DNA of 64,000 bases, taken from Moniliella sp. 'wahieum' (Eukaryota). Where the stretch lies: NCBI GenBank assembly GCA_003971905.1, contig RSEE01000018.1:682001-746000 (forward strand), given 5' to 3'. The notes under the pieces are model-generated. The model made no database searches, was not told where the DNA came from, and saw only the letters and a list, made by a program, of their open reading frames with translations. The number at the start of each line of letters is the position of its first letter. Position 1 is the stretch's first letter. Positions 1 to 64,000 of this stretch are shown here, in pieces. The position numbers and the translations under genes are program-made.

Positions 1-925
1 GCGGGTGTGACCTACTCCCTCTCCTCTCTAAAGCCACTGCATCCTCAACGATCATCGATCATCGATATCGATATCACAGAATAAACTTCATATCGAAATG
101 ATCTCGCATCCCCACCCACACAACTCCCAAGTTGTCTGCCCACTGCTGCAGAGTAAAGAGAGATCAAAGACGCCTATCATCTCGTCCTCCTATTCCCCAG
201 CTCCGATGAAGCGAGCGAGGGGACGACGAGGATGCATAGTAGGAGCATTGAGCATTGCATCATGTCATTGAATTGTTTTGGAGCGTATGTGTGGACGGTC
301 AAAGCGCTCCCCCCTCTCCCCTCTAAGCTTTCCTTTCAGCACCCCTTTTTTGCCTCGACTCGAAAGAAATGGCGGAGTACTCGCACCGCCGACCATGAAT
401 AGATCAAACTGCATGAAAACTTCGTGCGCCTCTTTGTCATCTCCTGCCTCTCACGAATTTGACAAACAGCAAAAGTCAGAGTGGACATATTGTCACTGGC
501 GCTACCTGACCTTGGTCTCTACGATCCCGGGCGCAGGTTTATTGAGTCGGTCTACACCGTGTTCTCTACCCCACAAAACAAAACTGCATCGTGCCAATCG
601 CATCATTCGTCATCAACATCATCAATCGTTAACACAACCGTCGTCAACATCATTGTGACGCTCAGACGGAGCCCGAGTTCTTGCTTGTTCTCTCACTTTA
701 AGGCTCCCCTCTCCTTTTTTGATTAGGATTTCTCGTGTTGCAAGGACGGTGCCAACCGACTACTCTCCTTCCCTCAGTTCTCTCCAGGGCCGCAGTAGGC
801 GTTCATCGTTGTACAGTTAGTTCATTGGAAACGTAGTCGACAAGAGAATGTGGAATGGAATGGAGAATGGAATGGAATGAGAAAGAGTAGGAGAAGAGCT
901 GACCAGGTGATCACCTGATTGACGA

Positions 926-2583
926 TCACGGAAGTGGTTCCGTCGAGGAAGACAAGCGGTTGAGAGACAAGTAGGCATCCGTTCCGTAGCCTTCCATCGA
1001 GATCAACTTGAGGTCCCCGCCAAAGTACCGAGCGTAAAGACGGGCAAGGGGCAAGCCGTACCCGTACCCTGCCATGGGGGCCTTTTCGATACCTTCGCCC
1101 GGGTCCAACTCATCGGGATGGGCGGTAGTGTAGGTGTACGTCCAGATAAGCGGCATCTCACTTCGTGGGATGCCGCCTGCCTCATCGCTAATCTTGATCG
1201 TCAGGTCCTCTCTCCCGGCAACAACGATGACCTTGATCGGGGGGAAACTGTCCTCGTTCTCCACACCGTACCGTTCAACCACAGCACGAAGGGAGTTCTT
1301 GAGCAGTTCAAACAAACATGCTGCAGCGAGTCCTGATGTTAGCTCCAAGTCATCACGCGGTAGTAGTCAGGCCGTTTATTAGTGGAGATCAGAGTATACG
1401 TACGTTGAGATGAGAAGGAATACATGAATGTGAGATCCTTGGGACAAATCAGTTGGACGGGGGGACCTTTGAATAGACCAAAATGTTCTTCGCACACAAA
1501 TCGCGCATTCTCAATCGCTTCATGTGCAATTGCACACCAACGTGGGTGTTGGTACAGATGATCCCCACAAATTTTCCGAATAGGGTGCCTCGGTTCCACT
1601 GGTAGCTGCATCAGCCAGCGCATTGCGTCCCACGAGCGACTTGTTGCCAGCGGTAATGGAGTCGTGCAGACTTTCGCTGTTGCGAGCAAGGGCAATGTGC
1701 TGCCCAAGAAGAATACGGATTCCAATGCGAGAAAGATAGAAGCGATCGAGGAAGCGATGAATGTCCGTCTGCAAAGCCAGATTTTGCGTCGCCCGCTTGT
1801 ACTCCAACACACCTTGTGCCATTGTGGTTACAACCGGGTCATGCCTTCGCTTGATCTTCTCAAGACAATTGGTGAATTGTTCGTTGTACTCGTGCACCTC
1901 TGCTGGCCATTCGATTTCCTCCATGGCGGTCAGCGCGTTGGGGTCCGACGAGATGGGACGGAGGGCGGGCCGGTTGGGATCGTCGCCATGCAGATGGGCG
2001 GATTCGTCGCCATACAAAAGGCGGGTTGGGTTCGGCTCATTTGCCAACAACGACATGGCGTGGGCTGCGTTGGCATTGAGTACGTTCTGGAGCTTTGCCG
2101 GCAGCTTGGGCGGAGGAGGAAACTGGATCAGTTCCTGTGGAAGTAGATGGCATCAAATGTGGAAGGGTAGTTAGAGAAGGGCAGGAAACGGCTAGAGAAG
2201 GAGAGACACACCTGAAACGACTGGGCGTACCACTTCTTGACTCGCAGGATCGAAGGCATCTCACTTGCGTTCCGAGGTAGGTTGTGCAGCTCACTCACTC
2301 GTGCGGCCAGGCGGATGGGGAGTTCAGAACGAAGGAACTGACTGCCTTGCAGTAGCGAGCCGGGGGTAAGGTTGCGACCATAGTTGACCATGTACCTCAG
2401 CGACACACCCGTCTGACGGAAGGAGGAGTAGTGTTGGATCTGCTTCCAGAGCTCAGGGCCCAGCTTGAAGCTAGCGGGGAGGGAGAGGGCGCCGGGTGTC
2501 AGCTCAACTGCAGTGCGCTGCACCACACCTAGTGTAGAACTGGGCCATCGCTAACCGGATGGGTATTGCACGTACTCGGCCAT
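926..2583 (-). CDS. PDK: Mitochondrial pyruvate dehydrogenase kinase (PDK/BCKDK family), multi-exon
   Basis: N-term motifs QTGVSLRYMVNYG, FLRSELPIRLAARV, IKRRHDPVVTTMAQGVLE, FLDRFYLSRIGIRILLGQH; GHKL ATPase motifs FELLKNSLRA, KISDEAGGIP, MAGYGYGLPLARLYARYFGGDL. Likely ATG at 2583 followed by a GTACGT...CTAG intron giving MADFKLGPELW; further GT-AG introns. Confidence 0.95.
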
Positions 2584-2994
2584 CGTGTGTGGTGGGGGCA
2601 GTGAGCGGTTCGCGTGGAGTATGAAGAGAAGAAGGAGAGAGGAGGAGGGAGCGGGGGGAGGGGGAGACGGCGAGGGTGAAGGTGAAGGTGGTGAGTATAG
2701 GCAGTCGCGCACTGCAAATGCTCTGCTTGCCCCCAAGCCAGCGCCTCCCATCATGGCGCCTTCCCCGCACTTTCCGGCACAACCCGGGCAGGTGCATGCC
2801 GGTGCCTGGATTAGATAAGAGGGAGTAGCCCGCAGCTGGAATAGCCATACCGAATCGAAAACTAGTGGGGGGCGGAGAGGGCGGGAGACGCCACGGAAAG
2901 TGGTTAAACTTCATGTATCCCCCGTTCTGATCGATGTCCGATGATCGATGATCGATATTTGATCAATGGCCGGGATGATCGGACAGCGTTTAAC

Positions 2995-3000
2995 AAAAAA
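2995..3000 (-). terminator. RNA polymerase III T-tract terminator of the tRNA-Glu gene
   Basis: T6 run on the minus strand 3 nt after the discriminator base. Confidence 0.75.
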
Positions 3001-3003
3001 TTG

Positions 3004-3095
3004 TTCCCCAACCGGGAGTCGAACCCGGGTCTTCACGGATCAGCTCAGCGGAGGAGCTTGAAAGCGTGACATCATAGCCGTTGGACCATTGAGGA
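3004..3095 (-). tRNA. tRNA-Glu (anticodon TTC) with 20-nt intron (3039-3058)
   Basis: Minus strand reads TCCTCAA-TGGTCCAACGGCTATGATG-TCACG-CTTTCA-[intron]-C-CGTGA-AGAC-CCGGG-TTCGACT-CCCGG-TTGGGGA-A. Acceptor, anticodon and T stems pair; intron lies at the canonical 37/38 position. Confidence 0.95.
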
Positions 3096-3590
3096 GCTGT
3101 GGTGGAGCCCGCCATAACAGAGGTGTGTGACAAAGAACAAAAGATCATTCCTTAGGCCTTACCGCCGTTACCGGTTACCCTTCAATCGATATTTAAACCT
3201 TACCGAGGACAGGTCTGTTAAACAATTGCAGCAACAGCAACGACAAAAAGCAAAGTATAGATGATGAATAGGTCGGTACAATAGCCAGCCAGAGTGAGCT
3301 GGCAAGGTGGCAGGGGGGCGGGGGAACAAGGAGAGGAAACCAGAAGAGTGGACGGTGGAAGAGGCATATAGGAGAATGGCTGCGAGGGGGAAGGGGAAGG
3401 TAACGCTTAACGGGGAATGTGTTCAACCAACTAACGGCATTAGCAAACGCATGACAAAGACTGGCCCACAAAAGCAGGTCCGCCTAGCTGACGAGACTGG
3501 TGGGAGCAAAGTGCAACGAGACAACGAGCAACGAGGGCAACACGACCAAAGTAGGGCGAGAATGGACTCTCTCCTGAGACCTGAATCGAA

Positions 3591-6500
3591 TCAAGCCGAC
3601 TCGACATCCAGCCCACGTTCTGCCACCTCGGGATCCAGACCAACTCGCTCTCCCCGCCCGAGGAAACAGGCGGGTAACGCGAACTCGGCTCTCGTCCCTG
3701 AGTCTGGGTCTGGGTCTGAGTCTGGGTCTCGGCCTCAGCCGCACGCCGGCCTAGAAACCGACACAGATCGCCCAGCACATCCGTCGCACTTTCTTGAGCA
3801 TCCAGCAACCCCAACCGGTCATTTGACCACAGCTCCGGACCGTCGTCCCCACTTCCAAGGATGGGTACAGCGGCACGCAACCGCGGGGGCACGACGCGGG
3901 TGAGGGTACGACGCAATGCCAAAGCGCGGTCGAGCAAGGTAGTAGCTGCCGCGGCTTGACAAGGGCCGCCTTGGAAGATGGTGCGGTTGAGACCCATGTG
4001 GCGTAAAAAGGAGAGCCATTGCAAGCCGGCATGAGCCAAGGAGAAGATCGCGCGGTCGTCGGCTAGACTTGCGCTCGCGTTAGAGGCAGTGGGTTCGAGG
4101 GCGGAAAGAGGTTCATCCAGTGCGCCGGACCGAGGACGAGATCGACACATGCCGCCGCGGCCGCACGTGCACCCAGCATGGGCGAACCCGATTGCAGAGC
4201 AGTAAGGAGAGGCAGGGCCACTTTCACCGCCCCGTCCGCGTCGGCCTGGAGGAAAGACCAGATGGCGAGGGTGATTTGGGTGAGGTAGTACGCCGGGGTG
4301 GCCTCAACAGTTTTGCTCTGTAGACGGTCCAACAGCGCTTGTAGTGCAACTCGCGTCTCCACCGTGCCTGCAGCCGAGGAGGTGAGCAAGTCAATCTTGA
4401 GGAGACCACGGCGAAGACGACCGAAAAATTCGCGCAAGAACGCATTGACATCTACGCCTCCACCGGGAGCGTTGGCCTGCTCGGTCGGCAGTTGCGATTG
4501 GCCCCTCGGAAGCGACCCTGACGCTGACGCAATTGGGTTGGAAGTGAATTCCCTCTCGCGCCGCACACGGGCGCCGAGGGTAGTGGGGCTGGCTAAGGTG
4601 ATGAGGTAGGGAAGGAGAGTGGACCAAATGGCGTAGAGGGCAGCCATGTCAGTCGTGTTGGCAATCAAAAGAAGGGGTGATCCTAAGAAAAGGAGGGACT
4701 CTTTGTCTCCCTTGACCAACGCTGCTGCCGCCGACGTTTCCGCCTCGGACGGAAGCAGGAATAATGCGTCTTCCAACGGAAGGTTCAGCACGTCCGGCAG
4801 CCAGCCCGTCTGGTGCAGCTGGGCTCGGGCATGAGTCCACTGGGACAGTGCGTATTTCCGGGTTACAAGCCCCACCGCATGCGTAGGCGAGCCCAAACGG
4901 CCAAGAGCAAGAGCCAAGAGGCCATGTACACGCGCTGCGGTCGCGTCATTCGAGACAGTATACGCGTCTTCTGGCTCTTCGTCCTCCCTCTGGTCCGCCC
5001 AGTCAGGCTCTTGCTCCTCCGTCTCATCCAATGCCCGAGCAATCAAATCGACCTGGAGGATCGTGTGAACCTTACGGAGTAGGGAACGCTCCACAAAGGC
5101 GCCCCAGGCCGTCTCGAGGCCCAACAAACGAGTCCACGCATCGGCCTCAGCTCGTGCTGCGATGGAGGCAAGGACGCGAGGCGGCTGAACGCCCGCCCAC
5201 GACCGAATGTTCCGTTCTGAACGAACGCATTTTCTCCAACGCCAGCTCGTATAGGTCCCCAATTATCCGAGAAGTGCACCTGGGCCTGATTGAGGCGCAC
5301 CAACAAACGCCCGCAGGCCTGGGCTGCCGCAACGGGAGTCAAGGTAGGCGGGCCAAGGCCGCATCCAGCGTGAGGCGGCGATTGCGAAGGGTAGTGCGCT
5401 TCCCATTCGCATAAGAGGCCTTTGACATGGAGGAAGATTGTTTGAGGAGTGTATAGTAAAGTGGATAAAGAGTAAATAGAGCGCACACGACGAACGACAG
5501 AAAGCGGACCACCTCGATTAGCAAGGTCCAAGTTGAGACATGGTCATAGTGATGCACCCCCACAGGATTGAAAGGGTAGCACGCTTCCAGAGTTGCTGCG
5601 AAGCCCCTAAAGCGCGTCCACCGGGGTGGGAGGCCGAACCCGGATGATGTAGTTCCGAATTGGTGCCCATCATGGTGAAGCCAAGAAAGATGGCCATAAC
5701 GTACGACCCGGTCGATTGCGCCACACCAAACGAACCTTCAGCGGAGGCAGAGCCAGAGGGCATATCATCCAACTCGTCATCAGAATCCAGCAAGAAGTCG
5801 TCCATGGGATCGTCCGGCTTGTCCTCCTCTTTGATCGGTCGGAGAGCTGCCAACCGATCCTCTTCAGCATCCCGTTCCCCCGCGTCTGCTCCATCTCTTG
5901 TAGCCACACAAGCAACACATCGTCTCCCCCGCGGAACGAGCGGATCAGCTCCTTCAGTCCCTCCCTCGGACGAGAGCTGAATCTCACGCTTCTTGAGGTG
6001 ATGAATGTACTCAGTCGCTTTGCCCAAGATCGTTGCCTTGTTGAGTTTGGTTGCTGCACTGACACCATCCACGAGGTCCTCGGGCATTCCCTTTTTGCGT
6101 GGCTTTCGCGGGACCAGAGACGTGGAGCCACCATTGTTCTTGGGTCAAGTCACGCAGCGCTGGGACGGCATTACGGAGGGTAGCGATGCGGTCGTTGATG
6201 TTATTACGGTAGCGGCGCTCGATCGCATTGTGTGGTACCTTGTTACGCGCTGCCTCGTCTGGGTCGGAACCTTGCGCCGACTGCGACGCCGCGTCTTTTG
6301 GGCTGCTTCTTCCGCCTCCTGTTGAACTTGAACCAGGGTTGGGTGGTTGGCCTGGTGGATGAGACGAGCTTGCTGGCGGAAATGCAGCTGCATCATGATC
6401 GAGTTCATGCTGTCAAAGGCTGAAACGGATGGAAATAATAGAAGTTAGTACGGTATCCTCTCAAGCCAGGATGCCAGGATGCCAGCACAAGGACAAGGAA

Positions 6501-8026
6501 GGAAACTTGGGCACTCACCTCCTGGCGGCAGGATGCCCCACTTGGTCTTGTCGGCTAGGTCTTCGATTTTGACCATGTTCTTGGCATGGATGGTAAGCTT
6601 GTGCGCCAAGGATGTATCCGATTTGATGCGTTTGCTCGGGTCCGTGTCTTGAAGCCTTTGGTTGGAGAGACGATGCTTCAAAGCCAAATCCTTAGGGGTG
6701 CCATCCAACGTCGCGGCTCGGCCACGGCCGCGGCGGATCGGACCAAGACTGCCTTGATTGTCGGCAGGGGGCCAGGACCCACCGTGGCATCCGATGATGA
6801 TGGGTTGCGATAAGGAGCTGAGGTCGATCCGAATGCACCTGACGACGGAGGCGAATGGGAGGAGGACTTGCCCTGTTTGTTTGTCGAGCTCTGCCAGTTG
6901 GGGAAATCAGGAGCAAATGTGGCCGACAGGGGCGCCATGACTGACGGCTGGTCGGGGATAGAGTCTGCCAAACGTGTTGGGCGCTGCCGACCTCTTGGGC
7001 GTTTGATAAGGACAGCGAGAGTGGGCGTTGAGGAGGGGGGGCAAGCGGGGTAGGCATGGACGCTGTACCCGACGAGAACTGTTGAGAGTCGCTATAAGGC
7101 AGCAACTGGGTCACATTGAGGTTGGATGGGAACACTCCAGCTGCGTTGCCTTGTGCGTTCACCCCCGGGTTGAAAGCAGGAACGTAACAGAAGGGCCCGG
7201 CCGGGGTGAAGGAGGGGTTCTGCGACGGAGTCGAATCGCCAGAAGAGGTGTCGATCGCTGATTGGGACCAAGGTGTACCTGAACCCTGTTGGGGCAATAC
7301 CGACGCACCCAGACTGGGATCCAAATTGCTGTTCGTACTGCTGTTGCTGTTGTTGTGGTTGCTGTTGCTGCTGCTGCGGCTGCTGCGGGGATGGCAGCGG
7401 CTGTTGCTGCTGCACAGAGGAAAAAGAAAACGGATCCATCATGGGATTCGGCTGCCCGCTCTGCTCACCAGTGGGTTGTAGGTATTGAGCAGTGAAGTCA
7501 CGTCAAATCCAAGTTGTGGATACTGGCCTTCCGGCACTGCCTGGCCACCAGAGGCAAAGCTGGCCAGGCCAGAGTCTGGCTGGGTGCGAAGATCGGTTCG
7601 CATGGTTTGCTGGGAGATGGAGGGGCGACCAGAAGTGTCCGAGGAAGACAGGCCCGGAGAGAGTGACATGCCTACGACGGCTCGGAGGCAGAGTAGGAGG
7701 AGAAGGCCGGGGTGCCCGACTCGGATGGGCCGTCGGGCTGACGTGGCGGGGTGGCGTTGACTCCCGAAGGCGTTTGGAGATGGGTGGGAGAGATGACGCC
7801 GGGGTTGATGGGGGTGCGTCCGGTGGGAGGACAGTCGGGCGGCGAGGGCTGAGCTGGGAGAGGGAAAAGCATGGTCTGGAACGCAGCATTGTCGACGCCC
7901 GTCGCGGGTTGGTAGCGGCTCGACGCCGTCTGCGGGGGGGCTGGGAGAGCCGCCGTTGAGGGCGACGCTGTGGAGGTACATGGCCAGCGATGCATCGTAC
8001 GGCTGCTGCTGGACAGGCGCGGCCAT
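3591..8026 (-). CDS. SRE1: SREBP-family bHLH transcription factor (Sre1-like), multi-exon, frameshifted in this assembly
   Basis: Basic region KVPHNAIERRYRNNINDRIATLRNAVPALRDL (~6145-6242) has the SREBP-diagnostic Tyr; helix 2 KLNKATILGKATEYIHHLKKRE; hydrophobic segment SYVMAIFLGFTMMG; long helical C-terminal region; polyQ in the N-terminus. Both ends approximate. Confidence 0.88.
7323..7413 (-). repeat. CAG/CAA trinucleotide tract encoding polyQ in the SREBP N-terminus
   Basis: ctgttgctgttgttg... on the + strand; translates QQQQPLPSPQQPQQQQQQPQQQQQQ on the minus strand. Confidence 0.85.
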
Positions 8027-9254
8027 GCTGGGCGAGGAGCGTGGCGGCGGCGGTGGTGGCGGGGCGAAACGAGGGCGACGGGCTGGGCCAGACAGGCAAA
8101 GGCGGGAGCGCAAGGGTTGAAGATGCCTGCGGACCCTGCTAGGGCCGGTGTGGGACAAACTGTGGCGTCTGAATATTGAATCTGAGCGGCTGAGCGCTGA
8201 GCCTCAGCGCTCAGCGTGCTGCACGGGGAGGCTGAGTAACGAGTGCGCTGCTGCCCGGGCGCTCTGACAACAGTGGTGAGCGTTGCACGTACTGTGCTAG
8301 CGCCAGACGGGCAACGTACGTAACGCTAACGTAACCGCGTAACCCTGTTTAACCACCCTTGGCGTTGCACACAGCCCCCGCGCCCACCGCGCGGGGAGTG
8401 CCATGCGTCACACACCCCTGGCCGCTGTCTGGGTAGTGCGGCGTCCTGGCTGCATCCCCTGCTGCCGCCCAGTGCCCGCCCCGCCCTGCCACGGCCCAGC
8501 GCCACGGGCGTCTGCCACCCTCGCATGCACCGGGCTGCTGCTGCCGCGCCCCAGCAGCAGCCCACGCAAACAGAAGAGGCCTGGTGCAACGCAGTGCAGC
8601 ATGCAGACAGCCAAGCACCCACCCGCACGCACTGCGCCGCCCTCCCACCCGCCACCCTCCCCCCGCTCACCGGCCGCCTGCTCCCCGTCCAATCGAAGCC
8701 TACAGCATCCGGCCAGTCTGGCCAGTGCACCCTGCCCCCGCCCCATCCCGATCCGGGCCCTGTTGACACCCCTGCTGGCACAGCAGCAGTGTCCAGCCCC
8801 AGCAAGCCCCAGGCTGGGGCTGGTACCGGGCAAGAATAACCGGCAACCGGTGACCGAGGGGTGTATCTGTCCTGGCGCCAGAGTAACGTGCCCTGGAGGC
8901 ATCTTGGATTCAATATTCAATCTCCAGAGCCTTGAGCGCTTCAGCGCACTCAGCCGGAAGAACCTGCGTGTGGTCCTCTGGCCCGCGTACCCCGTCCCGA
9001 TCTTCGCTACTGAAATTACTGAAACCAGCCGCCACGATCGCCAATCTCAGACATCGATCAGGATTGCTTTGCTGCGTATTGCATTGACCGCATGCAAACC
9101 TTACGTAGCGCGTGGCGCCTTACGTTACGCGCTGCGGTTGGTAGTCGACGCTGCGCTTGACCTCTCGTTTCAACTCAAGCTCCACCGTCGTAGCATGCGA
9201 CAAGAACCCATTGGCAGAGTGGGAACTGGGAACCAGCAGTCGATAATCTGTCGT

Positions 9255-9622
9255 CTAACGTTTAAGTAACTAGTAACTAGTAGCACCTTACTTCCGTGTC
9301 ACACGCCACATATCACTATCACACACTACGTCTTCCGAGGTATTAGCTCGTCACGCGTCACGCGTCACTCGCGCCATGGCTCACGCGCTCTGGGAGGATC
9401 ACCGAATCACTGTCACTAGTGTCACTGGTCCCTAAGTCACTAGTCACTAGTCACTAGGTCACTAGTTCCACGAGTTGTGAGAACGTACCCAAGGCTTTGC
9501 GGCGTTAACGTCGTTAACGTTTAACGTTTAACATTTAACGTTTAGTACGTTTACCCTTCGGTGGTTACTTATTGCAAGACCGGGTACCGGATACCGGGGT
9601 TACCCGCAGTTACCTACCGGTT
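9255..9622. repeat. Cluster of 7-bp-period palindromic arrays (TAA-CTAG, TCA-CGCG, TCA-CTAG, TTA-ACGT)
   Basis: taactagtaactagta; tcacgcgtcacgcgtca (9351); gtcactagtcactagtcactag; ttaacgtttaacgtttaacatttaacgtttagtac (9514-9548). Confidence 0.9.
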
Positions 9623-12600
9623 GTCGCACCCATGGCCACGTCACTTGTCGTTTCAAATTTCACGATTCAAGGTGACCGGTGAATATGAATTCCAACGGCT
9701 CAAATTTCAAAGGCCTGTAAAGCGCCAACGCTTCCAAATCGAAAGGCCCACGTGCTATAGAGTGCGGGGGATCCCTACGGGCTGATTCAGCTGTGGAGGA
9801 ACCGTCAGCTTCAAGCTTCAGAAAGGCGCGAACAAGGAAGGTAAAGTGGTGGGCCCCAAAAGGTTTTAAGCACTTCTTTAAGGAAGGAGACAGGAGACAG
9901 AGGAGACAGAAGACAGAGAGGGGAGATAATTGCGAATAGGAGGAGTACCAGCAGAACCATTCCTACCTAACCACAACAATCATTAAGCGCGAGAGCGCCG
10001 AAATACGGTCCATACACGTGCTTAGGATCACGAGGCGATCGCCACTTCCCACCGCCCACGCCTCCTAAACCGTCAGCAAGGCCAGCAGCGTCAGACCCTG
10101 TCGCATGACCGGTTGTTCAAGGTGTACTATCGATCTGGGTCGAAGAATGACGGGGATACTCCTGTTGCTGATGACGTATTCCGTCGCCCCGCCCTCTCGC
10201 CGGCTCTAGCCCTCCCGTGGCTGTGCTTCAGACTTTTGTGGGAGCTGTCGGCCCGTGCTCGAGCTCATACCCAGTTAGTCCGATCCACCGTTGGGCGCGC
10301 GCTTGGAGTCCGACGGGATTAACACCGCATTCGCGAGACTTGGTGCCCCCTGTAGACCCACGTTGGACCGCGGCGGCCTCCTCTCTCCCCAGCTCTTAAG
10401 GTTCGTGATGGCTTCCTGTGGGGGCTTGTGAGCGGATCTATGTCCCTCAATGCCCCTCTCCGGACGGCCATCCTTTTGCAGGCCCGCGATTCAGCGCCGT
10501 AAGGACGTAAAGTATCAGGCGCATAACAAGACGGCTAGATGTACGGTCGCACTACTTACTGCCCCCTATTTCAAGGTCTGTCAACTCACTTTTGACGATG
10601 GAGTACATTACGGTGCGAATTCCTGGTCGGGTGTGGGAAACAGGTTGAGCAAGATGATGCACTTTTCATCCGTTTGCTCACGCGAACGACACGGCGCTGC
10701 GACTAGCTCACCAGTCTGTCCACAACGTCTTCCGCTACCATATGGCCTGCCGCGCGACTTGTGATGAGAGACCGTGGTCTCACCTTCACGAGCCACTTTT
10801 GGCGAACCCTCCGGTTCAGAATTGGGCATCAACCCGAGGATCGTAAGTACGGCTTATCATACACCACCCCTAGTTGAACAGACAGACAGAGAGAGTGACC
10901 AGGATATTTTCGTTGCTACCGGGATGAGCAGCAGTATATAACTGGGTTGATCTTCTCCCCACGGCCGAGTCTGCTTACAACTCATCCCCCAACTCCAGTA
11001 GCACAGGCGCATTGCTCCCGTTGCTTTGCGTACGGTTTCCCTCCTCGATAGCGGGGGAGAGGGTCAAACTCTTGATGCGTTTCGAAATAGTAGTTGTATC
11101 CAGCTGAGACGCGGGGGACCCTTCAGGTTAGAGAAGGGGAAAGACAAGGGTTAGTGAACACATTCGGGAGACCCTTTCTGAGTGGGGAACGAGAGGAAAT
11201 CAAACTGGCCACAGTTGCGCTCCATCCCCATAGTAGACGAAGCATGAGGAAGAACATCGAATGGACCCACAGACTCCGAGGGGGGCCTATCGTCCCCAAA
11301 AGGATATGCGGGTAGTCGAGGTCTCTTTGTCTACCCGCCATGGTAGGACCGCTCCACCATTGACTAGGTTGGGGCTGGAACCAAGCTCTGTTAAGATTGT
11401 GGACAAAGTGTCGGGCCTTCGGATCAGATTTCCGGAAGCCCGTAACATGATGAGACTTTTTGGTCTCACTTTTAAAACCACTGCATCGGGGAGATGGCAT
11501 CGCTATTAGATTGACTGACCACCTGGAAACCGCGGCATACTCCGTATGTGTAGATGGGCCAGAGCCCCATTGCTCATGTTTGGAGCAGAACTTTAGTCCA
11601 GGTGAGGAAAGCAAGTAGGCTTCCTATTATATAGCCAAAACTCTTCGCCGGCCCCCGTCTTTTTCCGTCAACGGTGAGATACAGACATCAGGCTCCTCTT
11701 CATAAGGGGTGTCCTCACGCCTAAAGAAACGGATTCCCTTTATATCAAGTGGGCGAGGCGCGGTAGTGTATATACTTCCCTGTCGTCTGAAAACAGGCAT
11801 GGGGTGCATGGACCCTGACATTATCATTAGTAGACCCTTGTGCCACCACGCGCACAACGGGTGTGGATATATATGAAAGCATCCCCCCTTTATCCGTGGC
11901 GCTAAATCTCGGCCCCTCGTTCCACCAAACTGTCCGCGGCCATCGCCTTGGCTGTGTCTGGGGCTACACCTTCAGTGCAGACCTTGGGGGCAAAAGCGAA
12001 GTAGCGACCTTGGGTCCTCCTGCCAAATAGGACACCAAGCACCATTACCGGGTGCCCCCTTGGTCGATGGTCGATGCTCAGGCATGTTGAACGTTTCATG
12101 TGGCCCGTAGGGACTAGGTAGGGACTAGGGAATGGGCACTGGTTAAAATCTAAAAGTTGATGATTCAATGTTTAACGTTGGGTGAGGCTCTAGGCGCCAC
12201 ACACCGCCCCATGCCCGGCCGACGGAGGCCGCAGCTTAGAGGCACCCCGGCACTGTGGATCGGCAGCGCGGGTGGCTCGATGACGTCGGGCCTGCGCTCG
12301 GGGCCGGCACACAGGCGGGGCGCGATGCATGCTGCTAGATGATCGATGATCCATCGATGCGCCTCGGCCGTCAGCGCAGAACACTGGTGCTGTGCTGCGG
12401 ATGATGGCGCTTGGATCTCAGCGAGCTCCGATCCAGACTCAGATCCCTGGTCGATGATCGATGATCGATGATCGACGTCGAGGCGCAGAGGGCGCCACAG
12501 ACCACAAGGCGGCACCGGTTACTGGGTTGCCTGCCGCACGGGGGCAGTGGGGCCGCCATCCGCACTGCGTCGGTCCCGAGTCGCCGGCCTGGTCCAGCCG

Positions 12601-12698
12601 CAAAAGCGCTGCTGGGGCATTTTTGGTCCCCACCACCACTGCTGCCCCCGCTGGCCTTGCCCCTCTCCCCTTTCCCCTCCTCTCCCTCCCTGCCCGCC

Positions 12699-13515
12699 AT
12701 GGAGCACAACACCATGCCGCTGCGCTTTGGAACGCATGTTGCGCTGTCTGGCGAGCTGGCCACATTGCCGCCCAACGCCAGCCCCGCCTGTCGGTGTGCG
12801 CGATACCTGCTCTGCCCCGCTGCTCCCCCGTCCGCGCTCGGCCGTGCTCAGTGGCAGCCACATGCGCACGGCACCCGACTTGGGCTACTTTGTCAACCCC
12901 CGCTCCTCCCGCCGCCGCCGTGCTGGTCAGGCACAGGCGGCACGGCGTCCCCGCAGCTATGCTGGCGCAGGTGCCAACCACCCGTACTCCTCCCCCCTCC
13001 CATGCCGCTGCATAGTCTGGCGCTCCAGCCCGAGTTGTGCCAAGTCCTTCTCCACTGCCCCCGCTCACTACATCTCTCCTACTACCACGCCCGCCTTGGC
13101 ACCGGCTCGTCCGAGCCAAGTGCCAAGCCCTGCTGGTTCGTCGACCTCGACGTCGGGCCTTCCGCTGCTCATGTCCTCGCGCGCCTTGTCTCCACCGGAA
13201 GACACGTTGCCCACACCCGCTATGGGCATGCCGGATCTGCCTTCGCCCTCGCTGGGAAGCACTGCGGCTCGCTCCCGGAGTACAGCTGGCAGTGTCCATC
13301 CTACTTCCAGTGGCTCCTCCTGGTCTTCCGCGGTGCCCTGGAAGCTGTCCGTCTCGCCGCGCGGTTTGCCCACCCAAGCACTGGGCTCTAGCAAGGCGCA
13401 TGCGCTCCCGGTACTCACCCCGCACGGCCTACGCCACTTCGGTGGCGACGGACGCTGCTCCAGCTGGGTCGTACGCCCATTGGGCCTATCCCACCTGGTA
13501 ACCCTCAAACTTTGA
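12699..13515 (+). CDS. Hypothetical Ser/Pro-rich protein (frameshifted)
   Basis: cgccATGG start after a pyrimidine-rich leader; overlapping long ORFs ending ...SWVVRPLGLSHLVTLKL; followed by a CT-rich 3'UTR-like tract. No recognisable domain. Confidence 0.3.
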
Positions 13516-13992
13516 TCCCGAATCTTGCGTGCGGGACACCCCTGTGGGTTCCGGAACCCATGCCTTGCGCCTCTCTCTGTCTCTCTCTCTCTCTTTTTTC
13601 GCGCTATGGCTCTCTACATTCTCTGTCCCTTCCGCTTGCCTGTGCTTTGCTCCCGCTCCCAACTGTGTTCTCCACTCGCTTCTTGGTTCCATTTGTGTCC
13701 TGCCGGCCGCGACTGAGATGCGGCAAGGCGAAACGAGGCGATGCCTTGTGCTCGTGCCCATGCTCTTGTCCGTGCTCATCCGCTTGTCCTTGTACTTGTA
13801 TTTGTGTACTTCTTCTGCGTCTTTATTGTTCTCTTATCTCCTTTGTCCCGCACACTACTCCGCTCCGGGCGAGCACGTTCCTTCATCTCTTCTCTACCTT
13901 CTACCTTCTCCCCTCTTTCCCCGCTGCTCGTATGCGCCACATATGCTGATCGCCTGATGGCGCCGCTCTTATTGCCCATTCACCTCTCTGTG

Positions 13993-14060
13993 TCCAATCC
14001 AATCCCAGCCACCCAAATCAATCCAATCCAATCCAATCCAATTCATTCCATTCCAATCCA
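13993..14060 (+). repeat. (ATCCA/ATTCC)n pentanucleotide microsatellite
   Basis: tccaatccaatcc...aatccaatccaatccaatccaattcattccattccaatcca. Confidence 0.8.
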
Positions 14061-16433
14061 CATCAGGTTGTTGCAGGTTTTAACTTGCCTTGGCCTGTGC
14101 ATGCTCTCTTAGTCATCGACCACTTTTCGCTTGCGCCTCAGCCTCGCATATCACATGACAAGTCACTTCCACTATGAGCGCCAGATGGCTAATCCACTCC
14201 TTCTCGGCCGACGGGTGAATATGGATAGACAATCAGGTGGCCTCTACCGTCTCGATCGGGGCGAGTAGATCGCTACTCACGATGCGTCGATGTCACGTCC
14301 AGTGGTGCTTGCCAGTGTAATACAGGAATGGAGAGAGTGGCCCTGTGGTGCATGTACAGAAATAAATAGAGATATGGATGGACGGAACAGGCCCTCGTTT
14401 CTCATCTTAACGCTGGCACTGAAGCTTTTCTGAAAGCCTCGTTGTCTACTATAGGCAAGGGAGTGCGAATGTGTTCTTGACCCTTGACCCATCCTCCTTG
14501 GGTGAAGGCTTTAGCACTGTACATATACCAGGGCTGTAAACATCTCCTCTTCCTTGCCCCACACACTCGGGATACAGATGATAGTAGTACTTATAGCTCT
14601 TGCAGACTCTTCCTATTGCTGCGATATACGTCAAGTCTCCCTTCCGGCCATAGTTCATTGAGAAACGCATCTAATCCAATGGTTTTTCTTCCTCCATCTC
14701 ACAAGATTCCTATACTCGCTTTGGGAATGTAAAAGGAAGGACGTCGTGACGCGTCGCCGCGTGAAGAAACCATGAAAGGGAAATATTAATCCACGATCAT
14801 CGATCAGGGGAGGAATTGAACACCCACACTTGTGTAGTAACCGGTAAGCGCGCATAACCGGCATAATGCACAAAACCTTCCTAACCAAGCATAACGCGTA
14901 TAACGAAAGCTGGTATACACCGGCTGGCTATCCGCGGAGACCACAGCTGGCGCTATGTGGGTAGATGACTATCGATGACTCGACAACGAAGAAGCATGGC
15001 TCATGCATCATTCTAACACAGCGTTTTGTCGGTATCGATGATGCACCAAGTTGGCTTTGAATAGGACGGGGGGATACGTTGAAAAGGCATAAGTCTTCTT
15101 GGGAGAGAGTCAGTGAGTCATAATAGTTGGGGTTGCAGCGTCTAGTCGAAGTGATGCTAGTGATGCTGGTAAAGACGCCGTCGACGGCGTCTTGCTGCGT
15201 TGGCCAAAGTCTATTTGTTTGCGGAAACGCCGTCACCGGTCACCTTCACCTGTCTCTACCACCCGACACTCCACATGGGGAGGCCGAGACAAAAAGTTGA
15301 CTGGCCGCGGGACCAGTGTCAATGTATACATACAGAAGCGTGTCATGTGTCACACGTAACAAGCTTTTACCGACCTTGCGTTACGACAAGGGAGAGGAGG
15401 GAGTCGAATTCATCAAAGGACAGAGAGTACGCGTAGTACGCCTCGCAGCTAGACGCGCTGCGGAGAGTAGGGAGTCCGATGTGTACGTGTTATCAGATCT
15501 TCCAATCTGGATCTGAGCCTAAGATTCCAGATCCCAGATCCCATCTCAAACCAAATTCATCACATGGTCCAGATCTGAGATGGGATGGCTGATCGATCGC
15601 TGATTTCGCTACGCATTCTGCTCCGAAAGCCCAGCCGCGGTGCCTGGCGCAGCGCTGCAACAGCGGCAAAAGCGGGCTGGGGCACCACTGGGGCAGGTGG
15701 CCAGTGGCCGCAGGAGCGTGGGCCGCGCCCGAGCACGAACGTTCCGAGCATGCCCGATGTCTGCTGGCCACCTGTCGCGGTGGGGAAGGTGGGGATTGCT
15801 CATGCACCCATGCATCTTTTGGCGTTTGGCCGCATTCGACGGTTGACGTTCATGGCTGACCCCCTGCAGCTGGCGCATCGCCAGTGGCTGCCCCCCCCCT
15901 TGCATCCCTCGGGGGCTGTCGCCTGCGCTGGTGCAGGCTAGTGCATGCTAGTGCGCCGGTGGGCTACTGCCCACGCCCGTCTGCCCCCCAGCGCTGTGGT
16001 GTGCGCTGGTGTGCCTCGATTGAATATTGAACGTTGCGCTGCAAGCGCCAAGCGCTGGCGCTGCGCCAGTGCGGCGAGTGGCACGTCCCATCACACACAC
16101 GGGCGCATGCACTGTGCTGCGTGCATGCTTGCGAAGCCCTAAATGTTACGCACTAACCCTAAGGCCGAAGCCAAGGCCGGAGGAGGGCCGGAGGGCCAGC
16201 AGGCAGCAGGCAGCAGGAGCGGGCCTCTGAAAACCCCCCGCGCCCCATTCCCTACCTGGTTGATTAATTCATTCCGCATCAATCATTGATCCTAATCATT
16301 CGCAGCATAGTCACATTCACTCGTCCCTGCGACCAGCCACTGCCTGCTCACACGCCCGCATCCTCGCGTCAGGCCTCAGGCGGGGCCCAGTCGAGGCTGC
16401 CAGGCACCAACGCTCCTCTCGCCCACCACCGCC

Positions 16434-19429
16434 ATGCCCGCCTCTCCGCCGCCCGCCAAGCGGCGCAGGCGCCAGCTCAGCTGCGACGCCTGCCGCGCAA
16501 GCAAGCTCAAGTGCGTTCCCCCCGCCCTCGCCACACGTCGGCCGACGCTGACTCTCTGCTGGCCAGATGCGACCGCGCGACGCCCATCTGCTCCACCTGC
16601 CGCGCCCATGCCCGCACCCCCAGCCAGTGCATGCGCAACGGCGTGCCTGTCCAGTATGCCCCAACGTCCCCCTCCCCCGCTCCGCCTCTGCCGCCGCGCC
16701 TGCCGCCCTCCCCGTGCTTCCCCGCTCCACCCCAGCCCCGACATGCCGCGAGCCCCTGCTTCCCCCGCCACACCCCGTGAGCCGGCCTCGGACGGGTCTT
16801 GTCGCCTGAGTCTTCCCCTTGCTGACCCCCCCACCACCGCTTCCAACTCCTCCTCCAGCTGCGACCCAGCCTCTGCCCCGGCCATCTCGGACCCTGCCAA
16901 CCCGCCCGAGCCTTTGGTGGGCAGCAAGCAGCCCGTCGCCACGGGCCATCCAGGCATCCTGGACCAATCCTGCTTGGACCTCGCCACGCGCACACGTGCC
17001 TTCCCGCCCGCCTGGTACAGATGGAAGCCATGTTGGATCTGTATTGGACCAAAATTGCAGTCGTCATGCCTTCGTACGACCCGGGTCTGATGCTCTTACG
17101 GACGCGCGACCTATACCGCCTTCCGCTGGGAGAAGAGGCGATGCAAGTAAGCCATTTGACCGGCATGACCCTTCCCATGCTTGCCTGGCTGTGTGCTGCC
17201 TGCTCTGCCGTCCTGCGCTTGGCTCAACCCACCCGCCTCCTCATCTGGGGCATTGTGGATGACGCAGCCGCTGTTGCGCACAAGGCGTGCGCGCTCAACA
17301 AAATGGCGCGCGAGTGTCTGTCCTGTCGTATGTGCAGGGGGAGAAGGCACTGTGCCCCATTCGTGGCTGTCCCGCCGCCCTCTTGCGGATCCAGGCAGCA
17401 GTGGCTATCACCTCGTCCGCCTCTTGTGGTGCGCCGCCACCAGGATGCAGCAATGTGTTGGACGTCGCGATCCGGTGTGCCCGTCAGGCGGGTCTGGACC
17501 GGATGGGGAAAGTGAGTGAGCTACCTCGCAACTTGCATGAGTACGAGCAAGCGGCGTGCTGGCTCGCGCTGGTTTGCGCCGACTGGCGTGGTGCACCCTA
17601 CCTGGGGTGCTATACAATCTATCCCGGCACCTTTTCTACCGAGTGGGATCTTTCGTTGGAAGAGCTGGTTGAGGCACATGCCCATCTGCTCTCCATCTCT
17701 GAGGACCGCAACAAAACAGACAAGCAGTCGTCGGACCCGCCCAGCCAAGTCTCAACTCCCACTTCCGAGTCGGAACCAAGTGACGCACGGAATGGTGCGA
17801 ACCAAGCAGCGGACCAAGCAGCAGACAAAGAGGAACATGGTGAGGCGCCCCGCGAGATGACACCCCCCATGGGCTGTGTTGACCACCATGCGGCATGTGG
17901 GTATGGGCATGGCAACTGCGGATCGCGGATGAGGCGCGCAAGCTGTGTGATTTGGGGGTACACGATGCTGCGCAGCGGGGTGAATGTGGGGTACGACAAG
18001 GTGCTGGAGCGGGACCGAACGTTGCAAGAGTTGTTGAAGCTGCGACCGGCCGAGCTAACGGTGGAGAGCAAAAAGGAAAGTTTGGACCGCGAGGTGCAAG
18101 CCAAGATCAAGCGGTTTCCTTGGCTGTTGACGCATGCAGTGGCGGTATCGACACCGTTGCGTACCATCCTCCTCTCGCTGCACATGCCCTATGTGTTGGG
18201 TGGGTACCAAGATGCCATGTCTAATCCTTCTTCGGCTCGGGCCTTGTCCATTTCCTCAGCGCTCGAGCAGAGCGTGAGGATTGTTCGAGCGGCCCAGCGC
18301 GCTTCGATGAAGGGCATCATTCTTCATCGGCAATGGCCCTTGCGGCACAGCCTATTCAACGCAGGTCTTGTTCTCATTTTTGATCTTTTGTTGCGCAACT
18401 CGTCTCTTTACCGCCTGTGTACCCTGGCGGCGCATTTGGACAGCACTCCCTGGACGAAGAGGTGGCATTAGCAATTGAGTGCCTTGACGATTCCTCCTGG
18501 CGTCGAGGACGGAGCGACGTGGCAGATGTACCTTGGGTCAACACGTCGGACTTTCCCTCGCATTGGCTTGCGCCCACTCCGCCCAATCCGACAGGACCCA
18601 GTGGCGCCCAGGTATCCCAACCTCCCAACCTAGGCGTTCAACACTTTACCGGCGAACGACTGGAACGGTACTTGTGCTTGCGCTTCGACGGAATGGCCAA
18701 CAGGGCGACGGCGCCCTGGCTGTCGACTCGTACATGCAAGCGTATGCGACCGACATGATTGGCCATCGTCGTTCCTCGGGCCGCGCAGCCGTCAAAAAAT
18801 GTCAACTGCCAAGCCAATCCCGATCCCGACAGTGGTACTGGTCTATTTCGCAGTCGCAGTCGCAGTCGCAGTCGCAGGCGCAGGCGCAGTCGTATTCGCA
18901 TCGCTCGCTCCCGTTGCCAGTGCCGTTGCCGTTGCCTCCCCACGCAGAGGAAGCTGCGACTACCCCGTTGGAACTGTCGGCACAGTATCATAATAATGTG
19001 TCCCCCGCACCGCCTGTCGCACTCGAGTGGGACGTCGCCGCGGCGCTGCCTGGTTCCCCAGCACCGTTTCCGCTGGGTCTGAACGCTGCGCAAGCCGGGC
19101 TGCCCAACCACACTGGTCTGCCAGGTCTTGCTACCGGCATGCTCGATCTGGACGGCGCACTTAGTTCGGAGCTGAGGCTAAGCCCGAACCAACACACGGC
19201 GTATACCCCTTCTATCACCACTTGTATCCCCCGTCCGCTGCGGCGCTCGGATCGTTCGCTCAATCGGACACGCCTTCGCTCGAGGCGCTCCTTCAATTGG
19301 CCGATTCTTCCTCTGGACTTCCCGTCGACGCTCTCTTGGCCGATCCGTTCTTGCTCACCATGGCCAACGCACAGTTCCCCCACCCATTTTGATTTTGATT
19401 CTTTTTGTGGGTGCCCGGGTCCCCCCTAG
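16434..19429 (+). CDS. Zn(II)2Cys6 fungal transcription factor, frameshifted
   Basis: MPASPPPAKRRRRQLSCDACRASKLK|CDRATPICSTCRAHARTPSQC across a GT-AG intron at 16511-16566; middle-homology-like segments (AIRCARQAGLD, ACWLALVCADW, ILLSLHMPYV, LFNAGLVL). 3' end approximate. Confidence 0.85.
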
Positions 19430-20998
19430 GGCCTGCGCCCAGCCCCCGGCCTGGGTTTTGGTTTCCCGGTTGGGTTGGGGTTGGGTTGGCTGGATTGGAT
19501 TGGCACCATCTACCATGATACATGTACCATGTAACACTATCGATGATCGAGTCTCGATCATCTCGATCATCGCCCGTCTCTGTCTCGCCACTCTGGCTTC
19601 TGCAATGAGATCCACTTTGAATTTGACCCGCTGCCAGGCAGGAGAGCCAAAAAAAAAGCAAAAAGCAGAAAATAGTGTTGATAGACCAAAAGCCATCACA
19701 GTTTTGCCCATTTGTTCTCCACCTCTATTACCGTGGAGAGTACAGCATATACGGTGGAGAGAGAAGGGATATAACCTGCTGCAGTTGGCGATTCTGCTTG
19801 TACTGAGGGCTGTTCTCAAGGCTCGGCGCTGCTCAGACATCGTGGTTTGGCATCTTGCAGTGGTGACATGCGACATAGCTTGAATGTAACGCTCTTGTCT
19901 GCGCGACCAACAGGGGAAAGAATGGGTCTTGAATTCGTTCCCTTTGGTACTTGCTAGATACCAAGTCGAACATCTGTTGACCTTCGTCTGCCGCATCTCG
20001 TTTTTTCCTCACAGCGGCTCTTGAACCCATGGGGTGTGACCGGATGGAGCGCACAATCGTGGGGATCGGGCATGGTAGAAGCAGAATATAAAGTGGAGAG
20101 GCACAAAACAAGTTGAAAAAAACACTGGCTCTCAAACCATGCAAAGGCTGTGAGTGTGTGGTTTGTTTAAACATGCAAAGGCTGTGTGGTTTGTTCCTTC
20201 CCGGCAAGAAACATGTTGATACGTTACGTTGATCGATTACCTTCACTAGTGACGACGCCCTACTACGATCCCTCGCCGACCCACATGGGGGCCGGTACAG
20301 TGCCGGTGCGCATGGCCACCCATAAGCTAAGCGCTAAGCGTATATCCCTAACCCCACCGCAATAGACAGCCTCTGCAAAATGCCAGGCCATGCCCTGCAG
20401 TACCTCTGCGCCGATTTATGAATATCGATGATGGATGATGAATGATCGGCACTCGAGTGATCGAGTGCGTGACTGCTCTAGTGCTCGTCGATCACTTCGC
20501 GATCGGCCAACACCGCTAGTGCGGACACACTCGGCGACGACGGGGCCAGGCATGCGGGCAGTGTCGTGTGCATCCTGTTGGTCCCTGGAACTGCACAATG
20601 CTTGAGCTGCCCCCCTCCTGCTCCCGTGCAGGCAGAGTGTTGTCCTGCCGTCCTGCCGCGCGTGCCTAGTGTCTTGTGGGCTCGCATTTGCGCGCTCTTC
20701 TAGGCCTGTGTGGGATTTGCACCCAGGAGCTGCAACCCAGGGACCGTGTCCGACGTCCTCCATTCCCAGCCCTGCCCAGTTCTGCGCAGTCGCTACCCTG
20801 CGCAGCCGGTTATGCCTTTGGCACATGGCACACGCCTCAGCCTCAGCCGCAGGTGTGTCAGGTTGGTTTCTGGGTTACAGGCCCAACGTATCTGACCCAA
20901 ACCCCTGCTCTCCGCCGTTCTTGCCTTGCTTCGCCACCACCTTCTCTTCTTAATACCCTGCTCGGGTAACCGCGGTAACGAGCCATCCCTCTGCCACC

Positions 20999-21957
20999 AT
21001 GAAGTTCGTGCTTGTCCTCGCCCTGGCAATGGCCTCTTCATTGGCTGCGGCGTCGGAAGAGCTGCTGTCTCCTGGTGAGGCCCGCGGTTGACCGCAAGCA
21101 CCACAACGAGCTGGCTCTGGAGAAGCGCTACAAGGTCTACGCGGGGGGTCGAGGTACCTATTATTCAGGCAGCTCCTTGGTGCGTTCCTTTTTCTCAATC
21201 TTCTCCAATGATCTTCTCCATTGGCACCTTGTGCTGTCATCGTTGATGCACTCGTTACTCACCTCCTTCCCCGTTCGACGGTGTTTGTGCACATAGGACA
21301 ACCCGTATTGTGGTGGCTGGGTCTCGGACAACTCCATGGCTGTTGCAGTACCCCCGAGCTCTCCGGCCAAGTGCGGGGAACTCGTACATATTCGTAAGTC
21401 CTTCCTCATCTTGGCCTTTCAAAGCTATCCATGAGATCGAGCAATGCTGGCATGGTGGTATGCAGGCTTGCTCCTGCCCCCTATGCTGGAAGAATTGATG
21501 CTAACCTTTTTCACTTTTAACAGATTAGTTCGTATTGCTACCTTCCCCCTTGCCCAGTGCTTTCACTTTTTTTTTCTCTCTCGCTTTTGTCTTTTTCATC
21601 TCCTGCTTTCCCCGGGCTCTCTACTGACCGTGTTTTTCTATCAACAGCCACGACAAAATGGTCGCGGCCCGTGTGCGCGACCGGTGCGCGTCATGCGAAA
21701 ACGCTCACAGGTAAGTCCCCTACTCGTTTTGGGCGAGGCCTCAGCAGGCTGCAACCGCTCTGGTTTGTTTCGTCAGATCTCCGACCTGCCATGGTGCATG
21801 AGATTTGCTCGTTCGCACCCTGTGACGAGGACGCTAAACGCTAACCAAATTGGGGTCTTGTTTCAGCCTCGACATGACCAAGGCCGTCTTCAGGGAACTG
21901 GCACCCCTCTCCCAAGGAGTGATTCACCCCATTCGATTCCGAATCATGCGCGACTAA
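20999..21957 (+). CDS. Small secreted RlpA-like double-psi beta-barrel (expansin/loosenin-like) protein
   Basis: Signal peptide MKFVLVLALAMASSLAAA; Kex2-like LEKR; spliced product GRGTYYSGSSLDNPYCGGWVSDNSMAVAV...CGELVHIHYHDKMVAARVRDRCASCENAHSLDMTKAVFRELAPLSQGVIHPIRF. Exons 20999-21179, 21297-21393, 21524-21527, 21648-21710, 21867-21957; one indel near 21080. Confidence 0.85.
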
Positions 21958-23999
21958 ACTAGTCTGATACCGCCACCGCCTTTGCTCTCCTCGTGACTCG
22001 GGCCTGTCGCATCACATCTGCATCCCTACCTTGGCTGTCGTCTACCCACGCTCATTTAGTACCCATTACTCTCTCTCACTGTGCTACCTGTGCCCGATCC
22101 GCCCCGGACGGTCGCTCCTTCCCGGTTCCGTTGGGTCGCTATCGTGTCTCACCAACTTGAGTTCGTTCATTATCTGGTCTCCTTTGTTTCTTCAAGGCAT
22201 TCGTCACCTTTGTGTATGGGTACGCCCGCCGGTTTTTTTCGTTTTTGGTCTTCAGTCTGTTGGGCTGGCCCAACGCTGCCTGCATCTTTCGCTCTCAGTG
22301 TACTTGGGGCTTACGATTTACCTCCTGGCGAGGTCGGCTACAGGTTCCGCTGTCTCGGTTCCTTCGCCTTCAGTTTGATGGCGCTCTGCGCGATCGATTA
22401 TGTGTTTTAGTTGGTTTATTGCGTTTATTGCGGTTTTTTTTCTTTCTTCAATTCCATCTTTTCTTGCCTCTTGATGGGGCTTTTTGCTTTCTTTTTGTCC
22501 TTTCACTCTTCTTTCGTCGCCCATACATCAGGCAACCTTGTTTCCCGTGATGGCTTCCTCCCTGTCGCCATAGGTACTTAGTACGGTGCTTTTCTACTGC
22601 CCCCATTTCCATCCATGCTTTGCTGCACTCGAAGCCCAAATGAAAAAAGTTCCTTCGACGGACTCCTGAGGCTTGACGGATGCCTGGTGCACCTGATGAG
22701 ATGCTGCGCCCCCCGGTGCAACCGACTATTCCCGCAATTATAAGTGTGTCCGTCGTTGAATGATCAGCTTCATTTTATGCAGACGGTAGGATTTTCGTCG
22801 AACATCTCTCGTGTCCAAAGCAGCTTGGTGGATGTGGCTTGGGCCTGTACCCTCAGCCTCAGGTCTCAGGTGCATTACGCCAGCGTGCCCTGTACAGATC
22901 ATGGCACGGCTAAAATGGATTCCCTTCTGACAAGGGCGATGTGAGGGTACGCATTATACCTGTGCAGGGTGGACGCTTACGACTTGGCGTGCTTGAGCAT
23001 TCATCGTGCAATTGGTGCCTGGGACGACGGGTGCTGGTGTAGCAGGTGAGGCTCTTCTCTCTCTATGGACATGAACGACAGCCGCAGTGTGTTGGGTGTG
23101 CAACAGCGTGGGCCTGGTGGGAAGGAACATGCTGTTGCCTGTCACGTGTTCCGGTACGCTTGATCACGTGTTGCTAGGTGCGCCATGTGGCGCCTGTCGG
23201 GGCTGGTGAGATGGGAGAACACGCAGGAGGGGCAGGAGTGGTCCGAGCGCGCGGGGTCCCCTGGGCTCCGCACAGGCTAGCACAGGCTAGCACAGCGCCA
23301 GTCGGCCGGGGGGGGGGGGCGCCACAGCAACGTACGGCGGTGCGGATATGAAATTTCTGCGCTGCGTTCCCGTACTAAGTACTAACTGGCACTGCGGCCT
23401 GCTGCGGCTGGCATGAGGCTTAGCTAACCAGGGCTGGCGCTCTGGCCGACAGCAGGCTACTGCCTGAGGCTCCGGTGCTGAATACTCCGACTGGGTGCTG
23501 GCAGCGCCAGGCTGAGTGCGTGGCTGAGCCTCAGCGCTCAGGCTGAGCCCCAGCGCTGACAAGGGCTTCACCGCCCGGGAGCAGCGCCATGGCGCACACG
23601 GGTCCGAGTGACGCCCAAGGCACCGCAGAGCGCACGGCGTATAACATGCACCACGCTCTGGCGCTGGGCAGCTGAGCTGAGCACAGCGGGCGGCTGCCTC
23701 TGCGTCGGCCGGTGGTGCCTTGGCTGGATGCTGCGCGGGTCACTGCACCCGTGCCCGCACATTTAAGCTTGCAGCTCCCAGCTCCAGCCGCACGCCTGCC
23801 GGCCCAACCAGCCAGTCACTAGTCCCTCTTGCTCCGCCTCCGTCCGTGCTGCCTGGCCCACCACCACCTCCTCTTCCTCCGCCTCCTCCGTCTCCCTCTC
23901 CTCCCCCTCCGCCTCCGTTTCTTCCCCCCCCCCCTCTCCCCCCCCTCTCTTCCCTGCTTCCCGCCTCTCTCGCCCCTCCTCTTCCTCCCTCTCTCCGCC

Positions 24000-25658
24000 A
24001 TGGCTGCGCCTGTCGCCGACCCCACCTCTGTCGCCGCCCCCACTTTCCCCCCCGCCCTGGCCATCCCTGCATCGCCTGCCGATGCCGCTGACTCGGACTC
24101 TGCCTACACCCCAGACTCGCATCCCCCCGACCTCGACCCCACAACGCCTCTCAGCCTGCGCGCCCTCGTTACGTCCAAGGAGGCCGGCATCATCATTGGC
24201 CGTGGCGGCCAGCACGTCGCTGAGCTGCGCGAAAAAACGGGGGTCAAGGCCGGGGTGAGTAAGGCTGTACCGCATGTACACCGCGTGCTTACCGTCTCAG
24301 GCACCCTTGAATCGGTTGCGGAAGCATTCCGTCTCATTGCCCAGGCCTTCATTGATACTGCCCAGCTGGCCACCCAGCCCGCCGCCACCTCCACCTCATC
24401 CGCATCCGTCCCAAGTCCTACCACGGCAGAGACCGACCTGGCTCCTCCGTCCCTTGACATTGAATCGGTGCCTCAACCCCCTCCCGCATCTCTTGACGAT
24501 AAAAACGCCGAGGTGGATGCTGTAGCGGCAGATGCCTCTTCCCCTTCGGCTGCACCTTCAGACACCCCAGCATCCTCCCCAGCAACTCGATCGGTGCTCT
24601 CTTCGACGGGCGTGACCACGATCCGTTTGCTGATTTCGCATGCACTCATGGGTGCTGTGATTGGCAAGCAGGGCATCACAATCAAGGCCATTCAGGAAAC
24701 GTCGGGAACGCGTATGGTGGCGACCAAGGGCATGTTACCCAACTCGACCGAGCGTGTGGTGGATATCACTGGCACTGCCTCGGCGATTGAACATGCCATC
24801 ACAGACGTGGGCAAGTACATTGCTTCGGACTGGGAACGTGCTCAAGGCACTGTCTTTTATGAGCCAGACTCGCCTGATGGAGCAGCAGCGCTGGTCGCTG
24901 GACTGCCCATCGGCGTTTCCCCTTGCCTATGGCGGGCGCGGGGTTGGTCCCCGTCGTTCAGGCAAAGGTCGGGGAAACGAGTATCCAGCTGCTGCCGGTA
25001 TGCCAGGTCTTCCCGCTGGCCTTCCTTCCCCTGGTTATGGCTCCTTGTCTCCCATTCCGACCACCCTTGCCGGCGGCGTCGACATGCTGGCGTCGGCAGC
25101 AGCCATCCCCTATGCTGCGCATGTAGCATCGATGCAGCATCAGCGCGTTTTTGCCCCGACGGGCATCCCGGCCGGATCGGAAACCTCACCGGCAGCGGTA
25201 GCTACTGCGGCATCACAAGGTGCAGCCGTAGCCCCCGGCGGAGGCTTTGTTGCTGGTGGAGTGACGGGTCAAGGGCCACTGACAGCGCCTGCGGTGATTG
25301 ATGCGGCTAACATGCGCACACAAAATATTGCCATCCCAGCCGACATGGTTGGCTGTATCATTGGCAAGGGAGGCTCGAAGATTACTGAGATCCGTCGTCT
25401 TAGTGGCTCGCGCATTTCGATTGCCAAGATCGCGCATGATGAAAGCGGAGCGCCTGTTCACCATCCAGGGAACACCTGCATCAAATGAGAAGGCTCTCTA
25501 CTTGCTGTACAACCAAGTACGTGTCCCCCCCCTTTTGGTTTTGGTTCCTCGCTTGGGGTTGCCTGAATATTGACCCATACTTGGCTGCTTAGCTTGAAAC
25601 CGAAAAGGAGCGACGGCAAGCGGCCGCTGTGGCACAGGACCAGCCCACTGACGCCTAA
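24000..25658 (+). CDS. Triple-KH-domain RNA-binding protein (PCBP/Hek2/Rnc1-like)
   Basis: Three KH domains: LRALVTSKEAGIIIGRGG, IRLLISHALMGAVIGKQG, QNIAIPADMVGCIIGKGGSKITEIRRLSGSRISI; C-term ALYLLYNQ|LETEKERR across a GTACGT...TTAG intron. Confidence 0.92.
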
Positions 25659-26967
25659 TCTCGTTCGATCCCCCGGCGCCATAATGTTGCTATCCGCCTT
25701 GATGTGTTATGTACGAACCGCAGTAACCGCTATGCCTTCCTCTTGTCTTGCTCGCTGGGCTTGGGCGGCCGGCCCCTGTGCTGAGAAGGTTGGGCGTCTC
25801 CCTCCAGTTGGCTTGCTTGTCATGCTCACGTTTAACTGCCTCACTCGTTCCCGCGTTTCTTCCCCGCTGCCTTTGTGGACCTTTACCCCCACCGTCACCG
25901 CCGCTGTTCTCACCCGGAGGTCTCCTCCCCCCGCCGCCTTTTCCCCCGCCAATTGTGCTTCCCCTCACAGTGCGCCATCGGTACCAGGGTTACTTTTTCT
26001 TGATGATGTGTCTGCCGTCTCCTCCTTCTGTCTTCCTGATCTCGATCAACGTGAGGGAAGTTGCCTGTCACATTGTTCCTCCCCCCCTTGCCTGATGCAC
26101 TGTAGTGCATCACCCCCCTCACCTCTCGTACGGGGGTTCAGGCACTGAAAATATGATCGATTCAATATTCACCCCTCTTGTTGATGCAGAATCAAGGAAA
26201 GAGGGCACGCGTCAAGGTCCAGATCTTGCTTCGGAACGTTGTCTGGCAGCTTGAGACGCAGTCTATCCTGATGAACCCGTTTGTCTCGCTTCCACAACAC
26301 ACACGTGACCAGACAACTTAGGGTCAGCCAGAGAGACTGAGGCTGGTGCCTCCACTACATTGAAGGAGCCCCCCACCGAGGTGCGCATGCGCCTCGTCGC
26401 CAATAGCTTCAAGTGCTGTTGCCTGCCCATCATGCTCTTCTGTCTTCCTTGCTTGGATCCATCTCGTGTGAGCATATGAGTTTGCGATCTACCGGCGTAA
26501 GTTATTGGTCCAACTGAAATTTAATGGCCAGCGCATGGATCTGGTTATTGACTGCGCTATGGATATTGCCACAGCACTCTGGGCGGGGCGCAGAGAGGGT
26601 CGAAGGAGGATCTAATATCTATGCGAGCTGGGCGGCGGGGGAGAGGCTGCCCCCGCCTGTCCTGTTCGGGCAGGTACAGCAAGCACACTTTTAGTGCCGA
26701 GCGGGCGTAGCGCTGAGCCTCTGCGCGTACCTTACCTGCTCCCTCGCACTCTGTCCCAGCCCCTCTCGACGCCCCCCCCCCACGCCTCACCTCACCGTTG
26801 GAGTTCAACCGGCATTCCAGTCCAACAACCACCCAGAGCCACAACCAGTGCCAGAGCCTGTCCACCTCCCACCACCACCACTTCCTCCACTCTTCTTCTG
26901 TTCCCTTGCCCCCTTTCGTTGTCACACCCCGCTGCCGCCGCCTCCATCGTTTCGTCTGCGACGCATC

Positions 26968-28113
26968 ATGAGCTCATTTACGCAGTGGTCTGGAAAGATG
27001 ACCTCGGGCGGAGGCATCATGGGCGGCCAGCCAAGCTATTCGGGCGAGTTGGATGAGAAAGGCCGGCCGATGGAAGAGTCAGACGGCTCACTGTCCTCTC
27101 CTTTGGACCGCCCTTCCAGCTCGTCCCGCCGAGGCCTCAGTTGGCTTCGCATTGGCCCCACCTCCTATGCCTCTGATGTACGTCGTTTGCCCCTTGTCTC
27201 AATCCGTGCAGCATGCTGATTTGGTGGCGTCTTGGATTAGGAACTGCCCCCGCCGAGCTGTGGACCTTGGTTGCCAAATCACACTTTCCTTTATCCTGCT
27301 CATCTGTGCAGCGGCGCTCGTTGGGTTTCAGACCAAGTGGCTCGGCCACCCCAGCGGCTTGAGTGGGTTTCTACTGTTTGTCTCGCTGTTTAGCTTGGTG
27401 CTGAGCGGCATCTTGCTAGGTCTGCCCCTGCTGGCCGTTCGCAAGCCTGCGCATTCCAAAGCTGCCCGCTTCCTGCGCGAATGCCGCGCCGGCAGCATCT
27501 TGCGTGGCGTCCCGTTGGCATTCACATTTTTTGCCGCTATGGCCCAGGCCATCTCGACGGGCGTGGCCAAAGGATGCAAGAACCATGCTGCCGACACGGG
27601 GGTACTGAAAAAGGGGATGGACAAGAAGCGTACCAACGTGCGCTGGGTAGCTTTTGTGCGTCCAAAGTTGCCGCTGCCATCTTTGTGTGGTTTTGCTCGC
27701 TGCGTCAACCGGGTCACTGGTCCTGTTCTTGCTTGCCTACCGCGCCGATCGGTCTGGCGGACAGCACCGTCCGCCCGCCAGGCCGCCGCTGGGATCGATG
27801 GCCACGTAGCGGAGGAAGGGTACTACGGGCATGAGGAGCACGATGTGGAGCGACCCTGGGTGCAGAGCCCCACTTTTTGCCTGCTTCAGCTTCGACCCAG
27901 CGCCGGTACGATGCCTACGACCCAGGTCGCGAGGAGGAAGAGGAGGATCAGGATCGTGGATTCGACCAAGATGCGTATGAGTTCAAGTACGAACCCCAGA
28001 GTGAGATGGACGAGTATGCGTACTATGCCTCGCGCTATGGCCAGGACACCCAGGGCGCCGGGAACCAGTCGTTTGACTATGGCGCCTACGCTGCCTCGCC
28101 TCGGTTCCGTTGA
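26968..28113 (+). CDS. Multi-pass membrane protein (MARVEL-like, about 4 TM) with acidic/Tyr-rich C-tail
   Basis: Hydrophobic segments ITLSFILLICAAALVGFQ, LSGFLLFVSLFSLVLSGILLGLPLL, VPLAFTFFAAMAQAIS, and FCASKVAAAIFVWF after a frameshift. Confidence 0.6.
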
Positions 28114-28729
28114 CCGTACAGGGCGATTTCATTCGGCCGTGGCAGCACCCCACTTACGCCCTTGCTTTACCTGCAGGGGCTTCGTGCCCTGCGGGCGAGG
28201 GGGGTGCTGCAATGGTGGGCCATGCACTTGTGGCCCGTGTATAGTTAATTCGTCCGTTCGTTGAGCTCATGTACTAGTCATGTTCCTTTTGTTCCTCCTA
28301 ATCGACATTCGCTTCCGATTCGCATTTACCGCGAAAGGAGAGAGGGAAATGTAGAGTATATCTTCGCAGGTGTAGTAACAGGGTACATAGGAGTGCCAAC
28401 ACCCGCCAAGTACCTAGACTGCCCTACCCTCGACCCAGCCATTCTCTACTGCAGTGAGAGACACGACACAGGCAGTAAGTGTAGGTTTAGCAAACGGTCT
28501 CCTCCACCGTTTCGCAATCCAAACGGACCATCCAACCGAGGGAGCAAAAGACCAAGGGAGAACCTTGGGCAAGTCGTTGGCCACGCAGGCAGGAGGAAGG
28601 CAGCGAAGATCAACGTAGATCTCCAGAGGGCAGTGGGCATCAGGGATCAATCGCCATGGGAACTACATCACTGTCAACAGGTTCGGGGCTGGGTGCAGAA
28701 GAGGCACATTGAAAGCCAGGGATCATGGA

Positions 28730-31629
28730 TCATGCTGCATGAAGGGGAAGGGAATCAGGACAAAGATATGATATGACGGCACGAGGCATCACGCCGCCGG
28801 CCGGCAGGGCGTAGGCGGGACCTCTAAGAACAAAAGGGGGAGCAAAATGGAGAGCAAAAGGGAGTGCGTGATGGACACGGCGAAGGGAATTCAAGGAAAT
28901 GTGGCGAGGGAGGCGGAACGGGTCATGCTGCCGCTGTGGCAGGGGCCGAGTACCTGGCGCAGCGGCGGGTGGAGAAACAGAGACGGTGGAATGATGAATG
29001 CAAGCGCGCTTGGAAGCAGGAGGCGCGTCCAATGTGGATGTGGGGTAGATTGATGGGTGGACCTTGGTTGGGGGGGAGAGATGAGGAGGGAGGCAGAGAG
29101 CTAAGGCCGGCAAAAGTGTACGTTGTTTGGCCTGCTTTCCCTCCGCCTTCGTAGGACTCGTCAGACCTCTTGTGTTTCTGAGAAGACCGTCTTCTCCAGA
29201 GCAAAGAAGCATGGGTGCCTGAGGCACCTCTTCCGGTGGATCCGGGAACTCCTCCTCTTCGTCCTCCTCCTCTCTGTTACCCGCCGTCCTGGGATGAGGG
29301 AAGTCGGATAAATTGGGACAGAGAACTGATGTACCTGGGATGGCATCTTCTGCCCTGACCGTGGAGGTGGTGCTTGGGGGAGGGAAGAATCCACTGGAAC
29401 AGGCGAAAGGGCGGAACACATTTTGGTCGTCCGTGGGGTTGTGGATGGTCCGTATCCGGTTCGAGAGGAGGATAGGCAGAAACCTCCCCGGTCCGCCGGT
29501 AGTGTTGACCGAGGTGGCCAATGCCGACATGATGGTAAGCTCTGGTAACGAAGACGGAGATGGGTTCAGCTCGGGTTGCTTCGGTAGTTCGGTACATGCT
29601 TGTACCACGGTCTCTGGTGACACTGAGTCATCTTCATCGTCTCCAGTCATCAGTAAATCAAAGTCGAAAATATCGTCTCCTTCACATGAACAGATCCCGG
29701 CCCCGTTCCAGGCCGACTGGGCACCGCAAAATCCACAAACTGTGCCTGGACTGCCCGATGGGACAGTGTCAGCTGGATGCTTCGGAGTCGAGACGGCGGA
29801 TTTGGACTCGGGGTACTGTTCCGGCAAAAAAGGGGGGGCGCACGGCTGGGAAAGTCCGGGTCCCGTTGCCGAGAAAGGGAAGCTGGGAATGCTATTTCGA
29901 CCTACTACAATAGGCGATTGCATCAGTCCCACCCCGCTCGGTCCTGGGCCCATTGACACTGCCCGCGCCGGAACGGGCGCATAGGCCGGAGATGATACCA
30001 CGTTGTCGCTCCGTACGCAGCCGGGAGAGGCAGAAAGAGTGCATCTGCCCGGTGCGGCAAACGTCATAGCACGCCTCCACGGACCATGAGACGGTCGTCG
30101 TGTCCTAGAGTCGGACGGTCCATATTCGTCTTTGCTACCACTGCCGAGATCGGAGGGCAGGCGACTCTCGTTCCGCCCGTCATTACTTATGCCAGGCGGG
30201 TTGGCAAGGCCCGGCGCGGGAGCATGCGCTAGCCAGGGCGGCAAAGGCAAGCCAGCGGCATGAGCAGCGACAGCCATGGCATACATAGACGCTGCGGTCC
30301 CAGGCAGGCCCATCGAAAGGGAAGTAAGGGGCGGTAAGGCCAAGGGTCCGAGCGGATGCGAGCAAGAGAAATCAGGAGGCATGACGAATGAAGGGAACCC
30401 CTGTCCGATCGACGACGGAGATGCTTGCCTTTGTTCCCCACCGGAAACGAGGGTTGTGACCGACGTATGTGGAGACGAGCTGCTACGAGTTCGATCCGAG
30501 CTGTTCGGATCACTTGGGCTCTCGTTTCCGCCTGCTGGAGGCGATCCTTCTTCCTCCTCCTTAATCCAGGCTGAATGAGGGGGGAAATTGGCTAGACAAG
30601 GTACGCCACCACCTCCCGGGGCCAAGCCCAGTCCCACCAGGGGCAACGAAGCCAGTCCACCCAGACCGAGAGGCAACATTCCAGGCGGAGGAGTCATGGC
30701 CGCATTCCATCCCGCGGCGGCAGCAGCAGCTGCCGCCGAAGCAGCCATAGCATTATTGGGGACTCCTACCTCTGTAGGCATGGAGGCAGATCTTCCACTT
30801 GTGACCGTTTCATTGACCGAGGCAGCAGGAGTTGTGGGAGATTGGGCCGAGGAGGGGTAAGTTGGGAGAGACCCATTGACTTGTGATGGAATGGTCTCCG
30901 TTCCTGAGCCGGCCGTTTGGCAAGGGGAGAAGGGAAGAGTGTCACGAGGGGCCAATTCGTGGCCCGGGGGGGACGTGGAAGAGGGAGAACCAGGGTCCGA
31001 AAGAGGAGCTGCACTACCTGCTGAGGGTGGGAGGACAGTGTCGGTAGGTGTCAGGCCAGGCGAAGGCGAAGAAGGATTGGGAAGGTTATGAATCCCACGT
31101 ATCGTATCGTTGTCTTCCTTTAGACGGCCATTGTCGGCGATAAGATTATCAATGTGGGCACGGAGCACGACAAACTGAGCCTCGTATGTCTTGACCTGCG
31201 TTTCGAGTTGGCGGAGATGGCTTGCTGGCGCTCACGATAGGCGCGTTGCGATGCCCTGTTCTGAGCCGCACGCTTCGTCGCCGGCACATCCTCCACACGC
31301 TTCCGACCAGGTTTGTTGCGCCGCTTGGCGGGTGGGGCGGCTGGGGTGCTGGCTGCGCCAGCCGCGCCCGCGCTGCTGCCAATGCCAAATACTGCGCCAT
31401 TGACGAGAAGTGGCGGAGATGCGGCGCCAGGTGGGGGCGCGGCACCAAAACAGGCGACGGGCGCAGCAGCAGCACCGTTGGGCTGGGATTGGGATATTGG
31501 CATTGGCAGTGGTGATGCATCGGCGGGGCGCACTGAGGCCGGGTGGAGGTGTGGGGGAAGAGCGGAGGGGGGCGTTGGGGCATACGCAGCAGCTGGAGCA
31601 CGGGTGAACCCGCTCGCTGCGCTGGACAT
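28730..31629 (-). CDS. Yap/HapX-like bZIP transcription factor with a CGFC cysteine motif
   Basis: NKPGRKRVEDVPATKRAAQNRASQRAYRERQQ basic region, zipper LRAHIDNLIADNGRLKEDN (frameshift between them), and CGFCGAQSAWNGAGICSC. C-terminus uncertain. Confidence 0.8.
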
Positions 31630-33080
31630 GGCAGCAGAGCGGGGCAGGGCGCCACAGGACAGAGCAGAGCTCGGCAAGCGCAGTGCGAGGGGAGTGTTGC
31701 TGCAGCCAATGGGATGGTGGAGCTGGAAGCTGGACCGTGGGCGGCGTTGCACGTTGATGTTGACGTTGACGGGAAGGGGGAGCTGAGCCTCGGCGAGGTT
31801 ACAGTTCCCGTTAGCGGATAGGCACGCAGGCGACTTTTCGTATAGGCGTGTCTTTTTTTCGTCCCGCAGGCTGCTGCGCTCAAGCCATGAGGCTCTCTCA
31901 GGCGTCGCAGCAACCCACGGCCAAGGGACCGAGCGGATCTGAAAACGACGAATTGATTGTCCGCATGATGTGTGATGTGCAGTGTGTGACATGTGATGCA
32001 TGGCCGGGTGACCCACCCCTTGGCACGGCGCCCGTGTCGGCTGGCGGTGGCCAGAGCGGGCAGCCACCGCGTGCGGGCGCAGACATGTCTTGCAGGCCAC
32101 AGCGCACCCTGGGCGACCCACGCACCCCACCAGCCATGTCCCGCCTCTCGCCTCCGCACCCGCTCAGATCCCAACCCTCCGGCCTTCAGTACCCGCAGTG
32201 TGCCTGTGCGTGGGCGTGCCGTGGCGCACAGGGCAACGTGGCAGCGCGTGCGGCTCGCGCCCCTGGACCGCCCCCGTGCGGCCGCCACTCGGCAAGCCAG
32301 ACTGAGGCTCAGGCTCAGCGCTGGCGCTCAGCCGCTCAGCAGCACGCTGCGTGCTGCGTCCCGCGGCCTGGCCGGCTTTTGCATCGAGCATCCCCAAGCT
32401 TTTTTTCCCTTGCCGGCGCCCGGCTGCCCCAGTGCGCCGCCAATGCCGCCGGCTGCAACCAATTCACAGCGCAGTCCGTGGGAGACTTCCCCCAGCCTCC
32501 CAGCCTCCCCCCGCTCCCGCCCCCGACTTGCCCCGACCAGGGGATATACCCCAGATCAGTTGCATAGCATATCCCACCACCGCTTCCGGGTACCAGTTGC
32601 CGGTGCCCGACTCTCCCTGTCTTTCCCCTTTTGCCCTGCCTCTCGGACCCCCAGCTCAGCGCCGGCCTCTGACCCGGTATCTATCACTTCTCACTGCCTT
32701 TCTGCATCACACCATCACGATCAACATGGACGGAGACAGACAGGCAAAAGCATCAACGATCCAGGACGTCTGTCCCTTTTCGTCTTGGCAACTATACCAA
32801 CGCAGTACAGACCCGAGGGGTGGTTACTGGTTAGGCTTAGGCAAGTCTGCAAAATATACGTCGGGCCACCAAGGAGTGCCCACATCGAAAGGCTGTTGGT
32901 AGGAAACAACGAAAAGCCACCCTCCCCGTGCGTCCACAGAAGTGTCAAGTCGCAAAGGAGAAAAGTCACTACTAGTCATTTCGCAACGGGCGTATTATTT
33001 GTGTTGCAGTTTCTCTCGCTCCTTGGTTGCCGGTCCAACCCGGAAGGCAAGAATAAGGTCCTCCCCCGCACTCCGACACT

Positions 33081-33107
33081 TCAAGCTTCAAGCTTCAAGC
33101 TTCAAGC
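33081..33107. repeat. (TCAAGCT)x~4 palindromic heptamer array
   Basis: tcaagcttcaagcttcaagcttcaagc. Confidence 0.9.
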
Positions 33108-34312
33108 ATCCCTTGAGCGCTTGAGCTTCACCTGCTTCAGCCCATCGAGCTTCACCCGCTTTTCACCCGCCCCCCATACATGCAAAAACAGACATTCTGA
33201 GATCTCACAATTGAAATCATTGAGTTGAGAGGAAAGCCACACATTTGTGGGTGCCTCTTACGCGTTGGGCTTCTCCGTGGCCCAGACGGCCTCTTCCGCG
33301 GCACACATGCACATGTGCTGCGTTCCTTGCCCGTCTGCGCCATGCGGCATGACACAAATCGCCACTCAAAACAAGTGGGACGGAGAAGCTTTGAGCTTTG
33401 GTGGCCATCGATTCATCGATTGCTTCGAGAGTGCACGCGTTCTCCCTGTGCTTATGCCGGTGGAGTTTTTGTCAATCGATCGATATAACAGGCCTGACAG
33501 TGGGCGGGAGCGCGGGAGCGTGTGAAGCGAAGAATCGAGCGGAGATAGGGGGGCCGGATGCCCGCCGGCATCGACCATGGTGCATGGGAGGAGAGGCCGG
33601 AGGGCCGGCGCACGGAGCGGAAACAAAGAGGTGCCGCCCAGGAAGAGCCGATATCACCCCCATATCACATGCCGTAACAGGTCGCGGGCCGTATTGCATC
33701 ACCAATGGGTCACGCCTCTGTCACCCCTTGGGGGCAGAAGCCGGCAGAGGCGGACGGCGATTGAAATTTTGGAGAGTGGAATTGAATATTGACCGGTACC
33801 ACTGTACTCGAGACGGGCGGCGTACGGGCAGTGTCGGCTGCTCGAGCATGGCGTCATTGGCGGAGGAATCTGGAAACGTTCGGGTGTGCGTGACATGTGA
33901 CAGGTGACGGTCTACGGCGGGTATTGTCTGATGCAGAGAAGGCCGCTGGCGACCTACACTGGATCTAGTTCACCCGATGTCTTGAGTGCTGCCGTGCCCG
34001 CTGCGGGACCGAGCGCTTCCGGCTTGCTGCGCCAGCTGGGGGCGGTCGAGGCCCACAGCCACACCAACCGATGGCCAAGGTGCGTCGTCGATGCGTTGAA
34101 GTGACGAGCGGGTGACTTGGCCAGCGCTGGCTGCTCCTGCTTTTGATTGCGAAGCGCCAAGCGCCAAGCAGTGCCTCCCATCCCATCCCCTCCAACCTCC
34201 CGCACGCCACATCTCCCCCCTTCCCTTTGTCCTGTCCGCCGTTATCGCCTGTCAACGCCTCTGCTCCCCCACAGCCATTCATCTCCCGCATTCTTGGTTC
34301 ATTCGTCGCATC

Positions 34313-34794
34313 ATGGCCACTGGCGCCCACTCGTCACGTTTCCAAGCTTTCCTCAACCATCCCGCCGGGCCCAAGACCGTGTTCTTCTGGGCCCCGCTCT
34401 TCAAATGGGCCCTCGTTGTGGCAGGGATCCAAGATCTCTCCCCCGGCAGAGAAGTTGTCCGTCAGCCAGAATGCCGCCCTGGCCGCCACAGGGTTGATCT
34501 GGGTTCGGTACGTGAATTGACCCCATCCTCGGCCTCCTCGCCCGTCTGCCTTTTCCCATCTGCCTTTGCCCACCTGCCTTTTCCCGTCTGTCTTTTCCCG
34601 TTTTCTCAAGTCAACTGACCTGGATGAGGAACGCAGATACTCTCTGATTATTACACCTGTTAACTACTCTCTGGCTGCCGTCAACCTATTTGTGGGTGCT
34701 ACAGGGCTGGCTCAACTGTCCCGGATCTATGACTACCGCCGGAAGCACCCCGTCCAAGCCGCCCTTGCCGACAAGGAGGACAGCCGCCAAGTGA
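34313..34794 (+). CDS. MPC2: Mitochondrial pyruvate carrier subunit 2
   Basis: FLNHPAGPKTVFFWAPLFKWALVVAGIQD, PAEKLSVSQNAALAATGLIWVR|YSLIITPVNYSLAAVNLFVGATGLAQLSRI; intron 34508-34636; indel near 34440. Stop position inferred. Confidence 0.93.
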
Positions 34795-35148
34795 TTCTCC
34801 CTGATGAGGCCTGTCGTTGCATGGACATCACTTGCTCTCCCGGACATTCCATGTGCATCCCCCCTTTGCCTTTGGATTGGCTCCATTCGCTCTTCACACC
34901 TGGGTCTATCCGGTGCCCCCCCCCCCCCCCCGCCCCCCCCTTCCGCTATGGAGCTATCATCTTGTCTATTCGTCCAAACCGCTTTGTTCAGTCCTTTACG
35001 AGCAGGATACTGTTGCAGATGATTATCGCGATAGGGCCATGAACTGCATACAATGTGCTCAACGGACGAAAGGGAAATGCCAAAGGGAAGACAGAAGACT
35101 GCCACTGAGAAGCGATCACATGGGCCAAACGAGGCTCAGGCCTGAGGG

Positions 35149-37295
35149 TTAATCATCTTCCTCCCCTCTCCTTCATCTGAATCCTCGATAGAACCAACAC
35201 GCCATTCACCCTCAACATCCCATCGACTGCCCCAGCCGAGGCCGACAGGTACTGGATGAAGTGCATCACGCCCTCATCGCGAAGGACAATGTTGAGTGAG
35301 TTGAACTGAGGCGTGAGGCTGAGCAGCACACCATCAAACTCCTCGTCCTCGTCTTCGTCCTCGTCATCGTCCTCATCTTCCTCGTCATCTTCCGCATTCG
35401 TGTTTTCAGCCTGGGCTTCATCGGCCACACCCGCACCCGCCTTCTTGCTTCCACTTCCGTACACGGCTGGGTCATCCTCCTCCTCAGCAGGGGCCATAAA
35501 GCATTCCCATCCACCCACAACGCCTGTCTCCCACTTGGTCCGCAATTCCTTGATCTGTTTGGCGGAAAGCGAGCCAGATGGAGTAGCCGCCTTGGCCTTT
35601 TTGGCCGCCAATCCCTGTTTCTTCTTCGAAGGCCCTCCACCAACAAGCGAGTCAGCGACATTGGGAGTCAAGCCCAAGTTGACTTGCAGCACAGCCTCCT
35701 CTTCGTCCTTCTTGGCCAACGTGTAGTCCAAACCGGGGCGGAAACGACGAGCCCAAAGCGGATAACGGGCCGCCAAAGGAATCAGTTGGGTCAAATTGGC
35801 CAACAAGGCGCGGAAAGCCGGGGAGGGGAACAAGACCCCACGCACCAATGCGATCACCTCCTCGGCTGTCTGGGGCAACTGGGCAGGCAAAGGTGGGTTT
35901 TCTCCCGCCAGCGTTTCGGGAACTTGTGAGGCGCCCTGGTCGGCCTTGGTGACCAGCGACAAGAAACGGTGGTGGTGCGGAGGGCCCTCGATCGTCCACT
36001 CGTCCGAAGTGCCCTCAGCCTTGCCAGTGCCAGTCAGATGAGGCTGAATAGTGCATGCCTCGCGCAGCTCTTGCCCCGTCTTGGTTGCACCAGCGGGCTT
36101 GTTGTCAAACCAACGGAACCATCGCGGCGGTCGAGCTCGACGAGACCTTTGGACAGAATCTTGGCCAACTCGGGACGCAAAAATTCAGCCAGGAGCAAAT
36201 TGCTCTCGTCCCAAACTGATCAAACAGCTTGCTTTGCACCTTGGGGTTAAGATAGGCCTGATTGATAAAGTAGGTGAGGAACTTGCGGTCCGCATACGAC
36301 AATTGCGCCCCGGGGACAACAGTGCTTGTCATCTCCACCTCCTCTGCACCAGCATCCTCCTGGGCCTTGGCGGGAGCAGCGTCGGGATAAGGCACAAAGG
36401 GACGGGTACGTTTTTGGCTCACCAGGCTCTCGGCCGACGAGTACTCTTTGCGCGCTTGTTCTTCTTGCGCTTCGACCTCCGAGAACCCCTCCTCATCCGG
36501 CAGGGGGCGATGGAACCAACCAGAGATACTGAGCCTCGACACTTGCGGGTGCACCACTTCCTCCACTGAATGAAAGGAGTAGCCCGGAATAACCGGGAAA
36601 AAGGCAAATTGGTTCCAGAGCGGCGGGTGGACCGCGGTCGGCACAGCTTCGGGCTCATGTGCCACACTGACCGGGTACAGCTCCAGAGCACCGCCGTACT
36701 CTGGCTTCCATTCCCGGTCTGGCAAGTAGAGGATGAAGGAGACACGCCGGGTCGAGATCACGTCGCTAATACGAGCACAGCCTAGTCAGTACTCAGTACA
36801 GCCGTACAGCCCGCCCGAGAGGGGTCCAAGAGAAGTGGACATACTCGTGATTCAAAAGGTGGCATCCATCACGGTAGTCGTTGATGCTCATGTCCTTCTT
36901 TTTTTCAGACAGAGGCCCGCACCCAGTGACACGCTGGATGAAGGAGCGGAACTCCTTGGAGAAGAGCGCATCGCGCACCTGGAACACACTCTTCAAGCGT
37001 TCTTGTTCCGCGACAGGGAGGCCATCCAAGTTGGCCAGGTCACCCGTTTGGTTCACCTTGTAAATGTCGGTCTCCTTCTCAGTGAACGAGAGTTCCTTGA
37101 CAATCTCGTCCCGCGCCGCTCGCAGTAGAGCGTCGTTAGGAGCGGGCGGACAACACTGTGCTTGTAAGGACCACTGGTAGCGCAGCCGGCTACGTAGCCT
37201 TGGGAAAGCTCGCTGTCCGCCTTGAACAGATCGGGCGAGGAGAAGCAGGCAACCACTTCGGGGCGAGGCACGAAGGATGTGGAGTTGCCAGACAT
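35149..37295 (-). CDS. TPA1: uS12 prolyl 3,4-dihydroxylase Tpa1/Ofd1 (OGFOD1)
   Basis: [77 protein letters not shown]-term [38 protein letters not shown]. Confidence 0.93.
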
Positions 37296-37732
37296 GGCGC
37301 GAGCGTGGTGGCGGAGGCCAGTAAGGCTTGGGGCCAATTTTTTTCTGTTCTCCGTTTCGCCAGATGCGGTGGCCGGGGGGTGATCGTCATTGTGCATGAC
37401 GCATGACATGCATGACACGCCTGGGGCTTGCAGCTTGCACCGGGCGTGGACCTGCGAGTGCGGGGGACATGCCAAATGAAAGTTGCAAATGCCCGTGCTC
37501 GCTTGTCGTTTCAAATTGCCAATTGCAACAATGCACCCCTGCATCGGCGCCCCGCCTGGACACGTCCCCTGTGCGGTGCCCCAACCGAAATAAGCCAACG
37601 GGGATGGTCGAAGCACTGACTATGCATCATGCATCATGCATCCTGCCCCAGCTGCATCAGATCATCAGACCCGGTGATTGAGTCACCGGTCGTGTCACCC
37701 ACCGGTCAGGCGACCGGCCGCGGGGACAGTGG

Positions 37733-37770
37733 CTAGTGACTAGTGACTAGTGACTAGTGACGCGTGACGC
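37733..37770. repeat. (TGA-CTAG)x4 array switching in register to TGA-CGCG
   Basis: ctagtgactagtgactagtgactagtgacgcgtgacgc. Confidence 0.9.
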
Positions 37771-37914
37771 ACAGGCGCTCAGCCCAGGCTGCAGGATGTC
37801 CGTGCCCACACTCACATCGCCGCGGAGCCCCCACATCCACTCCCTTCTCGCCACCACTGTCGTAGCAACCAGCGTTCTGCCCGAGGCGCATCCATCCCAC
37901 CATTTTCCATTACC

Positions 37915-39137
37915 ATGGAAGTGCTTCCCAACGTTGGTGGCTCTTCCTTCTTAAGCTCGCCTGCAGGACCAAATCCAGGTCTTGTCGACTCGCTGGACCC
38001 CACTGCCGACGACCATGATGACGTGGGCAGCATGGCCAACGCATCAACCTCTGTGACCCCCCCCACCCCATCCCATGATGGTGCGCCTTTTGCGGATGAT
38101 TCGCAGTCTTTTCACTCTGTTTCTGAAAGCCAAGAGGTCGATTCGGAGGCCGAAGCCGAAGCTGCGGCCGAGCGCGCCAAGAAGGCAAAAGAAGAGGAGG
38201 AGTTTTTGCGCCAACAGCAAGAAGATGTCATCTGCCGCATTTGTTTTGAAGGCCCGGGATCAGTGGATGACGATGGGAAAGATCTGGGTCGCTTGCTCAA
38301 ACCGTGCAAGTGCAAGGGGACCATGCGTTACATTCACTCCAGCTGTCTGGATGCCTGGCGGAAACACAGCCGCAATTCGAATAGTGCTGTTGCCTGTGAC
38401 CAATGTGGGGCGCCATACCGTTTTCGTCGCTCTCGCTTTGTAGGGATGGCCAATAGCCGCGTCCTGATATTCGTCATTTCGGTCCTCATCTTCATCTTGT
38501 TGGTCTGGCTGGTGGGCTGGTTGACGATTTGGAGCGCGAGCTTACAACTTGGTTTGAGCTCTTGGATTTGGAGGTTCGGGCCCGTGGATTGGATTACGCT
38601 CACATATGGTGACTGGGATGACGATGACGACTACTACGGTTATGGCTACCATTACGAGGCTCCAGATATGGACGACGATGAAGAAGGTTTTGCCTGGGAC
38701 GACTTGGGCTTTTTCGGACGTACTTTGGCTCAGATGGCCCTCGGTTCGGGCGTGGTCGGTCTACTCAGTGCATTTGCCTCTTTCGGGCTTGCGCTTAACC
38801 CGATTGGAATGGGTCGCTTTGCCCGGGGTGGTCTGCGAGACGGGGACTGGGTAGAGGGACACGAATTTTCCGAGGACGATCCGGTGGCAAACGCGACGCT
38901 GTGGCCATCACAATGTTGATTGTGGTTGTTGTTATGGTTTTGGCAGGAAGTGCCCGCGCCTTGTACTCAACCTACAAGATGGTTCGCCGGTTGGCCCGCC
39001 GTATGCTAGCCTACGCAGAAGACAACATTGTTGACTGGTATGGCGACGACGAACAACCCCCCAGGGAAGATGAGGCACCAGATGTGATTCCGGATCCTGT
39101 CGTGGATCAGCCCCATCCTGTTCTGGGCGCACTTTGA
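37915..39137 (+). CDS. RING-CH (MARCH-type) membrane E3 ubiquitin ligase
   Basis: C4HC3 motif CRICFEG...LKPCKCKGTMRYIHSSCLDAW...CDQCGAPY followed by several TM segments; C-term frame LIVVVVMVLAGSARALYSTYKMVRRLARRML. Confidence 0.88.
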
Positions 39138-39691
39138 TCTATCTCACGGCCAATGATCAGGAGGTATTATTGCCCTGCCCAGCAACATTGGTGAATGGGG
39201 TTGAGGCTGAAATCCACCGCCTAGACCATCCATGTTGCAATTGGTTCGCCTTGAAGCTTGAGCTGGTTGCTATTCGGATCTCTGTGGCGGCTGCTCGTTC
39301 TGTATTTCTGTTTTCCCCTTGTTGTCTTCTGGGCCAATTGAGTCCATTCTTTTTGCCCCCCACTTGTACCAACTGCTGACTTTGCATCGCCATACGACAA
39401 CCACCTTGTGGAACGAAGAAACGACATTAATGCTGTCCCGTAGCAATGTGCATCCCGCGTAGAAGATGGGCTACGTCTCGCGGCTTCGTTCCATTGCCCG
39501 CAGAGAGGCCCGACTGTCGCAAACCATGGGAAATCCGGGTCCCCTGCCCCAGGTCTTGGTGTTTCAGGCCGCAGAGAGACAACGTGGAAGATTACCTAAC
39601 GCGGTGGTGCCACCTGGATGGCAGCTTGGGCACGTCGCTCTCTCTGTGGCCACCCATCCACCACCACCCTGCCCCAACGCACATCACCACC

Positions 39692-40539
39692 ATGTCTGTC
39701 ACTTACTTTGACGGCCTTAAGAAGGCACGTGTTTCCCATTCTCCACAAATGCAGGTCTGCGATCTAACTGGTTTCTGCGCTTTAACAGTCTTTTGCGGAT
39801 GTTCCCACCACCCCTGGCGTCGACACGTCCGCCTTTTTGGAAGCGTCCGAAGGCCTGGTCGCCCTTTTCGACCTCCTGGGTTCTTCGGCCTTCTCTATGG
39901 TGCAAAGTGACATGAACGGGAACATCACCGTATGTACATTGTCCCCCCTCTCCTGTTCCCCGTCACCAAGCTAACTGGACCACGACCGTGCAGAAAATTC
40001 GCACTCGTCTGCTTGCTGCCCCAGACCAGTCGGCCACGTTGGAGTCGCTGTTGCAGAACGAAGGAAAGGCCGGCGAGTCAGGGAGTAAGCGTCCTGCATC
40101 GCAAGGTCTGCTTTGGCTCCTACGGTGCGTAGTGTAGATCCAGTGCTTGTTGCCAGTATACTGACCTGCACTGCGTTTAGTGGGCTCGAGTTCACTGCAG
40201 CCGCGCTGCGCCGTTCGCTGGACAATGCTGGTGAGGAACTGAGTGTGAGTTTTACCAAGGCGTACGAGGCCACTCTGCGGCAGTACCACTCGTTTGTTGT
40301 CCGCCCCGTCTTTAGTCTGGCCATGAAGGCGTGCCCCTACCGGGCCGACTTTTACGCTAAGCTCGGCTCCCCCCAGGAAAAGTCCATGACAGCTCTCTGT
40401 GGCTCCAGGGTCTGGAGGTGATCGTCGCCCAACTCAAGCAATTCTTTCAGTATGTTGATTGGCTCTCTTTGGTTTCATGTACACGGCGGGCTGACTTGTC
40501 ATTCTCTGCAGGGCTGGCAACTGGGCAAAGGGGTTCTAA
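39692..40539 (+). CDS. het-c2: Glycolipid transfer protein (GLTP/HET-C2 family), multi-exon
   Basis: MSVTYFDGLKK|SFADVPTTPGVDTSAFLEASEGLVALFDLLGSSAFSMVQSDMNGNIT|KIRTRLL; QGLLWLLR|GLEFT; SFTKAYEATLRQYHSFVVRPVFSLAMKACPYRADFYAKLG. Confidence 0.93.
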
Positions 40540-41899
40540 GCACCTTGCCACCTTGCCTTTACCCCCGTTATGTACCGATCTTACCATGGACTTTCTTGGT
40601 CAATCCCACGGGTCGCCTCAAGTGTGCGAGGCAGGATTTACGTTTGTCGGGCGGGGGAGGTGGGGGAGGTGGGGGGGGTGGAGTAGCTCTTTGCGTACGT
40701 TGTTTGTGGATGGGTAGGCTAGGTCTGTTCATTACCACTGGGATGGCCAAATGTATGGGGCCAACATGGTTCTCATGTTTCAATGTCGCATAGGTCAGGT
40801 CCCCTATACAAGCTGCCACCCTGGTATGAGATCTCCAGACAACACGCTCCCGCTGCATGGCCCCACGCTCCCTTGAGGCTTTGGGTCACTCGGCTATTGC
40901 TTATCGACTCACGCCTAATCGTCGTCCACCGCTGGACGTTGCCACCGAGCCGGCGAGGAAACTAGTGGCTAACAGAGTCCGGGCAGGTCGTATTGTGTCG
41001 GCCCTAACAGCTCCGACAATAGTGGGTCCGAGGCGTACGATGCAATCCATAGGCTCTACCGAAGACAGTAGGTATGCCACCCACTCCACCCCGCATCTCC
41101 CGCCTCTTCTGATGCTCATCATCCTACCAGCTGGACGCCCTCTCCACAACTTTCTCATCTCACTAGGTCAATGCAAACAGTATCCGCATCATCACCATCT
41201 TGAGAGTGTCAGGGCCTCAACGTCTTTGTTGACTCATCGTGCTCACTAATCACCGCTCTGGCGGCCCAGGACATATCTGTGTGCATAACACGATCCGGTG
41301 TAGCAGAGGGCATACCGTACCGCTCTCTCGCCCACCTATATACAAACAATCGTTAATCATTTGCCACCAGTGTGCTTCCTCTTCCAAATGCGTACACGAT
41401 TCGCATCTGCCTGCCGGAAGACGGGGCAGAGATATCTAGTCCCAATTCGGCTGGATGGTCGTGTGACATGCATGTGACATGTGGCATGTGCATGTGCATG
41501 TGACTGCGAATTAGTGCTTGCGTTGTGTACATGTAATAGGCGTTTTGTTGGCGGAGTATTGTGTTGAGATTTTCGCGAATGCCACAGACACCGCAGGGAC
41601 TAGGGAGGGAGGGTGTTGCAACCCCACGAGGTATACTAGTGCGCAGCACACTGCTCCCGTATTTGGTTCTCTGCAACGCTGTTGCATCGAGTCTGATGGA
41701 CACCTCCGACCTCACCTCAGCACTAGTCACTGCTTGTGAAAGCCAATCGATGCGCGGAGGGGGGCAAGCAGCCAACATACCATTCAATATTCACAACGCA
41801 GAACAGTTGCCGGTGGCCAATCCACCTCTAGTTCTCGTCGCCAATTCCCCACCCCGATCCCTTGCAGAAGGAGTAATGGAATGGAGGATGTGGTTCTGA

Positions 41900-42753
41900 G
41901 GCAGGAGGTTATGAGAAGGACAGGGCCTTAGATGGCCGAGGGTACCGCGGAGCACACAGGGAGCGTCCGTGCGGATAAGGGGGGTGATGCCTATCACGCA
42001 CGATGGCGTGTTTGTTGGGGTATCGCCCCAATACCCCTCTCCAGCCCCGGGGCCACAAGCGTGTCCTTTCGCCCACCTCTGGAAACGTGAGGAGGAAGAG
42101 GATCAGCAGCAGACCCACTCCCGTCCAACCGAAGGGCGTCCAACCTTGCCCTCTTGATCCCCCCGTCGGGCCCAAAGGCTCCCCAACCCAAATGGAAAAG
42201 ACAAAGCTCATAGGGCTACTTTGCACCTCCGGCGGGCGGGGATACGAGAAGGCTCTCAGGAGGAGAGCGGGAGCGTGTGGCCACCTCTAAAGGCGACATT
42301 GACATGATCGCCGGTTTCAAGAAAATCTGGTCATTTATGACCAAGGTCACTTTCAAATGGCATCGTGCATGATGCGCGTGTGTTGTTTTGCTGACGTGGC
42401 GTTTCCGACTCCATGATGACTGGGATTCACCGTCACCACCGCCTTCGCAATTTGATCTCCATCGACCACCATTCCCATTTGCTGTTCTTTGAGCTCCTCC
42501 TGGGCGTTAATAAAATCTACAACAATTCGGGCCCAAAGAGTGGGACGGTAACGCGTAACCCTTCTCGTTTGAATCATCAGAAGGATGGGACAGAGGGAGG
42601 TGAAGCTTGAGGGAGGAATGATCTGAGGATGCTGATCAATCTCTTCGCTCCCCAGTGCGCCTGATCGGCGTTGAGCTCGGCGTTAGGTGTTTTGGGCGCT
42701 GAGCCGCCACTGTTGTTCAGCCTAAAAACAAATCTTTGTTTCTGACCAACCAT
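41900..42753 (-). CDS. Possible lineage-specific hypothetical protein (fragments)
   Basis: cgccATGG at 42753 begins MVGQKQRFVFRLNN... and abuts a second ORF (RPTLWARIVVDFINAQEELKEQ). No recognisable domain; end unknown. Confidence 0.25.
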
Positions 42754-42934
42754 GGCGGAGGAAGAGGACGAGGAGGCGGATGACACAACAAACAATAGAT
42801 AATCAAGACCCCGCCGCTGCCTTGACTCCACTTTCATGGACACACATGCGGCCCCACGAGGCTGACCGAGGAGGAGGTGGACGAGGCTGCCTCGGCAAGC
42901 AATGATTCATCACCCACTACGCATTTTCACTCCG

Positions 42935-44200
42935 AGGCCTGAACGTCCTGAACGTTCAGTTGAACTTGAACTTCCGCCCGGAGTCGTGTTCGTGTGGGAT
43001 ATATGGCTTAAGAAGACCAACAACCAAAGGGTGGGTGGCCGGTTCGTATGAACAAGTACGAAGTCAAGCTTCAAGCTTCAAGCTTCATGGACGCCTCTTC
43101 CCCCTCCCCGCCCATGGCACAGGATGCGCTCAGGCCCGAAGCCTGATGGGTTTGATGCATGACGCAGCCATGTCATCAGATGTCACATGTCAGACGTCAA
43201 TATCGTCACATATCACATGTCACATGTCACATGTCACACGTCACGCATGCATGGGGAGCATGGGGAGCATGATGCATGACTAGTATTAGCTAGTAGCAGG
43301 CAGTTGCAGGCAGTGGCCCACACAGCTGTTCGGCCTTCGGTGCTGCCCCTTTCTGGCCATCATGCATCAGCCGATGGCCCAGCGACACCGACATGGCTTC
43401 GGCGGGTCAAACGTTAATGAATCTCCGTTTTCCCGCCTCCCACACTCATCGCAGATCTCATCAAACATGCTTGATGATCGATGATCGATGATTCGATCAT
43501 GGATCCCTGGCCGTTATGGGTGCAGCCGGGTAGTGCAGCAACAGATGGGCTGGACTACCCACTTGTCAAGCTACGTGCTTCAAGCTAGCTTCGAGTTGAA
43601 CGTGTACTGAACGTAATCTCTACACCATATTCAACCTCTACTCCATATTAAAATGGGAAACGCCCTGTGCACTTTTTATATCAGCCTCACGTAAGCCACC
43701 GGGGGCGCAGCCAGCCACGCCAGCCAGCGCGTATCGGTGATATTATGTTGGGTTCCAGGGTGGAACAGTGGACAGGGGGAACGGTGGCTATGGTGGCGAC
43801 ACAGCACCAGCCCCAGCTGACCGGGCCGTAGGCCCGGTGGTCCTCGTATATCTCAACAGTGACTAGTGACTAGTGACTGTGCAAGTGAACGTTGAACGTA
43901 TGCAAGACGAACAAAATATCGCCCATGCACGAGGGATTATGCAGATGCATGATGATCGATGACGTATTGTGGGCCCGAGTCGATAAATGCCACGTTCATC
44001 GAGGCCACCAGTCACAGTATAATAGGGTGTGACGTGTGACAGGGATCCGGGACTGTTGTAGAGATCATCGATCACTCGATCTGAGTGCAACCGCAGGCAA
44101 CAGCCTCCGAACAGATGAAGATCTCCCAACAGTAGTGAGCTATAGTGACATATAGTGACAGTCACTAGTCATGACCGATGAGATCGATGATCGATTGCCG
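42935..44200. repeat. Dense field of palindromic heptamer arrays (ACGT, AGCT, CATG, TGCA, TCGA, CTAG cores)
   Basis: tcaagcttcaagcttcaagcttca (43064); tcacatatcacatgtcacatgtcacatgtcacacgtca (43206); tgatcgatgatcgatga (43475); tgactagtgactagtga (43860); tgaacgttgaacgt (43886). Confidence 0.9.
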
Positions 44201-44468
44201 ATTTCGGTTAATACGCGTTACATGTTACGACCAGAATGACTGACCGGATGACCCCACATGCGTGTACTCCAAACTCCTATAATAAGATGCTCTTACTGCG
44301 ACAGTATCTGGGCCAAAGGACGGTGACCATTGTGGATCGGTAACGCCGGTCGGTAATAGCACAAGTTCAACGTCCACAAGCAGAGAGTGTGCACCTGGAT
44401 ACCACTCCTAGTCGTTACCATCATCTTCTTCAGTTTTCGCCTTGACCATCCAAACCCGGGACCATCAC

Positions 44469-45908
44469 ATGTCCATCTGCTCCCATACGACCATGGAGAA
44501 CAAGGAGATAATCAGAACAAGCCCACCCTTCTCTCCCGTTGCTCCTGAACAGCGAGGTGAGGCAGACTTTTTCAACTTGGAAGACCTCCTTCCAAGTTCC
44601 TGTTCAACCACCCCTGCAGCAACATCCGCATCCACCCCAGCTTCTACAACTCTACGCCTGCTACCTCGACTGCCAGCTGGGTTTCTCCGTGTGCCACGAC
44701 GCTGGGTACCTAGCTGACGAGGGGTCAGAAGCACGCGCGGTTCCCTATTCTCCTCACTGGGGAATAACCGCAGCATACATGGGCAGCGCTTCCAAGCAGC
44801 CCATCTCATCTACTCTTCTTAACACAACCCCCCCAACGAGCAACCTTCTTCCAGCACACCGTTTGAATCTTTTTCTGATCGGCCTATCCAGCCTCCCGCT
44901 TTTCCCCCAGTCTACCTCAGACGTATTGGGTCTACCGACCCCGCCCAGTCAGAACCAAGCACCAGATTCTGAGACTTCTTCAATTCTCTTTTCGTCGCCA
45001 ACCGTCCCGTCCAAAGATTCAGTTGCTTCGTATACTCCGGGCACCCCTGCCAATGTATTCGGACTTGGTCTCGATTGGCTAAATTTGGCTCCAACACCTA
45101 TCAAGGATGGATCACAAGACTCATTGGCCGTCGATCCTACTAGTACACTTATGGTATGTGCTAGATCTGACGCTTTGTGGGGGGAGTGTCTAGGTACTTA
45201 TGTTCTTTTTCATTTTTTTGTTTACGCAGGGATGGAAGGATGATCTAGGTGCTGTACCTCCAAATTCTTATGTCGACGCACTCTTGGAACAAATGTTGTT
45301 CCCTCCTAACGGTGTGTCGGACATGGCAGCGCCACCATCTTCTCCGAATCCCACCTTGCCTACTCCGGCTACCGACCCTGCGGTGTCTACGCTCATACCC
45401 GATCTGGCGGGTTCAACTTCTATGTGGCCATTCTTTATAAACTTGTCCTCCTTACCTTGTGGGCAGGAGAGATGTCGGCCGTCTGAGGAAATCAGGAAAG
45501 GCAGACCGCTCTCACTCAGCTACATCCAGGCCGGCTGCCCCAAGAGTTGCTCCTGCACCCCGCGCATTGGGCGCAAAGAAAGTGGGCAAAGCTGCCACTC
45601 GCAAGCACCCTTGTTCATCTCGGCCGAAGCCAGTAAACAAGTCACAGCAGCAGCAACAGGAGCGGCCCATTCACTTTCCCTGCAGAGACTGTGGCAAGGT
45701 ATTTCAACGCAAGTACAATTTGCTAGCCCACGAAGTCATGCACGATCCCACGCATCCCCGTCCGTTTGTTTGCCCCCAAGACAAATGCCGGAAGAGCTTT
45801 GCGCGAAAATACGATGCTTGTCGACACTACCGTCAAATCCATTGTCTTCACCAAGGTTCGCCCCCCGAATGGGTCGACCGCATTGTCGATACTCGCCGGG
45901 TTCCTTAA
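44469..45908 (+). CDS. C2H2 zinc-finger protein (two C-terminal fingers)
   Basis: FPCRDCGKVFQRKYNLLAHEVMH and PFVCPQDKCRKSFARKYDACRHYRQIH; low-complexity N-terminus with frameshifts and a GTATGT intron near 45153. Start uncertain. Confidence 0.8.
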
Positions 45909-47097
45909 ACCGCGACCGTACGCGGTATTGAGTTAATATGCCTTCTTCGGCCTGGATTATGCTCTTATGAAGGTACTCGCGGGCACAAGTGTTGCGTATT
46001 GTTGACCTCGTTATATCAAAATGCCTATACGTACCAGTCTCGATCTGGTACCTGTCGCTTGTGCGTGGATCCCACATGGCCTCCCATCCCCCTCGTATTG
46101 TCTTGCCACAGCGTGTGAAGAACGATATGGGTGGGGAATCTGCGGGCGTGAGGTCGATGATCCGACATCAAACATGCGAGAGCTGTTGTCCACAAATGTT
46201 GGTTCGAACTCACATTACCCCCCCCCCCCTCAAATCCCTACTTATCTACACAATTCCTCTCCATTGCTCGAGAGGCGTCACTGGGTCTTTACTATATTCT
46301 CTTTCGTACCATGTTGTGGAGCTTATATAGATGCGATGGGCTTAGACTCCGGTTGCACGGATGTAGACGTCCTTTGGCCTCGCTACATGGACTATGGATT
46401 AGGGTTATATCCTCTTCGAGACGCTGTGTGTCAGATGATGGTAATCCTGTGGTATGTATAGTAGTGTTCAATAGAAGGGAGGTACTACATTCCTCCCACA
46501 CACAAGTCAGCGTGAGGTGGGACGCCTTTAACCCACCAAACCCCTGTATTTTGGTTCGAATAGGATTGCATCCTTGGATACGTGCTCTCATATGGAGGCT
46601 AACATACATTCCATACCGGTACGTTCGTGATGCCAGAGCGTTCTGCCAATCACGTCTCTTCATATGTCTCCTGGCCTCAGGCCTCAGGTTGCATTAGATG
46701 CATAACGGGTGTGGCGGAGGCTTTCCAGTGAAGGCTCTAGGGGTGCTTTAAGGCTATTGTTCACCCCCTTTTTCTTTGCTCTCTCGCTCCATTTCCCTTT
46801 TCTGTTTCCTGTCTCCTTCCCTTCAGACGAAGACACGGAGCGCACCACTTTACTTTCATTCTTTGTTCATAGGCTGGTGCTCTCAAGTCGGGCTCGATAG
46901 CAGACTTGGAGTTACTATAGTAGACCGCATGACCAGAAGAAAGAATATACGCGCTACGCCATGATATAGACGTGCCGACAATCCACAATCCACACGCCAG
47001 GTTCGCGATTGTTGGCACCCAGGCACAAAGCAGGTGACAAGGTGGGTGGCAGACTGTGACGGTGACGAATGGCAGAGACAAAGGCAATCCGTCGGAC

Positions 47098-47535
47098 GTC
47101 AGATCTCAGAATACGAGATCTGAGATCTGAGAATGGAAGGAACAGTGCCGAGGGCATGTCTAGTGCGTTCGGCCGAACAATAGATGTAGCTGAAACGTTC
47201 AAAGCATGCCCCGTCGTGCATCGAGCATCGTGCATCGAGCATCGTGCATCGATCGCCAGCCCCTGAATCCTCTATCGATCACTTCGATCACTGAGTACTG
47301 ACAGGGAAACATTTGAAGTTGGAGCTGGAGTTCCAACTTGAAATTGAAGGCTTGAAGCTTGAAGCTTGAAGGAGAGGAGTGCCAGAGAGTGGCTGCGGGT
47401 TTCCTCACCGGTCACCATGACCGGTGAAGCCGGTGGAACTTGAAGCTTGAAGCCGGTGACGAGATGCGGCCCCGGCGACATGTCACTGTGACAGGTGACA
47501 GTCACATGTGACAAGCGACAGATGACATGGACATG
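47098..47535. repeat. Cluster of palindromic heptamer arrays (GATC, TCGA, GTAC, AGCT, CCGG, CATG cores)
   Basis: gagatctgagatctga; tgagtactga; tgaagcttgaagcttga; tcaccggtca; tgaccggtga; tcacatgtga. Confidence 0.85.
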
Positions 47536-48182
47536 GCGAGCGGCCAGAGAGTGGAGCGGAATGGGATCTGGCCAGGGGCAGCAGCAGGCCGCAGGGGGGC
47601 GGAGCGAATTCGTGGACCTGCACCATGCAGTGCGTGCTGCAGCCGGGCGGCGCTTGGCGCGGCGGCAGAACGGCGGCCAAGCACGTGGCCGCCTGCGGAC
47701 CACTGCACTCCCACATGGTCCCGACCATGTGGCTCGGATTGCACTGCCGCTGTGCGCCGCCGCTCCGCTTGATAAGTGGGAGCGATTACCGCTCACCCGT
47801 GCCTCACCCGTCACCCCCTTGCCTGCCTGTGCGGGGGAGCAGCCCAGTACGCCAGCGGCGGCACTTGCTCAGGAACGGTGTGCGAATGGGAGAGTGGACG
47901 GCCGGCATGCTGGCGCCGTGCCACACTCTGTGCGAGGTTCGGTATATTCAGCCGAGATCGGGGCGCAGCAGCTGCGCAGTTGCCGTTTCTGCCCACGCGT
48001 GTGCTAGGCGCAGGCAGGCGCTGGCCGGCACTGGGTACTGGCGGCACACCCCTTGGGCTGCACGGGGCAACCATGCGTACGCACATCCACATGCTCCAGC
48101 AGCATGTGCTCTGCTGTGCTGTGCGCTCCCGTGCCTGGCCCCCGCCTGCCAGGGGGCGCATGCACACATGGCGCATGGCGGG

Positions 48183-48213
48183 TGATGCATGATGCATGAT
48201 GCATGATGCATGA
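48183..48213. repeat. (TGATGCA)x4 array
   Basis: tgatgcatgatgcatgatgcatgatgcatga. Confidence 0.9.
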
Positions 48214-48454
48214 TAACCAGCCGAGTGAGAGTACTCCCACTCAGTGTGTCCGGTCAGCAGTGGCTCACGCTCACTCGTCAAACCTTACGGCTTGGCTTGC
48301 TTGGCTCGTCTCCACCTCCTCTCCTGTTCCCTCCTCCCTTCCTCCTCCTCCTCTTCCCCTTTCCCCTTCTCCTCCCTCGACATCCCCGGCCGACTGGTAC
48401 GGCTCGGCGGCATCCTCTCCTCCGCTCCCGTCCTCTGCCGTTTCCGCCGCCGCC

Positions 48455-51400
48455 ATGCCCCTCCCCACCGAGCAGACCGACTTTGTCCGCAGTCATCTGC
48501 TCCCCGAGGACACCACCGCCCAGGGCTACTGGGCACAGCGCGGGCGTGCCGGCCTCGGCGGTCTTGCGCGCGACCAGGGCATATCCCACCGTTCAAAGGT
48601 ATCCGTCCCTGGCACCCGCCGCTTCGACCGCCAGCTCAACACCTCTCTTCGCTCCCATGCGTTCATGCAGGACGATGCCGACCTGTCCCCCTACGCAAAG
48701 TCCCTGCTCCAGCGTGAGGAAGCCAAGGCCAAGGCCTGCGCCGATGCTGCCGCCCGAAATCCGCCGTGCCCATGTGCCTCCTACGCCCATGGCTACCACT
48801 TCTACTAGCACCCCACCTCATCCCTCCTCCCAACACAGAGTTCATTCTGTCATCTGCGCGTCACCCCTCCCCGCTTACCTCGTTCAACCCTCTTCCCTCC
48901 GCTGCTGAGAACGAGGACGGGCGTTCTGTTTACCACACCCTACCGCAGTCATCCGACACTGCCGGCCTACTTCCGGCCTCAGTAGCCCATTATGATCGAC
49001 CCTTCTCATCTACCTTGCGTGGAGATCCTCAGCCCGGGCTCTCGCACCACCCTCCCCTGGCCCATCTTCCTTGGGTGGGCGAACTCATTCCTTCCCCCCT
49101 ACCAACACCCCATCGGATTCATTTTCGGGCCCCACGGCGTGTAACCGATGACTACTTGGCCTCCCGCCGTGCCAGTATGGCTGCTGGGTTGGGATGGCAG
49201 AATGTCGTTGACATCTTCTCTCCTGGTGACCGCCTGGGCCCTGGGTTGCACCATGACGGCTCCGAAATTCGTCAGGTACACTCACCGGAGGCCAACGAGC
49301 CCATTTGGGATATTGATTGCCCGCTGGAAGTGGTGCGTAAATTGGGCGAAGGGAGCTACGCGTGTGTCTACTTGGTGAATGAGGTATGCCCCGTAGCCAA
49401 GAGTCAACACAACGGCCCGCCGCGTCAATTTGCACTCAAGTGCTTGTGCAAGCGCGACCTATCCCCTGACATGATGTCGATGCAACGCCTTGAATCATCC
49501 ATCCGCCAATCCCTCCCTCGTCACGACAACATTGTCACTCTTTACTGCGCATATGAGACCCAGGATTGGTTTTTCCTCCTCTTTGAATACTGCCCCCGGC
49601 CAAGATCTATTTTATTGGTTGGAACAGGCTCACGAAATGCTGGAATACGAAATTGAAGATGGGTCCTACGTGCCTGGGATGGCAGAGTCACTTCAAGGAA
49701 ACGCCACACCCCGCGAGCCGCTTCTCTTGGCTACTACCTCGGGCTTTTCCATCTTGTCCTGGCAACGCCTGCATCTCATTAGCCATATGTTCCATCAAAT
49801 GTGCTTGGCCGTCCAATTTTGCCACGATCGTGGGGTTGCCCACCGGGATTTGAAACCGGAAAGCTTCATTGTGGAGGACCTCCGCCATCTCTCTTCCAAC
49901 GCTGATGAGTCCGAACAGGTGATTGTCAAGCTTACCGATTTTGGCCTTTCCACCAATCAGGAGCGCTGCCACGACTTTGTCTGTGGCAGCAAGCCGTACA
50001 TGTCGTATGGTAAGTTGGTACATCTTTTGACCCTTCCAGTAAAGACTAACTAACATTTTTTTAGAATGCTGCAATGAGACGTCCGTCGTTCGACCCCAAG
50101 TCAGCCGACGTATGGTCCCTGGGCATCGTTCTGCTCAACATGCTGTTTCACCGTAATCCCTTCCAGAGCCGTGCGCAGATGCTTGTCCCTCGTTTGCCGC
50201 CTTTGAGCGAGATCCAGTGGCCTTTCTATTGTCGGCTTTTGACGGACTGACACCCGCTGTGGCATCCTACTTGGCCACTCACGTCTTCACAAGATCTCAA
50301 ATGGCCCTCGCGTTTCGGCCGCCGAGTTGGGCGCCTGGGCGGCCAACTTGAGTGAACATTTGGGCATCTCGGACCCCCGGCAGCGTCCCACCTTGTCCCG
50401 TGGCGCTAGCATGGGTATCACTGCTCCCCTCTCACGCACCACCTCAGGGCCTGCCTACTCCTGTCCGCCTTCCGTTTCATCCGCCTTGCCCCAGACGGTG
50501 GAACACCTATCGGGTTTATCTTCCACTCTTCATGTGGCACCTCATGACTTGAACACCGCCGAGAAGGAGGGACTCAAGCTCCCTCTCCCTGTCAATCCCT
50601 CCTCTCGGTTTAATCTGGACAAGGGTTTTGCCCGTTCTTCCCGTCCGGAAGAGGTGCCCTCCATCTTCACCCGTCGTGGGGCACAGGGCAAGTTGACAGT
50701 TGCTACGTCGCACGCTGAACCGGTGGGCCCTCGTGGGGTGACGGCCATGTTTGGATCTCAAGAGGCGCTCGATTCCTCGGACGACGAAGTGGCTTCTGTT
50801 ACAAGCTCGGCCAAGCCCCGTCGGCGCAAGCGTGGCAACCGTAAAGGCTCCGTCGCTTCCTCTGCACGGAGGCAGCTCACCCCCCAGCCGTTGTATCCCA
50901 TCCCACTCCCGCCCCTCCCCCTCCCCTCTGCAACGGGACCGGGACGGGACAGGGACAGGGACAGGGGGAGAAAGCCGCAAGGCGTTACTACCGGCGAAAC
51001 CATTGCTTCCCAGCGAACAACCTCTTTCGTGGCGGGAGCGCACTCAGCCTACCCCGGGCACCACCCCGCGGACCAGCATGTCAAGCATGCGGTCCGGCCT
51101 GTCGGATGACCAGGTGAGCATGTACTCAACTGCGTCGGCTCCTGCCGAGGTCATTCGTCGTTCGCATGAATCGGCGATGAAACCATTTCGGCCTGCTGCG
51201 GTCCTTCAGCCCATTTCCGAACAGAGGGAGAAACCCAAGGCCATGCCAGGCCAACTGGATGCATCTTTCTTGGCGGACATGTATGGTGGATCATCCAAAG
51301 TGAGCCGCCCACATGGGTGCGGTCGACGGATCGTCGGCTGCGGTCGGGCATGGATCCCTATACCACCTCCCTCCCTTTCTATGGGGAGGCAGCACGGGAC

Positions 51401-51620
51401 ACCACTCATGGACCGTGCTCGATCGCGTCCCACACCTCCTAGGCGACAACCTCGCGGCCCTCTTATGGATGCTGGCTCCACTAGTGTCCCTTTCGGTCGT
51501 GCCCCTCATTCGCTGGGGTTTGCCCCAACGGATCATACCTCGTTGTCGTCCGCTCCCCTTGGCAGCTCGGCCCGGTCGCTGACCGAGTCGTCGATTGACA
51601 GCGCTAATTCGCTGGCATGA
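48455..51620 (+). CDS. Ser/Thr protein kinase, Ran1/Pat1-Ksp1/Sks1-like, frameshifted
   Basis: VVRKLGEGSYACVYLV, FALKCLCK, HDNIVTL, FEYCP-GQDLFYWLE, VAHRDLKPESFIV, VKLTDFGLST, CGSKPYMSY|EC, ADVWSLGIVLLNMLFHRNPF; long Ser/Arg-rich tail. Confidence 0.88.
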
Positions 51621-52229
51621 CTGCGAGCGACGTGACGCCCATCGATGGGCAGGGAAAAAGTCGAGTCGACTGGGAAAGCTTCACCAAGTTCTTCGCAAGT
51701 AAACTTCTACTCCTCCCTGGCCACCATGACATACCGTCCTTGCTGCCCCCCCCCCCCCTCCCCCCCCGTTCAATCCCTGCTATTTTTTTCCCACCTCGTC
51801 TATGGACCTTGTAGCCCTCCACTCGGATTCGTCCTGCGTACCCACCCTCATTCGTCGGTTTCCAACTTGCTCCCCCTAATGTGCTAGCCGAGTCCGCGCT
51901 CTTGCTCGAGGGGCAGCTTTTTCCTATTCATTCTTGTACTGTTCTTGGTTGATGTCAACCTTGAGATTCAACTCAACGTACTCATCGTTCAACGTTCACT
52001 CCTAGTGTATCGCGGCAAGCTGGGCCTGGCTGTAGATTCTGTTATTGCGGAAATCCCTGCTTGCAGGGACAAACTCCTATAGTTTCTAGACCGAGGATGC
52101 ACGCTCAGCTGCTCGCCTACTCTTTGCCCTAAGCTTCCTAAGTATCCATATCATTGAGAAGGCTTCTGGTCCAGGCAGGAGAAAGGCTTTGCCCCCAGGC
52201 TGGCTCACATGCGGCGTTTTTGCGACAGC

Positions 52230-54837
52230 TCACACCGACAAAAGTGGAGAACGAAGGCGTCGTGTCGCCAGTAAATCAGGATCATCTTGTTCCCGCCACT
52301 CGTCCTTGACGGACACGGGAGAGTACGCACTGATGGTGTATGAACTGAGTATTGATGGCTTATGGAATGGACTCAGGGTGGGATGTAGGATGATGACAGT
52401 AGAATACCCAGGCAGGGGAAGATCAGCGTTTTTTGGTTTTGGTTTTGGCCTTGCTCTTGCTCTTGCCATGCTTGGTCTTGGCCTTGGGCGTGCGTTTGGA
52501 CTCAGCGGGTGGGCTGGAACGGGTACGACAGGTTCAGGCACAAGAGTCGATGAAAGTTCCGCTTCATCTGGCGGTGACACTGGTGCGATCTTCTGTGTTT
52601 CTGTTGCCACCAGTGTCCCCCGTTGACTCGGCCACTTCATCAGATGGCCGCGCCTGTTCGAGCGTGTCAAGACCCTCGCTTGCACCAAGCTCGGTGGGTT
52701 GCTCAACTGCACCCTCGGCGCTTGCCTCGTCTACAGGCTCACGCTCTTGGGTCCGAACAGGTTCAGGTTCAGGCTCCAGCTTGGGGGGAAGGTTCCAACC
52801 GGAAAGTGTCGGGGAACCAGCGCGGGGAGTGTCTGGCTCCACGGCGATCAACGCCGCATCGTCCGTCGTGGCAATCGAGGCGGGAGCAGAAGGACGGACG
52901 ACGGGATGGGTGTCCTCCTCGGTAGAAAGTGGCAGCTTGGCTTGAACGACACTGGATGAGTCGGGAACATCCACCACAACGATCGATTCGGCCAAGGCGC
53001 CGTCCGATTTCGCATCCTCTTGGGTCGAGCTTGGCAACTCAATCGTTCCCACTGGGGTTGCTTCTTTGCTGCTCTGTGTAGTAACCTCCTTGTCAGTCGG
53101 GGTAGCCTCGCCGCTGACCGGGGAGAGCTCCTCCTTGTCAGTCGGGTAGCTTCGCCGTTGACTGGGGAGAATTCCTCCTTGTTAGTCGGGGTAGCTTCGC
53201 CGTTGACTGGGAGAATTCCTCCTTGTTAGTCGGGGTAGCTTCGCCGTTGACCAGGGAGACATCTTCTTTGTCAGTCGGGGTAGGGGTGCTTTGGACGAGA
53301 AGAGATGGCTCTGTGCGAAGGCGCTGGGCTCGCTCATAATGGTTCACGAACCAGGGCCAAAGCAAATCGTAGTGCTTCTTGGAATTTCTAATCTCAAAGG
53401 GGATCGTGTAAAAGTCATGGGCATGCCCGGCGCAACATAGTGCTCCACATCTGTCCCTGCCAAGCGGGCACGGCGACGACGAAGAGCGTTCCTTCATCCA
53501 GCAGCGCCTCCGCTCCGCCATTGCCAATCCAAAGGGCGGGTAGCGAAGCCAGTTCCTCCGCCGCCAGGTAGTGCAGAGACAGCCAGGACTGGTATGGGCA
53601 GGCTGTTGGTCTTGATGTACTTCTGGCTCATCTCTAGGCAATCGGTACCCCACTCCATGTAGCGTAGCGTGACAATGTCGTGTCCCGCCGCCTTGGCCCG
53701 GCTTGGGAACAAGTCCCCCAAGTCGGCAACATGGAGCCAAGGGCTGAACAGGACGACTCCCGGGGTGGCAGGTGGTGGGCGCACTGGTTCTGTCCCTAAA
53801 ATGTCGGAAAAGTGAGCCACTTTGGTTGTCACCTCGGCCGGCGACAAGGATGGGTTGACAGCAAGGAACGATTGAGCAGTGGGGCCTCAAGATGGGGCCA
53901 CACGTCCCGCAAATAGCGGTTTAAGAGCAACGTCGCCATCGACCCATACGAGTCACCGCCCAAAGAAGACTTGGGAGGGTGTAGCCCAGCTCGAGCACCA
54001 AGTAGAGCCAGGCACCAAACAGCTGCGCCACCGTAGTGGGATACTTGGCGTACGGCCCCAAATCGTAATCGACCGTAAACACATCTATCTCCGCCGTGCG
54101 CGCCAACACACTGGCCAAGGTCGCGCCCATAAATGCATCTCCAGCACTAAAGCTGACCCCGGCGCCGCCATGACAGTACAGAAGGACAGCTTAGTACGTG
54201 TCTTGCAACTGTCGTGCGGCAGGGGCGGGCGCGACGTTGCACGCGAAAGATACCAGAAGCACTTGACGTGTCGCTTGGCAAAGCCAGGTTCGATCATTGG
54301 GCGCCCTCTGTAGAGAGGCGAGAAGGAGATCTGAGTGTCCAGGGGTTGGGTGGGGTCGCGAATCGCGAGTAGGCCACGCAGCCAATCCGCTGGAGGGGGC
54401 GACACAAATACTTCGTCCAGCCGATGGCCATGAAGGTGGCTCAAATGAGGCACCGTCTTGGTATCAGCCCAGATGCGGTTGCCATAAACTGCCCCATGAA
54501 AGAACCTGCATAAAAAACGCAACAACCCGTGTTGCCGTGTCGGAATGGCAGGCAGGAGCAAAGCGGATGAAGCCCATGCAGATGATGACGATGCGGACCA
54601 GGGTGGTACTGACCGCCGTCTTGAACGACCACGCTGGATGTTTGCGCATAAGGCAAAGACATTGCGCAGTACGACAAAGGGCGTGGCGATGACGACGGCG
54701 GGGACAGTTATGGTGTACTGGAGCAGGAGGCGCAGAAGATACAGCCACAGCCGACGGGGCGGGCGGTGAGCATGCCTGACGGCGTCGTACACGCCGGGGG
54801 GAACAGGCGACAAGGCAAGCGTCGACTGGATGGCCAT
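52230..54837 (-). CDS. Alpha/beta hydrolase (HSL/Abhydrolase_3, Say1-like) with acidic repeat-containing C-tail
   Basis: LYCHGGAG oxyanion motif, VFTVDYDLGPYAKYP, GGDSYG nucleophile elbow, GVVLFSPW, GHAHDF; N-terminal hydrophobic segment. A coding-like ORF at 54947-55336 may extend it upstream. Confidence 0.82.
53085..53282 (-). repeat. ~45-bp coding minisatellite, about 4.4 copies (PTD/NKEEFSPVNGEAT-like 15-aa unit)
   Basis: Repeated unit cctccttgt(c/t)agtcggggtagc(c/t)tcgccg(c/t)tgac...ggaga. Confidence 0.9.
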
Positions 54838-55878
54838 GGTGTGTGCCGGTGGAGGCGTCAAAGCGCCGTTGGGAGACCTGAAGAGGGAGCGAGAGGTGAG
54901 CAAGGAGTTGGCTGAGCGCAACGTGGCGCCGGCTGGACTTGCAATTCTACCAGACACCGAGTTGTCCAGACGTGGAGGGCTGAGCACACGCCCCAATCGG
55001 ATTATCCGAGGCAGATGCAGCGCAAATAGACGTGGCTTGGCTTTCGGTGTGCCCCAGTGCGTCCCAGCCGAGAGCCGGTGGCGAGTAAGCGCGAAAGGAC
55101 GGCGCCGGTGGTTGGGGAGCTGGGATGCTTTCACCCGCTCGGGTTTGTGCTATCACCGTCACCGGGTTTTCCTGTTGCCGGTACGCGTAGTCTTCTCGAT
55201 CAATCCATTCCGCCTTCGGTCTCGTCTCCTCCTCGCTCAGTAGCTTTTCAACGTTCAAGTCGAGTTCACCGTTCAACGCCTTTTTAGCCCCCACAGGGCT
55301 GGAGAGAGTATGTGAAAACAAGGCATGGTGAGGCATGCATCACATGCTGGAAGTTGTGCTGTAATGTTTACCTGACTACTATGCTATAGTTGACTCGTCA
55401 GGGCCAGAACGTTGTGTCATCAATCGAATGGGAACGAGGGCAACAACGTTCGTCCAAGGGAAAGCGAAAGGAGACGAGGGAGAGACAAGAGACAGGACGG
55501 GAAGGCGAGGCGATGAGGCCTGAGAGGCTGAGGGAAGTCACTGCAGAGGCCTGAAGATGGGAACAACAAGGGATAAACAAGGCGGGATATCAAAGGAACG
55601 TCGAACCTCTCGTATTCAAGCGCCAATACGGTCGAGCGTGGCCTGGAGAGAAACCATTGGGTCCTCCGACTCCATATCTTCTCCAAGGTGGGTAGATAGA
55701 GGCGAAGGCCCAGGAAGAGAATAAGATGCCAAGAACGCAGCAGCATCCGTCGCGTCCAAATACACCGACCGTTCCCGCGGTCGGGGGGAAGAGCCGGCGT
55801 CAAAGTGAGTTGTCGTAGGAGAGGGCGCGGATAGGGGGGTGATGGGAATCGGGGATAGTACCCTCGGGGACGAGCCAA

Positions 55879-58800
55879 TCAGGTCCCCGACGCAGATCGT
55901 GGTGAAGCCGGAAAGTTCATTTCTGGCGGGGACGGCGAAGCCATTGCGGTCTTGGCACTAGGCAACCCAGCGCTAGGACTTGAGCTTTGGTTTCCACGGG
56001 AGCTCGGGGCAAGTGGGGTAGAGGTACGCTTGGCGGGCGCCGAAGTTGAAAGTAGGTTCTTCTCCCCACCCAATGCGTTACCCGCAATAGGTCCATTGGT
56101 TGAGCGGAGAGGGATGGGGTTTACAATCAAAGATGGCGGACGGATACTAGATTGGATAGGCGATGGAGACGAAGGGAGTGCAGCAGTTGACGTTGGGGTC
56201 GGGGAAACGGATGGAGGTGGAGGCTCATTGGTTTCATGAGCTAACGGTTCAACGTCACCGGGCAACTTGGCCATCTCAAGCGGCTCGGTAGCCTCCGCAA
56301 CCTCAGCGGACTCCGTTGGCTCATCAGATTCGGGGACAAACAGAATGTGGTGGGCGAGCACCATGATTTTGACAATATGGGCCGCCTTGCCAATGTTGGA
56401 GAAAGACTCGACCATCGCTGTTGGGCCTGGAGGCGGACCCAGGAGCGACGTACCAAAGACCAAACCGATATTATGGCCCGCCATCAAATTGGTAGATCCC
56501 GAGGCTTCGACTAGAGCAAGGTGACGCGCTAACCGCTCGAGCAAAGCAAAGTGGCAAGCCGGGAAGTCCCAAATAAGCTGACGGAACGTGCTCAAGCGCT
56601 GCTCCTCGTTTTCAATCGACTCAGCTTGGATCAGGGCATGGTAAAATGTGAATGGGACCGGAGGCTCGGGAAGCTCGCGCAGCCATAGCTTCACCACCCC
56701 GGCCAAATCATGCACGTCACTCCACTCCCCAGTCGTGAGGTCCACAGTGGATGCCGGCTGGGAATCGAACGTGCGTTTAAGTGCATCCATGGCACTCTTG
56801 GCTCCGGAGATACGGTAGATGCCTTGCTCGCCCAGACCACGCGCTTCAATCTCGGACAAAAGCCGGTCGATTACAATGGGTATCCGGGTGCCCTCCCGTG
56901 CAGCCAGGTCGGTCAATTTGACACCAAAAACGGGGTTTGCTGGTGCACCCACCAAAGTCAGTACATATGGTCTCAGAAAACCAGATAGAAACGTACCATT
57001 TGTCGCAACCTGTTTGGTGGAGGACATGCGTAGTGGCGCGGCTTGCATGGCTTGTTGATCCAGTTTCAGAGCCGCGTTGTCTACCTGACGGATGAACTCG
57101 ACCATGTCTCCCGCGGATGCTGCTTGGAGTAGGTGACGAGTGCCATTAGGTCCAACGAGGTGAAAAGTATACGAACGCTGGGAGTTGGGCCAAACATGCG
57201 TCCGGGCCCCACGCAACGACAAGGACAACGACGGTTTCCCTGATGTCGATATGAGTCCCATGAGCTCAGCGGCGGTCCGCGCGGGCGAGGAGACGGTGGG
57301 TGGGCTGGGCTCGTTGCTGAGCATGGGACGGAGGGGAGCTCGGAAGATGGCTGTCATCCGGCGCGTTCGCCGCTCCACACCGCTGGTCGAACCGCCCACC
57401 ATGCCACTCCCACCTCCACTTGTCGCACCCGCTTGGCCACGACGGTGTTCGCCTCCTCCCGCGTTACTGTTGGTACCGCGCTCGACGTGGCTTCTCCAAT
57501 GGTCTCACTCGCTTGACGTAGCTCACGTGTTCGATCATGCTGCTCTGAGAGATAAGCTGCCAAAGGTTTGGGCAGCCCGCCACGTTTGCGTCCTGGAGAA
57601 GGAACGATGAGCGCGGCGGCCTCGCGCGCCGCGTCTTCCTTGAACGCCTTGGTATCCCAAAAAGCGTGCGTCAACGTGGTTTGGAGCATACGGAAGCGGC
57701 TGCTCGCCACATCAAGCGCCAAGGTGTGGATTGCTTTGGTGGCCTGTTCGGCACCCTGTATAATGGACCAAAGGAGGCGATACTTGTCCCAGGCGATCAG
57801 CGGGACCGAAGTATCGTCCACCTCGTACGGTTGGGTAACGGCCTGTGCCATGCAGCCCAAGAGCCAATTGATGTCGATCGAGCAGGGTATCGCACTGGTT
57901 TCGGCCCATAGCTGAGCGCTCTGTGTTTGGTTGGGCGCTAAGGCGCGAAGTGTGTCCGGGGAGGTAGAGCGGGCCTGGGCGAGCTGGTACCAAGCGGCAG
58001 TGTAGAAACGAGCCTCGGTGGAGACAAGTGCGCTGACCAGAGCGCACTCGACAAGGCCGGCCAGGTTGGCCGTGTGGAAAACGCCGCCCGGCTGGGTCGC
58101 CTTGGGCAATTGGCTCTTGGCCATCCGTGCTCGGCAGACGTACACTGCATCAATGAGCTTGGCTAGGCGGGCCTGCCGCCTGCTAGCCCCAAGCGAGGCT
58201 CCGTGATGAGCAGCGCCAACCATCCTTGCAACAAATGTTGCGCTGCTGCAGTATCCCGCATCACGGAAGGCAGCGCATGGAGCAACGGCACCGCCGTTCC
58301 GTTGGGCCCAACGGGCAAGGTCACCGTGTCAACAAAGCGGTACATGAAGGAGGCCGAGATCTCTTCTTGCCCTGTTCCCGACGTACGGAACCAGCCCCTG
58401 GCGTCTTGACTGCCCTTCTCCAACAACTCCGCCGCAGCCAGCAAATCTTGCTTGCCCACCTTGGTAGTGAACACAGCCGCGATTGGCTCGAGAAAGTCGA
58501 CCAGCTCATGACAGCTAGCCGAGTCAATGTCAAACGCAGAATTGGCGTCAGGTACAGCAGGAGGGTTCACAGTAGGTGCCATCTCGATCGCAGGCTGCAA
58601 GGTGTACTTGCGAAAGCACGCCGCCGTCTCTTGAGCATCAAACACGGTGTCGGGGTCCAGTCCTGATTTGGATCCGACCATCACCAACTCATCCAAGAAC
58701 GTCGCCGCCCGGGCAAACAGCACCGCATGATCGGAAAAGTCGTAGGAATAGTCGGTCACCCACATTCGCAAGACTTGCAGTACCCCACGGCGTACCCGAG

Positions 58801-61800
58801 TCACCATAGACAAATCACAATCGGCAAGCGGGACGTGGCTCCCCCCCGGACCAAGGGACCAAGAGGGAAATAGATGCGCCGGGGAAGCAGATGGGACGAG
58901 GGGGATGGGTGCATATGCGGGGCCAGGGGCACGAGGAGCGTAGGGACCAGCCAGCGCATGAGCAGCTGCCTCGACTGCCAACGTTCCTGCCGCCAGAGCC
59001 ATATCGAATCGCTTTTTGAGCAAATCGAAGAGCACCGTGGGATGACAGAGGGATCGATAGGTACCGAGGAACGTGCGCATCAACACGCCCGTGTCGAGTG
59101 AAAGGCGGCCCTGCCGTCGTGATCCGGACAGTTCAGCATCGAGAATGTAGACCGGAATGTGCTCCAGGCCCATAACCACCACGTCAACTGCGAGACGAAG
59201 AGGGTCAGTAGGATGCATGGAAGGTCAAATAATCGAACATACTCAATCGTTCCAACGAAGCGCTTTGCACCTCGACATGCAAGTACGGCGCCATTTCGTT
59301 CGCAGCCGAAGCTCGAGGGAGGGAGGAACGACGTGAACGCGAAGATGCCCACGAAGCAGGGCGACTAGAAGCACCCGTAGCAATCGATGACGACAATCTC
59401 CTTGGTCGTGGCCGCTGCGGTACATTGGTATCGATCACCTCTTGCACCCCGCCCGGGAATGGCTCAAAAGGGTGGCTGGAGTTCACGCTTGCCGTTCCAC
59501 TAGCTCGTTTTGTCTCTTTGCCAAAAGGTGATGGGGAGGGGAGAAAGGATTCGCTCAAGGGGCGGACGACAAGCTCCGACCCAATCGCCAGCAGAGCATG
59601 ATTGGATGTACCATCGGGCCTTTTGGCAGAGGGATGAGCTGCGTAGGGAACCCCCTCCATCTGGTGCAGAGCCACATAAGAAAATGCTCGAGCGAACGAA
59701 GGTGGATGGGTGCCAGGCCTATCCAAAGAAACAGTTCCTGCTTGAGCTTGAACACACAGTGCGCCTGGAACGAGAAATGGTCGTGGAATAGGAGGTACGT
59801 TACGGCTGGACCGGATGGGATGAGCGGGATGGGCAATGGAAGCAGACCGGCCAAGTAGTGCGGCAGCTGACGTGCTGGGTTTGCGGGTGTGGGTGGAAGG
59901 AGCAGGATTGGGGAGTGAATGGGCGAGGGTACGGATTCGATTGGGATCAACCGCCTGTAGATGAGGCAAAGGCGAGGAGAACAGCAAGGCAACGGTGGAG
60001 TTTGCTGCGAGCTGGGTGCTCAAGGCAGGGCGCCAACGTACATGAACCCCACCCAAGATCCGGGGCTCAAACAACAACGAATTGTCGAGTGCGATGGCAA
60101 CACGTCTGTGTCAGTTTTGTGGGCCCACGTATCGAGAAGCGTTTTGAAAGCAGGAACGCATGGCGCCACCGCCTTCGTGTTCCTCGGGCCAATGGCGAGA
60201 AATCCAAGAGGTTGTAAACCCGAGCGGAAAGAGGACCGAGCAGGTCGAAACTGGGTTTCGCGCCCGTGGCAACAGCGGCGGCACGGGCGAGGTCGCCCAG
60301 ATAAGGGAACGGCGTTACCTCCTCTTTGCCCAAAGTTCCGTCGGAAGAGGGTGGGGAGAGGATTGGGTCAAAGGCCCGCCCAGAGAGAGGAGGGGCTGGC
60401 TCAATCCAGCCAGCTTTGGCCAATGCTGTCGCCCATACCTGACCCACCAAGGCCGAGTCGCCCTGAGCAACAAAGTGCCAACTTGCTGAAAGCCGACTCA
60501 CTGCGCGAGCAGTGAGCGCTGTCGCCACAGCGGCCCAGCCCAACACATCCCCGTATCCCAGGAGGAAAGAACCAATCGCAATCCAGTGTCGGAGAATGGT
60601 GGCTTGGTGCCGCACTTGGAGCGTGCGGATGGGAACAGAACGATTGGATGTGTTTGTGTCGCCAGAGGCGGCTCGAACAATTGGGATAGAATGAGAGCCG
60701 TCAGAGGGTGCGGCCATCAGGGGTAAAAGAGGTCAGGCGGCCACCATCAGCCGCCATTAGATTCTCCTCATCCAATACCCAGGTCAAGTTCAACACCGTA
60801 CCACCAGCAGTCCAGAGATTCTGCAGTCGGATAGCATGCCACGTTTGAATCTGCTGTGCCACCTCAGCCGGGGGTAAAAGCACAAGAAGCGAGCTGGGGA
60901 ACCGGCCCTCCAGCAATGGTGCCAAATTGGGGTTCTCCTCCGTAAGCAAAGTCGGGCTTTCCTGTTGCGAAGGCAAAGCCCACGACGCCCTCGTCTCTTC
61001 CACCCACCCGGGCACTGGTGCTCCACACTCATAGGAGAGGAGAGTCACAGCCGCCAGTGTATCTCCCCACTCGGACGGAGGGACCATCTCTGCCCTCATA
61101 GCGTTCAAAAGAACTCGCCCACGGCGCGAGCCTGCACAACCTGGGGCTTTTCGTTTTGTCAGTATGGATACGCTGAAGGAGTAAGAGGCTTACCAAGTGT
61201 TTGGGTGTGGCTGCATTCTCTCCCCCATCGACCTCATCGGAGCTGTCTGTAGGCGTGACTTGCACCTCATCCTCTGATCAGGTCAGACAGGCCATCTGCG
61301 GCGGCATGCAAAACGGGCAGAACCTCTTGACGCTGGACAGCAAGAACGAGAAGAGCACGAGCCACGCGTTCAACCTCCTCGTCACTCAATTGGTGGGCAG
61401 TAACGGCAACAAATAACCGAGCCATATCTGGGAGGCTATCTGTCATACCAAGCCAGGGTTCAACGGCTCTTCCTCTTCTTGTACGCCACCTAAGCTGGTG
61501 CTGGCGGATGCTGTAGCGGCTAAGAGGGCATGGGCGGTGAGACCGAGGCTGAGAGCCGTGCAGCGTCGAGAGTAGCCTGACCAGCAACCACATCCGCGAG
61601 CGCGTGAACCGGTTCACTCATTTTAGGTGGCGGAGGCTGGGTGCGGGGCGCGCCATTGGGCTTGACAACCGAAGTTGGGAACAAGGCCAGTACCACATCC
61701 TGCATCCCTGAAGGAGGTTTGTAGAACTGAAGTTGTCCCCCCTCAGTGAGGAGGACACGATACGACTTCCATCCCTTGGATACATCCTTTTCCTCAGGAG

Positions 61801-64000
61801 AAAGAGGAGAGAGGGCTTCGTCGTCGTTATTGTCTTCTTTATCGTGACCCGCTGCATGGGAATTGTACCAATGATGCCCCTCTTCTGTGTCCCGATGCCG
61901 GCTCAGCAAGCCTTGGAACGTTGCTCCAGCTGGCAAAGGCACAGCGGAGGAGCGAGTCGAGTTGGTTTGAGGGACAGAAGCAAGGCTACCGAGAGTCCCT
62001 TTTCCCGGACCCGATGGCGGGGTGGAGGAACTGACAGCGCCTGTGTTCCCCGCGCGGGACGCGATTGCCCCTGACGACGAGCGTGGCAGAGCCGATGGGG
62101 AAGATAGGTTAAGTTGACCCCATGCGAGAGATTGGGCTCGAGGGTTGTGAGTGCCTGCAGGAGTTGCCTGAGAAGAAGGAACAGGGGTGCCCAAATTGGC
62201 GGTACTTTGAACATGGCTTCCCCCCGTAGTCGACGGGAAAGGAGGAGGAGTCTCACTTGTAGTAGGGAAATGGAGAAGATCTGATCGTGTCCCAGGAGGA
62301 CTGGTTGATTGGGCTTGAATCAGAGTATGCGAGGCGGCCCTCTGCTCAGTCCTTGTTGGCGGAAGACCGTGCTGGTGGTAGGGGTGAAGCGGCAGCCCGA
62401 ACACCAAAAGGCATTCTGGAGGGCTTCTGCGATTGGGATACCGAAATGGATGGGGCCGAAAGTGCCGTTGTGGTGAGGGGCAAGGCGGTTGGAGTAGGCG
62501 TTGCCGAACCGCTTGCTTTCACAGACGAAAGAGGTGAAGGAGAAGGGAGCGAAGAAGCGGGTTGGTGCGCGTCTGGAGGCATACAAGGCACAGGCACACT
62601 AGCTGCAATGGCGCGCGAGCTGGTGCGCCGTGCGCCTCCTAAGCTAACTGCCCTAGTATGGTGTCCCTCTTCCGTCCTAGTGTGTGTCCCTCCTCTGGAT
62701 CAGGAGGAGTGTGGCGAGGCAGCAGGCAAGGCTGATGTCCGGGAAGTGGAGGAGCAGCGAGAGGGTACGCATATCGGTGCGGCCGCGCAAAATGGGGCAT
62801 GCCCGTATTCGGCATGGGTTGTGCGACGAATGGCGACGTTGGTCGGATGGACCGTGTAACAGGCACCGGGCTAGGAGCCCGTGGGACGAACCGAGCTGGG
62901 AGAAAGTGCGCGACCTACAGGGACAGGGGTGGAAGGATAGGGTCCTGAGTTCCTGCAGTAGGGTCGCTGCCCCCACTTCCTCCAGATGTTTGAGAAGCGG
63001 CCCTGGTGCGAAAGGGGCGTCCGTTTAGACCAGTGACATGGTCCTTTGAACCGGGCCAAGCGTTCGGCGTGGCAGAGGGGGAGGAAGATCGAGACTGCTT
63101 TGACTAAGCTGCGATGGGGTGCGCCAAGCGAGGAGTTTGCTGTGCTTCCGGGGCTTCCCATATCCACCCCCCCCGGCAAGGGCGAGGGAAAGACCACTGC
63201 GGACTGAGGCTGAGGCAGCACTGCGCTTGCGGTCTCGTCTGCCAGCGAGAAAAGAACGCTTGGTTGGCGGGGGTCCAAAGGCTACGGTAGTTGGGGGCGA
63301 GGTAGGTGAGGAAGCGCTTTCACCATCGGCAGAGCCTGGGGAGACGAAAAGGGTTTCAGATGCAGTGCTGAGGGCCATGTGGGGATCGGAAGTGGTATGT
63401 GCGTAACCATGTGTCGTGGAAGAGCTGGTAGGCAGAGAAGTGGACACTTCGGAGGAGAATCGTGTACGGTGGGCATGGAACCGGGTGGGGAGGAAGTTGG
63501 TGGGGTTGCCACGGCCTACATTGCGAGTCTGGTCCCAATCCACCGAGGCGCGCGGAGAGACGCGCTCCTGCTGGATGGTACCCAGAGGCGGGAGGGTAGA
63601 CTCGTGTTCTTGAGCCCCAGAGGAATTGGGAGAGGGTACAGACACGCTAATGCTCCCCCAAGAGCCCCGCGAGCGCGTGAGAGAAGGAGATTCAGCGCAC
63701 GATGAGGGCTACGCGTGGGCGCGGCAGTGGATGCGGCAACCGAGGCGGGCAAGTCGGCGGGGGCGGAAATGGAAGGCGACGGGGTGGCGTAGGCGGGACT
63801 TCGGCGGGGGCAGATGAAGGTCCAGAAAAGTGCTCGGCTGGGCGTATCTGCTGGACGGGCGGAGGTTGCTGCTGGGCAAGGTAGGCATGCTGTGGAGGCG
63901 GGGCAATCTCCACTGCGCTGGCAGAGCGGACAGGGGCGGTGGCACGGTGGAGGGCGGAGGCGGAAGGCGGGGGAGGGCGGGGCGTGTGAGGACGTAGTAG
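55879..64000 (-). CDS. BEM2: Bem2-like large RasGEF-like/PH/RhoGAP protein (5' end at or beyond the window edge)
   Basis: C-term RhoGAP (VFGVKL, IPIVIDRLLSEIEARGLGEQGIYRISG, VKLWLRELPEP, NLMAGHNIGLVFGTSL); PH (RSYTFHL...HLLQAAS); REM-like MRTFLGTYRSLCHPTVLFDLLKKRF; RasGEF-like ILRHWIAIG...AVSRLSASW; N-terminal PH-like KGWKSYRVLL. Many frameshifts. Confidence 0.8.

Follow-up and report, generated by a model that had tools for sequence, protein, structure and literature searches.

Heptanucleotide arrays built on A-N4-T palindromes in the intergenic DNA of Moniliella sp. 'wahieum'

Intergenic DNA of Moniliella sp. 'wahieum' holds many short tandem arrays with a period of 7 bp, the unit of which is a palindromic hexamer of the form A-N4-T followed by one spacer base. 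This pattern lies far above chance expectation and is stronger than the preliminary description of this DNA had stated. Within each array, one 7-base unit has been duplicated locally and head-to-tail; the arrays are not mobile-element copies. To explain them, we favor lineage-specific, hairpin-prone heptanucleotide microsatellites that arise and turn over where they stand, through slippage or template switching, a reading to which we give close to an even chance. The literature searched holds no account of such heptamer arrays, in keeping with the earlier suggestion that the system is undescribed. All counts refer to one window, namely the whole 64-kb stretch of contig RSEE01000018.1 that was analyzed. 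Its gene content is eukaryotic (bHLH, RINGv, MPC, RasGEF, RhoGAP, and Ofd1), and the host is a Ustilaginomycotina-like basidiomycete.

Perfect tandem arrays were defined as runs of at least 2p+1 bases at period p, and 30 dinucleotide shuffles served as background. At period 7, the window contains 32 such arrays against a shuffle mean of 0.73 (maximum 3); the corresponding counts are 6 against 0.33 at period 8 and 43 against 3.5 at period 6. In this comparison of neighboring periods, 7-base tandem repeats are in excess in intergenic DNA. The preliminary description had proposed a grammar in which T-N-A triplets alternate with any 4-bp palindrome, and the counts bear this out. T-N-A, a palindromic 4-mer, and a second T-N-A follow one another 92 times against 6.8 in the background (13.5-fold), whereas the same triplets around a non-palindromic 4-mer are not enriched (106 against 116), nor are T-N-A pairs around cores of 2, 3, 5, or 6 bases (0.66- to 1.33-fold). 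A-N4-T palindromic hexamers number 293 in the window against 169 in shuffles, and the spacings between them peak at 7 (31 against 0.2), 14 (13 against 0.6), and 21 bp (11 against 0.4). For C..G, G..C, and T..A hexamers, these peaks are absent from the window.

The design of the unit is highly constrained. In 20 of the 32 period-7 arrays it is a palindromic hexamer plus 1 base (11% expected), and all 20 hexamers are of the A-N4-T form, for which ~2.7% of units would be expected. Of these 20 arrays, 17 have C or G as the spacer, 2 have A, and 1 has T. Ordinary slippage would leave the unit unconstrained beyond its composition, which is not what these counts show. Among the arrays at other periods in the window, perfect palindromic units are not enriched at period 6 (1 of 43) or period 8 (0 of 6), and neither are quasi-palindromic units at period 5 (5 of 40) or period 9 (0 of 6). 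The family arrays are also longer than the other period-7 arrays (mean 21.5 against 16.4 bp), with 10 of 20 reaching three units compared with 1 of 12 (p = 0.0009).

At least 10 of the 16 possible 4-bp cores are enriched in the window. Thirteen had been cited in the preliminary description, and ten of these (TCGA, AGCT, CTAG, TGCA, CATG, ACGT, CGCG, GATC, GGCC, and GCGC) indeed form arrays of more than two units where it had placed them; the GCGC array is imperfect, with spacer flips. The other three are weaker there: GTAC is present but with exactly two units, CCGG near 47405 consists of two single 10-mers of opposite polarity and not of an array, and ATAT at 8172 amounts to one unit and a degenerate one. 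Both ATAT and CCGG recur within mixed-core chains, at 16023 and 33785, respectively. TATA, TTAA, and AATT, which had gone unseen, do not occur in arrays but can be found as isolated words at 2, 2, and 5 intergenic loci. Words with different cores remain in 7-bp register, in that 23 pairs of them stand 7, 14, 21, or 28 bp apart, compared with ~1.9 per other distance; this fits sub-arrays diverging inside one older array.

Along the window, the series opens with an (ATCGAT+C) array of ~4 units at 45..75 (found by TRF; perfect run 49-66), which runs into (ATCGAT)2, and an (ATCGAT+G) array of 4.1 units at 2928..2956, flanked by the 5' side of the PDK gene and by a tRNA gene. At 8172..8216, a TGA-ATAT-TGA unit is followed by (AGCGCT+G) switching to (AGCGCT+C), the whole being a 27-bp odd palindrome. 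Then come (ACTAGT+A) with 2.6 units (9265..9282), (ACGCGT+C) with 2.9 (9349..9368), (ACTAGT+C) with ~8 imperfect units (9407..9466), and (AACGTT+T) with 4.4 (9503..9544). Farther on lie (ATCGAT+G) with 3.6 units (12451..12475), the in-register mixed-core chain TGA-ATAT-TGA-ACGT-TG (16023..16041), (AGCGCT+A) with 2.1 units (20326..20340), the chain ACATGT-G-ATGCAT (31989..32007), (AAGCTT+C) with 4.1 units (33079..33107), and the chain AATATT-G-ACCGGT (33785..33803). The two (AGTACT+C) units at 36783..36799 lie at a junction of two Ofd1 reading-frame segments. The divergent intergenic region between Ofd1 and RINGv holds (ATGCAT+C) with 3.6 units (37622..37646), and ~150 bp before the likely start codon of RINGv there is an (ACTAGT+G) array of 4.9 units that terminates with an ACGCGT unit (37728..37768).

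From 43 kb onward, the window contains (AAGCTT+C) with 3.4 units (43064..43087), (ACATGT+C) with 9.6 imperfect units (43176..43244), the mixed-core chain ATGCAT-G-ACTAGT (43272..43290), (ATCGAT+G) with 3.4 units (43473..43497), (ACTAGT+G) with 3.0 units (43858..43878), and two (ATCGAT+G) units followed by the mixed chain ACGCGT-T-ACATGT (44183..44231). These are succeeded by (AGGCCT+C) with 2.3 units (46673..46688), (AGATCT+G) with 2.6 (47115..47132), and (AAGCTT+G) with 3.9 (47344..47371). At 47403..47453, the single units TCA-CCGG-TCA and TGA-CCGG-TGA precede 2.1 units of (AAGCTT+G), and at 47475..47533 mixed GTCAC/GTGAC heptamers include the 12-bp perfect palindrome GTCACATGTGAC, made by a spacer flip. 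Finally, (TGACGCA)2 passes into 4.6 units of (ATGCAT+G) at 48167..48214, adjoining the first open frame of a kinase gene.

The claimed restriction to non-coding DNA is confirmed. With arrays collapsed, the ~22 kb of intergenic DNA contains 155 words where 65.3 are expected (z = 12), whereas the gene spans contain 99 where 100 are expected. An assembly or sequencing artefact is hardly credible in this light: the arrays (15-69 bp) are embedded in unique sequence, comprise units of many different sequences, and respect gene boundaries, and we know of no artefact that would write palindromic heptamers only between genes. Self-BLAST of the window gave 8 non-diagonal matches, the 4 of at least 35 bp representing one array-to-array match and a 44-bp repeat at 53 kb. 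No dispersed repeat in the window carries an array, and a MITE or other dispersed repeat family was rejected, as copies share no flanking sequence. An Rfam scan at gathering score found no match over any array, its sole match in the window being the tRNA at 3004-3095.

The triplets at the junctions reveal how the units are oriented. The T-N-A triplets flanking a core have an identical middle base in 85 of 92 cases and a complementary one in 5, as tandem duplication predicts; the arrays are therefore head-to-tail duplications and not dyad sites for a symmetric dimer. An abundant dimeric chromatin or promoter factor reading TNA-N4-TNA had been one of the earlier proposals. In a two-fold symmetric form, it would suit the intergenic location, the fixed 7-bp spacing (3 units make up ~two helical turns), and the resemblance of the palindromic hexamers to classical dimer sites. 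However, it predicts TGA-N4-TCA, and perfect 10-bp palindromes of this form account for just 5 of the 63 even palindromes found. T-S-A-centered odd palindromes that lack the hexamer are not enriched in the window either (1.14-fold), and no single sequence-reading protein would accept all of the enriched cores. We thus consider the symmetric factor highly improbable.

The junction rule itself is strict: T-S-A, and never A-S-T, G-S-C, or C-S-G. Perfect runs begin and finish at every phase of the unit, with lengths modulo 7 spread over all classes. As read by eye, 15 of 19 arrays have a complete T-S-A on the left, 12 have one on the right, and 11 have it on both sides, where random phase would give ~71% per side. 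These ends bear on the idea that the arrays are excision footprints of cut-and-paste DNA transposons. On that view, T-N-A would represent a 3-bp target-site duplication, each inverted terminal repeat would contribute 2 leftover bases to the 4-bp palindrome, and units would accumulate as elements repeatedly insert into and leave the regenerated T-N-A. Tc1/mariner excision leaves palindromic footprints flanked by duplicated target bases (TA, palindromic remnant, TA), and the arrays share with these a direct target repeat around a short palindrome. Such an origin would account at once for an invariable triplet, a middle base that is the same on either side of a core, a palindromic core of arbitrary sequence, the period of 7 bp, and mixed-core chains that stay in register. 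Nevertheless, the arrays end as random phase gives, the many cores would demand at least ten element families, and the window contains neither a transposase domain (234 reading frames scanned) nor a dispersed repeat. Moreover, we know of no transposon superfamily with a T-S-A target duplication, and we regard footprints as improbable.

Perfect head-to-tail copies, an origin in place, and ends at arbitrary phase are what slippage gives, and the hairpin-prone microsatellite reading builds on them. Arrays would be born and resized in place via replication slippage or intramolecular template switching. Adjacent units of one strand could form a hairpin whose stems measure 5-6 bp and whose loop or mismatch is the T-S-A junction, and this hairpin may stabilize slipped intermediates or hide them from repair, letting palindromic-hexamer units outgrow other 7-mers. 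Contraction would leave perfect single words behind, which may be why isolated A-N4-T palindromes are in 2.4-2.9-fold excess with no decayed halo. Between genes, fully palindromic A-N4-T hexamers are 2.94-fold enriched, while half-palindromic ones stand at 0.85-0.95-fold and form no halo around the perfect words; enrichment of full palindromes only fits whole-unit turnover that is faster than point mutation. In some arrays (8189-8215 and 47501-47512), C-to-G or G-to-C flips of the spacer make long palindromes, as hairpin-templated correction would give. Because 7 is not divisible by 3 and a TGA recurs every 7 bases on one strand (a stop in all three frames after 3 units), the arrays would be excluded from coding DNA.

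Comparable processes are described in yeast. According to PMC8604942, template switching between short inverted repeats homogenizes their arms in the yeast lineage, and Kim et al. (2013; cited in PMC4412130) link quasi-palindrome mutations in transcribed yeast DNA to RNA:DNA hybrids. Self-pairing strands and growth in place are common to these systems and the arrays, and homogenized inverted-repeat arms and a link to transcription are further points of similarity. The known yeast cases, on the other hand, have no fixed period of 7 and no A..T plus C/G junction rule, and none is described as a genome-wide intergenic grammar.

When folded with DNA parameters, all family arrays form hairpins in which T-S-A is the triloop. 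For A..T arrays of four units and a spacer of C or G, the mean values are -6.7 and -7.9 kcal/mol, clearly better than for random heptamer arrays (-2.1), as expected of hairpin-driven expandable repeats. Abundance, however, does not track stability: C..G and G..C palindromic units fold at -8.9 to -12.9 kcal/mol, the A..T class being the least stable, and are absent as arrays, whereas T..A units are as stable as A..T units (-6.0 to -9.0 kcal/mol) and yet form 0 arrays. Hairpin stability thus does not predict the junction rule. Periods 5, 6, 8, and 9 lack enrichment of palindromic or quasi-palindromic units, and a hairpin "sweet spot" for period 7 is a rationalization. The fold-back or template-switch footprint that was proposed earlier stands in part: the in-place origin, any-phase ends, missing half-palindrome halo, spacer flips, and longer family arrays agree with it, but it gives no reason for the exclusive use of A..T hexamers and a C/G spacer. 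The strict T-S-A junction points to an additional sequence-specific step, be it due to an enzyme or to selection.

The main alternative is a polar cis-element of promoters or 5' UTRs, with TGA placed head-to-tail every 7 bases on the sense strand, which we hold possible though clearly short of an even chance. An oligomeric nucleic-acid-binding protein would read these triplets, either on the DNA or on the transcript, or else the array would serve as a three-frame stop cassette. Self-complementary 4-base spacers would contribute a hairpin, with slippage doing no more than setting the copy number and selection retaining the arrays. The confinement of the words and arrays to intergenic DNA agrees with this, as does the invariance of the T-S-A junction, and a stop codon is possible at T-N-A junctions only. 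In the decayed array at 43176-43244 (read by eye), TCA is intact in all ~10 units against ~7 changes in the cores. This retention looks like a constraint on the triplet and runs counter to the microsatellite reading. A triplet-only reader, on the other hand, gives no reason for palindromic spacers, and non-palindromic ones are not enriched.

Orientation provides further support, although it depends on the gene map. On the gene map used, the three convergent (3'-3') intergenic regions of the window contain no multi-unit array. In three divergent regions (G2/G3, G7/G8, and G9/G10), the left arrays have TGA on the minus strand and the right arrays on the plus strand, and the region upstream of G13 would be a fourth such case, provided that the doubtful gene G12 is real. 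On the 15-gene map, which includes G12 (its direction was first guessed from the arrays), clusters with TGA on the sense versus the antisense strand number 45:25 overall (p = 0.02) and 18:7 for multi-unit clusters (p = 0.04). With Pfam-supported genes only, these ratios become 41:41 and 16:10, and the overall bias is gone. Upstream of genes, the presumed sense strand carries TGA 369 times and TCA 263 times with G and C balanced, an excess that a neutral process does not predict, although the polarity is fragile. TAA/TTA and ATG/CAT are balanced there, and neither TAA nor TAG is in excess, which lends no support to a general requirement for stop codons. Taken as a whole, the sense-strand lean of TGA is only suggestive.

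A bacterial precedent for such an element exists. In marine Beggiatoaceae, TAACTGA direct repeats occur in mostly intergenic sets of 2-6 copies that point forward toward a nearby start codon, with stops in all three frames (PMC4679880). Other intergenic heptamers are GGGAATC of Xanthomonas and GGGGA(C/T)T of Nostoc (PMC4692102). Bacterial heptamers constitute an over-represented class of long repeats, for which one hypothesis invokes the DNA stretch held by the polymerase; they vary between relatives and have no established function. The period of 7, the short sets of 2-6 or more copies, and the intergenic location are shared with our arrays. The prokaryotic genomes each use a single fixed word or a few of them and follow no palindromic rule, whereas this eukaryote uses at least 10 self-complementary words on one template. 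As for an orientation toward the start codon of the TAACTGA type, the ratio is 45:25 on the 15-gene map and 41:41 with Pfam-supported genes only. That the arrays are a eukaryotic counterpart, a polar code in promoters or 5' UTRs with TGA every 7 bases on the sense strand between self-complementary spacers, acting as a fast-evolving, slippage-tuned expression dial, is an unlikely proposition. Such a code would be read head-to-tail by an oligomeric single-strand- or RNA-binding protein, or stop and hairpin would form a combined module.

Proteins that read triplets in this manner are familiar from bacterial attenuation systems. HutP of Bacillus binds UAG triplets separated by 4 bases (UAG-N4-UAG), and TRAP reads GAG/UAG repeats, in both cases with spacers that are not palindromic. 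We know of no HutP- or TRAP-like protein for the fungal arrays, which share with these RNA sites the constant triplet at a 7-base period, the unread spacers, and the head-to-tail arrangement.

If the arrays are mutational, they reveal a very sequence-specific step of replication or repair, which takes any A..T-bounded palindromic hexamer followed by C or G and nothing else, and they would show cleanly, in a natural setting, how a basidiomycete handles hairpins. If they are functional, they represent a new kind of promoter or leader element and a link to the unexplained bacterial heptamer repeats. Either way, they are ready-made hypervariable markers. They also call for caution when motifs are sought in fungal promoters, because the five hexamers with the greatest enrichment between genes relative to genic DNA are all members of the A-N4-T palindrome class.

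The window, a single 64-kb stretch, holds 32 perfect tandem arrays of period 7 (at least 2p+1 bases at period p), against 0.73 in 30 dinucleotide shuffles of the same sequence; the neighboring periods give 43 versus 3.5 (period 6) and 6 versus 0.33 (period 8). Palindromic hexamers extended by one base make up the units of 20 of the 32; every one of these hexamers has A as its first and T as its last base (A-N4-T), and the additional spacer base is C or G in 17 of these arrays. As a random heptamer fits this template only about 2.7% of the time, the palindromic-unit class is enriched roughly a thousand-fold, and the remaining 12 arrays show about the same enrichment as those of period 8. The palindromic family is also longer than the other period-7 arrays (21.5 versus 16.4 bp, p=0.0009). 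Spacings between A-N4-T palindromic hexamers, hereafter called words, peak at 7, 14, and 21 bp (31, 13, and 11 versus 0.2–0.6), and no such peaks occur in the window for hexamers bounded by C..G, G..C, or T..A. Quasi-palindromic units at periods 5, 6, 8, and 9 of the window show no enrichment. The observation of palindromic heptamer arrays in this window is real.

The preliminary description had proposed a grammar in which T-N-A triplets alternate with 4-bp palindromic cores, and its own test bears this out: T-N-A, palindromic 4-mer, T-N-A occurs 92 times versus 6.8 expected. The effect is limited to palindromic cores (106 versus 116 for non-palindromic 4-mers) and to a core length of four bases, as cores of 2, 3, 5, or 6 bases show no excess. 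Of the 13 cores that had been cited, 10 do form arrays of more than two units where they were reported and GTAC forms exactly two units, but CCGG and ATAT occur at those places only as single units; both also take part in mixed chains elsewhere in the window.

The arrays had further been described as confined to noncoding DNA, which we could evaluate on a partly inferred map of 15 gene spans combining Pfam hits with a weak codon log-odds score (41,732 bp genic, 22,268 bp intergenic). The codon score is the sole basis for five spans (G3, G4, G6, G7, and G12), G12 is doubtful as its translation looks noncoding, and GC3 is uninformative as a coding signal. With each array collapsed to one count, intergenic DNA contains 155 words versus 65.3 in shuffles of that DNA (z=12), whereas gene spans contain 99 versus 100 expected, so the confinement holds. 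Palindromes with any of the other three outer pairs do not exceed expectation in either intergenic or genic DNA. The highest intergenic-to-genic ratios belong to ATCGAT, AAGCTT, ACTAGT, AACGTT, and ATGCAT. The enrichment is all-or-none: fully palindromic A-N4-T sequences reach 2.94×, those with just one complementary inner pair 0.90–0.95×.

The range of cores is broad. For six of them the count was never matched in 100 shuffles, the fold excesses including 6× for TCGA, 5× for CTAG, 4.2× for ACGT, 3.1× for AGCT, and 2.6× for CGCG, and 12 of the 16 possible cores reach at least 1.7×. The first core base is used evenly (T 41, A 38, C 43, and G 33 loci). We rejected bZIP/AP-1, E-box, HSE, MCB, homeodomain TGAC, Zn2Cys6, and topoisomerase I sites as explanations, since none of them accommodates more than part of the cores. 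Even isolated words tend to be preceded by T and then C or G (positions −2 and −1) and followed by C or G and then A (+1 and +2). Odd palindromes centered on T-S-A (S being C or G) and lying clear of any word are not enriched (1.14×), so the hexamer is the primary word.

In 85 of the 92 cases, the T-N-A triplets on either side of a core agree in their middle base; in 5 these bases are complementary, and in 2 they differ otherwise. The arrangement is therefore a direct repeat and not a dyad. This count runs against the earlier suggestion of a symmetric dimeric factor reading TNA-N4-TNA, and binding sites of that kind are now very unlikely. Nor do the arrays represent a mobile or dispersed element: a self-BLAST of the window yielded a single array-to-array match besides an unrelated 44-bp repeat, and none of the 234 reading frames scanned carries a transposase domain. 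Perfect runs start and stop at every unit phase and vary widely in length modulo 7, and 11 of 19 arrays have a complete T-S-A at each end, close to the random-phase expectation (all read from the printed sequence and not scripted). We also rejected transposon excision footprints, in which a 3-bp target duplication would alternate with a 4-bp palindromic remnant: the array boundaries, the lack of any such element found in the window, and the excessive number of cores required all make this origin quite improbable. An assembly or sequencing artefact we regard as extremely unlikely.

Different words share a common 7-bp register: 23 pairs lie at distances of 7, 14, 21, or 28, versus about 1.9 at each other distance. 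ACTAGT units give way to ACGCGT at 37739–37765, for instance, and (TGACGCA)2 passes into (TGATGCA)4.6 at 48167–48214. In a few arrays, the spacer flips from G to C, yielding long palindromes (8189–8215 and 47501–47512). GTGACAG arrays at 33890–33908 and 47488–47527 have a 7-mer outside the palindromic rule that has TGAC/GTCAC in common with several family units, and a perfect 14-bp repeat at 47214–47252 (TCGTGCATCGAGCA, 2.8 copies) consists of two heptamers one base apart, each one change from the ATCGAT family.

We class the arrays as hairpin-prone heptanucleotide tandem repeats and tentatively favor a microsatellite-like tandem duplication in place, combined with a filter on the units in which self-pairing would play a part. 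Slipped strands are stabilized by hairpins. Folding with DNA parameters predicts a hairpin in every family array, with stems of 5–6 bp and T-S-A as loop or mismatch, and for four-unit arrays it favors the G-spacer strand over the C-spacer strand by 1.2 kcal/mol. In yeasts, template switching between short inverted repeats is described as homogenizing the arms (PMC8604942), and Kim et al. 2013, as cited in PMC4412130, are reported to tie such events to RNA:DNA hybrids in transcribed DNA. Under duplication in place, whole units would be gained and lost fast, leaving an excess of perfect single words and few decayed ones, and a 7-bp period that places TGA in every frame of one strand would exclude the arrays from coding DNA. 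Since stability does not predict the unit rule, and periods 5 and 9 are blank, we give this reading slightly less than an even chance. Units bounded by A..T are predicted to be the least stable palindromic class, and those bounded by T..A are as stable, yet absent. The T-S-A junction must thus be read by something sequence-specific, either an enzyme or selection.

The main alternative is a polar promoter or 5′-UTR element that would be recognized through its T-G-A triplets, which we deem possible though rather unlikely. By eye, TGA in divergent intergenic regions lies on whichever strand points toward the nearer gene: in the Ofd1/RINGv region, (ATGCAT+C) stands to the left of (ACTAGT+G), the regions between spans G7 and G8 and between G2 and G3 are similar, and each of the four arrays preceding the kinase gene has TGA on that gene's sense strand. 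Without hand-picking, the 15-gene map gives the same polarity for multi-unit clusters (18 versus 7, p=0.04) and for all clusters (45 versus 25, p=0.02). On the presumed sense strand, TGA outnumbers TCA (369 versus 263) without a G/C skew, and the decayed array at 43176–43244 retains TCA in every unit despite the drift of its cores (changes counted from the printed sequence). However, the polarity becomes 41 versus 41 once only Pfam-supported genes are used, and we therefore keep it as a lead and not as a result. Moreover, TAA and TAG show no strand bias, and a triplet reader supplies no reason for palindromic spacers.

The nearest precedent for a polar reading is bacterial. According to PMC4679880, Beggiatoaceae carry TAACTGA repeats in groups of 2–6 copies, mostly intergenic, directed at a start codon and with stops in three frames. 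An excess of heptamer repeats is also described for bacteria in PMC4692102, with a tentative tie to the DNA stretch held by the polymerase. For fungi and other eukaryotes, we found no account of such arrays in the literature searched (supplementary files being outside the scope).

A metagenome scan with a single query, (ACTAGT+S)3, returned at least 124 stretches of varied G+C. Among the matches listed, we analyzed 56 loci of at least 3 kb (585 kb), having left out shorter loci and dropped L005, L013, and L056 as overlaps. Period 7 is the commonest in these loci (377 arrays versus 157 for period 6 and 26 for period 8), and once arrays of the query type are set aside, only 5 of the other 284 period-7 arrays are built on A-N4-T. 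BLASTN related none of the loci listed to the window. Many of their units presumably resemble bacterial heptamer repeats. These loci are therefore uninformative on the fungus.

Some of these contigs have their own patterns. L004 (12.3 kb), L041 (8.7 kb), and L018 (8.5 kb), at 43–50% G+C, are exceptionally rich in period-7 arrays (28, 40, and 10), many with N-CTAG-N′ or another palindromic hexamer plus one base (TCTAGA, CCTAGG, GCTAGC, CATATG, and TAATTA), a second palindromic-heptamer dialect that differs from that of the window. Five others (L003, L012, L044, L057, and L071; 52–54% G+C) have a common set of non-palindromic arrays (AATCCCT, ACCAGTC, AATGAGG, AACCCTG, and ACTGGGG), which we take to resemble bacterial or cyanobacterial heptamer repeats.

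The window itself (58% G+C) encodes eukaryote-typical domains: a mitochondrial PDK/BCKDK kinase, bHLH, KH, a mitochondrial pyruvate carrier, an Ofd1-type prolyl hydroxylase, RING-variant, glycolipid transfer protein, C2H2, and protein kinase, and also RasGEF, RasGEF_N, and RhoGAP, all three in a single very long minus-strand gene. Among named proteins, that of Tilletiaria anomala is nearest to the Ofd1 frame (50% identity), followed by Malassezia, Ceraceosorus, Testicularia, and Tilletia; the best hit outside the named proteins reaches 60%. This one protein suggests a basidiomycete in or near Ustilaginomycotina that lacks a close sequenced relative. At 52567–64000 (minus strand), adjacent open frames carry RasGEF_N, RasGEF, and RhoGAP in a run that extends past the window edge and looks like a very long multidomain signaling gene with few short introns; its closest proteins share 48–60% identity. 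In its 3′ part lies the 44-bp tandem repeat (53085–53283, 4.5 copies, 88% match), unrelated to the heptamers.

Rfam places a tRNA gene at 3004–3095 (minus strand, 45.4 bits), and ARAGORN reports none; its length of 92 bases indicates that it probably carries an intron, and some 50 bp separate it from the (ATCGAT+G) array of 2928–2956. Intergenic or 5′ regions contain long tracts rich in C, with runs of C25 and C22 among them (23867–23996, 34916–34940, and 51746–51767), and ordinary microsatellites are present as (TCCAA) in about 14 copies (13993–14065) and (TCGCAG) in about 10 (18848–18904).
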